From: a virus | Length of the DNA stretch: 64,000 bases | IMG/VR virus record: IMGVR_UViG_3300009509_000013 | Coordinates: 1-64,000 of that record | Reading direction: 5' to 3' (one strand) | Shown: positions 1 to 64,000 of the stretch, in pieces | Layout of the letters: every line of letters starts with the position of its first letter | Position numbering within the stretch: position 1 is the stretch's first letter | Position numbers and translations under genes: made by a program | The notes under the pieces: generated by a model | Databases searched by the model: none | The model's input: only the letters and a program-made list of their open reading frames with translations | Told to the model about the DNA's origin: nothing

Positions 1-1
1 T

Positions 2-508
2 TCAACCCGCCGGGTTTGCTTTGCCGTGAAGATAGCCGCGCTTCGCGTTGATCTCCGTCTTCCGCTTCATTTCTTCGAGCAAGTCGAAGCCGACCGTTTC
101 GGCAACCCGCCGACATTCTCGAAGCGCGATTTCGAGCGCCGTCCGAACGTCGTCGCGCTTTTCGTGTCGCCACGCTTCAACCGCCGCGCAAAGTTGCGAC
201 AAGATCGGCCAAACCAAACACTCGACCGCTTGAAAGCGCGTCGAACCTTTCCCGTATCCGTTCAACTTCCAATCGCCCGGCCAAATGCTTTCGAGCAAGT
301 GAAGCAACCGAATTGCCGTGTCAGCGATTTCAACTTCGAACGGATCTTCGCCGATCCCTTTCGCGCCTTGAACGCCTTCGTCGAGTTCCGTCACGGCGAG
401 CATGACCTTGACCGGAACGTCCGGGAAGCCCGGTCGAAGCCAACCGTTCGCGTCGTTCACTTCGTTGATTCGTTGCGCTAGTTCGTGCCAGTCTTGACGC
501 TCGTTCAT
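2..508 (-). CDS. MazG-like (all-alpha NTP pyrophosphohydrolase) protein
   Basis: MLAVTELDEGVQ...EVEIADTAIRL resembles the MazG ExxE...ExxD motif; typical phage C-terminus KTEINAKRGYLHGK; directly downstream of the helicase. Confidence 0.65.
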   Translation of the reverse strand: MNERQDWHELAQRINEVNDANGWLRPGFPDVPVKVMLAVTELDEGVQGAKGIGEDPFEVEIADTAIRLLHLLESIWPGDWKLNGYGKGSTRFQAVECLVWPILSQLCAAVEAWRHEKRDDVRTALEIALRECRRVAETVGFDLLEEMKRKTEINAKRGYLHGKANPAG

Positions 509-509
509 T

Positions 510-1901
510 TCAAAAACCTTCCCCTTCCCGTTCGGCTTGCCGAATCATCATTCGCGCTAGATCCGCGTCAAGCGGAATGATCTCTTTTGAATCTCCGTCG
601 CGATACTTCGCGACAAACAATTCGATCTTCCCGGTCTTGTATCGGGAAAATTCGTCTTCTTCTTTCACGTCTTCTTCTTCCGCGTCGTCGTCCGCGATCT
701 TCGTCGTCCGCGATTTCTTCTTCGGTTGATTCAACGTGATCACAAGGTCGGCGATTCGGCTTTTGTCGTATGATTCCGAAACGGCTTCCGCGCCGGCGGT
801 TCGCGTTTCCCATTCCCGCCCGGCTTGCGTTGCGCTCCAAACGACGACGCTTTCTTCTTCCGCGAGCGACTTCAATCCCCAATAGACGTTTGCTTGTTCA
901 AGCCGCGTCGATTCGAATTTGCCGATCCCGCGCATATGGTCGCCCGAATCCACAATGATAAAATCGACGTCCATTTCGGAACGGATTTCGTCAATCGTCG
1001 ACCGGAGAACGTTCACGTCGCAACGAAGCAACGGCATTGAAACGACCCGAAGCCGATTCGTGAACGTCTTTTTGAAACGTTGAAGCTTCGCTTCCATGTC
1101 GCGAAGCTCCGAAGGTGTGAAATCGAACGTCTTGAATTTCTTGTAAACGGTTTGAAACGCCCGCGCGTCGAGCCGGGTCGCGACTTGCTTCGCCGCCATT
1201 TCAAGCGAGAAATAGATTCCCCCGAAGCCGCGAGCCGCGCCGTTGAAGGCGAAGTTCGTCAACGTGATCGACTTCCCGCGCCCCGTCGTCCCGACAACAA
1301 GCCCAACTTCCCCCGGACGATTCCCGCCCGATTGAATTTCGTCAAGCCGCTTGATTCCGGTCGGGATCGCCTTCGTCAATTCCGGGTGTTCGCGTTCGTG
1401 TTTCCGCGTCGCTTGCCTTTCTTCGAATTGCTCGATCCATTTCACTTCGACATAAGACTTCGGCTTGAAGTCGTGCGTCGCGACCTTCCGCAATTCTTCG
1501 AACGCCCGGTCGACCTTCCCCTTTTCAAGCGCCGTCGCGCTCGATTCCATAGCCGTTTGAAGCGTGACCGCCCGAACGAATTCTTGAAGCTCCGCGAGCG
1601 CCGCCTTCGGCGTCTTCGGCTTCAAGTGCATAAGCCTTGAAGCAAGCTCCAAATAGGGTTGACGTTCGTCTTCGTCGTCGATTTCGCGCTTCAACCGCGC
1701 GAGAATGATCTTCGACGTGACGCGCTCGGAATAGTCGACCCAAGTTTTTTCGATCAAGCTCCAAATCCATCCGTGATGCTTTGTCGAAAAATGGTGTGAA
1801 CGGAGCAACCGGGAAGCGCTTCGAAGGTATTCGTCGGAGCGAAGACACGCCGCAAGAATTTGTTCTTCGAAGTCGACGTTGAAAATCGGTTGATCGTTCA
1901 T
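510..1901 (-). CDS. DnaB-like replicative helicase
   Basis: IPTGIKRLD, Walker A GTTGRGKS, FSLEM, Walker B IIVDSGD, SATQ, ADLVITL, VAKYRDG. Confidence 0.92.
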   Translation of the reverse strand: MNDQPIFNVDFEEQILAACLRSDEYLRSASRLLRSHHFSTKHHGWIWSLIEKTWVDYSERVTSKIILARLKREIDDEDERQPYLELASRLMHLKPKTPKAALAELQEFVRAVTLQTAMESSATALEKGKVDRAFEELRKVATHDFKPKSYVEVKWIEQFEERQATRKHEREHPELTKAIPTGIKRLDEIQSGGNRPGEVGLVVGTTGRGKSITLTNFAFNGAARGFGGIYFSLEMAAKQVATRLDARAFQTVYKKFKTFDFTPSELRDMEAKLQRFKKTFTNRLRVVSMPLLRCDVNVLRSTIDEIRSEMDVDFIIVDSGDHMRGIGKFESTRLEQANVYWGLKSLAEEESVVVWSATQAGREWETRTAGAEAVSESYDKSRIADLVITLNQPKKKSRTTKIADDDAEEEDVKEEDEFSRYKTGKIELFVAKYRDGDSKEIIPLDADLARMMIRQAEREGEGF

Positions 1902-1902
1902 G

Positions 1903-2613
1903 TCAAAATCCGAGATCTTGCTTCATGCGATCCCGGAGTTCTAGCCGGAAGTCGCCCGCGTCGAATTGAGCTTGCCGATATTTGCCGTCGAAGATCGAAG
2001 TCAACGTCGCTCCATAGACCTTTTTCAATTCTTCGCTTTCGGTGTTCGTCGCGATCAAGGTCGGAAGCGATTCGTCGAACCGCGTCTTCAAGATTCGTTC
2101 GATTTGAAGCCGAATCCAAGAATCCCCCTTTTTGAATTGTTCCTTTCCCATTTCGTCAATCGCGACGAAATCGCTTGTCAGATACCAATGAAGCCGGTCG
2201 GTCAATTCTTTGTCTTTGAAGCCGCGCTTCAATTCATAGTCGAGTTCGGGAAGCGACGTATAGAACGCCGTGAACCCGCGACGAATCACGCGCCCCAAAA
2301 CGTAAGAAATGAACATTGTCTTTCCGACGCCGTTGTCGCCAAGAAACAAAAGCCCGTAGCCTTTGACGCGAGCCCGCTTCAACTTCCGGCAATAGGGCAA
2401 GATCAATTCGGTGAAGATCTCGCAATTCCATTTGACGTCGGATTTCTTCGTGAACCAAAAGTCGCGCGGAATGCCGGCTTCATACGACGCGACCGAAATT
2501 TCGTGCTTCGTGTAGCAACCGCAATCGAGATTGTCGCCCTTGCATTCGCAAGCGTGAATCGTGTCCGCGCGAGACAAAAGGCGGAAGCGTTCAACTTCGT
2601 CTTCGGTTCTCAT
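1903..2613 (-). CDS. DnaC/IstB-like AAA+ helicase loader
   Basis: N-terminal Cys cluster, Walker A GDNGVGKT, Walker B AIDEMGKE, PTLIATN; immediately upstream of the helicase. Confidence 0.88.
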   Translation of the reverse strand: MRTEDEVERFRLLSRADTIHACECKGDNLDCGCYTKHEISVASYEAGIPRDFWFTKKSDVKWNCEIFTELILPYCRKLKRARVKGYGLLFLGDNGVGKTMFISYVLGRVIRRGFTAFYTSLPELDYELKRGFKDKELTDRLHWYLTSDFVAIDEMGKEQFKKGDSWIRLQIERILKTRFDESLPTLIATNTESEELKKVYGATLTSIFDGKYRQAQFDAGDFRLELRDRMKQDLGF

Positions 2614-3703
2614 GTTCCCCGCCTTTCTTCCGAAAAAGCTTGATCGCCCAATCGACCAACGGACGCAAGCGCGACGACACGAAAAGATCGCGACCGCCGG
2701 CGATTGCCTTCGCCGCGTTTTGAACCGTCATAAGTTCCCGGTCGCTCCAATCCCCGACGTCGTGACCCGCTTCAACCAATCCGCCGCGAAGCTCCGGGTG
2801 AAGCGCGTTCGTGTCCGCGTAACCGTGAAGCCCCGCCGCAACGTTGGAGCCTTTCGAATCTTCAATCTTCGCCGGGTCCGCCTTCGGCCCGTTCAACGAA
2901 TAGAACGAAGCCGCCGCGTCAATGTTCGCCGCCGCCGCGACGAAGTGAAGCGGAGCATAGCGAAGCCGGAATTTGTGAATGTGAGCCGCCCAATAGCGAA
3001 TCAATTGTTCCGGGGTGATTCCGCGTTCGAAGGCGAGAACCGCCCCTTGCGCCCCGAACTTTTCTTCGCTCCCGTGTAGCTTGAAATAGGGATCGTTGAT
3101 CTTGCGCCAACGGACATATTGACGAACGAACTCCGCGCCCATTCGCGCGACCAATTCCCGGCGGAACTTCGAGTTCGGCGACAAGTTCAAGAGTCGCCGC
3201 ATTTCCGCCTTGTCTTCCGGGGAAGGGGTGAAGATTTTCGACGACTTCAAATTTTCGAGATTCCCGATCTTGACCGCCCCGCGAGTTCGCCGCTTCTTCT
3301 TCGCGTCGGCTTTCCGTTTCTCCCGCGCCTTCGCGACCCGCTCGACCTTGACCTTCGCCCTTCCGGTTTTCTTTTCCGCTTTTTCCGTCTTGCCGTCTTC
3401 CCCGTCTATACGGCTTTGGTTCTCTAAAGACTTATGATCTATTACTCTATAAGAGGCGGTTCGCGATTCTTCCCCTTGAAGCGTCAAGAATTTCCGTTTC
3501 TTTCTTGGGTAACTTTTCGGAAATTCATTTTCGACACTCCCGCCCCGGTCAAAAATTCCGTTTTTTCCTTCAACCTTTCTTGCTCGTTTCGAACTCATTT
3601 TTCCCGAATCTCCGATCCCGGTCTTCGAGTTCTCGAAGAATTCGACCCGGTTCTTTCGGGAAAGTATTTCGAAACGAATGCTATTCTCCGACGTTTCATT
3701 CAT
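2591..3703 (-). CDS. putative replication initiator (basic, low-complexity N-terminal half)
   Basis: Position upstream of the loader and helicase; Lys/Arg-rich linker; AT-rich internal DNA. Called mainly by synteny. Confidence 0.45.
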   Translation of the reverse strand: MNETSENSIRFEILSRKNRVEFFENSKTGIGDSGKMSSKRARKVEGKNGIFDRGGSVENEFPKSYPRKKRKFLTLQGEESRTASYRVIDHKSLENQSRIDGEDGKTEKAEKKTGRAKVKVERVAKAREKRKADAKKKRRTRGAVKIGNLENLKSSKIFTPSPEDKAEMRRLLNLSPNSKFRRELVARMGAEFVRQYVRWRKINDPYFKLHGSEEKFGAQGAVLAFERGITPEQLIRYWAAHIHKFRLRYAPLHFVAAAANIDAAASFYSLNGPKADPAKIEDSKGSNVAAGLHGYADTNALHPELRGGLVEAGHDVGDWSDRELMTVQNAAKAIAGGRDLFVSSRLRPLVDWAIKLFRKKGGEHENRRRS

Positions 3704-3713
3704 TCCCCGCCTA

Positions 3714-4007
3714 TTATGAAAGCTTGATAAATCGATCCGTTCCTTTCAGGATCGCCCTACGTTTCAAGGTGATTTTTGCGCGTCTTCGGTCATTGTCCGC
3801 GCGCTCGACTCCGACGAAACCTTTTCGACGAAGCTCCCGAAAAACGTCGTTCGCGCTCGAAGTCGTTTTTCCAAGCGTCGACGCGATAGCCTTCCGCCCG
3901 GCGGAAAGCTCCGTTTCTGTCATGGCGTGAAGTCGAACCCAAACGGCGAACGCCGTCTTCGTCAATTCCCGATAGCCTTCCGGGATTGTGCAAGCGTCAA
4001 AAAGCAT
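3714..4007 (-). CDS. winged helix-turn-helix DNA-binding protein
   Basis: RKAIASTLGKTTSSANDVFRELRRKGFV is an HTH pattern; GGCGGGG RBS. Confidence 0.65.
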   Translation of the reverse strand: MLFDACTIPEGYRELTKTAFAVWVRLHAMTETELSAGRKAIASTLGKTTSSANDVFRELRRKGFVGVERADNDRRRAKITLKRRAILKGTDRFIKLS

Positions 4008-4093
4008 TTTCCCCGCCTTTGACGAAAGAGCGCGCCGGCGAGCCGCCGGCGGGGAACCAAGCGACGACGCCGACGCGCCCCTTCAAGGTTCCG

Positions 4094-4122
4094 GTTGTAC
4101 GGTTGCCCGTTCCCTTCGTCAA
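4094..4122 (-). promoter_or_regulatory. sigma70-like promoter for the replication operon
   Basis: TTGACG-N17-TACAAC on the minus strand, in the intergenic gap upstream of the HTH gene. Confidence 0.55.
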
Positions 4123-4124
4123 GT

Positions 4125-5612
4125 TCATTCGACAACCCTTATTTGAAAAGCGACTTCTTCGCGATACGTCTTCAACCGTTCGCGCGAATGCTTCGCGAAG
4201 TAGCCGTTCGTTTGATCCATGAAGTCGACGAAGATCGCTTCGGTCTTCCCGTCATGCGGCGTCAAGCAACGCATTCGTTGAACCGTCGCCTTCACGTCGC
4301 GACCGCCTTCCGCGTTGATCACGGCGTCAATTTCGGGAATGTCGATCCCTTCCCCGAAGACGGTTCCGATCAACGCTTGAAGCGACCCGTCGACGAACGC
4401 CTTCACAAGCCGCTTTCGAGCGTCCGCCTTGTCGTCGCCCGTGATTACTCCCGCCCGAACGCCGCGTCGCCCCAAAGACTCTTGAAGCAAGCCCGCTTGT
4501 TCCTTTCGGTTCGTGACGATCAACGTCTTCAAGCCACGTTCGATCAAGTCCGTCGCGATTGAAGTGATTTTCGTATTCCGCCAATCGTTGAAGTGAATCG
4601 CTTGATCGACAAGCTCGCCGCTCCAATCTTCGTCGTCGAGCCCTTCCGGTTCCGTCACGCGATAAAGCCGAATGTCCGGTCGCATCAAATAGCCTTCGTC
4701 GATCAACCGGGAAGGCGACACGGAAAAGACAACCTTCCCCGTGCAAGCGCGCAACCAAATCACGCCCCTTTCTTGTTGGCGTGTTCGATCAAAATAGACC
4801 GTCGCCGACAACCCGATCTTGAACCGAGAATCAAAGTCGAGAACGATTGACCGCCATTGCTCCGCGCGCAAATGGTGACATTCGTCGAAGATCACGCAAT
4901 CGAACGCGACGCGCAAAGCCGAATAGCGCGGGTCTTGCGGAACCGTGATCGTCTTCTTCTTCCCGTTGACCGTCTTCGTTCGCTTGCCGCCGAACGCGCG
5001 CGTCAACGTTTGAACCGAAGCGACCGTGACGTCGCGTTCGATCCATTCCGAATCGCCGACGATTCCGATTTCGTCGAGCTTCCGGTCGAACGACTCCGCG
5101 AGCGAAGCCCGCGTTTGATGCAAAAGCATTTGTGAAGGGACAATGAAAAGCGTTCGCGCCTTCAACCGATAGATCACGCCCGCCGCCGTCTTCGTCTTCC
5201 CGGAGCGGATCGGCATATGCAAGATCCCGGAGCCGCGAGCTTCCCCGCGAGCTTCGTCAAGCAACGCTTCAACCGCTTCGACTTGATAGCCGCGAAGCTC
5301 GACCTTCGGATTCCAAGCGAGCTTGATCGCCTTTCCCGGTCGCCGGCGAGCCGAAGCGTCGAGCTTCCATTCGACGCCTTGCTCGCGAAGCACGTCGAGA
5401 ACGTCTTCGAACATGCCGGTCGGAACGCGATAGCCCGCGCTCGACTTGTACGTCAACAAGTGTTCTTTGCCGTCCCAACGCTTCGCGCGGAACGCCGGCG
5501 TGAAATGCGCGCCGGCGACCTTGTATGAAGTCACTTCGTCGATTGCCGCCGTCAAGCGACGGTCGAGCCCGCGAAGTCGAATGAAACGGTTGTCGAGTTC
5601 AAGAGAAATCAT
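4125..5612 (-). CDS. superfamily 2 DExH-box helicase
   Basis: LRGYQ Q-motif, PIRSGKT, DECHH, GLSAT, GEGIDIP, QRMRCLT. Confidence 0.9.
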   Translation of the reverse strand: MISLELDNRFIRLRGLDRRLTAAIDEVTSYKVAGAHFTPAFRAKRWDGKEHLLTYKSSAGYRVPTGMFEDVLDVLREQGVEWKLDASARRRPGKAIKLAWNPKVELRGYQVEAVEALLDEARGEARGSGILHMPIRSGKTKTAAGVIYRLKARTLFIVPSQMLLHQTRASLAESFDRKLDEIGIVGDSEWIERDVTVASVQTLTRAFGGKRTKTVNGKKKTITVPQDPRYSALRVAFDCVIFDECHHLRAEQWRSIVLDFDSRFKIGLSATVYFDRTRQQERGVIWLRACTGKVVFSVSPSRLIDEGYLMRPDIRLYRVTEPEGLDDEDWSGELVDQAIHFNDWRNTKITSIATDLIERGLKTLIVTNRKEQAGLLQESLGRRGVRAGVITGDDKADARKRLVKAFVDGSLQALIGTVFGEGIDIPEIDAVINAEGGRDVKATVQRMRCLTPHDGKTEAIFVDFMDQTNGYFAKHSRERLKTYREEVAFQIRVVE

Positions 5613-5663
5613 AGCTCCCCGTTATATGCCGCCGGGGAGCAAAACGTTGACAGTTTTTTGACT

Positions 5664-5933
5664 CTATTTTTCGCCGCTCGGTTCGTCGGCTTTGCCGTTG
5701 CGTTTCCGCCGGAGCCGTTGCCGGAATCGTTGAAGCTCCGAAACGTGTTCGTCGATCCCGTCGTAAACCTCTTTGCTTTGCGCGTCCGCCGCTTCAACCG
5801 CCGTCAATTTTTCGTCGTCTTTGACGACCGCCGCAAGCTCCGCGTTGTGCGCCCGCTCCGGCCAAGGTTTCTTTTCGCCGTCCAAGTCGTCGGCTTGAAT
5901 CGCTAGAGCGCGTGAACGGAAGATTCCGAACAT
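5664..5933 (-). CDS. hypothetical protein
   Basis: ORF fills the gap, has an AAGGCGG RBS and genome-typical codon usage. Confidence 0.55.
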   Translation of the reverse strand: MFGIFRSRALAIQADDLDGEKKPWPERAHNAELAAVVKDDEKLTAVEAADAQSKEVYDGIDEHVSELQRFRQRLRRKRNGKADEPSGEK

Positions 5934-5945
5934 TGCCGCCGCCTT

Positions 5946-6164
5946 TCATTCGTCATGGTCAAGGGAATCGTGAAGCTCTTTGATCGTCGCTTGAAGTTCG
6001 GAAGCGAGCGAATGATATTTCTCCGCCGTCTTCGACGATTTTTCAAGCAAGCGATCATAGAGCGCCGTCACTTGCCGATCTTTCTTGTATGCTACGAAGA
6101 CGGCGATTGCCGTCACAAGTCCAAGTAACCCTTGCCCGGCAAGGTCCGTGATCAACGCTTCCAT
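5946..6164 (-). CDS. holin-like single-TM protein
   Basis: Likely start MEALITDLAGQGLLGLVTAIAVFVAY (one TM helix) followed by a coiled coil; lies in the lysis region. Confidence 0.5.
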   Translation of the reverse strand: MEALITDLAGQGLLGLVTAIAVFVAYKKDRQVTALYDRLLEKSSKTAEKYHSLASELQATIKELHDSLDHDE

Positions 6165-6186
6165 TTCTTTCGACCATGCGCCTTCC

Positions 6187-6594
6187 CTACCGGGTGACTT
6201 GGGAACCGGCATAAATCGCGCCAACGGTTATCGCGACGCCGATCCCAATCCCAAGCCAACGATTGAAGCCCGGCGATTCATACCACGGCGGCGGCTTCGT
6301 CGCTTCTTCGAGCCTCGCACGATAGACTTGTTCAATATTGTGCATTTCTCTAGTCCGAATGTCTAGTTTTCCCCGCAATTCTTCAACCGCGAGTTCGGCT
6401 TTCAAGAATGCTTTGAAGCGATCTTCGGGAACAAGAATCCCGGAGAAAGGCGCGGGTTTTCCTTCCAAAACGACGACGACTTTCCCGGAATTCGCTTCGA
6501 CCGTTTTCGGAGCTTCGGCGGCTTCGTCGGCGAGCGCCGGCGACGCGAAAGACGCCGCAAAGACGAAAACGATTCCAACCGCGAGCGCCTTCAT
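6187..6594 (-). CDS. spanin-like secreted or membrane protein
   Basis: Signal peptide MKALAVGIVFVFAASFASPALA, coiled coil, C-terminal TM; ATGA overlap with the upstream gene. Confidence 0.45.
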   Translation of the reverse strand: MKALAVGIVFVFAASFASPALADEAAEAPKTVEANSGKVVVVLEGKPAPFSGILVPEDRFKAFLKAELAVEELRGKLDIRTREMHNIEQVYRARLEEATKPPPWYESPGFNRWLGIGIGVAITVGAIYAGSQVTR

Positions 6595-6908
6595 GACTGC
6601 CCCGAACGGTTGGCGAATTCGGCGAGCGCTTGAAGACGCTTTTCTTCGTCGGAGATCTTTTCGATCTCCGCGAACTCGCGTTCGTTCGCTTCCATCTTTG
6701 CGGCGTGTGTTTCGAGTTCCTTCGCGGCGGCTTCGTGAATCTTGCCGGCGTCGTCTTTGGCTTTCTGCAAAAGCTCCGGCTTCCCCTTCGGCGTCGGGAG
6801 CAATCGCGACACAACGAAGATCGCGATTGCAAGCCCTAGCACGATCCAAAGCCAATAGCGTTTGAGCCAAGCGCCCGGCGGATTCGGAACGACGACAAGA
6901 TCGGCCAT
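6591..6908 (-). CDS. i-spanin-like membrane protein
   Basis: N-terminal TM (WLWIVLGLAIAIFVV) followed by a charged helical region; lysis cassette. Confidence 0.5.
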   Translation of the reverse strand: MADLVVVPNPPGAWLKRYWLWIVLGLAIAIFVVSRLLPTPKGKPELLQKAKDDAGKIHEAAAKELETHAAKMEANEREFAEIEKISDEEKRLQALAEFANRSGQS

Positions 6909-7123
6909 TAGCTGATCCCTTCGTCGCTTTTCAAAGCTGTCGTTTCGTCGGCGACGAAGGTTTCAACCGTCTTCGTCAAGGTCGGCGATTCAAGTTCCCG
7001 CGTGACGACTTTCTTCAAGTCGGCGTCGTCGGTCGAGCCGACGATCCCTTGAAAAAATACCGTGTAGGGTCCGCCTTCCGGCCCGCGAACGATCAACTCG
7101 ACTTGATTCAATTGCTTTGCCAT
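6908..7123 (-). CDS. hypothetical protein
   Basis: GGCGGGAG RBS; stop overlaps the next start. Confidence 0.6.
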   Translation of the reverse strand: MAKQLNQVELIVRGPEGGPYTVFFQGIVGSTDDADLKKVVTRELESPTLTKTVETFVADETTALKSDEGIS

Positions 7124-7138
7124 GTCTCCCGCCTTTCG

Positions 7139-7750
7139 TTAGCCTTCCGCCTTCGGCTTCGGCCCGAATGAAAGTTTTCCGGTGATCGCTTCATGCGCGC
7201 CCGTCGAACCGAGCCCCGCGAGCAATCCCGCGACGACCGCGTTCAAGACGTTCGCGCCGGTTTGGTAAGTCGACAAGCCCATGATCAAAGCTCCAAGCGC
7301 CATTGCGACCCAAGGCTTCAACCATTTCTTGTCATGCTGAATCAACCAAACGTCGATAGGCTTGAAGCGCAAAAGCCCCATTAGGAAATTGAGCAACGCG
7401 ATCAACCCGGCGAGCCAACCAAGGGTTTTCCAATCGTTGACCGTCTTTCCGAGCCCTTCAAGCAATTCGCCGGCGGTCGTTTCTTCGCCTTCGACCGAAT
7501 CGGTTGAAGCGGCGTCCGACGTTGGAGCCGCGACGCCCTCAGAAGCCCTAGAATCGACGGGAGCGGCTTCGCCCTTGTCCGACCCTTCGGGAGTCGTCGG
7601 AGCGCCCGCCACGGCGACCGGAGCCGCCGGAGCCGTCGTTTCTGCGACCGTTGCCGGTTGCGCCGGCTCGTTTTGCGCGTGAATTTCCGACAATGGGAAA
7701 AGAATTGCGACGATCCCCGCCGCGAGAATGATTCGCTTCAACCGTTCCAT
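7139..7750 (-). CDS. holin-like multi-TM protein with signal peptide and Ala/Pro/Thr linker
   Basis: Signal peptide, low-complexity linker, three hydrophobic segments ending GLLAGLGSTGAHE; GGAGG RBS. Confidence 0.55.
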   Translation of the reverse strand: MERLKRIILAAGIVAILFPLSEIHAQNEPAQPATVAETTAPAAPVAVAGAPTTPEGSDKGEAAPVDSRASEGVAAPTSDAASTDSVEGEETTAGELLEGLGKTVNDWKTLGWLAGLIALLNFLMGLLRFKPIDVWLIQHDKKWLKPWVAMALGALIMGLSTYQTGANVLNAVVAGLLAGLGSTGAHEAITGKLSFGPKPKAEG

Positions 7751-7799
7751 TTTCTAGCCTCCGTGACTAAAAGTTTGTGTTTCCTTCCGCTTCAACCGT

Positions 7800-8087
7800 T
7801 CAAGCGTGCTCCGACATGAAGCACGTTTGCGCCCGCGCCCAATGCCAAACAACCTTGTCGCCTTGCTTGCAATGCGGACAAACCGGATCGCCTTCGTTCG
7901 TTTCGACCCAAAACTTCCGGGGTCGTCGTTCCCCCGGCTTCCCCGGAATTTTGATCGTGCAACGCGAGCATTCCCCCTGATAGAGCCCATTCGCGACGAA
8001 CGAAGCGACTCCGCCGTTTTCGTCGTCCGGGATTCTCAAGACGTCGGGAACCCGGCGAAGCCGGCTTATGACGGGTTTCTTCGACAT
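7800..8087 (-). CDS. small zinc-ribbon protein
   Basis: CSRC and CPHC pairs. Confidence 0.5.
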   Translation of the reverse strand: MSKKPVISRLRRVPDVLRIPDDENGGVASFVANGLYQGECSRCTIKIPGKPGERRPRKFWVETNEGDPVCPHCKQGDKVVWHWARAQTCFMSEHA

Positions 8088-8113
8088 GCCCCTTCACTTC
8101 CCTTCCCCCGTGA

Positions 8114-8803
8114 TCAATACGCCCGGCAATATTGAAAGTGCATGTCGTCGCGTGTCCGCCAACGTCCGCCCCATTCAAAGCCAAAACGTTCGAAAGACTC
8201 TACAATTTCGGGGTGAAGATTTCCAATTTTGCCAACCGGATTCGTCGCCCAATTGAGATCGCAAGCAATCGCCCAAGAATGCGACGAAAGCCCGCGCTTC
8301 GGGTTGTGCATCTTGTGACGCGGCGACCAAATGCCGAATTGAACGATCTCGCCGTCGAGCCCCTTGTCGGCGATCTCCGTCAAGACCGCTTCGAAGACGG
8401 GAACCATTTTCCCGTGAACCATATGTGTTCCGACGACCGGAAGGTTCGCCCGAACAATGTGATTCTTCGCCCAATCGTTGACGATCTCGACCGCCCCGGC
8501 TTCCGCTTCAACGAATTCAATCTTCCCGAACGTCGCTTCGATTTGTTCCAAGCCGACCGGAACGGGGAACAAAAGGTTCGCTTCAACCGCCGCATATGCC
8601 GCGAGCGCTCGGTCGAGCGCCTTGTCGGTCGCGTCGTCGACAATCCCGTCGACGAAGTGCCTTTGTTGAAACGCGACGACCGCCGCCTTCGTGTTTCGTC
8701 CGAAGTCGCCGTCAATTGCGCCGGCGTAAAATCCGAGCGCCTTCAAGCGGTCTTGAACCGCTTTGACGTCTTCCCCTTTGCTTCCCGTTCGGATCGTGAC
8801 CAT
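8114..8803 (-). CDS. endolysin: peptidoglycan-binding domain plus M15-family peptidase
   Basis: GSKGEDVKAVQ..DGDFG..TKAAVVAFQ..VDGIV (PG-binding); SSHSWAIACD and WGGRW..DDMHFQ (M15). Start taken at MVTIRTG. Confidence 0.9.
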   Translation of the reverse strand: MVTIRTGSKGEDVKAVQDRLKALGFYAGAIDGDFGRNTKAAVVAFQQRHFVDGIVDDATDKALDRALAAYAAVEANLLFPVPVGLEQIEATFGKIEFVEAEAGAVEIVNDWAKNHIVRANLPVVGTHMVHGKMVPVFEAVLTEIADKGLDGEIVQFGIWSPRHKMHNPKRGLSSHSWAIACDLNWATNPVGKIGNLHPEIVESFERFGFEWGGRWRTRDDMHFQYCRAY

Positions 8804-8819
8804 TGGAGCCCCCTTCGCT

Positions 8820-9227
8820 TCAACCGGCTTCCGCGCCGGCTTCGGGTTGTTTTGGTTCTTCGGCGCTTGCTCGTTTCTTCGGCGTCGCCGCTTTGCGTCG
8901 AGAATCTTCCGCAGAAATGAGCAAAGTTGCATAGCCCTTCAACTCCCCCGCAAGTTGTTGTTGTTGCGTTCTCCCTTGTTCAAGCCGTTGCGCCATTTCT
9001 TGAACGGCTTGACCGACTTGTTGCGATTGATGCGACGTCGCTCGAAACTTTTTGGCAACGTCGGCTTCCATGCCGGCGAGCTTGACTTCGTTCCTTGCGA
9101 CCGACGCGAGATAAGCGTTCACTTCGTCGTCGGTCATGGAAATTTCGAACGGAGCGCCTTCACTTGGGATCGCCGCCGCCGTTGTTCCGTTCCCCTTCGC
9201 CTTCGTTGTCTTCTTTCTAGGTGCCAT
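8820..9227 (-). CDS. hypothetical coiled-coil protein
   Basis: GGAG RBS before MAPRKK; heptad-like Gln-rich core. Confidence 0.55.
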   Translation of the reverse strand: MAPRKKTTKAKGNGTTAAAIPSEGAPFEISMTDDEVNAYLASVARNEVKLAGMEADVAKKFRATSHQSQQVGQAVQEMAQRLEQGRTQQQQLAGELKGYATLLISAEDSRRKAATPKKRASAEEPKQPEAGAEAG

Positions 9228-9310
9228 TTTCTTGTTCTCCCTTGTGCCGCCGTTTGTTGCGGCCAATTAGGTTTGAAGGGATCGCACTATCACGATCCCG
9301 GCTTCATTGC

Positions 9311-9499
9311 CTATTCCGGTTTCGGACGCTTCGGTTTTTTGCGCGGTCGTTTTTCAGGAACGCGCCGTTGAAGTTGTCCGCAATTGGCGCATTTCGCCAA
9401 ATAGGGATCTTTCGAGTCCGGCGTCAATTGATTGACGCCGCAAGTTTGACAAACAACGTCGTCGCGAAACTTTTTGTCCTTCCAAGGTTTTCTAGCCAT
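9311..9499 (-). CDS. small basic zinc-ribbon protein
   Basis: MARKPWKD..CQTC..CANC with a Lys/Arg-rich tail; GGGG RBS. Confidence 0.55.
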   Translation of the reverse strand: MARKPWKDKKFRDDVVCQTCGVNQLTPDSKDPYLAKCANCGQLQRRVPEKRPRKKPKRPKPE

Positions 9500-9513
9500 T
9501 GCCGTTCCCCTTC

Positions 9514-9888
9514 CTAGAATGCGAGCAAATCGCCAATTTCTCCGGCCATTCGCGAATCGGTCGCTTGAATCTTTTCCAAAATCACGCGCGGAACCGCTTC
9601 GCCGTAGCACTCGCCCGCCAATGTTTCCGCGTTGCAAACGTCGTAATAGTCTTGCTCGACAAGTCGATACGTTCGCGCGGGAATGAGTCGGCAAACCTGC
9701 CATTCGTCGTCAACGTCGATATAGCCAACGCGAATCGTCACGTTGATCGCCGCGTTTTTCAAATCATGATTGTACGCTTCGATCCGCGCGAACGGCATTG
9801 GCGAATTCGGGTCCAATTCCCCAACGTTGAAATCAGTGTCGAGACTGATTCCAACCATTGTATCCATCAAGCCTTTGTCTATCGTCAT
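9514..9888 (-). CDS. tail-fibre partner or assembly protein (paralogue of 13914-14228)
   Basis: Follows the fibre gene; similar by eye to the gene that follows the other fibre. Confidence 0.55.
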   Translation of the reverse strand: MTIDKGLMDTMVGISLDTDFNVGELDPNSPMPFARIEAYNHDLKNAAINVTIRVGYIDVDDEWQVCRLIPARTYRLVEQDYYDVCNAETLAGECYGEAVPRVILEKIQATDSRMAGEIGDLLAF

Positions 9889-9900
9889 GATCCGTTCTCC

Positions 9901-12900
9901 TTATGCCGGTGGCATTTCCGCAACGCTTGTTGTGTCGCCTTGGGAAATCACCGAAAACTTTTCGCCGGTCAATGCTTCAACGGCGGCGACCAATCGTTCA
10001 AGCCAAATCTTGACCGTGACGTCGCGCTCGCCGCAATAGGTGTTGACGAAATATTCATTTGTCATAGGACAGTGAGCGGAAAGCTGCGACGCGCTTCCGC
10101 CGTCGTCGACGACCCACATTTCAGTTGTCCAAGGCGAAAGCGTGTAATCGCGAGCGTAAAACTTCGCGAGCGCGCTTGTTCCGCCGGGGTGCGTGCTAGT
10201 CGGATTCGAATGAATCGAAAGATAGTGATCGATGCTCGAATATTGGAACAACCCGCACCAATTCGCTTGCATGGTGAAGATCGAATCGTAACCCGCCATC
10301 CAATCCATTGAATCGTAAAGCCCGCCCGTGTTCGTGCTTCGATCCAATTGCAAGCGCGAATGCTTTTGACCGTCCCAATAGAGCCCCTTCCGCGCGATCA
10401 ATTCGATCCCGCCGTTCGTATCCGAAGACGTGTCATAGGCATTGATTGATTGCCGGTCGCTTCCGCCCATCCAAATGTTCGCGTCGGAATAGCTATAGCC
10501 GGTCGGAGCGCTCGGAACCGTCGTCATTGTTCCGATTGTCAAATGGGTGTAAGTCGCCCCGATGATCTTGACCGAATCGGTTTCGGGCGCGACGTAATTC
10601 CCAACGGAAAGCCCGTTTCCGACTTCAACGCCGTTGACGTTGATCCGCATTCCGTGAGTTCCGGCGGCGTAAAAGTCCATCCAATTGTTGCCGCGATAAT
10701 AGAGAATGTAATCGTTCGCGTCGAAGTTGAGAACGGGATTCCCGCTATTGTACGCGAGATAAACATTCGAATATGCGTTCAAAGTCCCGTCGATCATGTA
10801 GGTGTTCGCGCTAACTTGGATCTGACTGCTCGAAGCGTAGCACGAAGACGACCCGCCAAATTCGCAACGATTGTTGGCTTGCGAAATCACAAGCGTCGAG
10901 TTCCAACCGGGAACCGCGTCGCCGTCGCTCGCCGGGGTCGTTCCGCTCAAAGTGTAAAAAGTGAACCCGCCGCCGTCCATAAGCATTCGAGCCGGATTCT
11001 CGCCGCCGGCGTGAACCTTCCAAGTCGAGCTTTCATAGTCACAATTCCAAGTGAAATTGACGCGACCCGATCCGTTTTGAACGGACCAAACCGCGCGACC
11101 GCTCGACCCGCCGGCAATTGAAATTCGATTCGTGCTAGGACTAGGCCCGACATTCGTCGCCGGAACAAGATCCGGGTGAACGTCGATTTGACCCCATTTC
11201 CCGATTTGAAGTTGCCGCGTCGGGCTTGTCCCGCCCGACCAAACGCCGAACGCGGTCCAATTGACTTGATCGTCGGAATTCGTTGAATCCGCAAACGGGA
11301 ACACAACGCCGAAAGCCGGATTCTTCAAGCTCGGTTCAAGGAAATCGTTCGCGACGTCAACAATGATTCCGCTTCGTCCCGACGTCGTGATCAACCGCGC
11401 GTTCGGTCTGTCGAATTGCGTTGTCCCATATGACAACGTTGAAGAATGCGCGCCCGGATCTAGCGTCAAGAATGCGCCGGTGAATTCGGTTCCGGTTGCT
11501 CCCGTCGCTCCGACAATATCCGAGTTCGCCGAAAGCGTGATATTGCTTCCGTTCAAAACGGAAATCGCGCTATTGAACGTCGCGGTTCCCGTGACGCCGA
11601 AACCGCTCCCCATTGTCAACGCGCCGCCGAAATAGCTTGGCGTCGTTCCCGCCGTGTAGACCGCCCAATTTGACGACGTTCCAATCGTTTGCGCGTTCAC
11701 ATAGACACCGTAAACGTTCGTCGGCGATCCGGTGAAAGCTTCGACCCAATAGCCGATTGCGTTTGTCGCAACGCCGCCGCCCGTGTCGTAATTTTGAGCG
11801 CGGAAGCTTGCCGAAGTCGTGACGTTTCCGCCGCCGGCGACTTGAACGACGCCCGACGTTCCGACAAGCGTTTGAATCGTTCCGCTTGGATGCGTTGAAG
11901 CGGCGTATCCGCCAAGCCCCATTTTCAAGCCCGTGTCCGCCGCGCCGTATTGCCCGGAAAAATAGCCGACCAATTGGTTTTGTGCGACCGCGCCGGCCCA
12001 AGTGCCTTGAACAAGCATTCGATACGAATTCGCGTCCGGGGTCGTCGCTCCAATGCCGACCCAATTCGTCGCAATCCGCATTTGTTCGCCGCCGGCTCCG
12101 GTTCGAAAAGCAAATTCACCTTGATTCGCCGTTTCGAAACGGAATCCGCCGTTCAACGTTCCCAAATTTCCGACTTGAAAGTGATATTCAAGATCGGTCG
12201 GATCGGTCAAAGTTGTCGATCTTTGGTGAACCGAAACGCGCCCATAGCGCGGCGATCCGCCTTGCGTAACTGTCGGCCCGGAAAAGTGAAAGCCCCGCCA
12301 AAATGGGTTTTGTGCGTCCGTCCCGCCTAGCGGCCAAAAAACAAAATAGCCGGTGTCGGGTTTCGAAACGTTCAAATTCCCGTTTGAATCAAGTTGAATG
12401 TCAGAGCCGCCGGAAACGTCCGAACGCTCGATTCGAATCGCCGGGGTTGAAGTCGAGTCGATATGAACGCGCGCCGCCGGCGGATTGTTCCCGTCGCCGA
12501 TTGCGATCCCTTGCGAATAGTGACCTTCCGCCCAACGTCGAACGCTTGAACCAATGTCTTGCGAATTGTCGACCGCCGGCAAGAAATCGCCGGAGAACGA
12601 CAAATTGATCACATAGAGATCCGAGAACCGCTTCGTCGGCGTTCCGAGCGCCGCGCCGCCGTTCACGTCCGGTTCAATGTCGTCATTGACGCGGGTCTTC
12701 CCCGTAATGTTCAACGAATAGCCGGCGGCGTCGAAGCCGCCGATTCCGACACGCCCCGTCGAGCCGTCGACATAGAACTTCGTATTCGCCGCGACCTTGT
12801 GACTCCAATCGCCGCGAATCGTGTGTGAATCAACGTCGTCGTCGTCGCCGGCGGTCAAGTTGTTTGTGATCGTTTCGCTCGAATTGACTTGAACGACGTT

Positions 12901-13869
12901 TTCTTGCGTCGTCGTCCCTTTGACCCAAAGATTCCCGTTTTTGTCGACTTCAAAAACCGGAGCGCCCGCCGTGTCGCGAACCGTGATCGCCTTGATTGAA
13001 TCCGTCGCGAAGCTTTTCACGTCGATCTTGACGTGACCGGAAACCGGGTCGCGTTTCGTAATGTCGCCAATGTCCGAAAGCGAAAAGTCGATCACGTTTT
13101 GCGACGCCGTGTTGAACGTCGCCGGCGTTCCGCCGTTGCCCGTGACCGTTCCCAAAAAAGCGTGCTCGCCGCTTGAAGAAACCGAGCCGTTCCGCCAAAT
13201 CGTCGGACCTAGAAGAATGACTTCATAGTCGCTTGCCGTCGTCGAAATCGCCGCGCCTTGACCGAGATCGCCGGTCGTCGTGATCTTGTTCGCTCCGCCG
13301 CTCCAAACGACCGAGCGCGTTTCAATCGCCACGCCCGGAAGCGTCCCGTCTTTTGCCGGCGACTTCCGAAAGACCATAACTTGACGCCCGGCATTCGAAA
13401 CGCCGGCTTCCGTGACCGAATTGACCGTGAACGTGATCGTCCCGTTTCCATTGTCGACAACCGCGTCGGGCTCCGCCCTTTCTCCGATTGTTTCAAGCTC
13501 GCGTTCGTATTCCGGGAAGCCGGTTCGCGGATTGATTTGAACCCCGTCCGGCTTCGTCGTGTAGTGAAGCCCGACTTCGTAAGTGATCCCGACTGCGTTC
13601 TCGAATTGAAGCCCGGAGTTCGGAGCAAGCGAAGGGTCCATGAAATGCCCGTCGCCGTCCGTGACCGCTTGAAGCCCCGTCAAACGGATCTTGTTCGCGC
13701 CGTCGCCGGCGAGCCCTATCGCCGAATCGTAAACGCCGCCGACTCGAAAAGCCCGCTCCATTCCTTCGCGAATCGTTTCGCGCATGAAGCCGAACCAACG
13801 GTCGCGAAAGTCTTCCGTTCCGAGCAATCGCTTCGGGGATAGATTCACAAATTCCGCATTCGTTGTCAT
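9901..13869 (-). CDS. long tail fibre / receptor-binding protein A
   Basis: 1322 aa, Gly/Ser/Thr-rich; GRVGIG and DIGSSVRRW fibre repeats; N-terminus paralogous to 14242-18231. Confidence 0.85.
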   Translation of the reverse strand: MTTNAEFVNLSPKRLLGTEDFRDRWFGFMRETIREGMERAFRVGGVYDSAIGLAGDGANKIRLTGLQAVTDGDGHFMDPSLAPNSGLQFENAVGITYEVGLHYTTKPDGVQINPRTGFPEYERELETIGERAEPDAVVDNGNGTITFTVNSVTEAGVSNAGRQVMVFRKSPAKDGTLPGVAIETRSVVWSGGANKITTTGDLGQGAAISTTASDYEVILLGPTIWRNGSVSSSGEHAFLGTVTGNGGTPATFNTASQNVIDFSLSDIGDITKRDPVSGHVKIDVKSFATDSIKAITVRDTAGAPVFEVDKNGNLWVKGTTTQENVVQVNSSETITNNLTAGDDDDVDSHTIRGDWSHKVAANTKFYVDGSTGRVGIGGFDAAGYSLNITGKTRVNDDIEPDVNGGAALGTPTKRFSDLYVINLSFSGDFLPAVDNSQDIGSSVRRWAEGHYSQGIAIGDGNNPPAARVHIDSTSTPAIRIERSDVSGGSDIQLDSNGNLNVSKPDTGYFVFWPLGGTDAQNPFWRGFHFSGPTVTQGGSPRYGRVSVHQRSTTLTDPTDLEYHFQVGNLGTLNGGFRFETANQGEFAFRTGAGGEQMRIATNWVGIGATTPDANSYRMLVQGTWAGAVAQNQLVGYFSGQYGAADTGLKMGLGGYAASTHPSGTIQTLVGTSGVVQVAGGGNVTTSASFRAQNYDTGGGVATNAIGYWVEAFTGSPTNVYGVYVNAQTIGTSSNWAVYTAGTTPSYFGGALTMGSGFGVTGTATFNSAISVLNGSNITLSANSDIVGATGATGTEFTGAFLTLDPGAHSSTLSYGTTQFDRPNARLITTSGRSGIIVDVANDFLEPSLKNPAFGVVFPFADSTNSDDQVNWTAFGVWSGGTSPTRQLQIGKWGQIDVHPDLVPATNVGPSPSTNRISIAGGSSGRAVWSVQNGSGRVNFTWNCDYESSTWKVHAGGENPARMLMDGGGFTFYTLSGTTPASDGDAVPGWNSTLVISQANNRCEFGGSSSCYASSSQIQVSANTYMIDGTLNAYSNVYLAYNSGNPVLNFDANDYILYYRGNNWMDFYAAGTHGMRINVNGVEVGNGLSVGNYVAPETDSVKIIGATYTHLTIGTMTTVPSAPTGYSYSDANIWMGGSDRQSINAYDTSSDTNGGIELIARKGLYWDGQKHSRLQLDRSTNTGGLYDSMDWMAGYDSIFTMQANWCGLFQYSSIDHYLSIHSNPTSTHPGGTSALAKFYARDYTLSPWTTEMWVVDDGGSASQLSAHCPMTNEYFVNTYCGERDVTVKIWLERLVAAVEALTGEKFSVISQGDTTSVAEMPPA

Positions 13870-13913
13870 TGCCTTTTGCTCCCTTGCGACTCGCGCGCCG
13901 TCACTTCAACCGC

Positions 13914-14228
13914 CTATTCAATCGTTCCCGCCGCGTGTCCGTTGTCGATCAACCATTGGTAAAGAACGCGCTTCACGCCGGCATAAACGAGTTCGTCGGT
14001 CAAAGAAATTTCCGCGACAACCGCGTCATAATCGGAATCCGTCAAGACGAATCCTTTCGGTTTTCCGCCTTGACCTTGAACCCAATCGTCGCCCGACACG
14101 TCGCCGAATTGAACCATGAATTCGATCAAGCCTTCGCGCCAAGTGAATTCGATTATCTTCGCGCGCGGATAGGTTTGACCCGGATCGTTGTCGCCGGGAT
14201 CAAAAGGCGTCGTCAAAAGAATCGGCAT
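13914..14228 (-). CDS. tail-fibre partner or assembly protein
   Basis: Start MPILLTTPFDPG after a GGGA RBS, immediately downstream of fibre B. Confidence 0.55.
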   Translation of the reverse strand: MPILLTTPFDPGDNDPGQTYPRAKIIEFTWREGLIEFMVQFGDVSGDDWVQGQGGKPKGFVLTDSDYDAVVAEISLTDELVYAGVKRVLYQWLIDNGHAAGTIE

Positions 14229-14241
14229 TGCAAGTCCCTTT

Positions 14242-17200
14242 CTATGCCGCCGCCGCTTCAAGCGCCGCGATTCGCTCCGCTTGTGCGTCGACAATGGTCT
14301 TCAATTTCTTGATTGCTTCAACAAGATAGCATTCGAGCCCGGCGAGATTCGTGTGTTTCACGCCCGGTTCTCCCGGTTGCCGACCTTCGAAATCTTGATC
14401 GGTGTTTTGAACCCAATCGGGCTTGATCGCTTCAACCTCTTGAGCAATGAAGCCCGTCACAACGTCGCCGCCGTTGCTTCCGTGTTTTTCGGGATTCTTC
14501 CATTTGAACGTGCGCCCCTTCAAACGACAAATCACGTCAAGCGGATCGGCGGTTTCTGTCAAATCTCGAATATCGATCTTGATTCGAGCGTCCGACGTGT
14601 TGACCCAATAGATCCCCGTCGTCTTCCCGGCGTTTCCGTTGCAATAGAACGCGCCGCCGGCAACGCAACCGTCCGCTTGCGTATAGAGCGAATCAGTGTA
14701 ATTCGTATGATCCGCGAAAAAGTTCCATTGACCGCCCGTTGAATCGTATCCGGTCGAATCGTTGAATCGAAAATAATCCTGATTCGTTCCCGTCGTCGTG
14801 CTTGGCGTCCCAAAGAACAACCCGCCGGCGACGCAAAGCCCGGTCGCAATATAAGTTCCGTGCGCGTATGTCGAAGCCGTGTAAGACGTCGTTCCTATCG
14901 CGACTTTCGTCGCCGCGCCGTCAATCGTCATCATTGCAAACGTTCCCGCCCCAAGGTGAAGCCTTTGGGTCGAGTGATCATAGTCAATGTAACCGTCTTG
15001 ACTGTTTTCCGGGTCGGCAAATGACAATCGCCCATAAGATGCGTTGTCGGTTGCGATTGTGATCCCGGTGTTCCCGCTCGAATTCGTCACAACAAGATCG
15101 TCCCAATTCGTGTGTGGCGTTCCGCTATACATTGACCCGTTGCCAGAAACGAAAGTCGAGTTCCCTTGCCAATAGACGCGCCATGAAGTCGGCGTTCCGA
15201 GCGCGCCGCCCAAGTTGCCGTGAAGAACCGGCCCGTCCGGTGTCAAGCCGGCATAAGTCGCGCCGCTCCCGGCCCAACGCAAAACGTGATTCGTGTCGGT
15301 TCCCCAACCGCGAAGTTGAATGTGATGATCGTTGATTGCTATGATTTGCGAATCCGTGATTCGCATTACTTCGTCGGCGGCGGCGGCGGATTGTGTTCCC
15401 GCCCAAAAGTGAATCGTTCCATTCGCCGCAAGGTGAAGATCTTCGGTTCCGCCCGCGATCAAAGACGGATAAAGCGTTTCTTCGCCGGCATGAATGACAA
15501 GCTCCGCGCCCGGAGCGATCCAAAGATTGTGACCCGACGTGTAAGTTCCATAACGCCCAATGACGCTATTGGTCGCGCTCCCGTCGAAAAATTGGATTGA
15601 CCCTTGCGTTCGAATGTTTCCGGCGACGTCGAGCAACCCGCCGAAATAGTCATGCGGCCCGCCCGAATAGATCCCGTAATTGATCGCCGCGCCGCTTTGT
15701 TGTTGAACCAAAAGCCCGTATTTCGTCGTCGTGTTCGACGAAGTTCCGTTCAAGATTTCAACGCCAACCGCCGAAGTGAAACTTCCCAAACTTCCGGGAT
15801 CGGTCAAGACGCGAAGCGCTCGACACGCGCCGCCGGCGACGTTGCCGGAGCTTCCCGCGCGAATGTATGCGCCTTCAATCGTCGATTGTGAACCGCCGTC
15901 GTTTCGATAGTTGCGCCCGTGAATGTATGCCGCGCGCATCAAATAGGTGTTGTTCCCGTAAGCAAAGGCTTCAACTTGCGCGTGGTTTTGTTCGGCGGTT
16001 GTCAATGCCGAATAGTTTTCAGTCAAATAGAGTCGCCCGCCAAAAGCGCGGATCGCGTAATTGTTGACCGGGGAAGACGCGCCCGAAACGCCGGCGATTC
16101 GAATCGCGCATTTGTCGCCGGAAATTGTTCCGGCGGAAGCGCCGTCTTGAATGTAGATTGTCGAAAGGTTGCCCGTGACCGTGTGACCCGCTTGAACGTC
16201 CGCTTGAAGATTCAACGTTTCGACGTTTCCGGTTGAAGCGCCGCTTCCGCCGGCGTTTGCGCGGATATAGGCGGCGCGAAGTCCCGACCATGTTCCGCTT
16301 GTCGCGGTCAAATCGGTGTTCACAACCAAGCCATAGGGCGAATTGGTTCCCGTGTTGTTCGTGAAATCGAAATCGAAGAAGACGCCGCGAGCGCTCGAAT
16401 AGGTCAAAGCGCCATAGCTTTTCGAAACCTTCAAGATTTCGTCGAGCGAACCGAGCGTCGACGAAGTTCCGACTTGAAGCGCGTCGAACCAACCTTCGGC
16501 CCAATGCGTCGCCGCCGCGCCTATGTCATACGTCGAAGCGCTTGAAGGAACGACGTCGAAGCCGAAGCCATTGTTGATCACAATGTCGTTCGTGTTGACG
16601 GTCCCGAAGTAACCGTTCGGCCAACGGTCGCCGCTTGTTCCAATGTCATAACTTCCATTCGGTCGAAGCGTCGCCGCGACGTGAATCCAATCGGTTGAAT
16701 CCTTGTCGCAATGAAGCCAAGTTTTGCTTGTGCTGAAATCCCCGCCCGCCGCCGTGTTTTCTTGAAGATAGAATTCGCCGGCGTTCAAGATTTGACGCCA
16801 AAGCCCGCCCGCCGTGTAACCAATATCGGTTTCACGGAAATTCAAAGTCGGAGTTCCGCGTTCAAGTTGCAAATAGCCGTGAATATCCAATGAACCGGCA
16901 ATATCCGACCAACCCGTTCCGTTCACGTCGAGTTCGCCGCCGACTTGAAAATCGCCGCCGACCGAAGACGTTCCCGTTCCGTTCGCAGAAATGACGCCCG
17001 CGAGAACTTGAAGATTCCCGGTTGTGATTCGAGCGCCGCCCGTGACGCCTAGTTGATAGGTCGCGTCGGGAGCTTGCCCCATTCCGACGCGCCCGGAAGC
17101 GCCGTCAACATAGAAATAGTTCGCGCTCCCGCCCGTGTCCGTATGCCGCCAAGTTCCTTTGATCAAATGCGAGTCGCCCGAATTGTCGCCCGCCGTCAAA

Positions 17201-18231
17201 TTGTCCGTGATCGTTTCCGACGAATTCACTTGAACGACGTTGTTTTGCGTCGTCGTTCCCGCGACTTGAAGATTTCCCGAAATCACAACGTCGCCGTCTT
17301 CGTCGACCTTGAACTTCGTCACGCCTAGCGAATCTTGAACTTCAAGTTGCGGTTCGTCGACGTCGTAAGGGTCCGCCTTGACTCGAATCTTCGTGAATCC
17401 GTGCGTGTCCGTTCGAAGAATTTCCGAAATGTCGGAGATCGTCGCCGTGATCGGACGTTGAAGCCCCGTGTCGAATGTCGTCGGCGGATTCCCGCCGCCG
17501 GCTCCCGTCACCTTACCTATGAAACAATATCCATTGACGTTGAAAAGAGTCGTATTCCGCCGAACGGTCGGCCCAAGCAAAACGATCTGATAGTGCGCCG
17601 GATTTGTCGACGGCGAAGATTGCCCGAATTGCGCCGTCGTCAAAACATAGTTGTTCGTCCCATTCCATTGAACGGTGAGTTCTTCGATTGCGATTGATTC
17701 AAGCGTTGCGGCTTTTCCCGGCGTGATCTTCCAAACGAGACACTTCCGACCCGCGTGTGAAACTCCGGCTTCACAAACCGAATTGATATTGACGTTCAAG
17801 CCGCTTCCGGCAACCGCGACGCTTGTCGGATCGGCGCGTTCTCCGATTGTCTCGACAAATGAAACGAATTCCGGTTCGCCGGAACGCGGGTTGATTTGAA
17901 CTCCGTCCGGGATCTCCGTGTAGTGAAGCGCGACGTCGTATTGAACCGTATTCGCGTTTTGAAATTGAATCCCCGTCGAATAGCCGCTCGCCGCCGGGTC
18001 GAGAATGTGACCGTCGCCGTCGACCGCTTCGGAAGTTCCGTCGATCTTGAACTTGTCCGCGCCGTCCGCCGACAAACCAAGCGGAGAATCAAAAACGCCG
18101 TCTTTGCGATACGTCGCCGCCGCGACGTCTTCGTTCAATGTCTTCAAATATCCGAGAAAGCGGTCGGCGAAATCTTCCCTTCCGAGTAACCGCTTCGGAT
18201 TGAAACTAACGAATTGTGCGCCCGTTGCCAT
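14242..18231 (-). CDS. long tail fibre B with C-terminal intramolecular chaperone (peptidase S74-like)
   Basis: TSDARIK...GFIAQEVE...LVEAIKKL C-terminal chaperone motifs; fibre repeats. Confidence 0.9.
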   Translation of the reverse strand: MATGAQFVSFNPKRLLGREDFADRFLGYLKTLNEDVAAATYRKDGVFDSPLGLSADGADKFKIDGTSEAVDGDGHILDPAASGYSTGIQFQNANTVQYDVALHYTEIPDGVQINPRSGEPEFVSFVETIGERADPTSVAVAGSGLNVNINSVCEAGVSHAGRKCLVWKITPGKAATLESIAIEELTVQWNGTNNYVLTTAQFGQSSPSTNPAHYQIVLLGPTVRRNTTLFNVNGYCFIGKVTGAGGGNPPTTFDTGLQRPITATISDISEILRTDTHGFTKIRVKADPYDVDEPQLEVQDSLGVTKFKVDEDGDVVISGNLQVAGTTTQNNVVQVNSSETITDNLTAGDNSGDSHLIKGTWRHTDTGGSANYFYVDGASGRVGMGQAPDATYQLGVTGGARITTGNLQVLAGVISANGTGTSSVGGDFQVGGELDVNGTGWSDIAGSLDIHGYLQLERGTPTLNFRETDIGYTAGGLWRQILNAGEFYLQENTAAGGDFSTSKTWLHCDKDSTDWIHVAATLRPNGSYDIGTSGDRWPNGYFGTVNTNDIVINNGFGFDVVPSSASTYDIGAAATHWAEGWFDALQVGTSSTLGSLDEILKVSKSYGALTYSSARGVFFDFDFTNNTGTNSPYGLVVNTDLTATSGTWSGLRAAYIRANAGGSGASTGNVETLNLQADVQAGHTVTGNLSTIYIQDGASAGTISGDKCAIRIAGVSGASSPVNNYAIRAFGGRLYLTENYSALTTAEQNHAQVEAFAYGNNTYLMRAAYIHGRNYRNDGGSQSTIEGAYIRAGSSGNVAGGACRALRVLTDPGSLGSFTSAVGVEILNGTSSNTTTKYGLLVQQQSGAAINYGIYSGGPHDYFGGLLDVAGNIRTQGSIQFFDGSATNSVIGRYGTYTSGHNLWIAPGAELVIHAGEETLYPSLIAGGTEDLHLAANGTIHFWAGTQSAAAADEVMRITDSQIIAINDHHIQLRGWGTDTNHVLRWAGSGATYAGLTPDGPVLHGNLGGALGTPTSWRVYWQGNSTFVSGNGSMYSGTPHTNWDDLVVTNSSGNTGITIATDNASYGRLSFADPENSQDGYIDYDHSTQRLHLGAGTFAMMTIDGAATKVAIGTTSYTASTYAHGTYIATGLCVAGGLFFGTPSTTTGTNQDYFRFNDSTGYDSTGGQWNFFADHTNYTDSLYTQADGCVAGGAFYCNGNAGKTTGIYWVNTSDARIKIDIRDLTETADPLDVICRLKGRTFKWKNPEKHGSNGGDVVTGFIAQEVEAIKPDWVQNTDQDFEGRQPGEPGVKHTNLAGLECYLVEAIKKLKTIVDAQAERIAALEAAAA

Positions 18232-18235
18232 TGCT

Positions 18236-19516
18236 TCAACTCCCGAAGTTTATGTCGACCGTTTCCGTTTCGAGCGGATTCAACCAAAATTCGATCTCGC
18301 TCGCTTCAAGCTTCGCGCCGGCGACGTGAAAGAAGCCGACCTTCCCCTTCGTGAGCGACGAATCGGTCGCGTTGATCTTCATGTCGCCGTCGAGAAAGAC
18401 GCGAAGCCGGTTCGTTGCTCCGTCCGGGATCGCTTCAACCCGAATCATATAGAACACGTCTTCGAAGATTTGCTCGACCGCCGGGAACGTGTAAGTCGCA
18501 ATCGTCGACACGACGCCCGCGATTTTCTTCCCAAGTCGAAGCGAACCAAACGACCCCAAGTTCGGCGCGATTCCCGCCCAATAGAAATTGTCGTCGTCGA
18601 CTTCATAGAACTTGATCCCGGCGAAGCCGGCTCCAAGTTGCTTGACGCGAGCGCCGACAACGCAATCGGCCCAATCGTCCGCGCCGTCGATCCTCGTGAC
18701 TGTGACCCGTTGCGCTTGCGTATCGTCGAGCAATTTCAAATTGCCGTCTTCGACAAGAATGTCGAGATCCGCGCCGCCCGCCGTCATTGTCCATTGAAAA
18801 TTGTCGCCCGCGACGTTGAACAAATCGAGAAACGTCAAATAGGAAACTTCGATTCGTTCGGAGATCGGTCGCATCAAATTGACGATATTCTTCACAAGGT
18901 CGCGGTTTAGCGGGTTGTTCAAGTTGTCGACGATTCGAAGATTCATTCGGCGTTCGTCATACGACGGAGCGCCGGGAAGGTCGATCAACCAAGGGTCGCG
19001 ACCCTCTTGTTCGTGACCGAGCGCCGTTTCGTCCATGACGAAGCGAAAGTCGAACCAATTCCAAAGGCGAAGCCGGCTCCCCGTGATCAATCGCATGACG
19101 TTGATCAACGTGTCTTCCGGCCCGCGCTTCTTCCAAAGCGGAACCGACGCCGCGATCAAACGCCGAAGCGTTCGCGCGTCAAGCGCGCTCGTTATGTAAT
19201 CGAGTTCTTTTGTCCAACCGACAATATCCTTCAAGTATAGAAGAAGCCGGTCTTCGATCTCCGTGACCGACCAAAGCGTTTTCAGATTGAAGATCGAAGT
19301 GTGTGTTTGCTCCCATGCCGCTTGCGGTCCCGTGAACAACCGCTTGACGAAAAGTTCGCCTTCAAGTCGATCCGCGATTCGAATCGGCTCGATCAAAAAT
19401 TCATACATATCGAGCGGAAGAATTTCTTCCGGCTCCGGCGGTTCAATGTAACCGAGCGTTTGCCCCGTGACTCCGCCGCCGGGGATCGGGTTTCCTGCTA
19501 GATCTTGGATCGCCAT
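18236..19516 (-). CDS. baseplate wedge / P2 gpI-like tail protein with C-terminal beta-sandwich
   Basis: LLYLKDIVGW..RRLIAASVPLWKKRG; lectin-like end (LRVFLDG..ATDSSLTKGKVGF); lies between baseplate J and the fibres. Confidence 0.7.
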   Translation of the reverse strand: MAIQDLAGNPIPGGGVTGQTLGYIEPPEPEEILPLDMYEFLIEPIRIADRLEGELFVKRLFTGPQAAWEQTHTSIFNLKTLWSVTEIEDRLLLYLKDIVGWTKELDYITSALDARTLRRLIAASVPLWKKRGPEDTLINVMRLITGSRLRLWNWFDFRFVMDETALGHEQEGRDPWLIDLPGAPSYDERRMNLRIVDNLNNPLNRDLVKNIVNLMRPISERIEVSYLTFLDLFNVAGDNFQWTMTAGGADLDILVEDGNLKLLDDTQAQRVTVTRIDGADDWADCVVGARVKQLGAGFAGIKFYEVDDDNFYWAGIAPNLGSFGSLRLGKKIAGVVSTIATYTFPAVEQIFEDVFYMIRVEAIPDGATNRLRVFLDGDMKINATDSSLTKGKVGFFHVAGAKLEASEIEFWLNPLETETVDINFGS

Positions 19517-19531
19517 TGCTTCCCCGCTTCC

Positions 19532-20992
19532 CTACGGAACAACCGTCAACGTGTAGAGTGTTCCGGGAACTTGGTCGCCCGTCACAAGCTCGACCTTTTC
19601 GCCGGCGACGTTCAAAACGCTAACCGTCGCGAGCCCATTGTCGAAGGAATACTTCGCCGGGTTGCGAATGTCCGCGTTGTCCGTCATTGGTTCATTGAAA
19701 TAGACGTCGATTCGATTCTCGCCGACCGCTTCAAGCCGATCAATGTCGGGAGCTTCCCCGATTCCCGTGAAAGCGTCGGAGTCAAACCCCGGATCGACGA
19801 CGTTCCCCACAACGTCAACCATGTTTGAAACGGTGCCTTCGTATGAAGCGCCGTCCGTCATTTCCGACGTTTCGACTTCGACCCATTCCGGCGTTGCCAC
19901 GTTTTGAGCCGTGACCGCCGAAAAGAACAAGTTCGCCGCGCCCGGCGTCAATACCGCGACCGAATAGTTCGCCGGATTCAAAAGCGCGTCGTCTTTCCGC
20001 ATTGGTTCGTCAAAATTGAACCGGAGCTTCGTCGAGCTTACGACGTCGATCCCGGAAAGCCGGGGAGCGCGACCGAGCCCGCCGAAAAGATCCGTGTTCG
20101 TCGGCGGAGCCATAGCGTTTCCGGCGAGGTCTTCGACGTCCGAAACCGCCATTTCATAGTTATCGACCCCCGTTGTCATTTCCGACAAAACGTGAAGGTC
20201 GACATAGGTCGGATTCAAGACCGCTTCCGGCGTGATCGTGTCGAACGTGATCGGCCAAGCGAGCGCGCCCGGCGTGATCACATAGTTCGCCGGATCGACA
20301 AGCGCCGCGTTGTCGACGACCGGCTCGGAAAACGAAACGCGAATCGTGTCGAGCGCCGTCGCGACAACCGTGATCGTCGGAGCAACGCCAACGCCTGAAA
20401 AGCTCGCCGTGTCGTTTGCCGTGTCAATCGGATTTCCTACGGCGTCGACGACGTTCGACACTTCAACCGAATACGACGCGCCGTTCGTCATTTCGTTGAC
20501 TGTCACGTCGACATAGGTCGGATCGGCGACCGCTTCCGGCGCGACCGCCGTCGCCGTGATCGGAACGCCCGTCGTTTCCGTGAAGACGTAATTCCCCGGC
20601 AAGTTCAACGCCGCGTCGTCGCTCATTGGTTCGTTGAAGACGACGCGAACGGTTGTCGAATCTTGCGCTTCCGCGCTTGCGACTTGCGGTTCAACTCCGA
20701 TTCCGGTGAAGCCCGCCGACAAAAAGCCGACGTCCATTGTTTCGGCGAGAACGTTTTCGAGCCCCGCGTCGACCGTGACCGTCAACGCCGCGCCGTCGAG
20801 CATTTCCGGCGTGACCGTCAAGCGCGCCTTGTTCGTCCCGAAGCCAATCGAAACGGTCGAAACGCCGTGTCCGCCGATTGTGTAGCTCGCCGGATCTTGG
20901 AAAAGCGCGTTTTGATTCATAGCTTGATCGAAGACGACTTCGACCGTGTATTCGTCAATCGCGCTCGCGCTTGAAACTTTCGGATTCGCCAT
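19532..20992 (-). CDS. virion protein of about five tandem Ig-like repeats
   Basis: Repeats of V.V.F.EPM......L.P.NY...V.EMT.GA.Y...VS.V.D..GN. Confidence 0.75.
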   Translation of the reverse strand: MANPKVSSASAIDEYTVEVVFDQAMNQNALFQDPASYTIGGHGVSTVSIGFGTNKARLTVTPEMLDGAALTVTVDAGLENVLAETMDVGFLSAGFTGIGVEPQVASAEAQDSTTVRVVFNEPMSDDAALNLPGNYVFTETTGVPITATAVAPEAVADPTYVDVTVNEMTNGASYSVEVSNVVDAVGNPIDTANDTASFSGVGVAPTITVVATALDTIRVSFSEPVVDNAALVDPANYVITPGALAWPITFDTITPEAVLNPTYVDLHVLSEMTTGVDNYEMAVSDVEDLAGNAMAPPTNTDLFGGLGRAPRLSGIDVVSSTKLRFNFDEPMRKDDALLNPANYSVAVLTPGAANLFFSAVTAQNVATPEWVEVETSEMTDGASYEGTVSNMVDVVGNVVDPGFDSDAFTGIGEAPDIDRLEAVGENRIDVYFNEPMTDNADIRNPAKYSFDNGLATVSVLNVAGEKVELVTGDQVPGTLYTLTVVP

Positions 20993-21002
20993 GATCTAGC
21001 CC

Positions 21003-23174
21003 CTACGCCGCGACGACCGTGATCGAAACGGTTCCCAAAACCGGGAGTTCGCGCGGTTGAAGCGCGACGTTCGCCGGCGGAGTCGTCACTTCGACCTTTT
21101 CAATCGACTCGCTCGTTTCGAAAATTTCATGATTGATTCGAGAAACGGCGACTTCTTCGCCGAACTCCCATTCGAATGTCACGCCGTCTTGCTTCAACGC
21201 TTCCGGTTGAATGACTTGTTGAAGCCGGTTGATCACGGATTGAACTTCAACCGACCCGTAAACCGTCGCCGCGACGTTGATCACTTTCGGCGTGTAATTG
21301 ACCGACGTGATTTCTTGGTTCGCGACGAAATGCTTTTCGATTCTCGGAACCGCGAAAGCGTCGCCGTTGAAATAGAGATCGAGCGCCGCAAGTTGTTCGT
21401 TCGACGCTTGCCCGCCGCCCGCCGCGACGACAACAAGCTCGACCGTTTTCGGCCCGAATCCTTCTTCGAACGGTTTCGCGCGCGTGAACGGCTTCGCGCC
21501 GTTTTCGTCCGTGAATTGCTTCGCCAATTGCGCCGCGTCGTCCGGCGTGATCGCGACTTCTTTCACGCGAAGCGACGCCGGCCCTTCGATCTTCGCTTGT
21601 TCAAGCGATTCTTCCGTCGAACCTTGCGCTTCCGACCAACCCGTCGCCGGTCGCGGATTGAACACGGCGTTTATGAACGACAAGCCGGTTTTGTCCGTTG
21701 TGACTGTCGACGCGCCGACATTGCCGTCGTTTTTCGCCCCGTAGCGATACGCCGCGACGATATTCGACACGCCGATTCCGGGGATTCGTCCCGCTACTCC
21801 GTCGCCAAAAATGACGGTCGCTCGGTCGTTCTCGCCGCGCTCGACCCGATAGTGTTTGTCGCTCGCCGCGCTTCCGAGAAAATTGTCGACTTCGGTCCAT
21901 TCTTCGCCGTCGACCGTGATCGTCATTGTGCTTTCGATATAGTAATCCTTCGACGTTTCGAACCGTTGATTCGCGAGCCCGGTTGAAGAACCGAGCGGGT
22001 CGTCGGTATGGCTTCGCCCTTGCGTTGCCAAGCGCGCGACGTATTGCTTCCCCTTGTCGATTCGGATTCGTTGGAAGACCGGGGAAGTTGTTCCGCCCAA
22101 GATTTCGACGATTCGATAACGCAACCAATAGGCGGAAAAACCGTTGACCGCCGTCGCGACCCAATTCCGCGTTAGGGTTTGCGGAAGCGGATATTCGACT
22201 TCGCCGCCGCCCGGATTCGAAAAGTTGTTCGGTTCGTCGACGACTTCCGACAAAATTTCCCAATCGCTCCCGACCGTGTAATCGGTCGGATCGGTTGAAG
22301 GGGTCGTTTGCCCTAGAAGCCCGGTTGTCGCGATATTCTTTCCGCCGACCCAAGTTGTTTCGACGTCTTCATAAGCCGTTGTCGAATTGAATTGAACGCG
22401 AACCTTTGTCCCTTGCCGATTTTCGAGCCCAAGATATGACGTCAAATCGAATTGAAGCGAGCCGCCTAGATTCGTGACCGAAGTCGGCGCGGTCTTTCGA
22501 AAGTTCCCGTCGTAATACTCCCAAACGCCCTTGATATTCGCCGCGAGCGTCGTCAACCCGGCGATTGACAATTGATTCCACATTGCTTCGGGGTGTCCGA
22601 AATAGATCGCGTCTTTCACGGCGGGAGTCGCCCAAGGGGAAAAGTCGTCGCCCGGAGTGACCGCCGAATTCGCCTTCGTCGTGTAATCGGTGAACGCCCC
22701 GCTTTCTTCGCCGAAGCATTTCCCAAGTTGATCGGTTCGCGTGACCGCGAGCGCCGTCAACGCTTCGAAATAGCGCGAAGGTTCGTTTCCTTGCTTCGTC
22801 GTCGCCGCTTGCGCGCCGGCGGGAATGACAACCGTCGAGCCCGCCGAAAAGACCTTCGCGAGTTCATAAACCAAATCGACTTGCGCCGGCGACGACGCGC
22901 GAAGGTTGAAGTCGATCAAGCGAAGCATGTTCCGAACCGTTTCGACAAGCTTCGCGGTCGGAAGCGTCGATTCATTCGCGACAAGATCGATCAAGACGTT
23001 GTTCGAATGCCCAACAAGCGCGACCGCTCGAAGAAATTGAATGAACGGCTCGAAGGCGCTTTCGTCCGTAATCTCAGGAACGTTGCGCCGCTTGTATTGA
23101 ATGAGCGCTTCGAGAATTTGCGGATAGTAAAATCCGGTGAAATCGAAGTCGGGGATTTCAATATTCGTTGCCAT
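21003..23174 (-). CDS. baseplate J-like protein
   Basis: IFGDGVAGRIP, YRYG..GNV, NPRPATG..ESLEQAK, AITPDD motifs. Confidence 0.88.
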   Translation of the reverse strand: MATNIEIPDFDFTGFYYPQILEALIQYKRRNVPEITDESAFEPFIQFLRAVALVGHSNNVLIDLVANESTLPTAKLVETVRNMLRLIDFNLRASSPAQVDLVYELAKVFSAGSTVVIPAGAQAATTKQGNEPSRYFEALTALAVTRTDQLGKCFGEESGAFTDYTTKANSAVTPGDDFSPWATPAVKDAIYFGHPEAMWNQLSIAGLTTLAANIKGVWEYYDGNFRKTAPTSVTNLGGSLQFDLTSYLGLENRQGTKVRVQFNSTTAYEDVETTWVGGKNIATTGLLGQTTPSTDPTDYTVGSDWEILSEVVDEPNNFSNPGGGEVEYPLPQTLTRNWVATAVNGFSAYWLRYRIVEILGGTTSPVFQRIRIDKGKQYVARLATQGRSHTDDPLGSSTGLANQRFETSKDYYIESTMTITVDGEEWTEVDNFLGSAASDKHYRVERGENDRATVIFGDGVAGRIPGIGVSNIVAAYRYGAKNDGNVGASTVTTDKTGLSFINAVFNPRPATGWSEAQGSTEESLEQAKIEGPASLRVKEVAITPDDAAQLAKQFTDENGAKPFTRAKPFEEGFGPKTVELVVVAAGGGQASNEQLAALDLYFNGDAFAVPRIEKHFVANQEITSVNYTPKVINVAATVYGSVEVQSVINRLQQVIQPEALKQDGVTFEWEFGEEVAVSRINHEIFETSESIEKVEVTTPPANVALQPRELPVLGTVSITVVAA

Positions 23175-23190
23175 GCCGTCGCCCTTTCAA

Positions 23191-23571
23191 TCAAGCGCCC
23201 GAAGTGAACGACTTCGAAAACGTGTTCACTTCGTCCGATTCGATGTTCAAATATTTGAACGTCAACTTCAATTCTTGCGTTCCTTCGTTCGCTTCCCAAG
23301 CAATCGTGTTCGTCAAAAGCTTGAAACGGTGAAGGCGAAAGAAGTCGTCAAAAAGCGTTTTCACCTTCCGCAAAATGAGCGCGCGAAGGTTCGGATCGTT
23401 GACGTTGAAAATCATGTCGGAGCCAAGCCCCAAATCTTTTTGAAAAGCGTTTTCGGAATCGTTATCCGACAACGCCGTGAAAATGATCTTTTGATCGTTT
23501 TCGTCGCCGTCAACAAGCTTCGCGCCGCCTTGCTTGTTCACGCCGACCGGAATGTTCAACCCTTGCGCCAT
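23191..23571 (-). CDS. gp25/GPW-like baseplate wedge (sheath initiator)
   Basis: Size, position and DLGLGSDMIF pattern. Confidence 0.7.
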   Translation of the reverse strand: MAQGLNIPVGVNKQGGAKLVDGDENDQKIIFTALSDNDSENAFQKDLGLGSDMIFNVNDPNLRALILRKVKTLFDDFFRLHRFKLLTNTIAWEANEGTQELKLTFKYLNIESDEVNTFSKSFTSGA

Positions 23572-23583
23572 TGCTTCAACCCT

Positions 23584-24159
23584 TCAATAAACCGTGTCCG
23601 TGTTCGTGATCGGCAAAGGTCCGCCGCTCGCCGGCGGAGTCGTATCGAGCCCCGCGATCAAAACAACAATCGCGCCGCCCGTTGTCGCGTTGTGAAACGC
23701 GGTCGCGAGCTTTCCCGCTTTCGAAGCCGCCGATTCTTTCGCGTTCGAAGCCAAAATCGAAGTGATCTCCGCTTTCAAAGCTCCCGGCGGACATGCGACA
23801 ACCGCGCTCGTTTGTTCAACGCCCCATGTCCCATTTCCGCCGACGCCCGAAGACGGCGGAGTTCCAACCGAAAACGTCGCGCCGGTCCAATAGGCGACGA
23901 ACGCCGCGTCGAATTCCAATTCGGCAAGCGCCGGCGTGTTCGTATCGGCGAACACAAGCGCGCTTTCGAAGCCCGCCGCGTTTGCCGACGCGATTCCGTC
24001 GCCGGAAACGTCTTCAACGTCCGCCGCGTAAGTGTCATAAGCCGCCGCCCAATTCGCCGCCGCTTCCGCCGCGTCCGCCGGAAAACCGATAAAATCATCA
24101 TGCGCTTCGTCGAGCATTTTGATCAATTCGGTTTCAAGCTTTGATTTGTCTAGCGCCAT
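23584..24159 (-). CDS. hypothetical baseplate-associated protein
   Basis: Start MALDKSKL after GGAG; lies between the spike and gp25-like genes. Confidence 0.55.
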   Translation of the reverse strand: MALDKSKLETELIKMLDEAHDDFIGFPADAAEAAANWAAAYDTYAADVEDVSGDGIASANAAGFESALVFADTNTPALAELEFDAAFVAYWTGATFSVGTPPSSGVGGNGTWGVEQTSAVVACPPGALKAEITSILASNAKESAASKAGKLATAFHNATTGGAIVVLIAGLDTTPPASGGPLPITNTDTVY

Positions 24160-24161
24160 GA

Positions 24162-25142
24162 TCAATCCGCTCCGTCCGGGAATTTCAACTTGTTCGAATT
24201 GATCGACGTGTCCCAAACTTCCGAAGGTCCGGTCGTCGGCGGAGAACTAGGCCCGACGCCCGTCCCGTGAACATGCGCGTCGAGCCAAGTGTTCAATTTC
24301 CCCCAAAGTGTTTCCAAGTGATCGGCGATTGCGGCGCTAACGTCCGCGACTCCAAGTTCGGTCACGGTGTCCGCGTCTTTCCCCGTCACCTTCACGCCCG
24401 CCCCGCCGTCGATTGTGACTTCAAGGTTCGTTCCGCCGGCGTCGAGCTTGACGATATGGGAACCGCCGTCAATCGAAAGTTCGAACGTCTTCCCGTCGCC
24501 GTCCATTTTCAAGACGTCGTTCCCGTCGTTCAACGAAACTTCAATCGCGTTTCCGGCGTCAACCGGCTTCAAGTGAAGAAACGTCTTTTCGAGCGTTGTC
24601 ACTTTGAACGAACCGTCGACGTCGATCAAAACTTGCGTCGTGTTCGCCGGGTCGGTCTTCAACGCTTGATCCGGCTCCGACAAGTCTTTGACCCAAGTCA
24701 AAAAGATCTTCGTCGCGCCTTCCGTGTCGTCGAAAAGCAAAATGTGACCCGCCGGCGTAGCGAAACCCCGCCGCTTCCCGTAATTCTCGGAAACGAAGTC
24801 GGGGTGAATCGGCGCGGGAATGTTCGTCGATTCGCCGTCAAGTTCTTCGTCCGTGTAGGGTCGAACCATGCGCCAACGAACGTTGTCCGTTCCGCCTTCG
24901 AGCAACCCTTGACCGGGCGATTCGTCCGTTTCGGTTCCCGTGACGATCTCGATTTCGACTTGTTCGCCAACGTCGGGAACGACGAACCAACCCCAATCAA
25001 GCGACGGTTCAATGAAGTCCGGCAATTCGGAATCTTCGTCGCCCAAAAGTTGCGCGCAAGCGACCTTGATCCTTCCCCGATTTTCTTCGTCTTCGGTTGA
25101 AGTGACCGTCGCAATATAGCGTTCTGTGATCGTCCCGTTCAC
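24162..25142 (-). CDS. baseplate central spike (gpV/gp5-like)
   Basis: OB-fold motifs GRIKV and VPDVGEQV; GHILLFDD; C-terminal HxH (AHVHG) apex. GTG start overlaps the upstream stop. Confidence 0.85.
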   Translation of the reverse strand: MNGTITERYIATVTSTEDEENRGRIKVACAQLLGDEDSELPDFIEPSLDWGWFVVPDVGEQVEIEIVTGTETDESPGQGLLEGGTDNVRWRMVRPYTDEELDGESTNIPAPIHPDFVSENYGKRRGFATPAGHILLFDDTEGATKIFLTWVKDLSEPDQALKTDPANTTQVLIDVDGSFKVTTLEKTFLHLKPVDAGNAIEVSLNDGNDVLKMDGDGKTFELSIDGGSHIVKLDAGGTNLEVTIDGGAGVKVTGKDADTVTELGVADVSAAIADHLETLWGKLNTWLDAHVHGTGVGPSSPPTTGPSEVWDTSINSNKLKFPDGAD

Positions 25143-26269
25143 GCTAGGCTTTTCCTTCCCGAAAATTCGACCGTGTAACCGCCGCCCGACGACATGGAAT
25201 GTCGAACGCGCGAAAAGAACCAACGCCCGTCGAACTCCGTTCCGAGCCCGTCAAGCGTGTGAATCTGTCGAGCCCGCAAAGACTCGACGCCGATCAACCG
25301 ACCGCCGCCCGTGATCAAGTTTTCCCGCATTCGGCGAAACCATTGTTCCGCCCAAGCCTTCACGTCCGCCGGTTTTTTGAACCGCTTGTTCGTGAATTCT
25401 TCGAACGAAAAGTCGCCAATGAAAAGTTTGACCGTCGACCCGCGACCTTCCGCGACTTCTTCGTCGGCGGTTCCGGTCCAAGTCGCGTCCGGCGGATCTT
25501 CGTCTTCTTCGATTTCTTCTTCAATGACCTTGCCGGTCTTTTCGTCTTTCACGCGAACCTTGATCTTTGTGTTCGCGCCTTGAATCAAGAATTCCGGCGT
25601 GAAGCTCAAAAGAGCCCGGTTCCCCGTGTTGTAATTGAACGTATATTCTTTGTCTTGCGTCAACGATTTCGACGGGTCTTTGAAGTGAAGCGTCCATTTC
25701 CCGTTTTCGTCGCCGTCGACCCAAAAGAAGAAGCCCGTCATGTTCGCGAGCCCCTTCACGAATTGATAGTCGGACAAGCCGACCTTTTGAAAAAGCTTCG
25801 CGTCGATTTGCGGAGCGTCGTCAATGTCCGCTTCGAAGCCGTAAAACTCCGCCTTCCCGTTCACGACGTCGGAAACGCCTTCGCCGGGAAATGAACGCCC
25901 GCCCTTGCCGCCCTTTTTCTTCGAGCCTTCGGGCGCGTTGTCCATCATTTTGAAGTCTTTCGTGTAGCCGACGATCTCCATTGTCGGAAGCACGGCTTCG
26001 GGGAACGTCGGTCGCGGCTTCACGATCACAACCCGCCCGACGTGTTCAAGCGTCGTTCCGTAACCCATATGAATCGAGATCTCGTTTCCCGGCTTGAAAA
26101 CCTTCAAGTCTTGAAAGACAAGATTCGGATTCGCGATCACGATCTTTGCCATGTCCGCGATCCCGTCCGTGCTTTCATACGTCACCTCTTGAACATACTT
26201 CGTCAAACCCGTTCCGAGATCGGTCCCGGCAATGTTCAAGATGTAGTTTGGAGCGAGATCTTCCGGCAT
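25139..26269 (-). CDS. baseplate hub (late control D / gp27-like)
   Basis: GNEISIHMGY, QKVGLSDYQFV..LA, LDGLGTEFDGRW..VRHS..GGYT. Confidence 0.85.
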   Translation of the reverse strand: MPEDLAPNYILNIAGTDLGTGLTKYVQEVTYESTDGIADMAKIVIANPNLVFQDLKVFKPGNEISIHMGYGTTLEHVGRVVIVKPRPTFPEAVLPTMEIVGYTKDFKMMDNAPEGSKKKGGKGGRSFPGEGVSDVVNGKAEFYGFEADIDDAPQIDAKLFQKVGLSDYQFVKGLANMTGFFFWVDGDENGKWTLHFKDPSKSLTQDKEYTFNYNTGNRALLSFTPEFLIQGANTKIKVRVKDEKTGKVIEEEIEEDEDPPDATWTGTADEEVAEGRGSTVKLFIGDFSFEEFTNKRFKKPADVKAWAEQWFRRMRENLITGGGRLIGVESLRARQIHTLDGLGTEFDGRWFFSRVRHSMSSGGGYTVEFSGRKSLA

Positions 26270-26272
26270 GGC

Positions 26273-27052
26273 TTACAAGTCCAAAATGACGTGCGAAACG
26301 AACGAACGATTTCGCAAGTCGAACATTTGTTGACGAAGCCGCTTTTGTGGCGAATCTTCTTTCGCGAATGCGCCTTCAAGCGGGATCGAAGTTTGCGTGA
26401 CCTTTTCCTTTCGAAGCGTCGATTTGTCCGGGAGCTTGATCACGTCGCCGGCTTGAATGTTCGGTTTCGTCGGGTGACGCTTCCGAATCACGTCGCCAAG
26501 CAACGGATTTCCATATTCGCGCTCGGTCAACGCTTCGTAATAGTCCCGACGCCGCGCCCGGTGATAGCGCGTTTCGCCGAAAAACGTGTCGTCGATTGAA
26601 TAGGGAATGTATTCGCGAAGAACCATTTGAAAGGTTGCCCCGCGAAGCCCGCCGAATGCGTCGGGTTGATCATAGTTGATCGGCCCAAGTGATTCGAGAA
26701 TACATTCGGGAATTTGAATGTGTGAATCGCCGATCCAAAACGTCAAGATCGGCGGGTGTCCTTCAACGCCGCCAAGCTTCGTCGTCCATGACTTCAACGT
26801 GTCAAGCGTGTTTTGAATGTCCGAAAAATCGACCGCCGAATATTTGTAAAGCCGGGCTTGAAACGTGACCTTGTTCATTTGCCCGTGCAAAAATTGAGTG
26901 ATCGCCTTCGCCGCGCCTAGCGAATAGTGTTCGGCGTATTCTCCGCCCCAACCTTCTTCGGTGATCGCGGTCGGTTCGTATTGACCTTCGATTGTTTGAA
27001 AGGTTTCGGTGTTCGTTAGGAACCAAGTCCGAAGCGTCGTGAAAAGTGACAT
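26273..27052 (-). CDS. tail tube initiator with LysM-like C-terminal domain
   Basis: Follows the tape measure gene; PPILTFWIG; EYGNP...IQAGDVIKLP. Confidence 0.7.
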   Translation of the reverse strand: MSLFTTLRTWFLTNTETFQTIEGQYEPTAITEEGWGGEYAEHYSLGAAKAITQFLHGQMNKVTFQARLYKYSAVDFSDIQNTLDTLKSWTTKLGGVEGHPPILTFWIGDSHIQIPECILESLGPINYDQPDAFGGLRGATFQMVLREYIPYSIDDTFFGETRYHRARRRDYYEALTEREYGNPLLGDVIRKRHPTKPNIQAGDVIKLPDKSTLRKEKVTQTSIPLEGAFAKEDSPQKRLRQQMFDLRNRSFVSHVILDL

Positions 27053-27057
27053 TGCTT

Positions 27058-29655
27058 TTAGCCTCCCGCTCCGACCGGAACCGCGCCTTGTTCAAGTAGC
27101 ATTTTCCGTTGAAACGGAGTCGTCTTGAATCCGCCGCGTTCGGAAATCTCTTGCTTGTGCCGCCCGGAAGCGTAAGCGACTTCGCGACCGTCGACGTTCA
27201 AGCAATTGTTGATGTTCAATTGACGCTTGTCTTCGAGCTTCGCCGCGACGTCGACCTTCGGCGGTCGAGCGGTTCGCGCCTTTTCTCGCTTCTTCATGTT
27301 CGTGATTTGCGTCGCTTGGCTTTCTTGCGTCGTGTCTTGCACGCCTTGAAGCCCCTTTTCGACGACCTTCACGCCTTGCGTCTTCTTCTTTTCTTCTTCG
27401 GGGAATACGATTCCGCCGATCCCCTCTTTGGCAAACGCCTTGATCCCTTCCGGGATCGGAATGTGAAGCGTTTCGGCGAGCTTGACCGCCGCCGCCATAA
27501 GCTTTCGAATCGGCAAAAGAACGAAATCGAAAATCGCGATTCCGAGCTTCGCGATTCCGCGAATCATGTTCCCGGAGAACATATCGCGAAAAGCGTCAAT
27601 GACCCGCGTGATCGTTTGCCAAACGACCCTAAACGGCGTGACCATGTATTCCCAAACGATAGGAGCGACCGCCGCAATGATCGGAATCAAGAATTGAACG
27701 ACCTTCAAGACCGCCGTTGCGACCGCCCCGATCACGGAAGCAATTGTTCGCCCGACTTCGCGCCAATCAACCGAAACGGATTCCGTTCCGTCCGAAATGC
27801 TCGCCACAACGTCTTGAAAGGCGAGCTTGATCATTGCGATTGTTTCGTTCCAAATGATCCCCAATTCTTCGATCACGGGAATGAAGCCTTCCTTCAATCC
27901 CAACCAAAGCGGCTTGATCGCGTTTTCGTAAACGTCGAGAACCCATGACTTGATCGAGCCCCAAACGCGAACCGCCGTGTCGAGCAAGCTTTCGTTCGGT
28001 TCCCGAAGCAATTGAAACGCCGCATAGACGACGCCAAGAATTGCGAGAACCGGCCAAAACGCGCCCGAAATGAAAGTCGCGAGCCCCGAAATCGCCGGAA
28101 TGACGACCGAAGAAATCACGAACGCGATCCCGGCAAACCCGACCAAAACGGGAACCGCCGCCGCCGCGACGCCTGCAAACAAGACCGCAAATTTCGCAAT
28201 CGACCGGAAGGTTTCGCCGCCGAATGTCGCCTTCGCCCGGTCGGACAATTGAACGAAAAAGTTCCGAAGCGACGCGATCCCGCTTTTGACAAGGTTGATC
28301 GCGTCGACGACTCCGAGCGCAATGTTCCCAATGACCGGCCCGAATTCGCCTATCACGCCTTGAACGACGTCCGCTTCGGTCCCGACGCCCGCCGCGACTC
28401 GCTTGAACGCCGATTGAATCTTTTGAATCGCTTGAACGACAAGACCGAGCTTTGTCGCCGCGACCGTGACGAATTCCGTCAAGGGAGCCAAAAGCGGTTG
28501 AAATAGTTCGATTGAAAAGCCTTCCATTGCCGAAGCGAAGATCGTCAATTGCCCCTTCAAATTCGCGAGCCGGATCTTCGCCATTTCTTCCGCCGCGCCT
28601 TCGGCTTCGAAGTTTTGCTTCACCAATTCGTCGAGCGACTTTTTCCCCGCCGCTTGAAGGGCGAAGAAAGCCTTTTGACCGCGAAGCCCGAAAAGCTCCG
28701 TCGCCATTGCCGTTCGTTTGATCGGGTCTTTGACCTTGTTCAACTTCAAGGCGAATTGTTCGACGATCCGCGAAACCGGAAGAAGCCGATTGTTTGAATC
28801 GCGAAGCGCGATCCCCCAATTCGTCATAAGCTCCGCGCCCTTCGACGAAGGATTCGCGAGCTTGTTGAACATATTGACCATTGACGTTCCGCCTAGCGTC
28901 GCGTCAAGACCGGAGTCGGCGAGCTTTCCGGCGACCGCCGCCGCTTCTTCGAGCGGAACGCCAAGCGTTCGCGCCGAACCCGCCATCATGCGGAACGTTT
29001 CACCAAGCTTCGAAATGTTCGTGTTCGTCTTCGAAGACGTGTTCGCGAGAACGTCGGCGACACGTTGCGCTTGATCCCATTCAAGCCCCATGCCTTTGAC
29101 CGTCTTCGCTACCACGTCGGAAGCTTCGGCGAGCCCCATTGAATCCGCCGCCGCCGCGTTCATGATTCCGCCAATGCCGCCAATGATTTGACCGACGTCC
29201 GCGCCCGCGCGAGCCATGTTTTCCATAGCTTGCCCGGCTTCGGTCGCCGTGAATTGCGTCGAAGCGCCAAGTTGCTTCGCCTTCAATTCAAGCGGAGCCA
29301 TGTCTTCGGTTGTGATCCGAAGAATCGACCGCGTGTTCGACATTTGTTGTTCGAAGTCCGCCGCTTTTTTCGCCGCGAACCCCATTCCGAGCCCGACCGG
29401 AGCAAGCGCCATTGCCGCCGAACGCGCCGCGCTTGTCATTTGTGACAAGCCTTGCGCCATGTTCCGACCGGAAGACCGCGCGATTTGAGCCATTGCCCGC
29501 GCGGTTGAAGCGCCGACGCGCGCCATTGTTGCGGGAAGCATGTTCGCTTTCGTGTTCAATTGAACGAAAGCGTTTCCGGCTTGCCCCATAGTGGCGATTG
29601 CTTGATTCCCGTCAAACTTTAGGAGCCCGCCTAGCCCTATGGTTTCAAACGCCAT
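27058..29655 (-). CDS. tape measure protein (TP901 family)
   Basis: AADFEQQM, LGASTQFTATEAGQAM, DVLANTSSKTNTNI; amphipathic helical repeats. Confidence 0.93.
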   Translation of the reverse strand: MAFETIGLGGLLKFDGNQAIATMGQAGNAFVQLNTKANMLPATMARVGASTARAMAQIARSSGRNMAQGLSQMTSAARSAAMALAPVGLGMGFAAKKAADFEQQMSNTRSILRITTEDMAPLELKAKQLGASTQFTATEAGQAMENMARAGADVGQIIGGIGGIMNAAAADSMGLAEASDVVAKTVKGMGLEWDQAQRVADVLANTSSKTNTNISKLGETFRMMAGSARTLGVPLEEAAAVAGKLADSGLDATLGGTSMVNMFNKLANPSSKGAELMTNWGIALRDSNNRLLPVSRIVEQFALKLNKVKDPIKRTAMATELFGLRGQKAFFALQAAGKKSLDELVKQNFEAEGAAEEMAKIRLANLKGQLTIFASAMEGFSIELFQPLLAPLTEFVTVAATKLGLVVQAIQKIQSAFKRVAAGVGTEADVVQGVIGEFGPVIGNIALGVVDAINLVKSGIASLRNFFVQLSDRAKATFGGETFRSIAKFAVLFAGVAAAAVPVLVGFAGIAFVISSVVIPAISGLATFISGAFWPVLAILGVVYAAFQLLREPNESLLDTAVRVWGSIKSWVLDVYENAIKPLWLGLKEGFIPVIEELGIIWNETIAMIKLAFQDVVASISDGTESVSVDWREVGRTIASVIGAVATAVLKVVQFLIPIIAAVAPIVWEYMVTPFRVVWQTITRVIDAFRDMFSGNMIRGIAKLGIAIFDFVLLPIRKLMAAAVKLAETLHIPIPEGIKAFAKEGIGGIVFPEEEKKKTQGVKVVEKGLQGVQDTTQESQATQITNMKKREKARTARPPKVDVAAKLEDKRQLNINNCLNVDGREVAYASGRHKQEISERGGFKTTPFQRKMLLEQGAVPVGAGG

Positions 29656-29656
29656 G

Positions 29657-29851
29657 TCACTTCCCCTTTGATGCGCGCTTTATTGCCTCCGCTTCGTCTT
29701 TCTTTTGCTTGTGAAGCCTTTCAATGTACCATTCGCGATCCGACGAACTCATTCCTTGAATGTCGCCGAACGTCATTCCCGGCATACAATAGGTCAACGC
29801 GAACACTTGTTCGCGAAGCTCTTTTGTCGGCGTTACCGGGAAGAACTTGCG
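29657..29851 (-). CDS. -1 frameshift extension of the tail assembly chaperone (gpT-like)
   Basis: Slippery T TTT TTC at 29851-29857; the -1 frame is open for 64 codons and stops 1 nt before the tape measure ATG. Confidence 0.75.
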   Translation of the reverse strand, partial: RKFFPVTPTKELREQVFALTYCMPGMTFGDIQGMSSSDREWYIERLHKQKKDEAEAIKRASKGK

Positions 29852-30675
29852 AAAAAATCGTCATAGCCCCAATCAAGCGACCGAAGGAACTCGCGCTTAC
29901 ATTTCGGACACTCGCCTTTGATCGACATATCCGGCCCGACCCGATGATCGTCGATCAAGGTCGAAAGCCCTTCAATGTCGCGTTTCGTCATTTCGTCGAG
30001 TTCGTTTCCGCCAAGCGGAATCGAACCAACCCCTTCGAGTTCGTGAATGCTTCCAAGAATCACGCCGATCTTGAAACCGCTTATGTCGTATTGCCCCGAA
30101 ACTTGCATTGTTTCGACGACGTTCCAACGTTGCGGACCAAGCTTCAACGTTTCGACTTTCTTCCCGCGAACTTCAATCGGGGTCGTGAGCTTGTATTTCC
30201 AAAGCGCGTCGGCGAGCTTGCCGACCGTGCGAACGTCGAGCGTCGACAAATCGCCGACGAAATCGAATTCGTTTCGGCACGTCGCGCAAGTGATCCGCAT
30301 TTTGAGATCCGGCCCAAGCGCTTCAACCCGCAACCGCGCGTAAGCGTGAAAAACGTCGGCGGTCCAAGCTTGCGACAAAATGACGCGCCTTTCTTCGAGC
30401 TTCATGTTCTCGAAGTCGTGCTTCCCCCATTTCGTCGCCATTGTGCCAAGAATCATTGCGACATATTCCGGCATTGTCGCGTTCCGGTTTTGATCTCGAA
30501 GCGCTCCGATCTCGCGTTCTTCTTTCATGCGCCAAGCGCGAAAAGAGAAAGCGCGCGGTTCGCCGTCGAAGCCAATCGGAAATTGATTCCCGAACTTGTC
30601 GAGCGTGATCGATTTGACGGTCGCTTCGGTTGAAGCGCCGTTTTCATTCTTGGTTGCTTCTTTGGTATCTTGCAC
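29833..30675 (-). CDS. tail assembly chaperone (internally duplicated, two CxxC)
   Basis: Between tube and tape measure; two halves ending GPD.....CxxC; GGAGG RBS with GTG start. Confidence 0.75.
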   Translation of the reverse strand: MQDTKEATKNENGASTEATVKSITLDKFGNQFPIGFDGEPRAFSFRAWRMKEEREIGALRDQNRNATMPEYVAMILGTMATKWGKHDFENMKLEERRVILSQAWTADVFHAYARLRVEALGPDLKMRITCATCRNEFDFVGDLSTLDVRTVGKLADALWKYKLTTPIEVRGKKVETLKLGPQRWNVVETMQVSGQYDISGFKIGVILGSIHELEGVGSIPLGGNELDEMTKRDIEGLSTLIDDHRVGPDMSIKGECPKCKREFLRSLDWGYDDFFASSSR

Positions 30676-30736
30676 GATTCACCTCCAATCGGATCAAGCC
30701 TTGTAAAGCCCAATCGTGCGATATGGTTGAAAAGGT

Positions 30737-31177
30737 TTAGCCGGGAAGCGGTTCAATGTCGTCCGCCGAAAAACTCCATTCGACTTGTGCGAGTTCGCCG
30801 TCGTTCGCCATTTCGAGATCCGGCAATTTCCGCTTGAACGGCCAAAGACCAACAATCGCGAAGCTCGCAATCGTCGTGCCTTCAATCGACTTGTGGATCA
30901 AAGTCGCCGCCTTTTTGTAGGTCGGCGAAACCGGGTCTTGACCTTCGCGAAGCCAAATTTCCATAGCCGCTTGTTGCGTCCTATGGTGCAACGGAAGCAT
31001 TGCCGTGAATTCTGTCGGCCCGCGATTGCCGCCGCTCGCGACCGTTCGGTCGGGAAGTTGCGTCTTTTGAATCTCGTCTTCAATCCCCGAAATTTCGGTG
31101 AATGTGAAGGTGAGCCCCGGAACCAACAATTCATAATTGTTGACCGGAATGTGATTCGGATCGATTGCGCCTTTCAT
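30737..31177 (-). CDS. tail tube protein (T4 gp19-like)
   Basis: FTEISG, W...GLWP..PDL pattern; 146 aa; downstream of the sheath; GGAGG RBS. Confidence 0.8.
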   Translation of the reverse strand: MKGAIDPNHIPVNNYELLVPGLTFTFTEISGIEDEIQKTQLPDRTVASGGNRGPTEFTAMLPLHHRTQQAAMEIWLREGQDPVSPTYKKAATLIHKSIEGTTIASFAIVGLWPFKRKLPDLEMANDGELAQVEWSFSADDIEPLPG

Positions 31178-31233
31178 GTTCCTTGCCTCCAATCGGGTGA
31201 AGCTTCGCTTTCGGTTAGCTTACTTTGCCCGCG

Positions 31234-31443
31234 TTACTCGATTTCGACTCCCGCCGTGACGTCGGTCGCGCTTGTCGGCGCGGTCGCCGAATCGTGATCC
31301 GCCTTCAATTGATTGAATTGAGCGACAAGATCGTTTTGAGTCGCGACCATTGCGACCAAAACGTCATAGAGTCGATCCGTCCCGTGTGATTCGTCGATCC
31401 CCGCGCCGGCGTTGCCGACCAATCTCTTTAGTTTGACTGCCAT
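31234..31443 (-). CDS. small hypothetical virion protein
   Basis: AAGGG RBS; short coiled coil; lies between sheath and tube. Confidence 0.5.
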   Translation of the reverse strand: MAVKLKRLVGNAGAGIDESHGTDRLYDVLVAMVATQNDLVAQFNQLKADHDSATAPTSATDVTAGVEIE

Positions 31444-31513
31444 GATTGAACCCTTTTCCTTTCAAATCAAAGTTCGTGTTCCGCCTCAACCGCTCGCTTG
31501 GCGCGGCGATCCG

Positions 31514-33796
31514 TTACCCAACGGAATCAAAGATTCCTTGCTTGCCAATGATGATATTGAACCGCTCGACCGTATCGGCCAATCGAAGCTTGATCTCCGC
31601 GAACATATCGCCATTGGCGCGCGTCGCGTCCGTGTTGTTCTCCGCGTCGATCTTGATCTTCGCGGCGTCGTCGAGCTTGTCGCCACGAATGGCGCGCTTG
31701 ACGAACTCCGGTTGAAAGAAGCTTCGAAGCGCCGTGAACGCGAGCTTTTCCGTCACGGGATCGTTGATCATGAACACGATCCAATCGAACGACTCTTGCA
31801 AGACGTGTTCATAATACGACATTTGTTCTCTTTGGTGCTTCCACTTCCAAGCGGGATCGAGCCACAAGGTTCGATCTCCCCAAAGAATGAAGTTCCCGCG
31901 CTTCTTTTTGATCACGTTGATTCCGAGCGGATTCAAGATTTCTTCGTCAAGAATCGCGTCGCCGGTCGGAAGCTTCAAGATCTTCGGAAGCGTCGCTTCG
32001 ATTCCGGCTTGTGCCTTGTGATAGCCGGTGTAATCGTTCGACACGCGAGCTTCGCGCCCTTGGATTTGCCCGGTCAACGGAACAAGCTTCAACTTCCCGT
32101 CCGCGCCGTCGACCGGATCGACAACGTAGCCATAGCTCGGAACACTTACGACCGCGTAATCGTTCCGCCCAAGCGTGTTGTTGATATAGTCGTCGAACTC
32201 GTTTTCGGTGACTTTCGTCGCCGGAACTTCATAGCGGTATTGATGATTCTTCGCCGCCGCGTATGCGACGCCCGCCTTTTGAACCGCCGTCGACGTGACG
32301 CCCGGAGTCGCGAACTTCACAAGCCCCATGTTTTTGTCGGTCAAACGGTTGAAGGGAGAAAGGTCGACGTCCCACAATTGTTGATTGTATTCGGGATCGC
32401 CGACGCCGGCGTTTCCGTCACGTCCGCCGGAAAGCGGAAGCGGAGCTTCAACAAGAAATTCGTCGGCGGGAGCGCCGTCGACCGTCATGTCGGAGCCGTC
32501 CGCAACGGTGATCGATTTGTGATCGTTGTCGACGATTCGGAACTTCACCTTCGCCGCGTTCACCTTGTCGGGATAGCATTTCCCGCCGATCAATTGATCG
32601 GCAACGAAAGGCTTGTAATTCACAACAAGCGTGTCCGCCGCCGCGAGCGGAGTCGCGCCCGCCGTGACTGTGAAAGGCGGCGACCATTTGTTGTTTGGAT
32701 TGAACAACGTTCCAAGCGTGACCGTTCCGAGCGCGCCGAACTTGTCGGAAACCGCGTCGCCGCTTGTCGGCGCGGTCATGGTGATCGTGATCTTTTGCGC
32801 GACCATTTCGTCGGTTGTCGTTCCGAGCGCAAAGGTCGGATTGCCGCCGGCGACCGGGGAATTGATCGTGAAGTCGTGAATCAACGCGGTCAAAACGGTT
32901 GCCGTGACCGTATCGATCACGCCGTAATGATTCGCCGGGCGAACCGCCGGAACATGCGCGCCGGTCCAAAGATCGACGACTTCGATTTCGTCGTTCGCGC
33001 CGTCTTCGTTGATCACGTCGACCCAATAGCGCCCCGACGTCGGATTCGTCGAAAGGTTCGGATATTTCTTCACGAACCGCCCGTCGACGAAGACCGAAAG
33101 CGCGAATTCGGTTGAAGCGTTTTCTTCGCCGTCTTCGATCAAGATCGAAACCGCCTTGTCTTCGTTTTCCATGACAAGGTAATAGCGGAGATCGCCGCCG
33201 CCGCCGTGATCGGTCAGCATGGTTTGATCCGCTTCAACCGTGATCAAGCCCGCCGCCGTGTTCCCAACAATCGGATAGCGCGTGTTCGCGACGGCGGAAA
33301 GCTCGACATAGCCGCCCTTCCATTCGTCTTCTTTGAACGCGCTTGAACCCGTGTCGAGCGTGATTTCGGTCAAGTCGCCGATTGCGCTCAAGTCGTCCGT
33401 GTAGCGCTTCGCCTTGCCGCCCCAACGTCCGCCGTTCTTTGCCTTGACGGTTCCCATTGGAACCAAAAGCGACCCATAGCGCCCGTAAAGCGTCCGCGAC
33501 GCTTGAAGTTCGTTCCCGTCCGTGACTCGAATCAAGACAAGCCCGCCGGCTCCGGCGGCGTTGTCGTAAAAGTCAATGCAAGCGTCGGGAGCGAGCGAGT
33601 CGTCGATATAGCTTCCGAATTTCTTCAAAAAGCTCGACTTGTTCGACAAGCGAACCATTTCGCCGACCGGACCTTTTTCGAAGATCCCGCCGTATCCCGC
33701 CCAACCGAGCGCGCCGGGCTCGATTGTCTTTTCGCCTTCAAGTTCCGTGACGCTTACGCCCGCGCCGCGAATGGGTCCAAATCGCTTTTGTGCCAT
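31514..33796 (-). CDS. contractile tail sheath protein
   Basis: GVSVTE, FEKGPVG, LSGGRDG, HKAQAG, LNPLGINVI, ILWGDRTL. Confidence 0.93.
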   Translation of the reverse strand: MAQKRFGPIRGAGVSVTELEGEKTIEPGALGWAGYGGIFEKGPVGEMVRLSNKSSFLKKFGSYIDDSLAPDACIDFYDNAAGAGGLVLIRVTDGNELQASRTLYGRYGSLLVPMGTVKAKNGGRWGGKAKRYTDDLSAIGDLTEITLDTGSSAFKEDEWKGGYVELSAVANTRYPIVGNTAAGLITVEADQTMLTDHGGGGDLRYYLVMENEDKAVSILIEDGEENASTEFALSVFVDGRFVKKYPNLSTNPTSGRYWVDVINEDGANDEIEVVDLWTGAHVPAVRPANHYGVIDTVTATVLTALIHDFTINSPVAGGNPTFALGTTTDEMVAQKITITMTAPTSGDAVSDKFGALGTVTLGTLFNPNNKWSPPFTVTAGATPLAAADTLVVNYKPFVADQLIGGKCYPDKVNAAKVKFRIVDNDHKSITVADGSDMTVDGAPADEFLVEAPLPLSGGRDGNAGVGDPEYNQQLWDVDLSPFNRLTDKNMGLVKFATPGVTSTAVQKAGVAYAAAKNHQYRYEVPATKVTENEFDDYINNTLGRNDYAVVSVPSYGYVVDPVDGADGKLKLVPLTGQIQGREARVSNDYTGYHKAQAGIEATLPKILKLPTGDAILDEEILNPLGINVIKKKRGNFILWGDRTLWLDPAWKWKHQREQMSYYEHVLQESFDWIVFMINDPVTEKLAFTALRSFFQPEFVKRAIRGDKLDDAAKIKIDAENNTDATRANGDMFAEIKLRLADTVERFNIIIGKQGIFDSVG

Positions 33797-33809
33797 GATT
33801 TCGAGCCTC

Positions 33810-35066
33810 CTACGCTTCAACCGTTGCGTTCATGTTTCCGTCCATGACGAACCGCTTCACACCGAAAATCGGTTTCGAATCTTCAACGAAAAATAGCGCG
33901 TTCTCGATTCGAAAGCGAATTCTGCCAGTGTGAAGGTCGCCGGAGTTCGCCGGGGTCGTCATGTCAAATTCGTCGATAAGGAATAGCCGAAATCTTTCGT
34001 CCATTCCTACAGATTTTATTGTCGGATTGTTGGCGAAAAATCTCTTTATTTCGTCCGCCAACCTTTGATGATCAACGCCTTTATCCGTGATCAAGTGAAG
34101 CAAAACTTCAAGATTTCCTTGAAGGGGAGCGGGAATTTTCCAACCTTCCCCGGTCGCGCGATTCAAAACGTGATCGTCTTGACCGAGCTTCGACGCGCCG
34201 ATCAAGTTTATGTCGTCGAGAATGATCGACGGAACCTTTTCGATCTCCGTGTAGTCTTGCGATGTCGTGACCGCGACTTCCGGTTCATACACAAACCGAA
34301 TGAAAAGCACGTCGCCGGCGGCTTGCGCGCCGGTCAACGTGATCACTTGCGTTCCGACGTCGAACGAATCGAAGACGTCGGTCAAATGCTCCGGGTCGTT
34401 CGTATGGTTGAAGACCGAATCGATCCCGGTCACGTTGTAAGGGGTTTCGAGCTTGTAATCGTTTTTGAGATCGACGGTTGACGCCGCCGCTTCAAGTTGA
34501 ATCATGAAGCGCGAGATCGGTTGAAGCCCGCTTCGAATCAACGGAACAAGCGACCGATAGATCAAGTCGTCTTGAAACTCGATTGTCGATTCATACAAGA
34601 CTTTGACCGCGTAAACGTAAGGGGAAAACGCCGCGTTCGTTGTCTTCAAATTGATCACGACTTGAAGCTTCCGCGCTTGAACGACGCCGGGGAAGAAGCT
34701 CGCAATGTTCGCCGCGACTTCCGCTTCGGTGTTCCAATCGACCGCGTTCACTTCCCAAGTCGACCCGTTCCAAAAATATTCGTCGGTCCCGTCCGAAAGC
34801 CTGAAACCGAGCGACGTCACGACGACGCCGGCTTCGTCTTTGAAGTGATCGGCGATCACTTCGAAGCCGATCCATTGTTGAACGGTCGTCGGGTCCGTGA
34901 CCCAAGTCTTCGCGAAAATGTCCGGGTCGGTCGAGAACGCTTCCCCGGCAAGTTGCAATCGGTTGAAGCCCGACGTCGGATTCAAGCGCGCGCCGGTCCC
35001 TAACACGATTCGCGAACGGTTTTCTTCTTCGAACGCGAACGTCTTGATCAACTTTGTCGTTTTCAT
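33810..35066 (-). CDS. tail terminator / neck protein with extra domains
   Basis: Directly upstream of the sheath; VPSIIL..I pattern. Called by synteny. Confidence 0.55.
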   Translation of the reverse strand: MKTTKLIKTFAFEEENRSRIVLGTGARLNPTSGFNRLQLAGEAFSTDPDIFAKTWVTDPTTVQQWIGFEVIADHFKDEAGVVVTSLGFRLSDGTDEYFWNGSTWEVNAVDWNTEAEVAANIASFFPGVVQARKLQVVINLKTTNAAFSPYVYAVKVLYESTIEFQDDLIYRSLVPLIRSGLQPISRFMIQLEAAASTVDLKNDYKLETPYNVTGIDSVFNHTNDPEHLTDVFDSFDVGTQVITLTGAQAAGDVLFIRFVYEPEVAVTTSQDYTEIEKVPSIILDDINLIGASKLGQDDHVLNRATGEGWKIPAPLQGNLEVLLHLITDKGVDHQRLADEIKRFFANNPTIKSVGMDERFRLFLIDEFDMTTPANSGDLHTGRIRFRIENALFFVEDSKPIFGVKRFVMDGNMNATVEA

Positions 35067-35683
35067 CCTTTTGTGATCTCCCGCATTGCCGCATTCACGG
35101 CGGCTTCCCAATTCTTCCGCGCTTTCTTGCGGAGATCGGGAAGGTCAAACGCCGCTTTCACAAAAGGTCGCGACGGAATGACAATCGCCGGCGTGTTCGG
35201 CTTCAACCGCTCCCAACCGCCCGGCATTCGCTCCCAAAGCTCCGCCGCTCGACCGGAAAGCTTCGACGGTTGCCAATCCCCGATTGAAACCTTCCAAAGC
35301 ACATAGAACAAATTCCGCATTCGTTGGGTAACGGTGATCTCCGTCCCTTCGTGCAATGCGACGCCGACATTGTAGAAACGATCCGTCTTCAAGACTCCGA
35401 CGAAAACCGTTTTGTCGTCGACGATCTTTTGCCCAATCGCTTGAAAAAGCGAACTCGAATTGTCGACAAGCGGCTTCGTGCTCCCCTTGATCGCAGTCGT
35501 CAAAGGCTTGTTCGGCTTGAAGTTGCCGGCTTGAATGACCTTCCGAATTGTTCGAACGCCTAGAAGCCCGTTCAATTCGGTCGCGCGGCGAATGTGTTTC
35601 CGCATGGCGGAAGAAAATTGATGCTTTCGGAATGCGCGCGAAAGCTTTCCCCAATCCCCCGTTTTCTTCCATTCGGTCGCCAT
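35063..35683 (-). CDS. tail completion / virion morphogenesis protein
   Basis: KGSTKPLVD, HEGT, IPSRPF motifs. Confidence 0.7.
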   Translation of the reverse strand: MATEWKKTGDWGKLSRAFRKHQFSSAMRKHIRRATELNGLLGVRTIRKVIQAGNFKPNKPLTTAIKGSTKPLVDNSSSLFQAIGQKIVDDKTVFVGVLKTDRFYNVGVALHEGTEITVTQRMRNLFYVLWKVSIGDWQPSKLSGRAAELWERMPGGWERLKPNTPAIVIPSRPFVKAAFDLPDLRKKARKNWEAAVNAAMREITKG

Positions 35684-35690
35684 GTCTCGA

Positions 35691-36077
35691 TCAAAGAACG
35701 CCGGTCCAAATTCCGCCGGCGGATTTCTCGACAAGCGCCTTCGTGACTTCAACGCCGGTTTCAATGTCGACGAATCCGCGCTTCACTTCGCGCGGTTCCG
35801 CGAACTTGAATTCGTCGTCGCCCTTGCGAACGAAGTCGCATTTGAAAAGACGATAATTCACTTCGTCGTCTTTTTGCGTCGGAACGTACACTTCCGCGAT
35901 CACGCTTTTCGAGAAAACTTCAATCGGCCAAACCGAGCCATTCTTCGCGACATTCATTTTCGGCAAAAGATAGCCGGCGAGCGACTTCCGAAGCTTTTGC
36001 ATGAATTCGCCGACCGACTCTTTTTCTCCGAGCGGAAGGTTCGCTTTGTGAACTAGAACTTCGCGTGTTTCTGTCAT
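35691..36077 (-). CDS. hypothetical protein with a scaffold-like C-terminal motif
   Basis: GGGG RBS; ends VEKSAGGIWTGVL. Confidence 0.65.
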   Translation of the reverse strand: MTETREVLVHKANLPLGEKESVGEFMQKLRKSLAGYLLPKMNVAKNGSVWPIEVFSKSVIAEVYVPTQKDDEVNYRLFKCDFVRKGDDEFKFAEPREVKRGFVDIETGVEVTKALVEKSAGGIWTGVL

Positions 36078-36088
36078 GATTGATCCCC

Positions 36089-36496
36089 TTACCTTTCGCC
36101 GCTTCGCGACGGTTGTCTATCTGCAAAGAACGCCTTGACCATTGTCGGCCCGCCTATGTCGTCATAGGTCGCGGTCGGTTGAAGCCGCGTTATGTAAACG
36201 TCGGTCTTCAAGCCGCCCATTTCAATGAACCGATCATTTTGTTGAAGCTCGATCCCTTGCGCCGCAAGGTCGACGTAACGAAAAAGAGCGTAACCCGAAG
36301 CGCCCTCTTGCGCTCCGCCCTTCGTCATTGACAACCCAAGTTCGAAATCCCATTTCACTTGAGCCTTGACCGTCTTGACCGGATTCCGCTTCGCGAATTG
36401 AATCGGCTCCCGTGCGTCGTCGTCGACGAACGAACCCGCCCGGTCGATTTGTTCAATCTTGACCGGGATCGGGTGAATCAAATTCGGAACCGGCAT
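36089..36496 (-). CDS. head closure (stopper) protein
   Basis: Size, beta-rich pattern and position after the connector. Confidence 0.55.
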   Translation of the reverse strand: MPVPNLIHPIPVKIEQIDRAGSFVDDDAREPIQFAKRNPVKTVKAQVKWDFELGLSMTKGGAQEGASGYALFRYVDLAAQGIELQQNDRFIEMGGLKTDVYITRLQPTATYDDIGGPTMVKAFFADRQPSRSGER

Positions 36497-36505
36497 TTCT
36501 TCCCC

Positions 36506-37612
36506 CTACCTAAAAGACCAATGCGCCGGCGTCGCCGCGCCCATTGGCGCGCGATACAAGCGCAAGATTTGTTGAATCTCCGGGTCGCTTGTGACTCCGT
36601 TCAAAATCCCCGCCGGTTGCGCCTTCGGAGCCGTGACCGCAAACTTCCGCCGGTGATCGTCGGTTTCTTCTTCAACAAGCGGTCCCGTCGCCGGCGGCGG
36701 CGGAGCGGGGAGCGTTGCCGCTTGCGCCGGATTGATCGGATTCGTGATCTTCTCATAAACGAGCTTCATTAGAGCCCGTCGAATCGCCTTCGGCGTCGAA
36801 CCGTCCGCTTCCGTGTAGCCGAAGATCCCTTTGATTTCTTGGTTCTGATAGCCGCGCCGGAAACGATTCGAGCCCGAATAGTTGACCGGGCGATTGAAAA
36901 TGTCGAAGCTTTCTTCGGGCTTCAACGAAATTTTCGGGTTGTGCCTATGGTCCGGGAAACCCGCGCGCCCGTTGTAAATCACATAAGCTTCGGGATCGAG
37001 TTCGACCGTCGACTTGTTGATCTTGATATAGTCGATTGAAATGATCGGAACCCCGAAAAACAACGTGTCCGAATCGTTGCCGTCAATCGACAAGATCATT
37101 TGACGCGCGTTGAACCATTGGCGCGTTGTCCGTTCAAGGATCGCTTGCCAAAGTTCGATTTGCGCGAGAACGTCTTCGTCCGCCATCATTGCGACGTCGA
37201 TCCCCAAGTCGCGAATGTCTTGAACGCTGCAATAGGTATCGACCGACGACCCCGCCGACTCGACCAAAACTTCGAAGTCTTCGAAGCCGGCTTGATACGC
37301 CGACGAAGGCCCGACCTTCCAACGCCATTCGATCCTATGCGTTCCGATTGGCTCCGCAAGGCTTGGGGTCCAACCTTTCGCCGCGCCGTTGTCGTAAGCG
37401 TAATATGAGCCAACGCCAAACTTTCCGGGCGCGCTCGAAACGTCTTCATAGTCGCCCGGCGTCGTCGGGAAGATTTGAGTTCCGGGGAGCCCCGCCGAAA
37501 TGTCGAAGATCCGAAACCCGATTTCGTGCATGTCGGTTAGAACGCCGTTGACCGTCACAAACCAATTGATGATCGACGGAAGATTTTCTTGACCCCTTGC
37601 TAGTGCTGGCAT
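36506..37612 (-). CDS. head-tail connector/adaptor with N-terminal extension
   Basis: YCSVQDIR, ILERTTRQWF, IDGNDSDTL, FGY..PKAIRRA, ILRLYR. Confidence 0.7.
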   Translation of the reverse strand: MPALARGQENLPSIINWFVTVNGVLTDMHEIGFRIFDISAGLPGTQIFPTTPGDYEDVSSAPGKFGVGSYYAYDNGAAKGWTPSLAEPIGTHRIEWRWKVGPSSAYQAGFEDFEVLVESAGSSVDTYCSVQDIRDLGIDVAMMADEDVLAQIELWQAILERTTRQWFNARQMILSIDGNDSDTLFFGVPIISIDYIKINKSTVELDPEAYVIYNGRAGFPDHRHNPKISLKPEESFDIFNRPVNYSGSNRFRRGYQNQEIKGIFGYTEADGSTPKAIRRALMKLVYEKITNPINPAQAATLPAPPPPATGPLVEEETDDHRRKFAVTAPKAQPAGILNGVTSDPEIQQILRLYRAPMGAATPAHWSFR

Positions 37613-37622
37613 GATCGATCCC

Positions 37623-37919
37623 CTATGGATAAGTCCCGGTCGGATCGAACGGCGAACCGACGACTTCGAGCGCCGTCAACCCGGACGTGTCCGCGTCGAT
37701 CACAAAGCCTTGAAGCTTGTCGTTCGTTCGGGGCGCGACCGTCGTTTGAATGCGCGTGTCCGTGATTTCGGTCCAACCTTTGCGCGGATCGGTCGGCGAA
37801 TAGACGACGCCATTCCAAATCAAGCGAAAGCTCCCCGGAACGAATCGAACCGGGGATTCGAATTCTTGATTTGCGCCGTCGACCGCGCCGACCAAATCCA
37901 CGATCAAAGCGTCGGACAT
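37623..37919 (-). CDS. small virion beta-domain protein
   Basis: LVGAVDGANQEF...WNGV...APRTND module. Confidence 0.55.
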   Translation of the reverse strand: MSDALIVDLVGAVDGANQEFESPVRFVPGSFRLIWNGVVYSPTDPRKGWTEITDTRIQTTVAPRTNDKLQGFVIDADTSGLTALEVVGSPFDPTGTYP

Positions 37920-38132
37920 TCATTCCCCTTTCGCGTCGGTTGAAGCGCCGTCCGCTTCGCTCGACTCGCCTTCCGCCGGCTCCGCTTCAACCGGCTTCGC
38001 TTCGTCCGCCGGAGCTTCCGCCGCCGGCTCGACCGCTTCAACCGGCTCCGCTTTCGGAGCGACTTCCGGTTCGACTTGCGATCCCGCGCAAGCGTATAAA
38101 AGACAACCGAGAATGATCAAGAAATACCGCAT
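37920..38132 (-). CDS. putative lipoprotein
   Basis: MRYFLIILGCLLYAC lipobox-like signal followed by an acidic Ala/Glu/Pro tail. Confidence 0.55.
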   Translation of the reverse strand: MRYFLIILGCLLYACAGSQVEPEVAPKAEPVEAVEPAAEAPADEAKPVEAEPAEGESSEADGASTDAKGE

Positions 38133-38146
38133 TTTTGACCCCTTTC

Positions 38147-38560
38147 CTACGTTTGAAAGTCCGAATCGCGAAACCCCTTCGGGAGCGGTTGCGGCCAAAG
38201 CAAACCGAGCCCCAAGCCCGCGACGCAATACAAGATCAACCCATATTGCACGGGAGCCCCAAAAAACCAAAGCGGGAGCCTTCCGAGCAAATCGAGAACA
38301 ACGCCGACCGCCGCAACGGTTGAAGCGCCGGCGAGCATTCCGACCCGAAGCCAACGTCGCCCCGAATAGAACACGGGAACGAACCAATGCGTCGGGAGAA
38401 CGCACGTCATGACCGCGATCATGGGGTGACGAAACGCCGCGTCGGTCGTGATCGCGCTCCAAGTGTTCCCCGCCGTGTCGTCGCTCGCGAGAAAAATGTC
38501 GACGATCACGAAAAGCGCAATCGTCCCGAACCAAATGAACGCGACCGTTTTCTTTGTCAT
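38147..38560 (-). CDS. 4-TM membrane protein
   Basis: Four hydrophobic segments; ATGA overlap with the upstream gene. Confidence 0.6.
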   Translation of the reverse strand: MTKKTVAFIWFGTIALFVIVDIFLASDDTAGNTWSAITTDAAFRHPMIAVMTCVLPTHWFVPVFYSGRRWLRVGMLAGASTVAAVGVVLDLLGRLPLWFFGAPVQYGLILYCVAGLGLGLLWPQPLPKGFRDSDFQT

Positions 38561-39357
38561 GGCGACGACTCCGTTTCCGAAATCCCGTAAATCGTCGCGA
38601 CTGCAACGTCGCCGCCGAACTCCGCGTCGTTTTCAAGCGCGATTCGGATTTCCATTCCGACCGACGCCTTCAAATCCGTCGCGCCGCGCTCAGAATAGGG
38701 CCAACGAAAAACGTGAATCGGCCCTTTCATTCCGCGCCATGACGACCCGCCCATTTGCGGAATCGACGGATAGGCGAGCGACGCTTCGTTGATAAAGTCC
38801 ATCATGGTTTGATAGACGGTCGGGCTTCCGTATGGATTGCCGGCGACATACAATTGAAAAAGAACCGTGTCGTTCAATTCGACATTCTCGGAAAATTGAA
38901 CTTCGATTTGCGTGATCCGAAGTGTTTTCCCTTGTTCCGGCTTGATCGTGAAAGTCGATTTGTCGGCGTAATGATAATGAACCGCGACGACCGTCTTTCC
39001 CGACTGTGACGAATTGAACGTGACCGCGCCGGTCAAATAGTTGATCGAATAGTCTTTGTCAGTTTGCCCCGGTGAATTTTCTTCAACCGGGGAGCCGTCG
39101 ACTTCGATTTCGGGTTGATAGACGTTGCGAAGATCACGTTCGCCCGTCAACTTCCCGTGTGTGACGTCGACCCAAGCGCGCGCCGTTGCCGGTTCAAAAG
39201 TCAATCCGTCGCCGGAATCCGTCAACGTTTCGTCGGTCACTTCAACCGAACCTTCGAACCAAGTCGTCTTGTCGCACCAATTCGGAGAAATGACTTCAAG
39301 ACGACTTACTTCGGAAGCCGGTTCGATTTGAATCTTATGGTGTGTCGCTTGTGGCAT
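38557..39357 (-). CDS. accessory virion protein
   Basis: TAATG-coupled start MPQATHH; contains the IEVDG..DYSINY.TG.VTF module. Confidence 0.6.
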   Translation of the reverse strand: MPQATHHKIQIEPASEVSRLEVISPNWCDKTTWFEGSVEVTDETLTDSGDGLTFEPATARAWVDVTHGKLTGERDLRNVYQPEIEVDGSPVEENSPGQTDKDYSINYLTGAVTFNSSQSGKTVVAVHYHYADKSTFTIKPEQGKTLRITQIEVQFSENVELNDTVLFQLYVAGNPYGSPTVYQTMMDFINEASLAYPSIPQMGGSSWRGMKGPIHVFRWPYSERGATDLKASVGMEIRIALENDAEFGGDVAVATIYGISETESSP

Positions 39358-39563
39358 TAGCTTTGCTCCGCCGGATTCGCCCGGAACTTGATTCGAAATC
39401 CTTCCGGCCAAGCCGTCGAAAGTGTTTCAAGCGGACAAACCCAAATCGCGACGCCTTCAACGTCGCTCGATTCATGACCTTCGAGCTTCTTTTCGCCGAC
39501 TAGAACCATTTGCGTTCCGGGGTGCTTCGGGCATTCCGGCGGCGGGTCGCGAGCGATTGTCAT
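39357..39563 (-). CDS. small Cys/His protein
   Basis: CPKH...WVCP; overlaps its neighbours at both ends (ATGA and TAATG). Confidence 0.5.
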   Translation of the reverse strand: MTIARDPPPECPKHPGTQMVLVGEKKLEGHESSDVEGVAIWVCPLETLSTAWPEGFRIKFRANPAEQS

Positions 39564-40729
39564 GTTACCGCGCCCCTTTCAAGTTCGAAGAAGCCGTTCG
39601 CGTTGACCGCGCAAGCGGCGGCGTTCGACGCCTTGTTTTTGACGCTCGCGATCAAGAAATGCCCCTTCGATTTTTCGAGCTTGATCGGCGCGCCGAATTG
39701 AACTTGTTGTGACGACGACGCTTGAACAAATGCGTCGACGACGCGATCAAGCTTGTCGTATGTGACGACAATCGCGACGCCGCTTCCGGGAGCGGTCTTC
39801 AAATTGATTGCTTGTCGTAACCCGTCCGCCGAATCGTCGACCGTGTAATCGGCGACAATTGTCTTCGGAACCCCGTCAACCGTTACCGCGACATGACTCG
39901 CCGCCGCGACCGCATTCGCCGAAAGTTCGAAGATCTTCGTCACACCGTCGCCGACGAAATTTTCAACCGCGTCGCGCGCGATTCCGCGATAAACCAAAAG
40001 TTCCGACGCTTGATCATTGCCGATCAAAAGATCGGTTATGAACGCAACGTCGATCTTCGGATTCGTCGTGAGCCCCGCGACTTCTTTGTCGAAGAAAACC
40101 ATTTCGGCGTTTGTCGCGAGAACGCGGCGAACCGACAAAAAGATCGGGTTGTCGGCGCGTGTCCGCGTTCCGACTTCGCCGAAAACGCCGATTCGCCCGA
40201 CGCGCCAATCTTGATCGTCAACTTCAACCAAGATTCGCTTGAAAAGCCGTTGAAGCGTTGCGTCGTTTACGGTCGCCGTCAAGTCGAGCCCGGAGCCCGA
40301 ACCTTGCGCGGTTGAAGCGGAAAATGAAATTCCTTCGAGCTTCAAACCCTGTTCAATCGCGCGAATGAAAAGCGCGCAATTGTGCGATCCCGCGATCCAA
40401 TTGTCGTCGAAATCTTCGTCGGCATTGAAAAGAGCGGCGAGCCCCGCCGCAATGTCGAAAACCGTGTCGCCCGCTTCAACCGTGTAGACTTTTTGAAATG
40501 ACCCAACGTTGACCGTGACCGTGTTTCCCGCTTCCGGGTTTCCGGCAATCGCAACAAAGCCGAAAGGGTTGTTGTCGAAACCGAAAATGTTCCCAACCCC
40601 CACAACGTCGAGCGTCAAGTTCACGTTCGTTTCAAGCGCGCCGTTGTCGACGTTGACCGGGGAGCCGTCTTCGCTTCGAAGCGTGACGCCTAGATTCCCG
40701 TCCGGTGTTAGGCTAGGAACGAAGCTCAT
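39560..40729 (-). CDS. accessory virion protein
   Basis: Beta-rich; GDGVTKIF..VTVDGV..DY module. Confidence 0.6.
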   Translation of the reverse strand: MSFVPSLTPDGNLGVTLRSEDGSPVNVDNGALETNVNLTLDVVGVGNIFGFDNNPFGFVAIAGNPEAGNTVTVNVGSFQKVYTVEAGDTVFDIAAGLAALFNADEDFDDNWIAGSHNCALFIRAIEQGLKLEGISFSASTAQGSGSGLDLTATVNDATLQRLFKRILVEVDDQDWRVGRIGVFGEVGTRTRADNPIFLSVRRVLATNAEMVFFDKEVAGLTTNPKIDVAFITDLLIGNDQASELLVYRGIARDAVENFVGDGVTKIFELSANAVAAASHVAVTVDGVPKTIVADYTVDDSADGLRQAINLKTAPGSGVAIVVTYDKLDRVVDAFVQASSSQQVQFGAPIKLEKSKGHFLIASVKNKASNAAACAVNANGFFELERGAVT

Positions 40730-41418
40730 ATTTGAATTTCCTTCCCTTGAAAAAAGACGCTCAAATGATCAAGCTTCGTCAAGTCGTCTTGAACCGTCAC
40801 GCGAACATAGTCGGGCGACGCGAACGTTCCCGCCTTTTTGAGAACGAGCCCGCCGATCCCGAAGTAACCGCGAGCGACGTTCGGGCTCGCGACAATCAAT
40901 TCGAAACCGCCGGGCGGGGAAAATTGAAGAATCTCGCGCGTTCGTTGCAAATTTGCGATTCCATAAACAACGTCGCCGGCTTTCACTTCAATCAAAACGC
41001 CATTCGGAAGCGCGACTTCCCCCATGAAATAGTCGCCGAATTTGACCGAACCGTCTTCGACGACAAGGCTTAGACCGCTCGTTTCAACGTCCCAAGTCGC
41101 GCCCGGATTCCATTCGTAAATGACCGGAGTCACGGAACCGTCGACCGCCATTTCGGGCGAACCGCCGCCGTCTTCAATGAATTCATTGATCGCGCCCGCG
41201 CCCGCCGAAGAAATTTGCGCGTCGACAAGCAAGCGCTTCGCATTGTTGACGCTCGCGAGATTTGACGAAGCTCCGCCTTTGATTTCAACGATTGTCGGGT
41301 TTCCCGCGCCGCCTTGTCCCGAATCGACCGCGAGCCGTTTCGTTCCGGCGTCGTCAATGACAGAAACGGCGGCGGTTCCCGCTTCGTTGTAAAGTATTGC
41401 CGCCGGTGAGTCGCTCAT
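40726..41418 (-). CDS. accessory virion protein
   Basis: Beta-rich; translationally coupled to its neighbours. Confidence 0.55.
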   Translation of the reverse strand: MSDSPAAILYNEAGTAAVSVIDDAGTKRLAVDSGQGGAGNPTIVEIKGGASSNLASVNNAKRLLVDAQISSAGAGAINEFIEDGGGSPEMAVDGSVTPVIYEWNPGATWDVETSGLSLVVEDGSVKFGDYFMGEVALPNGVLIEVKAGDVVYGIANLQRTREILQFSPPGGFELIVASPNVARGYFGIGGLVLKKAGTFASPDYVRVTVQDDLTKLDHLSVFFQGKEIQI

Positions 41419-41906
41419 TATGTGATCGTCCTAACCCGCGACGTTTCAAAAACGCCCGAATACGTTATCGCGTCCGAAACGGTCGCGAGAACGGTTGAAC
41501 CGTCCGTGTCGTAAACCTTCCAAACAATCGGCGTCGGCGTGACATTGGTCGCCCCGCCGCCCGTTCGCGTGATCGTCTTTTCGACGATCTTCTTCAACTT
41601 CGAAGACGATTCCCACCAAATGACCGACGTCGGGAAAGGCGAAGCCGCCGGAAGCGTTTCCTTGAACGCTCCCGACGCGAAGCCTTCCGCCGGCCCGTCG
41701 TCAATGAAGTGAATCAGATTTCGGATCGCGGCGTGTCTTGAAGTCTCGACGCCCAACGGCGAAAACGTTCCGTCATTGTCTCGAAGACGGAACAAGCCCG
41801 ACACGTTCCGCATTGCGCCAACGATTGTCGGGTCGCTCGCTTCCGGGGTTAGTTGAAGTTCGTCTTCTTCTCTACTCCCCGGAAATCTGTCGGGTGTCCG
41901 TGGCAT
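41418..41906 (-). CDS. accessory virion protein
   Basis: GGGG RBS; TAATG-coupled; beta-rich C-terminus. Confidence 0.55.
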   Translation of the reverse strand: MPRTPDRFPGSREEDELQLTPEASDPTIVGAMRNVSGLFRLRDNDGTFSPLGVETSRHAAIRNLIHFIDDGPAEGFASGAFKETLPAASPFPTSVIWWESSSKLKKIVEKTITRTGGGATNVTPTPIVWKVYDTDGSTVLATVSDAITYSGVFETSRVRTIT

Positions 41907-41916
41907 TCACGCCCCT

Positions 41917-42471
41917 TCATGACTTCCGCTTCGACTTCTTCGTCGCCGCCTTCGTCTTCGGCGGCTTTGAACCGTTGCCGCCTTCGTGTTCGTCTTCGGC
42001 AAGATCGCTTGAAGCGGCGGAACGACCAAGATCGTCGCCGGCGTCTTCGTCTTCCATTCTTTGATAGCGTTCGTATTTTTGCGCTTCGCTTTTGAAGTGA
42101 CCGCCGATTGCGTTCGCCGCGCGTTCAAGCCCCTTCAATTGACCTTGCATGTCGATCAAATCGGTTTGGTTTTCACGCGCGATCCCCCGAACGATTTCGG
42201 TGATCCGCGTTACTTCCGAAATCCGAAGCTTCGCAAGCTCCGGTTCAAGTTCGCCCGCTTCAACCGCTTGGTTGATTGGCGTGCATTCCTGAAAGATTCG
42301 CTTCGAAATCACGTCCGCCGCTTGAACAATTCCCCGCTTTTGTTCAATGGCGTTTCGAACTTGAAGCATTTGAAGATCAATGTGTGTGACCGCCTCTTGA
42401 AGCCCTTCGAGCTTCGCGCGCGGAACGTCCGCCTTGATCTCCGACAACGTTTCGTTTTGTGTTAGGTTCAT
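41917..42471 (-). CDS. coiled-coil hypothetical protein
   Basis: Helical heptads with a basic tail; GGGGG RBS. Confidence 0.55.
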   Translation of the reverse strand: MNLTQNETLSEIKADVPRAKLEGLQEAVTHIDLQMLQVRNAIEQKRGIVQAADVISKRIFQECTPINQAVEAGELEPELAKLRISEVTRITEIVRGIARENQTDLIDMQGQLKGLERAANAIGGHFKSEAQKYERYQRMEDEDAGDDLGRSAASSDLAEDEHEGGNGSKPPKTKAATKKSKRKS

Positions 42472-42520
42472 GTTTCCCCCGCTTGTGCCGCCTATTCAAT
42501 CGGCCAATTGCGGTTGAAGG

Positions 42521-44077
42521 TTATTGTTGCAACGCAATCGAAATGAGCACGTCGCCGCTTTTCACGCCTTTCGGGAAATCGACTTTCAAGTCGCCCGCGC
42601 TTGCTGTCGTCCCGACATAGACGTCGTTTTTCACTGTGACATTCCCGCCGTATAGAAGCCGACCATTCAAGAAAACAAATGTGTCGACGTTCGCCGGCGT
42701 GTTCATGTCAATCGAATGCGTCGTCAAGTCAAACGTCGCCGCCGGAATGTTCACGCCTTGCGCGTAATTCGAGCCCGCGACAAAGATTTTCAGGTCAAGA
42801 TCGACGCCGCCCTTTTCCATTGCATATTTCAAAGCGTCGGAAATCGAAACGAACGCGCCGGAGCCTTCGAAAACCGTCTTCAAGGCGGAGATCGCGCCGG
42901 TCGTCGCGTCGTCGAGCGGAAGCGCCGTCGTTTCACGAACGGTTTGAAATTGCACGTTCCCGGCGGGAGCCGAAACTTCCGCCGCGCCGGTCGTCGCTCG
43001 AAGCTCGATTGCCGACGAATCGATCACGCCGACCGCCGTCTTTCCGACGTTGATCGCTTGATCTGTCGTGTCGAACGCCGCGCCTTGCGCGAAATTGTTG
43101 TCGGCGGCGTCGCAATCGAAAAGATCGACGTCGCCGGTCACTTGAACCAAATCGGTTCCGCCGTCGTTCCGCTCGATTTGAAAAAGAATGTTCCCGCCGC
43201 TTTTGCGGAAGATCCATTTCTTCGTGTCCGCGAGCCGAATGTCGACGTCGTTCGCGTCAACTTCGATATAGTGACCGCCGTCATAGGCGGAATCGAGCCC
43301 GCCAAAGCCCGCCGCGATTTGATCGGCTTCGGACAAATCGCCGCGAAGCGAATCTTCGACCATGCTCGCGAGATCGTTCCGAACCGTGTATGAATAGTTG
43401 ATCGACTTGCCGCCAATGTCCGCCGCCGGGCAAAGCTCCAAATCGTCGAACGTTGCATTTTGCCGAACGAACGTGATTTGACCGAGATCATTTCCGGTCA
43501 ATGCGAAGTTGTTTCCGTCCGTCGCCGCGCTTCCGACTTGAAGCAAACCCCAAACGCGCCGGTCGCTCGAAGTGATCGGGTCGCCGGTTGTCGCGTCGAA
43601 AATCGAAACAAGATTCTTCGGCTTCAATGGCGATTCGCCGGAAAGTTCCGTCAACGAAGCGGAGCCAACCGCGCCGCCCAATTGAGCGACGACCGCGCCC
43701 TTCGTCGCGACGTTGATCGCGATCACTTCGGAAGGCGGGTCGCCGGCGTTCGTCAACGTGACGTAAGCTTGCGCGCCCGGAACCGCAATGTCTTGAAGAT
43801 TCAACTTCCAACGAAGGAAATCTTTTTCTTCAAGCGCGGTTTGATTGTAAAGCGCTTTCAACGAAGCGTCGCCGCCGAAAACGGTTGCAATGTCGTCGTG
43901 CCAATTGCCCGCCGCGTCGCCGTGAATGATCCGCTTGACTTGCGAAAGAACGAACTCTTGAAAGTCCGCATAGTCGACGGACGACGCTTCGCCGCCCGCG
44001 ATTGCCGCCGCGCTTTTTTGATCGTCAAACGAATCCGGTTTGTAAAGTTGATCGAGTCTAACAAGCGAAACCGTCAT
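42521..44077 (-). CDS. probable abundant virion structural protein
   Basis: 518 aa, Gly/Ala/Asp/Thr-rich; GGAGG RBS; in the post-capsid block. Confidence 0.6.
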   Translation of the reverse strand: MTVSLVRLDQLYKPDSFDDQKSAAAIAGGEASSVDYADFQEFVLSQVKRIIHGDAAGNWHDDIATVFGGDASLKALYNQTALEEKDFLRWKLNLQDIAVPGAQAYVTLTNAGDPPSEVIAINVATKGAVVAQLGGAVGSASLTELSGESPLKPKNLVSIFDATTGDPITSSDRRVWGLLQVGSAATDGNNFALTGNDLGQITFVRQNATFDDLELCPAADIGGKSINYSYTVRNDLASMVEDSLRGDLSEADQIAAGFGGLDSAYDGGHYIEVDANDVDIRLADTKKWIFRKSGGNILFQIERNDGGTDLVQVTGDVDLFDCDAADNNFAQGAAFDTTDQAINVGKTAVGVIDSSAIELRATTGAAEVSAPAGNVQFQTVRETTALPLDDATTGAISALKTVFEGSGAFVSISDALKYAMEKGGVDLDLKIFVAGSNYAQGVNIPAATFDLTTHSIDMNTPANVDTFVFLNGRLLYGGNVTVKNDVYVGTTASAGDLKVDFPKGVKSGDVLISIALQQ

Positions 44078-44091
44078 TTCCTAACCTCCAT

Positions 44092-44445
44092 TCAAGCCGG
44101 ATCGAACCGACGCTTGCCAATTCGCCGAAGCGAAACACGCGCGGCGCGTTGCTCCCGGTGAACCATAATGATTGCACGAATATCGCCCGCAAAGCACGTT
44201 ATTCGCTCCCCGCCCTTCACTTTGCTTGCGGGATCGGGATCGATTATTTCGGGAAGATAAGAAACGCGGTCGAAGCCTTGCGGCTTGGGAAGGGAATATT
44301 GAACGCCGCTTTCCGTGACTGTGAATCCTGAAATCCGGGCTTGAAACTCCGGGTCTTTCAACTTTCGCAGCCATTCTTGCGCTTGCTCATGATCTGAAAG
44401 ATCGATCCGTGAAGTCAATCCGTCGCATGTATGCACCTTGAACAT
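44092..44445 (-). CDS. hypothetical protein
   Basis: GAGGGGAG RBS; fills the gap. Confidence 0.55.
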   Translation of the reverse strand: MFKVHTCDGLTSRIDLSDHEQAQEWLRKLKDPEFQARISGFTVTESGVQYSLPKPQGFDRVSYLPEIIDPDPASKVKGGERITCFAGDIRAIIMVHREQRAARVSLRRIGKRRFDPA

Positions 44446-44495
44446 GCGGCTCCCCTCTTGAGCAATGCGCCAAGCGAAGGTTGTCGCGTTGTTCG

Positions 44496-44828
44496 CTAGA
44501 ACTTTTTCTTCTTCTTTTTGTCGTCGTCCGCTTCGCCGTCGCCGACTTCCGCCTTCGGATTTTCCTTCGGGTCGACCTTTCCTTCGGGCTTTTCCGCCTT
44601 CGGGGATTTCGCCAACGAACGCGCTTTGCCTTCGTCAACGCCGACGACGACCAACTTCGAAGCAACGTTTCCGTGCTTCGCCTTCAAGTGATCGAGTTCG
44701 TCGGGAGTCAAAACCAAAGTTGACCGGGGTCGGATATACAACGCGCCCTTTCGGGAGCGCTTGCAATCCTTCGGAAAGTCGTCAACTTGGCAAGCTGTAA
44801 CGCCAATTGGAACTTGCACAAGTGCCAT
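44496..44828 (-). CDS. hypothetical protein
   Basis: GGAGG RBS before MALVQVP; charged tail. Confidence 0.55.
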   Translation of the reverse strand: MALVQVPIGVTACQVDDFPKDCKRSRKGALYIRPRSTLVLTPDELDHLKAKHGNVASKLVVVGVDEGKARSLAKSPKAEKPEGKVDPKENPKAEVGDGEADDDKKKKKKF

Positions 44829-44885
44829 GTCTTCGCCTCCGTCAAAGTGTGACAAGAAACCGGCGAAGCCGGAGCCTAGCTTTCG

Positions 44886-45260
44886 CTAGGCCCGGCTTTT
44901 CCGTTTCTTCGTCTTTTTCTTACGAGCCCCGCCGCCTTCGTCTTCGGCGTCGTCGGGAGCCGCGTCTTCACCTTCGCCTTCGTCCGCTTCTTCGTCGTCG
45001 TCGACGATCCGCTTTCTTTCGTCGGCGGCGAGAACCGCCGATTCAAGGCTTGGGTTTGTTGCGTCTTCCGCCGGAGCTTTCGCTTTCTTCTTCGGAGCCG
45101 CTTCGAGCATTTGAACGGAATATTCCGACGCAACCTGATAATAGGCTATGTCGTCCGCGTTCGTGATCGTTTGCGGTTGTCCCTTTTTGAAAGTTCGACC
45201 CCTTGCCGTGTGACTCTGGCAACCGATAAGCTCAACCTTTGCCCTAACAAGATCTGCCAT
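44886..45260 (-). CDS. hypothetical protein downstream of the capsid gene
   Basis: GGAG RBS; acidic then basic tail. Confidence 0.55.
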   Translation of the reverse strand: MADLVRAKVELIGCQSHTARGRTFKKGQPQTITNADDIAYYQVASEYSVQMLEAAPKKKAKAPAEDATNPSLESAVLAADERKRIVDDDEEADEGEGEDAAPDDAEDEGGGARKKKTKKRKSRA

Positions 45261-45318
45261 TCTTGAGTCTCCAATCAAATAGCGTCGAGTGTCTTGCGAC
45301 CCCTTGCTAGGTTAAAGG

Positions 45319-46518
45319 TTACACGCCTTGACCGATGTTCTTCGCGAAAACAATCGCGTCAAGTTCTTCGTAATTGACCGCGACTTTCGCCGTGATCGCA
45401 TACTGATTGACGCCCTTGTAAATGTCGCGATCTTTCTCGATCCGAATGTCGCGCCCGATCCCGACGATCATGTTGCTTTGATGCGTCAAGATCATTTGCG
45501 GATTCGCGTCGAACGTGACCTTGACAACGGTCCCGGTCGGAATCGAAGAAGCGGCGTCGCGCTTCACGGTTCCGGCGGCGTAGTCAACGATATAATCGTT
45601 GCCCGCGCCTTCGACGTATGGCGTGATCGGAGTTCCGCCAAGATCCGGCGGAGTCACGACGACGTTCTCGACCGGGGAGAATCCGAGCGCGGATTCGGCA
45701 ACGCCGGTCAAGGTAACGTGAACGGTCGTCCGAACGGTGAAGTCCCAAAGCGGAACTTCCACAATCGGAACGCCGAACGGCGATTGCATGGAACCGCCGG
45801 CGGCGGAGTCGCCAAGCGCGGTTGCGCGTGTGGCGAGCTTTTCCATGTAAAGTTGCGCCAAGTCGGGCGACATGAACCAACGCAACGCCGACTTGTTCCG
45901 GCGGAACTTGGTCGGCATGGCGCGAATCATCTTCCCGAAGATCGCGAGCCCAATGTTCGCGCCTTCGGCGTCGACGACATGCGCGCCGCGAGCGAGCTTC
46001 AACCAACCGTCTTGAAGCGCAAGATACGAATCCTTGATATACTTCGTCGAAGATCCGTTGTCTTTCAGATCGCTTTCAAGGGCGGCGTGACCGAGCAAGT
46101 CGCCGTTGATGTAGAGTTCTTCGAGATCGTTGGCGGTTTGCGTCGACATCATGCGAATGATGTGTTCTTCAACGTTGTCGCCTTCGATATTGATCTCTTT
46201 GAAGTTGTCGCCGATCTCGAACGGAACGATCAACTCGCGCGGAGTCAACGTCACCTTCGAAGTCGACACGCCGCGACGAAGCGCGACGTCTTGGGCTTCC
46301 GCCTTCGGGAGCGCAAGCCGCTTGCCGACGCCGATCTTTTCGATCTCCAAAGACTCGTTGCGAAACCGAACAACGCGAGCGTTGTTCTTCAAAACGGTTT
46401 CGTCGACAACGTAGTCAATGAAGCGGTCGCTTTGCGCCGGATTCAACTTGCCAGCGGCGGCGAGCGCGTCGGTCGTGATAACAGCCTTTCGAACGATTTC
46501 TTCGTTGGGAATGCTCAT
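45319..46518 (-). CDS. major capsid protein (HK97 fold, XkdG/P2-like) with an inserted domain
   Basis: GKLNPAQSDRFI, NIEGD, ANDLEELYINGD, DGWLKLA, GIGRDIRIE; GGAGG RBS. Confidence 0.92.
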   Translation of the reverse strand: MSIPNEEIVRKAVITTDALAAAGKLNPAQSDRFIDYVVDETVLKNNARVVRFRNESLEIEKIGVGKRLALPKAEAQDVALRRGVSTSKVTLTPRELIVPFEIGDNFKEINIEGDNVEEHIIRMMSTQTANDLEELYINGDLLGHAALESDLKDNGSSTKYIKDSYLALQDGWLKLARGAHVVDAEGANIGLAIFGKMIRAMPTKFRRNKSALRWFMSPDLAQLYMEKLATRATALGDSAAGGSMQSPFGVPIVEVPLWDFTVRTTVHVTLTGVAESALGFSPVENVVVTPPDLGGTPITPYVEGAGNDYIVDYAAGTVKRDAASSIPTGTVVKVTFDANPQMILTHQSNMIVGIGRDIRIEKDRDIYKGVNQYAITAKVAVNYEELDAIVFAKNIGQGV

Positions 46519-46577
46519 GGTTCTAACCTCCAAAATCCTTTCAATGAAGTTCCTTCAAGCGTCGTCGCTCGCCGGAG

Positions 46578-47585
46578 CTACAGAACGCCCTTCCACATTC
46601 CGCCTTCGTTCTTTTGAACGTCGACGGTCGAATCGGTCTTGCCTTCGTCGTCAACCGACTTCGACGGGGCGCGAGCCTTTTCGATCTTTTCGATTCGCTC
46701 CGTCACGGGAGCGATTGCCTTCGAAACCGCCTCTTGCACGATTGAAGCGACGTCGACGGGATCGGCGTTGCCGCCGTTGCCGTCTTCCGACTTCATGGTT
46801 CCGACCGGCTTCACGCCGCCCTGAAACTTCGTGTCCGCCGGAAGCGCCTTCGAAAGATCCGCGAGCATTGCCTTCGCAATGGCGGGATCAACGTCGCCGA
46901 TCAAGTTCACAAGGTTCGAAACCGTGCTCTTGATCGAATCGATCCGGCTTTGCGTGAAGCTTTTCGACTTCACGACGGGTTGACCGGAAACGAGAACGCT
47001 TCCGTCTTGCATGACTTGAACCGCCGGAACCGGAGCGTCGGCGTTGCCGTCTTCGCTCTTTTTGGTTTCGGTTTTCTTCGTCTTGTCTTTTCCGCCGAAC
47101 ATGAAGCCCGCCTTTTGAAGTGCCGCCTTGTCAACGGCGTTCGCGCCCTTCGCGAAGTTCGCGACCGCCTTCAACGAAGCAACGATTTCCTTGGGAAGTG
47201 CCTTTTCGACTTCGACTTCGGAAGTCGAACCCTCCCCGGCGTCGGCATTGGTTGAAGCGGCGTCGCCGCTTTCACCTTCGCCTTCCGCGCCCGCGTCGGC
47301 ATTGGTTCCGGGATCGGTTGCTTCGCCGTTCCCTTCCCCGCCGTCCGCGTTCATTTTGACGATTTCGGTTTCGGAAGCGTTGCCTTTTGCTTCCGTCTTC
47401 GCTTCGTTGTCCGCCGCGAATGCACTCATTTTTTCGCCTCCTAGCCGTTTAACAACCAAAAACTCCCGCAAATTTGCGGGACGATCCACAAGGGATACTT
47501 CTTTGACGTCCAAGTCGAGCAAGCGCCGCGCCTTCGACGTCTTCGCTTTCTCGACCGATACCACTTTTTCTTGTTCAATGTCCAT
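46578..47585 (-). CDS. scaffold protein with N-terminal protease strand (internal start at 47429)
   Basis: EVSLVDRPAN near the N-terminus, acidic low-complexity body, C-terminal coiled coil; directly upstream of the capsid gene. Confidence 0.75.
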   Translation of the reverse strand: MDIEQEKVVSVEKAKTSKARRLLDLDVKEVSLVDRPANLREFLVVKRLGGEKMSAFAADNEAKTEAKGNASETEIVKMNADGGEGNGEATDPGTNADAGAEGEGESGDAASTNADAGEGSTSEVEVEKALPKEIVASLKAVANFAKGANAVDKAALQKAGFMFGGKDKTKKTETKKSEDGNADAPVPAVQVMQDGSVLVSGQPVVKSKSFTQSRIDSIKSTVSNLVNLIGDVDPAIAKAMLADLSKALPADTKFQGGVKPVGTMKSEDGNGGNADPVDVASIVQEAVSKAIAPVTERIEKIEKARAPSKSVDDEGKTDSTVDVQKNEGGMWKGVL

Positions 47586-47622
47586 TTTCACAGACTTTCC
47601 CCAATCGTTCGCGACCAATTTT

Positions 47623-49605
47623 TCAGGAAGCGACGGTTGCGATTCCCCCAATCGAAAAGCCGGTGATCTTGCCGGCTTTGATTTTCTTCCAAAGTTGATC
47701 GTTCTCGATCTTGACCTTCATGATCCAAGATCCCTTTTTGACTTTCTTCCCGCCAAGCTTCATTGCGACTTCGGAAACGTAGCTTTCGACAAGCGTCACG
47801 CCGATTTGACCGAAAATCGTGTGCATCAAACCGAGCTTCGTCGATTCGCGATAGCGCGCCAAAAAGTTGTGCGCCGCCTTTTCGATCACGGCTTCGTCAA
47901 CCGTGTCTTTTTGCGCGTCGACCGTTCCCGGCTCCAAAACGACGCCCGTCACTTGCCGCTTTTCCGCCTTCAAAATCGGAACGAAGACTTTCTCGATTTG
48001 CTCCGCTTCGTCCGGGCTCCAAGTCCAAGCCCCTTCGCCGACTTCTTTCAAGACGAAGACGCCTTTCACTTCCGCGCCGTCAAGCTCGACTTTCATTTCA
48101 GAATCTTCGAGCTTCAAGACGCGAGCGGAACCGGCGTCAAGCTTCGTGATCTTGCATTCGACGCCCTTCGTCGGATTCAAGAAATGTCCGCCGGAAACGA
48201 CGCCTTCGAAATCGAGCGCTTCCCTATGCGGTTCCGACTTGAACACGACTTCGCAAACGCTTTCGGGGTCGGCGTCCGTTCCCATTTCAACGGAAACAAG
48301 TTCGTCGTGACCAATGTCGAGCCGGAGCAACGTCGATTCTTCGCCGCCGGCGACCGCCTTGTGAATCGCGAAACGGGAATGATTCATTGACGCCTTGCGG
48401 ATTTCCCGCTTGAACGGAAGCGCGAAGTCGATCTCGACGTCGCCCTTCGTGATCGCTTGAACCAAACCGTCGCGAATCGTCTTCGCTTCGCCGTCGTCGG
48501 TCTTTTCCCAATAGCGGGAGCCTTCCGGGATCTGCTTTCGAACTTCAACCGGAAGCGCCGAAACGCCCGCCGGCGGAAGCCAACCCTTTTCGACCGCTTC
48601 TTCGGTCAAAACGAACGGCGTGAAATCGTCGGAGTGTGACGCCTTCCAATCGTCGCCGTCGCGCTTGAACAAAATCGGATAATTCAACCCCGTTCCTTGG
48701 GGGAAATATTCGTGAAACCCGTCGAATTGTGCGCCGAATTCGACGACGCCCTTTTCGACGATTTGCAAAACGCCGCCTTCGTCGTCGAAGATCCCCGCCT
48801 TCGTCCGCGCTTCAATGTCGAGCCATGCGACCGGAGCCGGAGCTTTGCGCTTGCAAACGACTTCCCGCTTCCATTCGCCGGAACGGAAATCAATCGCGGA
48901 AACCGCTTCAACCGGAAGCGCCCGCGCTTGCTTCAACGTTTCGACGGGAGCCGTCACGGGAGCGATTTGCGTGTCGAGTTCCCAACCGACCGCGACGTCG
49001 CCCGCCCGCGCTCGGAATTCGCTTCGGAGCGCCTTCCCGATCCATCTTTGGTGAACCGTGAACGGGTGCTTTTCGTCTTCTGTCGGAACGTCGACAAACG
49101 GATCGAGCGTTTCGCCCTTTTCGACTTCGACCGAATTCACAACCGCCTTCGTCGCGTCAATCGGTTGAAGCGTCGGTCGCTCCGCCTTCGTGACTTCGAA
49201 TTCGGTTGAAACGTCGTCGAGCATGTCGCCCGGCGGGGAAGGGTGCGCGACGTTCCGGTCGGCGAGTTCGTCGACGATCAAAGCGTGAAGGTTCATTGAA
49301 CCTTCGCGATCCGCCTTCGTCATGAACTCCCGGTGAAGCTCCGCGTGAAGCTCGACAAGCTCCGTCGCCGAACATTTCGAAACGTCGATCACGTCCGACC
49401 AAAACTTTTCGGTCGCCGTCTTGCGCTTCGGCTTTTCTTCTTTCACTTTGATTCCGCTTGAACCAAGCGAAGCCGGAGCGAGCTTCCCGGCGTTTCCGAG
49501 ATCGGTTGAAGTGATCGCCTTCGACGCTTCAACCGTTGATCGCTTTTCGATCTTGTCGGTCGCCGACATTGCCCGTCGCGGCATTCGTTTTCTTTTCGCC
49601 GTCAT
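47623..49605 (-). CDS. multidomain head protein with C-terminal XkdF-type prohead serine protease domain
   Basis: VTGVVLEP..DAQKD..IEKAAHNF..MH..VESY..GSW..WKKIKAGKITGFSIGG. Confidence 0.8.
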   Translation of the reverse strand: MTAKRKRMPRRAMSATDKIEKRSTVEASKAITSTDLGNAGKLAPASLGSSGIKVKEEKPKRKTATEKFWSDVIDVSKCSATELVELHAELHREFMTKADREGSMNLHALIVDELADRNVAHPSPPGDMLDDVSTEFEVTKAERPTLQPIDATKAVVNSVEVEKGETLDPFVDVPTEDEKHPFTVHQRWIGKALRSEFRARAGDVAVGWELDTQIAPVTAPVETLKQARALPVEAVSAIDFRSGEWKREVVCKRKAPAPVAWLDIEARTKAGIFDDEGGVLQIVEKGVVEFGAQFDGFHEYFPQGTGLNYPILFKRDGDDWKASHSDDFTPFVLTEEAVEKGWLPPAGVSALPVEVRKQIPEGSRYWEKTDDGEAKTIRDGLVQAITKGDVEIDFALPFKREIRKASMNHSRFAIHKAVAGGEESTLLRLDIGHDELVSVEMGTDADPESVCEVVFKSEPHREALDFEGVVSGGHFLNPTKGVECKITKLDAGSARVLKLEDSEMKVELDGAEVKGVFVLKEVGEGAWTWSPDEAEQIEKVFVPILKAEKRQVTGVVLEPGTVDAQKDTVDEAVIEKAAHNFLARYRESTKLGLMHTIFGQIGVTLVESYVSEVAMKLGGKKVKKGSWIMKVKIENDQLWKKIKAGKITGFSIGGIATVAS

Positions 49606-49647
49606 TGTTGCCCGCCATGATAGCCGGAGAAAGTCGAAGTTCAAAAC

Positions 49648-49854
49648 TCAAGTCGAAATTGCAATTTCGCGCACCTTTTCGAAATATTCTGTCGGGTCGT
49701 CGAAAAGATATGAAATTGTTTCGGCCAAATCTCCGGGAATTTCGCCATTTTTGGCGAGATTTTTCATAATATTCAAAGCGCCGTCAAGGTCGTTTCTGTC
49801 GAGCTTGTAAACGTCGCGCTTTGCGTCTTCGATTTGCTTTTCGGAAAGTGCCAT
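49648..49854 (-). CDS. small acidic protein, candidate immunity protein for the MuF toxin domain
   Basis: GGGG RBS, starts 8 nt after the MuF stop; visibly AT-richer than the flanking DNA. Confidence 0.5.
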   Translation of the reverse strand: MALSEKQIEDAKRDVYKLDRNDLDGALNIMKNLAKNGEIPGDLAETISYLFDDPTEYFEKVREIAIST

Positions 49855-49862
49855 TCGACCCC

Positions 49863-51932
49863 CTAGAACGCCGCGTTCACGTTGCGTTCAAGTTGCTTTT
49901 GAAATTCTTCGGTGAATGAAGCCGCTTCGCTTTCAGTCATTCCGGCGATCATTCTCGCCGGCGGCTTCGTGCTTCGCGCGAAGTGTTTCGGATAGTCTTG
50001 ACCGCGCATGACCGTTGCCCGCGTCGACCGCATTTTGATTGAAGCGGCTTCGAGAATTTCGTCGAGTTCCTTTTCGGCGATTCGTTCAACGTCGATTCCG
50101 GCTTTCGCGATTGCGGTTTCGGTTGCGGCGGCGATCTCTTTTTTGACCGTCTTGATTTCGTATTCATACGCGCCATAACGCCGCCCGGTCTTTGCGTCGA
50201 CAATGCGCGCCGGATTGACGCCCCATTTTCGGATCATGATCTGTCGACTCAAGTGTTCACAAGTCGCTTCTTCGAGCGCAAGCGCCGCGCCTTTCAATTG
50301 GTTCAATGCAATCGGCGCGTGTGAATGAATCGTTTCGTGAACCAAAACCGAAAACGCTTCGTTCGCCGCGTCCGTTCGCGCGCCCTTTGCGAAAAGCGCC
50401 GCTTGTTTTTGAACGTCGCGCGTGATCCAAATCGCGCCATTCTCGACGAACTTCCCGTTCGCGCGCCCCATGTTTTGTTTGACTTGCGCGATCAAGAAAT
50501 TGAATTTGTCGCGCTTGTCTCGCGTCGCGGTCGCCGTTTCGACGTTGCTCCAAATGATCGACCGCTCGATCATTCCGTGTTCCGCCATAAGCGCGTTCAA
50601 TTCTTTGCGGATCGCCGCTTGTTGCGCCGGCGAATATTGCTTGAATGTCGCCGTTACGCCGGGAATCCCTTCGCGCTTCGCCGCGACCGCCTTTTCAAGC
50701 GCCTTTTGATTGAACGCCTTCGTCGGCGTGACGTTCGTCTTCGGAAGATCCGGGAAGATTGTCTTCGCCGCTTGCGCCGCTTGCGACGCTTGAATCGCAG
50801 AAGCCGCAACGCCCGCCGCGCGCCCGATGTTCGTCACGTTGCGCGAAATTTCAATCGGGTCGGAAAGGTTTTCATAGGTCGTCGATTCTTCCGAAACGTC
50901 GACCGTGCAACGGCAACGAAAGTGAAACGGCGGGGAAGAAAAGCCGGCGTCGGCGAGCGCCTTCGCGTCTTTCGGACCTTGCGGACCTTTGCCGCTTGTG
51001 ACATTCGCGAGCTTCCCCGGCGATAGCCAAGGGTGAGCTTTCCGCATGTCTTCGGGAGTCGTCGCTTCGAGATCGCGAACCATTTGATCGACGCCTTGAC
51101 GAACCGAAAAGATCTTTCCGTTCATTGTGTCGCAAACCGGACACGTTCGTTCGTCGCTCGGATTCACGATTTCGTAATAGGTGACGCCAATCGACGCGAA
51201 GCTTCGCATTTGACCTTGTGCGCGCGCGACCGTCGCCGCGTTCGCGACAAGCCCTTCGAAATATTGCCGATCCGTTCCGGTGAATCCCTTCGGTGTCGAA
51301 AAGATTCCGAGCGCGTCGCGCGTTCGCTCCGCCATGACCTTTCCCGCCGCGCGTCCGACCGCTCCGGTTTCCATTGCTTCGCGCGTCGTCTTTTCGATTG
51401 TTTGCGCGACGTTTTTGTCGAAGTGCTCCCCGATCCAAAGCGTTTGTTGATCTTTGATCGCGCGAAGCGCTCCGTCGTCTACCACGTCGAACGACGGCAA
51501 AACTTGCGCCTTGAAGCCCGCCGCCTTTTTCACTTCCGCCGTTGCGTTCGGCGTATCGAATTGAAGCGACGCCTTCGTTTGTCGCGTTGCTTTCTTGTGA
51601 CCGGCGATCCGCGCGAGCCGATAGACTTCCGCGATCTCCCGGTTGAAGCGCGGCGTGACCGCCTTCGCCCAAGGTCGCATGATTCGCTTGATCGTCGCCG
51701 CGATTTGAGCCGACGAAGCCCCGCGCTCCGCCATGCTCCCCGCTTTCTCCGCCGCTTTTTTCGAACGGTCGCGCCATTCCTTCAAGAGATATTCGCGAAG
51801 ACGTGTTTCGATCTTCGCGATTTGCGCGACTTCCGAAAGCCGAAGCGCCTTCGCGATCAAGACGTCGGAAGCGATCAACCCGTCATAGAGCCGACCGACG
51901 TCAAGCCTTTGTGTCGCCGCCGTTGAAGCCAA
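49863..51932 (-). CDS. MuF/SPP1 gp7 head morphogenesis protein with C-terminal HExxH metallopeptidase-like extension
   Basis: DERTCPVC and PPFHFRCRC MuF motifs; VLVHETIHSH...LEEATCE in the extension. Confidence 0.82.
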   Translation of the reverse strand: MASTAATQRLDVGRLYDGLIASDVLIAKALRLSEVAQIAKIETRLREYLLKEWRDRSKKAAEKAGSMAERGASSAQIAATIKRIMRPWAKAVTPRFNREIAEVYRLARIAGHKKATRQTKASLQFDTPNATAEVKKAAGFKAQVLPSFDVVDDGALRAIKDQQTLWIGEHFDKNVAQTIEKTTREAMETGAVGRAAGKVMAERTRDALGIFSTPKGFTGTDRQYFEGLVANAATVARAQGQMRSFASIGVTYYEIVNPSDERTCPVCDTMNGKIFSVRQGVDQMVRDLEATTPEDMRKAHPWLSPGKLANVTSGKGPQGPKDAKALADAGFSSPPFHFRCRCTVDVSEESTTYENLSDPIEISRNVTNIGRAAGVAASAIQASQAAQAAKTIFPDLPKTNVTPTKAFNQKALEKAVAAKREGIPGVTATFKQYSPAQQAAIRKELNALMAEHGMIERSIIWSNVETATATRDKRDKFNFLIAQVKQNMGRANGKFVENGAIWITRDVQKQAALFAKGARTDAANEAFSVLVHETIHSHAPIALNQLKGAALALEEATCEHLSRQIMIRKWGVNPARIVDAKTGRRYGAYEYEIKTVKKEIAAATETAIAKAGIDVERIAEKELDEILEAASIKMRSTRATVMRGQDYPKHFARSTKPPARMIAGMTESEAASFTEEFQKQLERNVNAAF

Positions 51933-51941
51933 AACGCGCCC

Positions 51942-53741
51942 CTATTCTTCGTCGAGATCGTCGCCGTGATCGTGCTCCGATTCCGTGACTTCCGCGCGCC
52001 AACGCGCTTCGAGTCGCTTGTTCATTTGAAGCAAGCGTTCGACGATCACTTCGTCGCGGAAAAGATCGGGATCGGTTGCGCCGGTTAGCATGTCGATTGC
52101 CTTCAACGCCGTCACTTGTTGACCGGGCTCCGCCGGGTCCGCCTTGTTTTTGACCGCTTCGGCCATTTGCAGCGAAAACGGAACGTCGGGATCGATCCCT
52201 TCCGGGAATGGCGGGAGTTCGATTCCGAGAATATCTTCGAGCGCGATCCGCGCAATTCGCGGCGTCATGCCGCCCGTTTTTTCCGCGCCGCCCAAGATCT
52301 TCACAAGTTCCGTGTTGTCCGTTGTGTTCGGCGTGTTCGACTTGAACTTGTGATAAACGATCCCCATGACCGGGAACAAAATCCGATTGACCCAAGAATC
52401 GAACGACGTTCGTTCCGGGTTGAAAACTTGTTCGTCGGCGAGCTTGCGCGACGACTCCGCCGTCGCTCGCGTGTAATCGTCGGAGCGCCCGACGAAGATC
52501 GGCGGAAGCCGGAAGACGCGACGAATCTTGTCTTGATTGTTGCCGCTATAGTTTTGAAACAAAGCGTCTTTGTGTTGCTCTTTGACAAGCGGCTTGATCT
52601 CCATTTTGATTTGACCGCCGTCTTCGCCTTCGAGATCGCCTTCGCCTTCGAGAATCAAAAACTTCGAATAGTTGTCCGACCCTTGAATTTGCGACTCGAC
52701 GAAATCTTTGATTCGGTTGATCGACCCTTGTGTCAATTGCCCGTTCGAAACGAGAACAACCATGCTTGGAATATTATTCGACTTGAAGGTCGTGAAATTT
52801 ATTTCTTCGGCGGCGCGATCTCCAAAAATTGAAAGCAAGTTGCCAATGTAGCGCGGAAGACCATAGGGCGAACGCGCCGAATAGATCTTGAAGTGAACGA
52901 TTTCGTTCGCGCGGAAATTTTCGGGGAGATCTTCTTTCGCGACGTCGCCGGTTCGATTGTCGATCACGCGCGGATCGCCGAACTCTTTGAACCAACGCAT
53001 TTTGAACGACCCGACATAGGAAAGATTTCGTCGAAGAATCGCGCGCGATTGCGCGAAGCGACGAAACCGCTTCCAAGTCGGAAGCTTCGAAACACGAACC
53101 GACCCGTCCGGTTGCCGTTCAAGAATCGGCATTTCGACGGGAAGCATTTCTTCGTCAATCGGCGAAAGCCGCATTTGATAGCTTGGAATATGGTTGAAGC
53201 CTTGCACGTCGCCGGCGACGTTCCGAATCACTTCGAGATAAGCGTTCCCCGTCGTTTCGAGATCTTTCCGAATTCGCTTTCGGGTTTCGGTGAAGTCTTC
53301 GTCAATCGTCGCATAGGCGAAGAAATTTTCGAGCCGAATCTTTTCGCCCTTCACGTTGTCGGCGAGCGCCTTCGGCGTTTTTTCGTTCATTTCGACGCGC
53401 GGAACGAACCGGAACCCGAAGCCTTCAATGTTCGTTTGCATGGCTTCGATACATTGGTTCAATTCCGAAGAATGTTCCGGGAGCATTGCCAACGTGAGCA
53501 AGTCGAACGGCGGATCGATCAAGTTCCCCTTCGCCGCCATTGCTTGAAACGGGTCGTCGGCGAGTTCTTTCGATTTCCCGGCTTCCGAGAATTCATTCGG
53601 CGCGGCTTTCGTTATGCTTTCGTCGAGCCCGACGACAATCGCCCGGACCTTCGTCGCCGGTTGAAGCGACGATTGATTCGCTTGCGCGCTTTGTGCGTTT
53701 GCGTCTTTGTGCATGTCGACGATTTTTGTTTGTTCAATCAT
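51942..53741 (-). CDS. portal protein (PBSX-like)
   Basis: DLETTGNAYLEV, NEIVHF, YGLP, FRLPPIFVG..DYTRATA. Confidence 0.9.
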   Translation of the reverse strand: MIEQTKIVDMHKDANAQSAQANQSSLQPATKVRAIVVGLDESITKAAPNEFSEAGKSKELADDPFQAMAAKGNLIDPPFDLLTLAMLPEHSSELNQCIEAMQTNIEGFGFRFVPRVEMNEKTPKALADNVKGEKIRLENFFAYATIDEDFTETRKRIRKDLETTGNAYLEVIRNVAGDVQGFNHIPSYQMRLSPIDEEMLPVEMPILERQPDGSVRVSKLPTWKRFRRFAQSRAILRRNLSYVGSFKMRWFKEFGDPRVIDNRTGDVAKEDLPENFRANEIVHFKIYSARSPYGLPRYIGNLLSIFGDRAAEEINFTTFKSNNIPSMVVLVSNGQLTQGSINRIKDFVESQIQGSDNYSKFLILEGEGDLEGEDGGQIKMEIKPLVKEQHKDALFQNYSGNNQDKIRRVFRLPPIFVGRSDDYTRATAESSRKLADEQVFNPERTSFDSWVNRILFPVMGIVYHKFKSNTPNTTDNTELVKILGGAEKTGGMTPRIARIALEDILGIELPPFPEGIDPDVPFSLQMAEAVKNKADPAEPGQQVTALKAIDMLTGATDPDLFRDEVIVERLLQMNKRLEARWRAEVTESEHDHGDDLDEE

Positions 53742-53751
53742 GGTCAACCCC

Positions 53752-55221
53752 TTACATAATGCCCGGTTCTTCGCGCCGTCGCTTTTTGCGTTTCAACTTG
53801 CTCGCCGTGATCGCCAAGTCGAGCGCGTCGAAGCCGTCTTTGTAGCGAAAATTAGGAAACAAAACCAACAAGTCGATCAAGTCGGTCAAGTTCTTTCGGA
53901 AGAAAACGCGCTTGTCTTCAAACATTGGCGACAATTTCCAAGCGCGCGTCACCTTGTCTTTGTCCGTGTGAATCGCCTTCAACCGAAGATTTTTGTCGCC
54001 GTCTTTCAAGTGCTGATATTGCGCGGCTTGGTAAGCGTTCGTTTCAATGCCGCAACGGATCGGGTCGTGCCTTCGATAGAACTCTTTGATCTTTCGCGTT
54101 TGATCGTTGAAGCGAAGGTGTCCTTCGAAGTAATCGATCACATAATGATCTTCGGTCTTCGTGTCGATTCCGACGACCGCAATCGCGAACTTGTCGGCTT
54201 TCTCGCTTTCCGAAATCGCCAAGTCAACGCCCATGAACACGCGAAGCCCGCCGGGGATCTCCGAATCGTCGACCTTTTGACAGTCGTCATATTGGAAGAT
54301 CTCGCCCTTCATTGCTTCGGTGTCGCATTGGTATTGAGCGTTGAAAATGATCGTTCCCGACTTGCGCTTCTTTTCCTTGAACCACTTCGGCGGATATTTG
54401 TCCGGCCAAGGCGAACGCCCGTCTTCGTCAAGCGCGGGAATGATTTGATGATGATCGGCGAGTTCGTTCGCGATCAAATGCCCATAGAGATCGTCGAAGT
54501 GATAGCGCGTTCCTAGCCTATGGTGTTCCCCTCTATGCGGAACCGACTTGTCCGGCGGTTCAAGGCAAGGGTCGAGCGTTTGATAATACCATTGACGAAC
54601 GCGGTCGCGCATGTATTTCGTCCGCGTGTTGTCTTCGTCAACCAAGTCGTCGGAAAGGATCACGTCGTAATGTTTGCCGACGACGGCGGCTTCAACGCCG
54701 ATGCAAGTGATCGTTGATTCTTTCGAATACTTCGTTCGGGGAGCGACTTCGATTTCGCGGTTGTCCCATTTTCCGACCTTGTGCGGATCGTAATACTCGC
54801 CGAAAAGTTCCGCGAAGCGTTCGTTCCCTTCAAGGTGTCCTTTGATTTCTTTTAGGAACGCTTCGCTTTGCGCGCTCGTTTTGCTCGCGATCAAAATCCG
54901 AATGTTCGGATCTTTCGCGAGCAAATGAAGCGACTTCGTGATCGTGCAAACGGTCGACTTCCCCGCGCCACGAAACACAAGTTGAAGGTTGTCCGGGTGA
55001 ATGAATTGATAGCGAAGCAACGCCAAATGAAACGGTTCGATTTGATAGTCGAGAACCGCCGTCGCGAGAATGTCGATCCGGTTGTGATCGATGATCATTC
55101 GCCGGAGCCATTCGTTCCCCATTGCCCGATAGTGTCGGGCGAGATCTAGCAATTGCCCGCGATCCGCTTCTTCAATCGCTTTCGGCGAGCCTTGCAAAAT
55201 TGGGAAAACGGAACTCGACAT
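53752..55221 (-). CDS. terminase large subunit
   Basis: FRGAGKST, DDLVD, GTRYHFDDLYG, FNAQYQ, GVDLAIS, DGFDAL. Confidence 0.93.
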   Translation of the reverse strand: MSSSVFPILQGSPKAIEEADRGQLLDLARHYRAMGNEWLRRMIIDHNRIDILATAVLDYQIEPFHLALLRYQFIHPDNLQLVFRGAGKSTVCTITKSLHLLAKDPNIRILIASKTSAQSEAFLKEIKGHLEGNERFAELFGEYYDPHKVGKWDNREIEVAPRTKYSKESTITCIGVEAAVVGKHYDVILSDDLVDEDNTRTKYMRDRVRQWYYQTLDPCLEPPDKSVPHRGEHHRLGTRYHFDDLYGHLIANELADHHQIIPALDEDGRSPWPDKYPPKWFKEKKRKSGTIIFNAQYQCDTEAMKGEIFQYDDCQKVDDSEIPGGLRVFMGVDLAISESEKADKFAIAVVGIDTKTEDHYVIDYFEGHLRFNDQTRKIKEFYRRHDPIRCGIETNAYQAAQYQHLKDGDKNLRLKAIHTDKDKVTRAWKLSPMFEDKRVFFRKNLTDLIDLLVLFPNFRYKDGFDALDLAITASKLKRKKRRREEPGIM

Positions 55222-55226
55222 TCGCT

Positions 55227-55448
55227 TCAATGCTCCCCACCAAAACACGCATGATCAAGAAATTGAAACGCCGCGAAGATTTGTTCGGCTTCGGCTTGCG
55301 AGCGCGCCGCAATTTCAACCGACCCGCTTTCTTCGTCGGCGATCAACGCTTCGCGCCCGTCAACAAAGAATCGGTGAACTTTGCCTTCCGGTTGCGCGCC
55401 TTGATCGTAAACGAGAACGACGTTCGGACTATCGCTTTTCGACGTCAT
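55227..55448 (-). CDS. hypothetical protein
   Basis: Fills the gap with genome-typical codon usage. Confidence 0.45.
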   Translation of the reverse strand: MTSKSDSPNVVLVYDQGAQPEGKVHRFFVDGREALIADEESGSVEIAARSQAEAEQIFAAFQFLDHACFGGEH

Positions 55449-55800
55449 AGCCGGAAACCAAAACGTCGACGCCCGCCGCGCCCGCGCCGCCGGTCACGGC
55501 AACGAACATGATCCGCCCCAAACAATGCGCGGAAAATTCGAACGGAGTCGCCGCGCCCGGAGCGACCTTCGCCGCCGTGTCGGAATCGACGACAAACTTG
55601 TTCGCCGCTTGGCTCCAATAGTGAACCGCAACGGTCGGCGTCAACGCCGCGCCCGGAATGACTTGAATGTTCGCCCATTCGTGCGACGCCATGTTCATTC
55701 CGTGTTCTTTCGGAACATTCGCGATTGTATCAACCGCCGCGACCTTGCTTCTATGCTCCGCGTATTCCGGCGCTTTCTTTGGTGCTCTTTGAATCGTCAT
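55429..55800 (-). CDS. hypothetical beta-rich protein
   Basis: RBS and tight packing with its neighbours. Confidence 0.55.
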   Translation of the reverse strand: MTIQRAPKKAPEYAEHRSKVAAVDTIANVPKEHGMNMASHEWANIQVIPGAALTPTVAVHYWSQAANKFVVDSDTAAKVAPGAATPFEFSAHCLGRIMFVAVTGGAGAAGVDVLVSGYDVEKR

Positions 55801-55803
55801 GTC

Positions 55804-56169
55804 TTACCGCTCCCAATCTTCGGACGTGAAACCGTTTGAACCCAACCGTTCCCGCGCCCAAGTGAAAACGACTTCGGGGTCGAAGTCGCGACAAGAGAAC
55901 ACGTCAAGTTTGACTTCACGGCGAAGCGGCCAAGCGTGAATTGCAACGTGTGACGTCGACAAAATCGCGCAAGCCGTCACGCCGCCTTCGTCTTCGAACG
56001 GTTCCCTTCCGAGCTTTTCAATTTCTAGCGGAACCGAAACGCTCAAAGTTCCGAGCGTCGTCATTCCGAGCGCTTCAACCAAATCGCAAACGGCGATCTT
56101 CATTCCGGCTTCGTCGTTCACTTTCGCCGGGTCGCAATCGCCGTCAAAAACAAGGTGTCTCCCGCTCAT
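55804..56169 (-). CDS. speD: S-adenosylmethionine decarboxylase family proenzyme
   Basis: GRHLVFD, GGVT..ILSTSHVAIHAWP, LDVFSC (pyruvoyl-dependent AdoMetDC signatures). Confidence 0.85.
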   Translation of the reverse strand: MSGRHLVFDGDCDPAKVNDEAGMKIAVCDLVEALGMTTLGTLSVSVPLEIEKLGREPFEDEGGVTACAILSTSHVAIHAWPLRREVKLDVFSCRDFDPEVVFTWARERLGSNGFTSEDWER

Positions 56170-56180
56170 TTCGCCCCGCC

Positions 56181-56217
56181 AAAAGGCGACGCCCCGGAAA
56201 ACCGGAGCGCCGCCTTC
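56181..56217 (-). terminator. intrinsic terminator
   Basis: Stem AAGGCGGCGCTCCGG/CCGGGGCGTCGCCTT ending in a T run, after gene 56242-56547. Confidence 0.6.
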
Positions 56218-56241
56218 AAGGGTTGTTCGGCTCCGGTCGGC

Positions 56242-56547
56242 TTACTCGTAAGCCTTCCAAAAAACCTTTTCGCCGGCGACGTTCAAATCGCCGTCTTGAC
56301 CGAGCTTGAACCCGGTCGACAACGGGGTGATCCCGTTCGGCGACGCAACCGCCGACTTGGTTCCGGCGGTCACTTCTTTGACGCAAGTTGCGTCCGCCAT
56401 GCCTTCGACCCAAGTCGCCGAAGCGAGCCCGTCGAGATTCAAAAGCTCGACCGCGCTCGGACGGAACGGCAACGTCTTGATCTCGACGTCCGCCGCGCCT
56501 TCGCCCTCAAAGGTTCCGAACAAAACTTTTCTGCTTCCACTTGCCAT
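56242..56547 (-). CDS. probable capsid decoration or other high-copy virion protein
   Basis: GTFEGEG..LPFRPSAV..NGIT..GF..LN..G...WKAY beta pattern; GGAGG RBS and its own terminator. Confidence 0.5.
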   Translation of the reverse strand: MASGSRKVLFGTFEGEGAADVEIKTLPFRPSAVELLNLDGLASATWVEGMADATCVKEVTAGTKSAVASPNGITPLSTGFKLGQDGDLNVAGEKVFWKAYE

Positions 56548-56666
56548 GATTCAACCTCCAAGTTGAAACCCGCCCTTGACAGACCGCTATCCCGGCAAAA
56601 GAACTTCGGTCCTGTTACGCTCGCACCATTGCGAACGGAACTCGAAGCGGATCAAAAAACCCATTG

Positions 56667-57155
56667 TTACCACCACGCCCAACGATCATTAGGATCGCCC
56701 CAAGCTTCGCGCGGAATCTTGACCCGTTGCCCGGCGAAGCGACGCGCGTCAACTTCGAACGGGTTGTCGTAATACGAATGAAGATTTCGCATGAAGCAAA
56801 ATATGAAAATTGAGATCAAAAAGTAAAGGAAAGGCGAAAGAATCCCGAAGATCATTTGTTGTTTGACGTGTCGCGATTCATGCGGAATCGTCCGCTCGCC
56901 CTTCGCGTCGTGTCGAAGCACAATGAACGCGCCCGACGACCAACCGAGCCAACCGGGATCGCCCGGTTCGTTGTTCTTTCCTTCGAGCGTCTTCGAAAGC
57001 CAAGTTCCCTTGACCGTTCGGAACTCGACGAAATCAAGCGACGCTTCAACGAATCGAACTTGTCGGAACGCCCAAAGCCCGCCGATATAGATCGCGGAAA
57101 CGAGCGACACGGGAAGAAGCCAAATGTGACCGAGAATTTTCAAGAAAGACTTCAC
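56667..57155 (-). CDS. membrane-associated HExxH protein
   Basis: HESRHVKQ...YYDNPFEVDAR with two hydrophobic segments. Confidence 0.6.
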   Translation of the reverse strand: MKSFLKILGHIWLLPVSLVSAIYIGGLWAFRQVRFVEASLDFVEFRTVKGTWLSKTLEGKNNEPGDPGWLGWSSGAFIVLRHDAKGERTIPHESRHVKQQMIFGILSPFLYFLISIFIFCFMRNLHSYYDNPFEVDARRFAGQRVKIPREAWGDPNDRWAWW

Positions 57156-57823
57156 ATTTCCGCCTTTCGCTTTCGAACGACACGTCGCCCGCCGTGAACC
57201 TTGTTCGCTTTCGCCTTGTTCGTCTTGTTCTTTGCCTTCGTCTTCCCCGTGTTCCCCGCTTTCGTCATTGGAGCCGGCGGGAGCGCCGGCTTTTCGTCAT
57301 AATGCAACGCGCCGGGGTCCATGTCCAAAATTGACTGTTCCCCGTATTTCCCGATCAACGAATTCAAATTCGCGAGTTCGCTTGTGATCATGGTTCGAAG
57401 TTGTTTGTTCGTCATGTCCGAAACCATGACGCCGGCGAGAATTCGCTTTTCTTCGGGTCGCTTGTCGATCAACCCAATGTCTTGACCGAACTTCACGATC
57501 TTGTCGACAATATCCGACTTCGCCCGGATTGCCCCGACGCGCGCCGAAAGTTGTCCGGGAGCGAAGACGTCGCCCAATTCGTCGAGCGCCTTCAAGCAAG
57601 CCCGTTGCTCGACCATGTAATCGACGAAGACTTCTTCGACGGGTCGATTTCGGAGCCGTTCGCCTTCGAGTTCGTAAAGCTTCCGCTTCAACCGATCAAA
57701 TTGATCTTGTTCAAGCCCCATTGCGTCGCGAGCTTCGGCGTCGGACATTCCTTCGCCCAAGTGTGCAAGCAAGCGCGCAACCGCTCCGCGAAGTTCGTCT
57801 TTTGTCATTCCGAGCGTTGCCAT
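57152..57823 (-). CDS. probable terminase small subunit
   Basis: N-terminal HTH-like region and helical core; first gene of the late block upstream of TerL. Confidence 0.5.
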   Translation of the reverse strand: MATLGMTKDELRGAVARLLAHLGEGMSDAEARDAMGLEQDQFDRLKRKLYELEGERLRNRPVEEVFVDYMVEQRACLKALDELGDVFAPGQLSARVGAIRAKSDIVDKIVKFGQDIGLIDKRPEEKRILAGVMVSDMTNKQLRTMITSELANLNSLIGKYGEQSILDMDPGALHYDEKPALPPAPMTKAGNTGKTKAKNKTNKAKANKVHGGRRVVRKRKAEM

Positions 57824-57831
57824 TGCGCGGA

Positions 57832-57837
57832 ATTATA
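57832..57837 (-). promoter_or_regulatory. -10 element (TATAAT) for the late operon
   Basis: Perfect TATAAT 8 nt upstream of the ATG; no clear -35 or SD. Confidence 0.45.
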
Positions 57838-57895
57838 GACCGAAAAGAGCAAAAAAACCTAGCGAAACGCCGGGAAGTCGATTCGTAAACGGAAC

Positions 57896-57921
57896 GCCGG
57901 CGGGGAGAATCCCCCGCCGGC
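57896..57921 (-). terminator. GC-rich hairpin at the early/late boundary
   Basis: 10-bp stem GCCGGCGGGG/CCCCGCCGGC. Confidence 0.55.
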
Positions 57922-57951
57922 AACGGAACGGAAAGGAACGGAGATCAAAAA

Positions 57952-58671
57952 CTAGGCGACGCGCAAAAGCGAACGTTCAACGCCCTTCGATTGTGCCTTC
58001 GCGCGCCTTCGCGCGTCAAGCTTTTTCAAGCAACGTTCGGCTTTTGTTTCGTATTCGTCGCGCCGCTTTTCTGTCGGCGAACAACCCGCCGCCGCCAACC
58101 AATGCCCGGCGGCTTCCGAATAGCGAAGCTCCGCTTCGGCGTCGCGCGCGAGCTTCGCCCAATACGCCGGCGAACGTTGCTCCGCTTCGGAGCGCCGCTT
58201 TCGTTCGTAATAGTCAACCTTCGCTTGCCATTTCGACAATTGAGTTCGAAGCCGCTTGATCTTCGTCGTCAATTCTTTGACCTTCGCCTTCGCCTTGCGT
58301 TCCCGACCTTCCGACGCGAGCGCCGCGCGCTCCGCCTTCGACTTCGGTTGAAGCGGAACCTTCCGGCGAAGCTCGATCCCGTCGACTTCAACCGCCATGA
58401 TCCAAGGGTTTTCGGGAGCCGCGTCGCGACCGCCGGCGACGAACGCGCAACCCCAAGCGAGCGCTTGCGCGACCTTCGTCACGTCGACCGCGCCCTTCGG
58501 GATTCTCAGGCGAATTGACGACCGCCCCGCCCTAACTGTCGGGTGACTTTGCCGCGCGCCCGTGACCGTCAACGTCGCGCGCGTGACGCCCCATTCGCGA
58601 GCGATCCGCGTGAACAAGCTTCGGAGATCGCGCCCGTTCAAGTCGGTCTTGTTCTCGATTGCGAGCTTCAT
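57952..58671 (-). CDS. hypothetical early protein (basic, coiled coil)
   Basis: AGGCGGGG RBS; ATGA overlap with the receiver gene. Confidence 0.6.
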   Translation of the reverse strand: MKLAIENKTDLNGRDLRSLFTRIAREWGVTRATLTVTGARQSHPTVRAGRSSIRLRIPKGAVDVTKVAQALAWGCAFVAGGRDAAPENPWIMAVEVDGIELRRKVPLQPKSKAERAALASEGRERKAKAKVKELTTKIKRLRTQLSKWQAKVDYYERKRRSEAEQRSPAYWAKLARDAEAELRYSEAAGHWLAAAGCSPTEKRRDEYETKAERCLKKLDARRRAKAQSKGVERSLLRVA

Positions 58672-59006
58672 TTTTCCCCGCCTTTCGGTTGAAGCGCGGC
58701 TTCAATCGCCGCGCGAAGTGTCGTTCGACTTGCCGGCTTGCTCAAAATGGCGACCGCGCCAATCGGTTGAAGCGCCATTGACCCGGAGTGAATGACAACC
58801 GGAACCGGCGATTCTTCGAGAACGCGAGCCCCGCCGCCGTTCGGCATGACCCAATCGGAAACGACGACCGCCGCTTCGGAGTAAAGCGCCGCCGCTTCAA
58901 CCGGGTCGCTCGCCGTCACGACGTCGAAGCCTTCCCGCCGAAGCTCGCGCTCGACCGCCTTCAAGATCTCCGGCGTGTCGTCGACAATCAAAATCTTCGT
59001 GTTCAT
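58668..59006 (-). CDS. single-domain response regulator (CheY-like receiver)
   Basis: KILIVDD, VSDWVMP (phospho-acceptor Asp), IHSG, LSKP. Confidence 0.88.
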   Translation of the reverse strand: MNTKILIVDDTPEILKAVERELRREGFDVVTASDPVEAAALYSEAAVVVSDWVMPNGGGARVLEESPVPVVIHSGSMALQPIGAVAILSKPASRTTLRAAIEAALQPKGGEK

Positions 59007-59062
59007 ATTCCCCGCCTTTCGGGGCGAAGCTCCGGGCTTTCGCCCGGAGCCCGCCGCCCTGT

Positions 59063-59947
59063 TTAGATCGCTTCGGCGATCAATTCCGCTTCGGCTTCAA
59101 CCGCCGCTTCGAGCATGTAACGGCGAATCCCCCGGAAGCGCTTCGTTTGAATCGCGACCGGATTCACGAACTCGACGAAATCGCCGGTCACTTGAACGGC
59201 TTCCGGCTCGATCAAGCCTTGCGCGACCAATTCGTCGACGGTCGCTTCGGCTTTCGCGCTCGGAGCTTCCGCCGGACGGGTGACGACATAGGAGCCGCCG
59301 ACCTTGCGCTTCCCGCATTTTCTTTCTTGCTCCAAGGCGACCGCGCCTTCGGGAATCAAGTCAACGCCCTTCGCCGCGATCTTGTCGCGAGCTTCGGCTT
59401 CCATTGCGTCGGAAACGATGTATTCCGCCGCGCTCGGAACGTAAAGCCCGAAGATTCGGCCAAGGGGAAGACGACCGGAGCCGCCGCAACGCTCGCACAT
59501 TTTCTTGGCGTCGTCCGCGACTTCGCCGGTCGGCTTGCCGTCGCGTTCGTTGTGCTTCGCGTGACGTCGCATTCCGAGCCAATCGCGATAGGCGAGTTCG
59601 GTTCCGTCGTCGAGCTTCACCTTCCCGCCGGTTCCGCGAACGATCTCGCCCAACCCGCCGCAATCGCCGCAAGCAACCGGCTTGCCGTCTTGCTCGGTCG
59701 CGACGATCTCGCCCTTGCCGGAGCATGTTTCGCAAGCTTTGACTTCGAGGCAATCCGGGCAATCTTCATGCTCGCCTTCGTCGTGCGCCACGAAGACGAC
59801 CGTTCCCGGCTCCATAAGCGCCGCCGCGATATGGTGATTCGGGACGCGCTTCGAAAGCCCTTGCTCTTTGACTTCCGTCATGAACGCTTCAATCGTCGGA
59901 TAGTCGCGAGCGCCAACCCATTGAAGATATGTCTTGTTGATTTGCAT
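59063..59947 (-). CDS. protein with DnaJ-type CxxCxGxG zinc-finger repeats
   Basis: CETCSGKG, CGDCGGLG, CERCGGSG, CPDC. Confidence 0.7.
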   Translation of the reverse strand: MQINKTYLQWVGARDYPTIEAFMTEVKEQGLSKRVPNHHIAAALMEPGTVVFVAHDEGEHEDCPDCLEVKACETCSGKGEIVATEQDGKPVACGDCGGLGEIVRGTGGKVKLDDGTELAYRDWLGMRRHAKHNERDGKPTGEVADDAKKMCERCGGSGRLPLGRIFGLYVPSAAEYIVSDAMEAEARDKIAAKGVDLIPEGAVALEQERKCGKRKVGGSYVVTRPAEAPSAKAEATVDELVAQGLIEPEAVQVTGDFVEFVNPVAIQTKRFRGIRRYMLEAAVEAEAELIAEAI

Positions 59948-59982
59948 TGTCCGATCCTTTCGTTTCGTGTTCCGTTGTTCCG

Positions 59983-60021
59983 TTCTATACTTAGTGTCTC
60001 AAATTTCGGTTGAAGTGTCAA
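59983..60021 (-). promoter_or_regulatory. repeated early promoter, copy 1
   Basis: TTGACA CTTCAACCGAAATTTGA GACACT AAGTATAGAA. Confidence 0.7.
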
Positions 60022-60071
60022 GCCTAATTTCGAAAAAAATCACCTAAAAATTCCCCTGAAATATTGCAGTT

Positions 60072-60248
60072 TTAGACCTTCCAAGGCGGCTTGACCCGCT
60101 CGACCTTGCCGGCTTTCGTGTTCCGGGAACGGTTGTTTTTGGAGCGCGAAAAAAGCGAGCGCTCGAAGCCGTCGTTCCGGTCGGCGTAAGAACCAAGCTC
60201 GACCGAAAGCGCGCGACGAAGTGAAAGCGTTGAAGCGTTGCAAGTCAT
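60072..60248 (-). CDS. 58-aa hypothetical protein (not in the ORF track)
   Basis: GGAG RBS then MTCNASTLSLRR...PPWKV*. Confidence 0.35.
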   Translation of the reverse strand: MTCNASTLSLRRALSVELGSYADRNDGFERSLFSRSKNNRSRNTKAGKVERVKPPWKV

Positions 60249-60311
60249 GGTTCCGATCTCCGTTCCTTCCGTTGCCGGCGGAGCCCCGCGCCCCGCCGGA
60301 GTTCGGTCGAC

Positions 60312-60608
60312 CTATCGGTCGACCTTCGGGCAAAGGTCGCCTTGTGCGACCGCCGCCCGGAGCCAAGCCCGCGCGAAAGCTTTCGCCTTCGCGACGGACG
60401 AAAAGCCGCGCCCGCCGTCGATTGCTTCCCAAATGTGACCGAGCATTCCGAGCCGGTCGACGCGATAGTCGCCTTCGCGACCGTCGATTCGGAACGCGAG
60501 CGAATGAACCCGCGAGCCGATCTTCGCGGTTGCGGTTGCGCCATAAATGCGGGAGTCGACTTTTTTGAACGTCATGGTTGAAGCTCCGTTGTTTGTCGTG
60601 TTCTTCAT
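60312..60608 (-). CDS. hypothetical early protein
   Basis: Starts MKNT directly after promoter copy 2; alternative SD-led start at MTFKK. Confidence 0.6.
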   Translation of the reverse strand: MKNTTNNGASTMTFKKVDSRIYGATATAKIGSRVHSLAFRIDGREGDYRVDRLGMLGHIWEAIDGGRGFSSVAKAKAFARAWLRAAVAQGDLCPKVDR

Positions 60609-60646
60609 TCTATACTTAGTGTCTCATGAATCGGTTGAAGTGTCAA
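60608..60646 (-). promoter_or_regulatory. repeated early promoter, copy 2
   Basis: TTGACA CTTCAACCGATTCATGA GACACT AAGTATAGAATG. Confidence 0.7.
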
Positions 60647-60734
60647 CCCCTAATTTCAAAAAAAATGATCTTTTTTCTGCTAGGAAAAATTGAAGTTTTG
60701 GCGGGGAGTTCGGGAGCGCGAAGCGCTTCAACCG

Positions 60735-60962
60735 TCAATAAAGAATCGTGTCGAAGCCCAACGAATCGCGCCGCCGGGGAAGGTCGCGCTTCGGAACGCC
60801 GGCTTCCGCCGCGCAAAACCCGACAAGTTCCGGCGAATCCGTGACGATCCCGACGCAAGTCTTCCCGAACATTCCGCGCCCGGAATAGTCGCGATAAACG
60901 CGCGCGCTTGCGCCTTCGTCTTCCATGCGTTCAACGATTGCTTCCGCTTGTTCAAGTGTCAT
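60735..60962 (-). CDS. hypothetical early protein
   Basis: GGAG RBS; YSGRGMFGKTCVG motif. Confidence 0.6.
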   Translation of the reverse strand: MTLEQAEAIVERMEDEGASARVYRDYSGRGMFGKTCVGIVTDSPELVGFCAAEAGVPKRDLPRRRDSLGFDTILY

Positions 60963-61034
60963 TGTTCCGATCTCCGTCAATGAACGACGGAGCCCGCCGG
61001 CGACCGCCGCCGGCGAAGCTCCGCGCGTTCGTGT

Positions 61035-61235
61035 TCACTTGCAAAACCGGGGAGCCGCGCCCCAACGTTCCGACGTGACGCGATCCGCTTCTTTGACGAT
61101 CAAAAGATCGGCGTCCGCGCGATAGCCCATGACGACCGCCTTCACGCCGAAATTTTCGACGACGTGACCGAAGGCGACCCAACGCCCCGACGCGATCTTG
61201 ACCGGCTCCATTCTGTCGTTTTCGAATTGTCGCAT
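61035..61235 (-). CDS. hypothetical early protein
   Basis: GGAGCGGAG RBS before MRQFEND. Confidence 0.5.
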   Translation of the reverse strand: MRQFENDRMEPVKIASGRWVAFGHVVENFGVKAVVMGYRADADLLIVKEADRVTSERWGAAPRFCK

Positions 61236-61300
61236 TTGCTCCGCTCCGTTTCGGTTGAAGGGGAGCGCCGGGGTCGAGCCCCGCGCGCTCCGCGTTTCTG

Positions 61301-61615
61301 TTACTTGTTCACCATGCGATAGATCGTTTCGTTCAAGTTCTCGACGAAGACGCCGTTCGCCGACTCGACGACTTTCATTTCGTAGGTTCGGCGATTGAAG
61401 CGAACGAACTCGACGTCGTAAAGGTCGAGCGCTCGGTCGAGCTTGACGACGATCTTCGTCAACTTCGAACGACCGACGACGAAGTGAAGACCGTCTTCGC
61501 CCGCGACCGCTTGACGCGCTCCGCAAGCCATTTTTGTTCCGACCGTGATTTGACTCCAAATGATTTGACCCGCGTTCATGGTTTCCGTTCCTTTCGTTGT
61601 GTCCGTGTTCTTCAT
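61301..61615 (-). CDS. hypothetical early protein
   Basis: Starts MKNT after promoter copy 3; DLYDVEF motif. Confidence 0.65.
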   Translation of the reverse strand: MKNTDTTKGTETMNAGQIIWSQITVGTKMACGARQAVAGEDGLHFVVGRSKLTKIVVKLDRALDLYDVEFVRFNRRTYEMKVVESANGVFVENLNETIYRMVNK

Positions 61616-61703
61616 TCTATACTTAGTGTCTCATAAAAAGCGGAGCCCGTCAAGCAAAAACGACAAGAAAAATTGAAAAAACGACATGAATTTTTCAAAT
61701 ATT
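61615..61703 (-). promoter_or_regulatory. repeated early promoter, copy 3, with AT-rich upstream tract
   Basis: TTGACG-N17-GACACT AAGTATAGAATG; 56 bp identical to copy 5. Confidence 0.7.
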
Positions 61704-61734
61704 AGAGCCAAAACAGAGCCAAAACAGAGCCAAA
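61704..61734 (+). repeat. tandem 11-bp repeat AGAGCCAAAAC, about 3 copies
   Basis: Read directly from the sequence. Confidence 0.85.
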
Positions 61735-61893
61735 TTTCGTCAATAATTACGCCTAGTTGTGAACGACGCCCTAGAATGCCCTAGAATCGACGCAACGAAG
61801 CCCGCCCTTGTCCGCGCCCGTGCGACCCCTGAAACGCGCTTGACGCCCCGGAATTCGCGCCCCTATGCCCAAAATTGAGCCCTTCCGCCGGCG

Positions 61894-62037
61894 ATTCAAC
61901 CGTTCGGGGAAGCGACGCTTCAACCGTTGCGCCCCGCTTCAACCGTTCGGGAGCCGTCGCTTCAACCGAAAGTGATCCAAGGGATCGAAGCCCGATCCGG
62001 TCGGCTTGCGCCGACCGGCGAGCGCTCGCTTCAACCG
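61894..62037 (+). repeat. cluster of five (C)TTCAACCG motifs
   Basis: Copies at 61894 (ATTCAACCG variant), 61918, 61937, 61960 and 62029. Confidence 0.8.
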
Positions 62038-62393
62038 TGATACGCGGCGACGACCGAAACCTTCCCGGCGATCTCGCGTTTGAACTCCGCGACCATTTCG
62101 GGATCGAACGACCGGAACCGCGACCGGGAAGTCGACACGCCGTTCGCGCTTGTCGTCGACTCGCCGAAGATCGAAGCCGGGGTCGGTTGGTTCCAACCGT
62201 CAACGATCAAAATGAACGGAGCGAAGCCGCCGACGATCTCCGACTCGCTCCGCTTGCGCTTCGCGACGAAGCGAACGAACGGCGCGGCGTCGTATTGCGC
62301 CCAAGTCTTGCGCCCGTGTTCGATCAACTTCGCTTCAATCGCGATCACGTTTCCGAAAAGCTCGCTCTTTGTGTAAATCGTGACCTTTCGCAT
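62031..62393 (-). CDS. hypothetical early protein
   Basis: AAAGGG RBS; genome-typical codon usage. Confidence 0.6.
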   Translation of the reverse strand: MRKVTIYTKSELFGNVIAIEAKLIEHGRKTWAQYDAAPFVRFVAKRKRSESEIVGGFAPFILIVDGWNQPTPASIFGESTTSANGVSTSRSRFRSFDPEMVAEFKREIAGKVSVVAAYHG

Positions 62394-62406
62394 TGTTCCG
62401 ACCCTT

Positions 62407-62535
62407 TCAAGCCTTGCGGCTTATGGTTGCGCGCTTCGCGGTTCCGGTCGTCGGGCGAACTTGGCAAGCGTTCCCGGTTGCCAGCGTTGCCAGAATGACC
62501 ATGATCGCGAATGCTTTGTTTGCCGTGTTCTTCAT
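62407..62535 (-). CDS. 42-aa putative lipopeptide (not in the ORF track)
   Basis: MKNTANKAFAIMVILATLATGNACQVRPTTGTAKRATISRKA*, directly after promoter copy 4. Confidence 0.45.
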   Translation of the reverse strand: MKNTANKAFAIMVILATLATGNACQVRPTTGTAKRATISRKA

Positions 62536-62573
62536 TCTATACTTAGTGTCTCATAAATCGGTTGAAGCGTCAA
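62535..62573 (-). promoter_or_regulatory. repeated early promoter, copy 4
   Basis: TTGACG CTTCAACCGATTTATGA GACACT AAGTATAGAATG. Confidence 0.7.
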
Positions 62574-62649
62574 GCAAAAAACGCAAGAAAATCTGATTTT
62601 TTTCGGGTTATTTTTCGGATATTTAGACGAAGGCGGCGATTTTTCGACG

Positions 62650-62678
62650 AAAACCGCCGGGAATCGAACCCGGCGGCT
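62650..62678 (-). terminator. intrinsic terminator
   Basis: GCCGCCGGG-TTCGATT-CCCGGCGG followed by TTTT, after gene 62691-63305. Confidence 0.65.
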
Positions 62679-62690
62679 TGCGTTTCCGAC

Positions 62691-63305
62691 CTAGTAAAGC
62701 GCCTTGACCGCTTCGAGCAACCGGCGAGCCGTCACGACGTCGCCCGCGTCGATTGCCGCTTCAACGCGCGCGTGAAGCAAGTTCCGAGCGTCGGCGATTG
62801 CGTCGTTCGTCATGGGGATCGAAAGAACGTTCGCGGCTTCGGCGACCGGCTCCGCTTCAACCGTCGCGGCTTCGACGATTGCTTCGGCGGAGATCACAAC
62901 CGCCGGAGCCGCGCGGAGCGCTTCAAGTTGCGCGTCGGCGGCTTCGCGAACCGAAACATGCTTATAGAAATCAACGTCGAAATAGTCGGTCATTGAATCG
63001 GAGTCGTCGCGATTGTAGGCTTCGACGATCCCGGCGATCTTGTCTTCGGTTTCCTTCCAAGCGTCGAGCGCTTCCCAATCCCGCCCATATTCGTCGTTAG
63101 TGTCGCGAAGCGTGACGAATTGAACCGGAGCTTCTTTGACGTCGACGGAAAGGCTTTGGCCCATGCTGTAACGGGAAATCCGAACGCCGAACTTCCAACC
63201 CTTGCCGAAAGCGGCTTTCAAGTCGGCGCGAACTTTCTTCGCGACGTCTTTCAAGTCTTGCCCGTTCTCGAATTTGCTTCCAATGTATCCGCGTCCGTAA
63301 CTCAT
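62691..63305 (-). CDS. LPD29-like (polyvalent-protein associated) domain protein
   Basis: VRADLKAAF..KFGVR..YSMG.SL.V and YNRDDSDSMTDYFDVDFY; start MSYGRG. Confidence 0.6.
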   Translation of the reverse strand: MSYGRGYIGSKFENGQDLKDVAKKVRADLKAAFGKGWKFGVRISRYSMGQSLSVDVKEAPVQFVTLRDTNDEYGRDWEALDAWKETEDKIAGIVEAYNRDDSDSMTDYFDVDFYKHVSVREAADAQLEALRAAPAVVISAEAIVEAATVEAEPVAEAANVLSIPMTNDAIADARNLLHARVEAAIDAGDVVTARRLLEAVKALY

Positions 63306-63332
63306 GATCTCCGCCTTTCTTGTTGTGTTCCG

Positions 63333-63421
63333 TTCTATACTCTTTGTCTCATAAATCGGTTGAAGCGTCAAGCAAAAACGACAAGAAAAATTGAAAAAAC
63401 GACATGAATTTTTCAAATATT
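63333..63421 (-). promoter_or_regulatory. repeated early promoter, copy 5, with AT-rich upstream tract
   Basis: TTGACG CTTCAACCGATTTATGA GACAAA GAGTATAGAA. Confidence 0.65.
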
Positions 63422-63620
63422 CGGATTCATTGAAGATTTTCTTCAAAAAAAATTGCTTTTTTGGGGTCGATTTTTCTGAAATTAGGCTTCGACGGAGCCC
63501 CGGAACGGAGAAACCGGAGCCCCGTCGAGCCCGAACGGAACGGAACGAAGTCGATTCGTTGACCCGGCGAGCCCCGCCGGGAGCCGCCGGCGGTTAGCGC
63601 CGGCGGCTTTCGTCGTCGGT

Positions 63621-64000
63621 TCAAGCGGCTTCGGGAATCACGAACGCGCCTTTCGGCCCGATTCCTTCGACGCCGGGGAAGTAAGCCTTCAAGACTGCCC
63701 AAAGATTCCCCTTGTAAGCCGCCGGGAACGTGTTCAACTTGGCTTGTTTGTCCCAACGTCGACCGGGAACCCGGCGGAGCGCGGCGACAAAGCCTTCGAA
63801 GTCTTCGTCGGTCGGCTTGGCGCGGAGCCCGATCCGGTCGCCTTCGAGTTCGACGATCTCGACCGGGCGAACGCGCTTCACGATCCGGTCGGCGAGCTTG
63901 TCGCAACCAAGCGCGCGGAGCGCGGCGACGCCTTCGACGACCGCGATCCCGGTCTGTTCAAGCGCGATTGCGTAAACGATCCGATTCGCTTCGGCGCGCT
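63621..64000 (-). CDS. partial hypothetical protein (HARP-like C-terminal motif)
   Basis: Frame is open to the window edge; FVAALRRVPGRRWDKQAKLNTFP. Confidence 0.5.
   Translation of the reverse strand, partial: RAEANRIVYAIALEQTGIAVVEGVAALRALGCDKLADRIVKRVRPVEIVELEGDRIGLRAKPTDEDFEGFVAALRRVPGRRWDKQAKLNTFPAAYKGNLWAVLKAYFPGVEGIGPKGAFVIPEAA

Follow-up and report, generated by a model that had tools for sequence, protein, structure and literature searches.

Near-complete loss of CAG/CTG from a marine-sediment phage suggests a host DNA defence with a three-base-pair recognition core

Restriction-site avoidance is usually discussed for sites of 4-8 bp, and the cases reported from virulent double-stranded DNA phages (Rusinov et al. 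2018, PMC6286503) mostly concern orthodox Type II systems with sites of this length. Shorter targets are known from nicking enzymes. The Chlorella-virus enzymes Nt.CviPII and Nt.CviQII act at the 3-bp sites ^CCD and R^AG (PMC3017599), and HNH nickases encoded by phages and prophages have sites of 3 to 7 bp, for example S^RT for N.BceSVIII (PMC3592412). Such enzymes demonstrate that recognition and cleavage of a 3-bp word by a protein is feasible. The phage described here has purged a 3-bp word near-completely: about 95% of its CAG/CTG is removed.

The phage is an uncultured marine-sediment virus (IMGVR_UViG_3300009509_000013, labelled G000 in the comparisons). The window analysed comprises 64,000 nt of a 74,285-bp contig that is about 73% complete, so about 27% of the phage genome is unseen; genomes of its family measure 95-114 kb and carry terminal repeats. 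CAG and CTG are pooled as CWG, and counts are set against base composition (M0), a first-order Markov model that normalises for dinucleotides (M1) and a synonymous-codon shuffle. Under M0, the window holds 46 CAG and 78 CTG, or 124 CWG in place of 2182 expected, and the whole contig 138 in place of about 2530 (ratio 0.054). Under M1, the contig's 138 copies stand against 1064 expected (0.13, z = -28), and CAG/CTG is its most under-represented 3-mer. The GC content of 55.6% lies above one half but is moderate, which softens the "GC-rich" label of a sequence-only reading of this DNA. That reading had counted two CAG/CTG in the first 2100 nt; the recount finds exactly these two, both of them CAG (322 and 489), and zero CTG.

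Every gene of the phage lies on one strand, and the features located below are on the minus strand; the purge of CAG/CTG and many other restriction-type words, as seen in counts, codon phases, contexts and palindromes, affects both strands from 1 to 64000 and on to 74285. Each 2-kb bin contains 0-9 CWG, evenly spread, as the sequence-only reading had proposed for the window, and early and late genes do not differ. The replication and lysis region (1..9888), identified with Pfam and PHROGs, includes a DnaB-like helicase (510-1901), a DnaC-like loader (1903-2613), a UvsW/ResIII helicase (4125-5612) and an M15 endolysin (8114-8932), and is purged to the same degree as the rest. The structural module (9901..53747; Pfam), with tail fibres, tape measure, capsid, protease, MuF and portal, is as strongly purged as the early genes.

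Codon usage bears out the earlier impression that leucine is written CTT/TTG/CTC and glutamine CAA: the leucine codons number CTT 586, TTG 615, CTC 352 and CTG 13, and the glutamine codons CAA 639 and CAG 26. The loss, however, is not confined to codons. By codon phase, sense CAG occurs 26/30/14 times against 400/374/323 expected, and sense CTG 13/22/5 times against 353/389/208. Off-frame CWG amounts to 71 against 685 under the synonymous-codon shuffle, and intergenic CWG to 29 against 315. Depletion in phases 2 and 3, and between genes, thus equals that at in-frame sites, which rules out codon or tRNA bias and answers the earlier concern that only in-frame codons might be affected. Neighbouring codons are chosen accordingly. 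NCA and NCT make up 15% and 14% of NCN codons before codons that do not start with G, and 1% each before those that do. Of the codons that precede TGN, 4 end in C and 340 in T, in contrast to overall endings of 7121 C and 3855 T.

A cause at the RNA level, such as a lack of tRNAs that decode CUG and CAG or a toxin that cleaves mRNA at CAG or CUG, has almost no chance of being right. With all genes on one strand, transcription probably runs in a single sense throughout the genome, and mRNA interferases with 3-nt targets are known, MazF cutting ACA. Off-frame and intergenic depletion is nevertheless equally strong, and the loss of both CAG and CUG from the sense strand would require two RNA specificities where one DNA word suffices. 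The other avoided asymmetric words, CATC/GATG, CCTC/GAGG, CCAC/GTGG and GAGAC/GTCTC, are missing in both orientations although the genes are one-stranded, so avoidance acts on double-stranded DNA, not on mRNA, and the RNA reading is largely refuted. The pattern is selection on double-stranded DNA rather than codon or tRNA bias.

The flanks of the triplet show how short the avoided core is. All 16 NCAGN contexts are depleted, with ratios of 0.000-0.215, whereas control-triplet contexts reach more than 2. Each 4- and 5-bp extension is depleted too, leaving an avoided core of 3 bp, unlike an orthodox Type II target, which has 4-8 bp and is usually palindromic. These results show a real, DNA-level and context-independent purge that is kept up by codon-pair choice, and the loss in every flanking context carries the marks of the strong selection that had been proposed. 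A degenerate CWG-type target, also suggested earlier, is unnecessary: since CTG is the reverse complement of CAG, avoidance of one asymmetric 3-mer on both strands looks identical.

Within this general loss there is a gradient. The CWG ratio is 0.01 between G/C flanks, 0.05 in mixed contexts and 0.13 between A/T flanks, so that the purge is about 10-fold stronger with G/C than with A/T flanks. CCWGG is absent (0 against 394 expected), GCWGC occurs 8 times against 394, and CTGCAG, CAGCTG, CTGGAG, CTGAAG and CAGCAG have zero copies. The gradient could partly stem from several overlapping longer sites. Taken further, this becomes an explanation of the whole: a stack of host restriction-modification systems with longer CWG-containing sites (CCWGG, GCWGC, CTGCAG, CAGCTG and the Type IIS sites CTGGAG, CTGAAG and GCAGC) would remove most copies, and codon usage drifting away from CTG and CAG would remove the remainder. 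The gradient and the missing sites speak for it, as does the clear avoidance of dozens of sites by this phage. We still consider it unlikely. The depletion of all 16 contexts extends to ACAGA (0.215) and TCAGA (0.119), which fit no common site, and covering the full triplet would take four or more asymmetric 4-mer specificities whose sites fit together exactly. Off-frame A/T-flanked CWG is 3.4-4.5 times below a conservative null in which codon usage is already the purged one, and drift of codon usage is therefore insufficient.

Four of the surviving sites cluster in intergenic DNA (44319..44396), within the gap at 44078-44495 between called genes. Others sit at codons 2-3 directly after a start codon, as ATG ACA G at 36071..36073 and again at 3917 and 67814, and as ATG GCA G at 31437, 45254 and 66650. 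At these starts, another constraint appears to outweigh avoidance.

CAG/CTG is no isolated oddity but the shortest among many purged words, a wider purge that the sequence-only reading had missed. Forty-one of the 64 six-bp palindromes are absent in all-or-none fashion while the remaining palindromes stay at expected levels, and several 4- and 5-mers are purged as well. Among 37 palindromes with an expectation of at least 5, 18 have zero copies, compared with 6% of comparable non-palindromes. GGCC, TTAA, GTAC, CATC/GATG, CCTC/GAGG and CCAC/GTGG are nearly gone. The palindrome losses are a textbook signature of restriction avoidance. The CWG loss is not their by-product: in two relatives, L074 and L050, many palindromes have zero copies while CWG ratios are 1.36-1.41, and normal CWG in relatives with heavy palindrome purges also argues against a stack of longer sites.

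Comparison with related phages shows that the near-total CWG purge is not a family trait. The large terminase gene (TerL; 53752..55248, Pfam Terminase_6C/6N), taken as an orthologous yardstick, contains 2 CWG in total, with CTG at 0 of 43 leucine and CAG at 1 of 17 glutamine codons; the median for 33 relatives with a TerL GC of 0.52-0.60 is 49 CWG. Across 98 distinct related loci the M1 ratio is 0.34-1.57 with a median of 0.93, against 0.13 here; among about 100 related phage loci the lowest value is 0.21 and the median 0.9. In the TerL tree G000 stands alone on its branch, and searches of viral, genome and metagenome collections returned no relative above about 70% TerL identity over a usable length and no CWG ratio below 0.21. 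Three or more distinct TerL clades contain partial purges, and one of these clades has the same flank gradient. The phage itself is nearly clonal across four studies, and its 7 usable SNPs, none of which creates a CWG, are too few for a selection test.

These comparisons also bear on inherited composition, in which the host would be CWG-poor and CpG-rich, through context-specific mutation or repair or through CWG methylation and deamination, and the phage would mirror it. CWG falls with rising CpG excess in cells and phages (r = -0.61 across 55 Myxococcota samples), and the highest CpG excess, 1.81, is that of G000. In the family's sole verifiable phage-host pair, the phage L002, integrated in a Myxococcota chromosome, has a CWG of 0.78 against 0.75-0.79 in its host, so mere mirroring of the host is possible for these phages. 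The transition products CAA/TTG, pooled, are 1.57-fold over-represented under a maximal-order Markov model, and on the plus strand TAG stands at 2.09-fold and CTA at 0.89-fold. Against this, the sampled cellular DNA has no CAG/CTG-specific loss: dinucleotide-normalised CWG is 0.76-1.35 (median 0.96) in 54 Myxococcota genomes and 0.94-1.16 (M1) in two planctomycete plasmids, compared with 0.13 in the phage. The plasmids likewise lend no support to a hunch that the host is a planctomycete. The 64-kb window contains no tRNAs, and protein-atlas taxa gave no pointer to the host. The transversions CTT and CTC replace leucine CTG as often as TTG does, and precise codon-pair switching and all-or-none palindromes are signatures of selection. 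No bacterium with a GC content near 55% is known to us in which CTG and CAG codons are almost missing. Inheritance from the host is, on balance, decidedly unlikely.

An enzyme encoded by the phage could impose the purge from within. A nuclease or nickase, placed in the unseen quarter or in an unannotated ORF, would degrade host DNA at CAG/CTG and spare the phage's own site-free genome. Viral 3-bp nickases of the kind cited above exist, many early ORFs are without family assignment, and the contig is about 73% complete. Six-frame searches of the 74 kb, however, found no HNH nuclease (PF01844, PF14279), including any nickase of the Nt.CviPII/Nt.CviQII type, and Pfam and PHROGs revealed no other recognisable nuclease in this roughly 73% of the genome. 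One gene (61301-61615) is shared, among relatives, exclusively with the purged clade L054/L023/L025, apart from a 168-kb phage; since that phage has normal CWG, the gene is not linked to the purge. Dozens of other purged words would also be left unexplained. Self-avoidance is therefore improbable, slightly more so than host inheritance. The earlier suggestion that the purge fits the phage's own nuclease or modifier finds no support, with no nuclease, nickase or methylase found in the 74 kb, about three quarters of the genome.

The same six-frame search of the 74 kb found no methyltransferase (PF00145, PF01555, PF02086, PF02384), integrase or resolvase. Among 21 long relatives, no clear trade-off emerges between purging and phage-encoded methylases, and methylase-free relatives differ among themselves, with CWG at 0.27 in L023 and above 1 in L029 and L050.

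Taken together, the evidence suggests that something in the host reads a target of only three base pairs. Our preferred explanation, to which we give a probability of about one in two, is restriction-type avoidance in an extreme form, the shortest target being a 3-bp core read by a host agent. In this reading, natural selection on double-stranded DNA has stripped CAG/CTG from the phage; unusually many restriction-type words are avoided, and the triplet is the shortest of them. Given that the 74 kb yielded no DNA methyltransferase, the phage most likely evades the DNA-cutting defences of its host by lacking their targets. The most likely agent against CAG/CTG is a putative host-encoded nuclease, nickase or other DNA-reading defence, whose effective recognition core would be just CAG/CTG and whose activity would be best with G or C flanks. 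We infer a host-borne defence nuclease and a single reader rather than several. More tentatively, marine-sediment bacteria may carry such an uncharacterised CAG/CTG-core DNA defence, which would have driven about 95% of some 2500 sites from one phage and 50-80% from at least three other lineages of the family. We know of no described restriction enzyme or methylase from prokaryotes that is specific for bare CAG/CTG or CWG, and a literature search for a CWG-specific prokaryotic enzyme yielded solely CCWGG-type entries. DarT readers of single-stranded DNA were rejected as the agent, their published motifs being different or none.

The purge is costly to the phage: two major codons are lost and thousands of codon pairs are constrained, which implies a strong and persistent pressure. 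A single reader, if responsible, would be a defence or DNA-processing activity whose class of specificity is undescribed in prokaryotes, and potentially a useful ultra-frequent cutter or nickase. The genome itself, 74 kb of naturally CAG/CTG-purged and restriction-site-poor DNA, offers a clean substrate with which to find such an activity.

Set beside the described systems, the phage is partly familiar. As in the phages of PMC6286503, words disappear from the DNA through the choice of synonymous codons and codon pairs, the loss of palindromes is all-or-none, and the effect is specific to a lineage or host rather than to a phage family. In those phages the effect is strongest where an integrase and methylases of their own are lacking; neither was found in the 74 kb of this phage. 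EcoRII/Dcm-type CCWGG and TseI/ApeKI-type GCWGC systems read a CWG core with G/C flanks and so match the hardest-purged contexts, but they cannot explain the 5- to 20-fold loss in A/T-flanked and mixed ones. The sites of the nickases are asymmetric, so avoidance on both strands would remove a word and its complement, as seen here. None of these nickases reads CAG/CTG, however, no homologue was found in the 74 kb, and they are virus- or prophage-encoded rather than shown to be host defences. Chlorella viruses, moreover, protect their own DNA by methylation, whereas self-avoidance by this phage would rely on a site-free genome instead. Unlike the cases in PMC6286503, the word removed here is only 3 bp long, with about 2500 expected copies cut to about 5%, and the purged words are unusually many.

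Near-total avoidance of the trinucleotide CAG and its reverse complement CTG (counted together as CWG), claimed in the sequence-only reading, is borne out by full counts. The first 2100 nt contain exactly the two sites reported, CAG at 322 and 489, with no CTG, and the depletion extends across the window as claimed (124 CWG against 2182 expected from base composition). The 74,285-bp contig, which contains the window as its first 64,000 bases, holds 138 against about 2530 expected from base composition (ratio 0.054). Against a first-order Markov null, which already absorbs the CpG excess (1.81 times expectation) and the TpA deficit (0.26), the expectation is 1064 (ratio 0.13, z = -28), making CWG the most under-represented trinucleotide of the contig. 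The remaining sites are evenly spread, at 0-9 per 2 kb, without difference between early and late genes.

The avoided word is the three-base core itself. Every one of the 16 NCAGN contexts shows depletion (ratios 0.000-0.215), while ratios for control triplets over their sixteen contexts reach above 2. A degenerate target, as originally suggested, is not required: each of the two words is the other's reverse complement, so avoidance of a single asymmetric 3-mer on both strands suffices. The flanks modulate the loss, with CWG ratios of 0.01 when G/C lies on both sides, 0.05 for mixed flanks and 0.13 for A/T on both sides; CCAG/CTGG is nearly extinct (8 versus 695 expected) and CCWGG absent (0 versus 394). 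A stack of longer CWG-containing sites would account for this excess loss at G/C-flanked CWG but leaves the A/T-flanked and off-frame losses unexplained, A/T-flanked off-frame CWG being 3.4-4.5 times under a conservative shuffle null, and we consider it unlikely. The 138 surviving sites share no common motif. About seven directly follow a start codon, at codons 2-3 (ATG ACA G, ATG GCA G); another constraint presumably outweighs avoidance there. Two rare surviving CTG sites fall within an intergenic short tandem repeat, TTTTGGCTCTG / TTTGGCTCTG, at 61714-61735.

Codon bias, the outcome named at the outset as refuting, does not explain the depletion, which extends beyond in-frame codons. On the sense strand, CAG in phases 1/2/3 occurs 26/30/14 times (expected 400/374/323) and CTG 13/22/5 times (expected 353/389/208), and intergenic DNA holds 29 CWG versus 315 expected. 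A synonymous-codon shuffle that preserves the proteins and the phage's own, already purged codon usage predicts 685 off-frame sites, and 71 are found. Codon pairs follow the same rule: when a Ser, Pro, Thr or Ala codon (NCN) precedes a codon not beginning with G, it is NCA in 15% and NCT in 14% of cases, and when the next codon begins with G each drops to 1%. Immediately ahead of Cys and Trp codons (TGN), 4 codons end in C and 340 in T; overall, 7121 codons end in C and 3855 in T. The large terminase (TerL) gene carries 2 CWG in this phage, whereas its counterparts in 33 relatives with comparable GC have a median of 49, a third of their Leu codons being CTG and 72% of their Gln codons CAG. NCC, too, depends on the next codon: in coding sequence across the window its share of NCN codons is 36% when a G-starting codon follows and 6% otherwise, a second strong codon-pair rule that fits avoidance of CCA/CCT-containing words (CCAC, CCTC, CCAG).

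The gene content is that of a tailed phage. Pfam matches identify a large terminase (53752-55248), portal (51942-53747), tape measure (27058-29655), MuF-like protein, XkdF-type protease fusion and tail fibre with an S74 chaperone domain; a DnaB-like helicase, DnaC-like loader, UvsW/ResIII helicase, M15 endolysin and DNA ligase are among the other products. Gene calls are approximations; the 83 made with confidence by a codon-usage model all lie on the minus strand. The IMG/VR record is classed as linear, and CheckV estimates about 73% completeness. Complete genomes of relatives bear direct terminal repeats and measure 95-114 kb, so roughly a quarter of the genome (27%) lies outside the contig. 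About nine studies of marine sediment, mangrove and soil yielded metagenomes containing near-identical DNA, and contigs from four of them differ from this one by only a handful of bases; the phage is therefore real, recurrent, nearly clonal and uncultured. The 9-mer CTTCAACCG has 69 copies in the contig (40 on the plus and 29 on the minus strand), 66 of them in the window, where fewer than one is expected.

The proposal that the phage avoids an enzyme of its own finds no support in these 74 kb, and we rate it improbable. Six-frame searches of the 74-kb contig, about 73% of the genome, detected no methyltransferase (C5, N4/N6, D12, N6), HNH nuclease, integrase or resolvase, absences that would fit a non-temperate phage relying on site-free DNA. 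A gene at 61301-61615, common only to this phage and a purged clade, was set aside when a homologue emerged in a phage with normal CWG. Across 21 long relatives, no trade-off between CWG loss and phage-encoded methylases is visible. A minus-strand gene just upstream of the terminase genes (55804-56169) resembles pyruvoyl-type S-adenosylmethionine decarboxylases (Pfam AdoMet_dc, E 3e-19); its look-alike clusters are mostly viral, and of about 100 related loci just 3 have a homologue. Speculatively, its product might deplete SAM and thereby weaken restriction or methylation that depends on it. Also on the minus strand are a stand-alone CheY-like receiver domain among the early genes (58668-59006, Pfam E 3e-11), a MazG-like pyrophosphatase (2-508, PHROG match) and a nucleoside 2-deoxyribosyltransferase-like protein (contig 66643-67092, DUF7768, phrog_355). 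The last two suggest nucleotide-pool manipulation; no base-modification pathway was recognised among the phage genes.

CAG/CTG is one of a large set of purged words, and many palindromes and asymmetric words are also gone or nearly so. Forty-one of the 64 six-bp palindromes are absent. Where a trinucleotide model expects at least 5 copies, 18 of 37 have none, compared with 6% of comparable non-palindromic hexamers. CGATCG has zero copies against about 87-113 expected, and CGGCCG, CCGCGG, ACGCGT, TCCGGA, GGCGCC, ACCGGT, CCCGGG, GGATCC, GAGCTC and CTCGAG are likewise missing; the remaining palindromes stay near their expected counts (TTCGAA 130, TCGCGA 152, GTCGAC 116). GGCC, TTAA and GTAC fall to 0.01-0.12 of expectation. 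On the sense strand, both orientations of CATC/GATG, CCTC/GAGG, CCAC/GTGG, GAGAC/GTCTC and CTCTTC/GAAGAG are depleted, with counts far under the shuffle null (CATC 28 versus 240, CCTC 3 versus 165). With all genes on one strand, the loss of both orientations places the pressure on double-stranded DNA, not mRNA. GATC (675 versus 279), TCGA (1005 versus 279) and CGCG (1167 versus 437) are over-represented 2.4-3.6 times, despite the absence of CGATCG. The CpG excess may be partly a by-product of the purges, because NCG is the "safe" codon choice before G-starting codons.

Comparison with some 160 related loci, drawn from collections of viral sequences, genomes and metagenomes, shows this phage to be the extreme: their CWG ratios span 0.21-1.43 (median about 0.9), or 0.34-1.57 after dinucleotide normalisation (median 0.93). 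Among more than 1200 terminase homologues the closest share 62-76% identity, and the phage stands alone on a long branch of the terminase tree. Partly purged relatives occur in at least three separate clades (L054/L023/L025, 0.21-0.29; L052/L067, 0.36-0.46; L014, 0.45), so the pressure comes up repeatedly rather than being passed down in the phage family. All CWG contexts are affected in these relatives, and the L054/L023/L025 clade has the same flank gradient. The palindromes with zero copies differ from relative to relative, each having a list of its own. CWG loss as a side effect of palindrome purging was ruled out, because L074 and L050 have long lists yet keep CWG at 1.36-1.41. The L054/L023/L025 word dialect is very different from this phage's and equally extreme: GATC is enriched 4.5-4.8 times and CTCGAG, GAGCTC, CGATCG and CGGCCG 6-9 times, while TCCGGA, CCATGG, CTCTTC and TTAA are missing. 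Three homologous terminases (P0038, P0058, P0091) of about 820-850 aa carry homing-endonuclease and intein domains (PF14528, PF05204, PF05203), suggesting intein insertion in some TerL of the family.

An inherited host signature or mutation bias draws on one relative, L002, which is embedded in a 2-Mb chromosomal contig from a Myxococcota MAG and matches that chromosome in CWG ratio (0.78 versus 0.75-0.79), so phages of this family may mirror their host. We judge this explanation improbable, given the sampled cells, the replacement by transversions and the precise switching of codon pairs. Across the phylum, 20 kb was taken from each of 60 Myxococcota genomes, 54-55 being long enough; raw CWG ranges from 0.43 to 1.62 and declines with CpG excess (r = -0.61), and normalised values of 0.76-1.35 (median 0.96) reveal no CWG-specific deficit in the sampled cells. 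Two planctomycete plasmids, tried on a hunch about the host, are also normal (0.94-1.16 normalised). A 37-kb Planctopirus limnophila plasmid, pPLIM01 (NC_014149), has annotated terminase, portal, capsid, tape measure, integrases, ParB and Gam, and looks like a phage-plasmid.

We therefore ascribe the purge to selection on DNA of the restriction-avoidance kind, with a probability of roughly 0.85. A single host reader that recognises a CAG/CTG core and prefers G/C flanks could exert this selection. Taken as a joint statement, that reading is about an even bet, favoured by the depletion of every context, by the equally context-general loss in other lineages and by the existence of 3-bp nickases: Nt.CviPII (^CCD) and Nt.CviQII (R^AG) are real examples (PMC3017599), and phage HNH nickases have sites of 3-7 bp (PMC3592412). 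Restriction avoidance is already known, and the palindrome purge illustrates it cleanly in an extreme form. What is new is the almost complete removal of a 3-bp word; no prokaryotic enzyme with CAG/CTG specificity is known to us, and a literature search revealed none. Restriction-site avoidance classically shows itself as all-or-none loss of palindromes (PMC6286503), and in this phage that loss is unusually extensive.

Follow-up and report, generated by a model that had tools for sequence, protein, structure and literature searches.

An exact nine-letter word repeated along an uncultured phage genome is a DNA-level signal under selection and possibly the recognition site of a phage-encoded DNA-binding protein

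Why would a viral genome carry the same nine letters dozens of times, within genes and between them and on both strands? The question arises from a phage genome of 74,285 bp, the first 64,000 nucleotides of which form the stretch of DNA analysed here (the window); the phage is uncultured and comes from marine-sediment metagenomes. An earlier note on this DNA had counted at least 60 exact copies of the 9-mer CTTCAACCG, and exact matching bears this out: the window holds 66 copies (175–63365; 37 on the plus strand and 29 on the minus strand), including every example position that the note had listed, with about 59 of them lying within minus-strand genes and occupying five reading frames. Three further copies are found beyond the window (genome positions 68952, 69275 and 69393), which brings the genome total to 69 or 0.93 per kb.

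None of the null models applied reproduced this number. Dinucleotide-preserving shuffles of the window gave 0.86 ± 1.0 copies with 5 as the largest value, compared with the 66 present, and the Markov expectation rises from 0.6 copies at order 0 to 1.0 at order 1 and approximately 6–8 at orders 2–3 (8.2 at order 3). The earlier note had allowed that the enrichment might disappear under a high-order Markov or codon-based null, but it survives both: with the copies masked from training, Markov orders 3–6 predict 6.2–9.0 copies against the 69 observed, and shuffling synonymous codons yields 17.5 ± 3.1 copies (at most 29 in 200 shuffles), a figure that includes 7 non-coding copies left untouched. 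An over-strict shuffle that kept all trinucleotides and every codon-centred 7-mer, and that hence preserves most of a 9-mer by construction, settled at 30–38 copies (approximately 35) and never came back to 69. The 11-mer CGCTTCAACCG occurs 42 times versus 1.4 expected (z of about 35) and the next unrelated word reaches a z of about 10, leaving the CTTCAACCG family as the sole extreme outlier in the genome.

The placement of the copies in coding DNA points in the same direction. Called genes contain 62 of the 69 copies (approximately 90% intragenic), and outside coding sequence there are four promoter copies and about eight others. Among the 80 peptide contexts that are compatible with the word, 62 (78%) carry it, compared with 11.3 expected, so that codon choice in these peptides is biased 5.5-fold towards CTTCAACCG; the contexts themselves are also over-represented, with 80 found versus about 33 expected from amino-acid composition (approximately 2.4-fold). 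The test suggested in the earlier note, whether valine is encoded by GTT unusually often in such contexts, gave a positive result: CTTCAACCG is found in 29 of the 38 [APST]-V-E-[ADEGV] contexts, where 7.1 would be expected. The copy in the TerL gene (53977–53985, plus strand) serves as an example: it encodes R422-L423-K424, the first two residues being invariant among homologues and the third shared by 7 of 12 sequences, and thus the word has been fitted there by synonymous codon choice alone.

These results bear on the alternative that the word is a compositional by-product, whereby a restricted vocabulary (CAG/CTG avoidance and strong codon bias) would inflate the few words that remain permitted. 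A several-fold compositional share is indeed indicated by the climb in expectation from 1 copy at order 1 to 6–8 at orders 2–3, and also by the copies that the strictest context-preserving shuffle retains. Against this, the same shuffle falls short of the real count despite keeping codon-centred 7-mers, the masked Markov models of orders 3–6 predict 6–9 copies, no other word in the genome rivals CTTCAACCG, words one mismatch away that draw on the same permitted triplets show no enrichment, and both the codon bias within compatible peptides and the enrichment of these peptides are left over. The segment at 63–74 kb provides a further argument, since it shares the CAG/CTG-purged vocabulary (18 CWG sites) and yet is almost without CTTCAACCG. 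We consider this explanation very improbable: CTTCAACCG is a DNA-level signal under selection and no compositional by-product. Since the word survives the Markov and codon-shuffle nulls, uses 78% of its coding opportunities and stands alone as an outlier in the genome, it is reasonable to suppose that some protein or other machine reads it.

The word is also read, or at least maintained, exactly. Single-mismatch variants occur near background (observed/expected 0.4–1.9), with one exception at 5.7, which is CTTCAACCA (10 observed, 1.8 expected). On the 5' side the word is extended by a semi-conserved CG (C in 52 and G in 47 of the 69 copies), the flanks of the 69 copies showing no conservation beyond it, and the site is therefore best written as (CG)CTTCAACCG. 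All-or-none specificity of this kind is typical of restriction-modification or nicking enzymes, so that the copies might be targets on the phage DNA for a site-specific nickase, modification enzyme or recombinase, and would then show where virion DNA is nicked, recombined or altered in its bases. The excess of CTTCAACCA, a decay variant at the terminal CG, could on a speculative view stem from deamination at methylated CpG. Site-specific nicks at consensus sequences exist in some phage genomes, for example those of T5-like phages. Nicks in T5 and BF23 are mentioned in one publication (PMC10644984). On the other hand, the phage has no recognised gene for a methyltransferase, nickase or HNH protein, there is no obvious selective reason to saturate such sites, and the nick sites known in phages lie on one strand only; together these points make an enzyme target of this type improbable.

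Orientation is mixed. Over the genome the two strands share the copies 40:29, which relative to transcription corresponds to 29 sense and 40 antisense, nearly all genes of the phage being on the minus strand, and each strand carries approximately one copy per 2 kb. Locally the ratio shifts from 12:1 in 0–14 kb to 5:12 in 14–37 kb, tracking the amino-acid composition of the genes: RLK and VEA frames are used in the replication genes and AST frames in the structural genes. Density is uneven as had been claimed, with 18 copies in the 5.8 kb of the early region (57.6–63.4 kb) and 2 in 9–20 kb; there are gaps of 4–6 kb, and almost no copies in approximately 63–74 kb.

A word with these properties could be a self tag read by the host, of the Chi or uptake-sequence type and with, for example, a helicase-nuclease of the RecBCD/AddAB type as its reader. 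Such an enzyme would stop degrading or start repairing at CTTCAACCG; with the word built up in both directions, any break, such as one left by a restriction cut, would be rescued within 1–2 kb, and copies in promoters and in the intergenic array (see below) would be incidental placements in unconstrained DNA. The exactness and density of the word, its opportunistic use of frames and the approximately 2.4-fold enrichment of the encoded peptides match the statistical signature of host-read words, near-saturated opportunities imply a benefit for each site, and phages are known to accumulate the Chi of their host (LLS, PMC12315714). Neither a recombinase nor an anti-RecBCD gene was recognised in the phage, in which many ORFs are without annotation, and CTTCAACCG co-occurs with a lineage-specific purge of short words (CAG/CTG at 0.05x, also TTAA, GTAC, GAGG and GATG) that suggests heavy restriction pressure. 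On the other side of the balance, Chi-rich phages are strongly strand-biased with their sites clustered to one end, compared with 40:29 here; at 9–11 nt the word is longer than known Chi; and dispersed enrichment was not found in bacteria (among the matches listed) or in other phages, the scans being insensitive. A host-read tag is possible, and is a close rival to reading by a phage protein, but as we now describe there is one observation that it would explain by duplication only.

This observation concerns the early promoters. In four of the five paralogous predicted promoters of the window, as the earlier note had stated, and in four of six in the genome, CTTCAACCG lies directly 3' of the -35 hexamer TTGAC[AG]. 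The first of these, P60007 (59983–60021, minus strand), combines TTGACA (60016–60021), CTTCAACCG (60007–60015), 5 nt and the conserved block TGAGACACTAAGTATAGAA (59983–60001), with an A/T-rich stretch upstream; P60632 (60608–60646, minus strand) has the same layout with CTTCAACCG at 60632–60640. TTGACG takes the place of the first hexamer in P62559 (62535–62573, minus strand, CTTCAACCG at 62559–62567) and P63357 (63333–63371, minus strand, CTTCAACCG at 63357–63365). The two paralogues that are devoid of the word carry other 9-nt blocks, namely GGCTCCGCT at 61639–61647 after TTGACG in P61640 (61615–61653, minus strand) and CGAACGCGG in a sixth promoter at approximately 64.43 kb of the genome. 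The word is hence a discrete 9-bp block, at the same position and in the same direction in four of six predicted early promoters. Comparison of P61640 and P63357 is instructive: the upstream half is identical and the same core is present on both sides, but the two differ in exactly the 9-nt block, which therefore behaves as an exchangeable cassette. The P63357 copy is also unchanged in a strain that is 3–6% divergent, the nearest variant listed (63354) falling outside it. A scan for the sigma-70 consensus did not flag these predicted promoters because the putative -10 element (GACACT preceded by TG) is weak. The word as a sigma-70 promoter element in its own right was considered and rejected, since only 4 of the 69 copies are in a promoter context.

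The intergenic array that had been described is likewise present. It spans 61894–62037 (plus strand) with four exact copies at 61918, 61937, 61960 and 62029 and the one-mismatch copy ATTCAACCG at 61894, all in the same direction and with start-to-start spacings of 24, 19, 23 and 69 bp; with their extensions the repeated units reach 17–20 nt. The region is most likely non-coding, judging from its reading frames: position 62031 is the end of a 120-aa gene (phrog_24737, E 1e-20), and the sole ORF that spans the array has a shadow-like translation rich in Arg, Ser and Gly. The array matches no Rfam family. A perfect hairpin (61997–62018; 9-bp stem, 4-nt loop) lies between two of the copies, and three copies of AGAGCCAAA(AC) with 11-bp spacing (61704–61734, plus strand) occupy the stretch that separates the array from the A/T-rich upstream part of P61640; together with the array they give this spacer an origin-like or operator-like look.

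The array might be the origin itself, with CTTCAACCG as an iteron core bound by a phage initiator (array at 61.9–62.0 kb) and the dispersed copies serving for secondary loading, priming or titration. Repeats in one direction at a distance of about two helical turns (19–24 bp), their extended units of 17–20 nt, the hairpin, the triple 11-bp-phased repeat and an adjoining A/T-rich stretch in non-coding DNA would all suit an origin, as would the supply of approximately one copy per 2 kb on each strand. The phage encodes DnaB, a DnaC-like loader and an adjoining unannotated 370-aa protein, and no polymerase or primase was recognised in it. Several points weigh against this proposal: a distance of 55 kb separates the array from the replication genes, no informative match was obtained for the 370-aa protein, the copies in promoter spacers are left unexplained, and cumulative GC skew shows no inflection at the array, although the latter is accounted for by the skew following the single coding strand. 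To our knowledge, no origin system needs some 60 exact intragenic copies, and we regard a replication element as unlikely.

The remaining copies outside or at the edge of genes are scattered. One lies in non-coding DNA at 60726–60734 (plus strand) and is not conserved in the divergent X15 strain, where 60705–60750 is swapped for 155 other letters; one is intergenic at 42511–42519 (minus strand), between the genes 42521–44077 and 41917–42471; another (13904–13912, plus strand) is approximately 35 nt upstream of the start of a 1322-aa fibre gene, and one sits at a gene junction (7790–7798, plus strand), at the end of the ORF 7792–8097.

The word is in addition confined to this lineage. Whole relatives of the phage have 0–2 copies, an insensitive scan of other viral contigs returned none with dispersed CTTCAACCG, and in an equally insensitive paired-word scan of 185,579 species genomes the matches listed were only local coding tandem repeats. 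Thus, CTTCAACCG is exact, unique, independent of frame and orientation, and lineage-specific.

We favour, with a probability of roughly 40%, the explanation that CTTCAACCG is the recognition word of a very sequence-specific DNA-binding protein, probably phage-encoded, and that the number of copies is itself selected. It is an inference that a protein reads the word, that this protein comes from the phage, and what its binding does. Most likely it would be an early protein, which when bound to the 9 bp after the -35 hexamer would block or modulate RNA polymerase; the array, with its four exact copies and a fifth, degenerate one, would form a cluster of high occupancy, and the approximately 60 intragenic copies in either direction would extend occupancy over the genome as a self-mark, coat or sink, with the benefit growing with each added site. 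The mixed orientation is as expected of a site bound in duplex DNA, the fixed position and direction in four of six promoters resemble operator placement, and restriction to one lineage fits a fast-evolving pair of phage-encoded protein and site. A candidate reader, and the sole small winged-helix candidate with an annotation, is a 97-aa protein (3714–4007, minus strand) with sub-threshold MarR and winged-helix matches (MarR E 1.2e-3, under the curated cut-off). It has only two homologues, 85–86% identical and from very close relatives, one of which is named a MarR-family regulator by its source; this equal restriction to the lineage counts in favour of a phage-encoded reader. Its structure model is uninformative (pLDDT 55), and the remaining early proteins have no DNA-binding annotation.

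Several features sit less comfortably with a phage regulator. An ordinary regulator needs neither some 60 intragenic sites nor near-saturation, the promoter copies may go back to one ancestral event that promoter duplication then propagated, and a word selected for other reasons would be placed most cheaply in just such sites as the spacer and the intergenic array. The uneven coverage, with its gaps and the nearly empty segment beyond 63 kb, is moreover a poor fit to a uniform coat or mark. A further reading, which we hold only tentatively, is that the virus has evolved an identity word, i.e. a dense, orientation-free and exact tag, hitherto known in bacterial chromosomes only (uptake sequences and Chi), by which a phage or host machine sets this genome apart from any other DNA. 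The tag might spare the genome from a nuclease, rescue it after restriction cuts or load a protective protein, and positive marking by CTTCAACCG would have evolved together with negative marking by the purge of CAG/CTG and further short words. With regard to the binding site proposed in the earlier note, selection at the DNA level is supported and a protein- or machine-read site is reasonable, whilst the analogy with stoperators is not supported (see below).

Dense exact words are among the clearest genomic footprints of DNA-reading machines, and they have so far been tied to competence (uptake sequences) and RecBCD-type repair (Chi) or, in phages, to polar stoperators or strand-biased Chi. 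The present phage carries a word with the signature of an uptake sequence, at about 1 per kb in either direction, filling 78% of its coding opportunities and with a proteome shaped to accommodate it, and this word is at the same time a promoter cassette and an array. The relatives that lack CTTCAACCG suggest that the system arose recently, alongside the extreme depletion of various short words. Should a phage protein turn out to be the reader, it would represent a novel mode of genome-wide occupancy or self-marking and a very specific, possibly reusable protein-DNA pair; if it is a host enzyme, the word would reveal the self-recognition signal of the host and a new counter-strategy of the phage. 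Either way, CTTCAACCG offers a precise and testable point of entry to a phage-host pair that is uncultured.

How does the word compare with known systems? With the iterons of plasmid and phage origins the array shares same-direction repeats approximately two helical turns apart beside an A/T-rich stretch. Known iterons are confined to the origin, whereas 65 copies of CTTCAACCG lie outside the array, and we know of nothing in iteron systems that would explain some 60 further exact intragenic copies. The stoperators of Cluster A mycobacteriophages offer more than 20 asymmetric sites genome-wide, one class of which overlaps early promoters, just as CTTCAACCG is found in the spacer of four of six predicted early promoters; moreover, the monomeric stoperator repressor with its two DNA-binding domains illustrates how an asymmetric word can be read (PMC9283540). 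Stoperators, however, are somewhat degenerate 13-mers that sit in promoters and short intergenic spaces, with an orientation that matches the direction of transcription and on which their activity depends (PMC9283540, PMC6550527), reversed sites being non-functional, whereas the phage word is exact and of mixed orientation: the analogy drawn in the earlier note fails on the 62 of 69 copies that are intragenic and on the 29 sense versus 40 antisense copies. Stoperators furthermore belong to temperate phages with an immunity repressor (HTH and stoperator domain); no integrase or repressor was recognised here with Pfam and PHROGs among about 50 proteins scanned.

Chi-rich phages share with the present case an exact short word that is far above chance, intragenic and an adaptation to a DNA-processing machine. 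Known Chi sequences are 5–8 nt long, and in these phages the host's known Chi lies in nearly one orientation and clusters at an open end, as opposed to the 40:29 ratio and 9–11 nt seen here, and CTTCAACCG is not a known Chi of any host. LLS has 23 Chi, one per 1.86 kb and 20 of 23 on one strand, and MD8 has 32 versus 0 (PMC12315714), so that the classic Chi analogy does not hold in the matter of strand bias; LLS, MD8 and related lambdoid phages are also without a recombination module of their own (PMC12315714).

The DNA uptake sequences of Pasteurellaceae and Neisseriaceae (USS/DUS) are to be set beside CTTCAACCG in more respects: an exact, asymmetric word of 9–12 nt at about 1 per kb in both orientations, accommodated in several coding frames via codon choice, with a core and a weaker 5' extension in the phage word. 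An uptake sequence proper was nevertheless rejected, since CTTCAACCG is carried by a virus (74,285 bp, encoding sheath, baseplate, portal and terminase) and not by a competent bacterium; USS/DUS are features of bacterial chromosomes, recognised by the competence apparatus of the same species, whereas the word here is viral with four copies at a fixed promoter position. Its sequence is unrelated to the known USS and DUS consensus sequences. Uptake sequences have approximately doubled the tripeptides that they encode (PMC2817400), and the phage word, at 0.93 per kb, in five frames and in 62 of 80 opportunities, is accompanied by a 2.4-fold enrichment: in statistical terms, CTTCAACCG behaves like a DNA uptake sequence or Chi.

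The window contains 66 exact matches to the 9-mer CTTCAACCG, hereafter the word (37 on the + strand and 29 on the - strand), in agreement with the earlier note's claim of at least 60 copies, whilst dinucleotide-preserving shuffles yield 0.86 ± 1.0; the full virus record, hereafter the genome, holds 69. The uneven density described there was also recovered, with 18 copies in 57.6–63.4 kb and 2 in 9–20 kb. Across the 69 copies a 5' extension CG is semi-conserved (C in 52/69, G in 47/69) to give the 11-mer CGCTTCAACCG, with no information at any other flank position. Due to the restricted short-word vocabulary of the genome, the Markov expectation for the word rises from 1 at order 1 to 6–8 at order 2–3, and once copies of the word are masked in the training data it amounts to 6.2–9.0 for orders 3 to 6. 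When all 8- to 11-mers were scored, only the word and its extended forms emerged as extreme outliers: the 11-mer is observed 42 times against 1.4 expected (z ~35), compared to z ~10 for the next unrelated word. Synonymous-codon shuffling with the proteins held fixed gave 17.5 ± 3.1 copies (maximum 29 in 200 runs), a figure that counts the 7 non-coding copies left untouched; a shuffle also holding every trinucleotide settled at 30–38 and never regained 69, although by keeping every codon-centred 7-mer this null is over-strict for a 9-mer. The earlier note had allowed that the enrichment could be a by-product of CAG/CTG avoidance and disappear under such models: since it survives both the masked Markov and the codon shuffles, the word is not a compositional by-product, and we assign this explanation almost no probability. 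A second fairly abundant word is present, for example around TCGCCGGCGA, with the palindromic core CGCCGGCG(A); its 9-mer CGCCGGCGA has 49 copies, only ~2-fold above the order-3 expectation, and is therefore largely compositional.

Selection acts on the DNA word. Five of the six reading frames are used by it, the sixth being one that would give a TGA stop. Over all genes, 80 peptide contexts are able to carry the word without protein change, and it is found in 62 of these where 11.3 would be expected from codon usage. The preference for GTT at valine that had been proposed as a check is borne out, with the word in 29 of 38 [APST]-V-E-[ADEGV] contexts (7.1 expected); L-Q-P contexts carry it in 9 of 9 cases. 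As the number of compatible contexts is itself ~2.4x that predicted by amino-acid composition (80 versus ~33), the proteins have also been bent toward the word. The copy in the large terminase encodes R422-L423-K424, of which R and L do not vary among homologues and K is found in 7 of 12 sequences, and hence this copy was fitted through codon choice alone. Single-mismatch variants remain at background (observed/expected 0.4–1.9), which indicates that recognition is near all-or-none; the exception is CTTCAACCA, with 10 observed versus 1.8 expected. The 11-mer was also considered as a pseudo-palindrome for a dimer (CG-S-TT-S-AA-S-CG) and this was rejected, with the palindromic neighbour CTTCAAGCG unenriched (19 observed versus 12.3 expected). 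All evidence points to a reader of the word whose sequence specificity is nearly absolute, and to a benefit that rises with copy number.

The purged vocabulary extends over both the window (1–64000) and the remainder of the genome (64001–74285). CAG/CTG is present at 0.05x expectation, or 1.9 per kb versus 20–48 per kb in relatives; GTA/TAC (0.18x), TAA/TTA (0.21x) and CTA/TAG (0.24x) are scarce, TTAA and GTAC occur 4 and 12 times in the genome, and GAGG/CCTC (0.045x), GTGG/CCAC (0.066x) and GATG/CATC (0.09x) are depleted 10–20-fold, whilst GAA/TTC and CGA/TCG are enriched 2.5-fold. Ribosome-binding sites are mostly AAAGGCGGGGAA or GGGGA rather than GGAGG (- strand starts at, for example, 2613, 4007, 58671 and 59006), with GGAGG kept at few genes only, and thus the GAGG purge seemingly reaches Shine-Dalgarno sequences. 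The phage falls in a large clade of uncultured members, and across several studies its DNA is found in metagenomes of marine sediment and in some from soil and mangrove. In 14 IMG/VR loci (portal 43–63% identical) and 2 metagenome loci (terminase 68–70% identical, the only level of relative returned by the metagenome search) there are 0–2 copies of the word, no dispersed word of any kind and normal CAG/CTG, the last of which at terminase identities of 68–70% indicates that the purge is recent. Four whole relatives of 29–116 kb hold 0, 2, 0 and 2 copies. The relatives compared here are all more distant than the nearest large terminase, which is 76% identical; terminase homologues at 70–76% identity exist, as does a 43-kb contig encoding an 86%-identical winged-helix protein. 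One copy of the word could be assessed in a strain that is 3–6% divergent (sequencing run X15), that at 63357, and it is unchanged among the 40 of 762 variants listed, all of which lie in 63171–63777 but for one at 50802.

Genome-wide, 40 copies lie on the + strand and 29 on the - strand, equal to 29 sense and 40 antisense to transcription, a bias that by our own arithmetic is not significant. Local strand bias (12:1 in 0–14 kb, 5:12 in 14–37 kb) tracks protein composition, with R-L-K and V-E-A frames offered by the replication proteins and the A-S-T frame by structural proteins. Copies lie on average 1,018 bp apart (coefficient of variation 1.35), and gaps of 4–6 kb fall in the tail fibres, the capsid region and most of 64–74 kb. 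CAG/CTG is as scarce in genome 63–74 kb as elsewhere (18 CWG sites in 11.3 kb) and yet this segment holds few copies, which shows that word density does not merely reflect the time a segment has spent in the lineage. A small gene at 58668–59006 (-) carries 3 copies on its own; it encodes a stand-alone response-regulator receiver domain (PF00072, E 3e-11) and has a 4-bp overlap with the start of a 239-aa ORF without family match.

Six paralogous promoter-like blocks of ~60 bp are directed to lower coordinates: an A/T-rich stretch, TTGAC[AG], a 9-nt block, ~5 nt and TGAGACACTAAGTATAGAA or a near variant, with a putative -10 (GACACT, TG before it) at a 17-nt spacer. A consensus promoter scan left all six unflagged, and they are therefore predictions only. 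As had been claimed for the promoter spacers, the word forms the 9-nt block following the -35 in four of the six (those at 60007, 60632, 62559 and 63357, - strand); the block is GGCTCCGCT in the predicted promoter at 61640 (-) and CGAACGCGG in the sixth, at genome ~64.43 kb. The promoters at 61640 and 63357 are identical in their upstream halves and share the core on either side; the difference between them is confined to exactly this block, which thus behaves as an exchangeable cassette. The intergenic array also stands: 4 exact copies and 1 one-mismatch copy at 61894–62037 run in one direction with spacings of 24, 19, 23 and 69 bp. Based on ORF inspection and PHROG matching, the 120-aa gene with its stop at 62031 (phrog_24737, E 1e-20) is judged real and the ~390 bp between its end and the 61640 promoter are most likely non-coding; this spacer also has a perfect 9-bp hairpin, a triple 11-bp-phased repeat and an A/T-rich stretch. 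An RNA element was rejected as explanation, with neither an Rfam family nor a tRNA match. Contigs from 3 runs of different studies connect 60264 straight to 63325, omitting ~3.06 kb that contain the array and three promoters: given that they match only 21–22 nt per side, they hint only weakly at variation of the early region between strains.

PHROG matches to tail sheath, baseplate wedge, tape measure, portal, large terminase, a DnaB-type helicase and a second helicase identify a contractile-tailed phage, whose convincing genes are almost all on the - strand and whose long + strand ORFs resemble antisense shadows. The gene lying two positions upstream of the large terminase, at 55804–56169 (-), encodes an S-adenosylmethionine decarboxylase domain (PF02675, E 3e-19). 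The replication module comprises an SF2 helicase, a small winged-helix protein, a 370-aa protein (2591–3703), a DnaC/IstB-like loader and DnaB, together with an ATP-dependent ligase (genome 71264–72163); that the word is a replication element appears unlikely to us. Pfam and PHROGs searches of about 50 ORFs across the genome recognised no DNA polymerase, primase, recombinase, integrase or methyltransferase, and the word as a target for an enzyme acting on the DNA of the phage itself would be an even less likely explanation. We instead favour, at a tentative probability of roughly 40%, a phage-encoded early protein, for which the word sites would be operators in the four predicted early promoters, would cluster in the array and would be occupied across the genome at large. 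A 351-aa HTH protein is encoded at genome 72160–73215. Pfam and PHROGs returned no usable binder among these ORFs, a protein atlas gave only chance-level scores (~0.8) and a PDB sequence search found nothing significant. The only annotated small DNA-binding candidate is a MarR-like protein of 97 aa at 3714–4007 (-), with sub-threshold family matches and an uninformative AlphaFold model (pLDDT 55); it has just 2 homologues, 85–86% identical, among 5.8 billion clustered proteins, a lineage restriction that parallels that of the word but is only suggestive.

A 16-mer spanning the promoter -35 and the word gave 98 single viral matches, at chance level and with none enriched; paired 10-mers in species genomes were, among the matches listed, same-strand tandem coding repeats in unrelated taxa; direct and inverted word pairs in viral contigs were isolated pairs only; and a viral search with the winged-helix protein returned one spurious partial match without word copies. 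Two loci with 5–7 copies (L260, IMG/VR 3300019839_000015; L294, IMG/VR 3300017569_000111) from an unrelated viral genome of GC 59–61% were rejected as the same phenomenon: there the word is the first unit of a longer element of ~60 bp, present in at least 5 copies on one strand only at normal CAG content, with phased 9-bp units CTTCAACCG, CTTCAATCG, TTTCAGTCG, TTTCTCTCG and ATTAAATCG; this element may itself be a regulatory repeat. The abundant 10-mer of two relatives with GC 38% (L004, 5367–5742; L005, 795–1020) is not comparable, as it stems from a local tandem array of 15-bp units (GCAAATCGGC or GCAAATTGGC followed by 5 nt, >20 units) that could be a coding repeat or iteron field.

Stoperators, to which the earlier note likened the word, are >20 asymmetric 13-mers located in promoters and in short gaps between genes, with an orientation that tracks transcription and is needed for function (PMC9283540, PMC6550527): the analogy holds for promoter overlap only and fails for location and orientation. 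A host-read tag of the Chi type is a close rival to the phage-encoded early protein, albeit one that we consider doubtful. Chi-rich lambdoid phages demonstrate that exact words recognised by a host machine can build up in a phage (23 copies in LLS), with a strand bias of 87–100% and clusters at one end (PMC12315714); this strand bias is absent from the word of this phage. By our inference, an even use of both orientations would be understandable were two-ended restriction cuts the breaks in need of rescue. The phage-encoded early protein is still the reading that we prefer, with some probability reserved for an explanation that we have not thought of. Uptake sequences are bacterial, whereas here the carrier is a virus with no competent host in view; they approximately double the peptides they encode (PMC2817400), and with similar density, free orientation and opportunistic use of frames they are the closest statistical match to the word.
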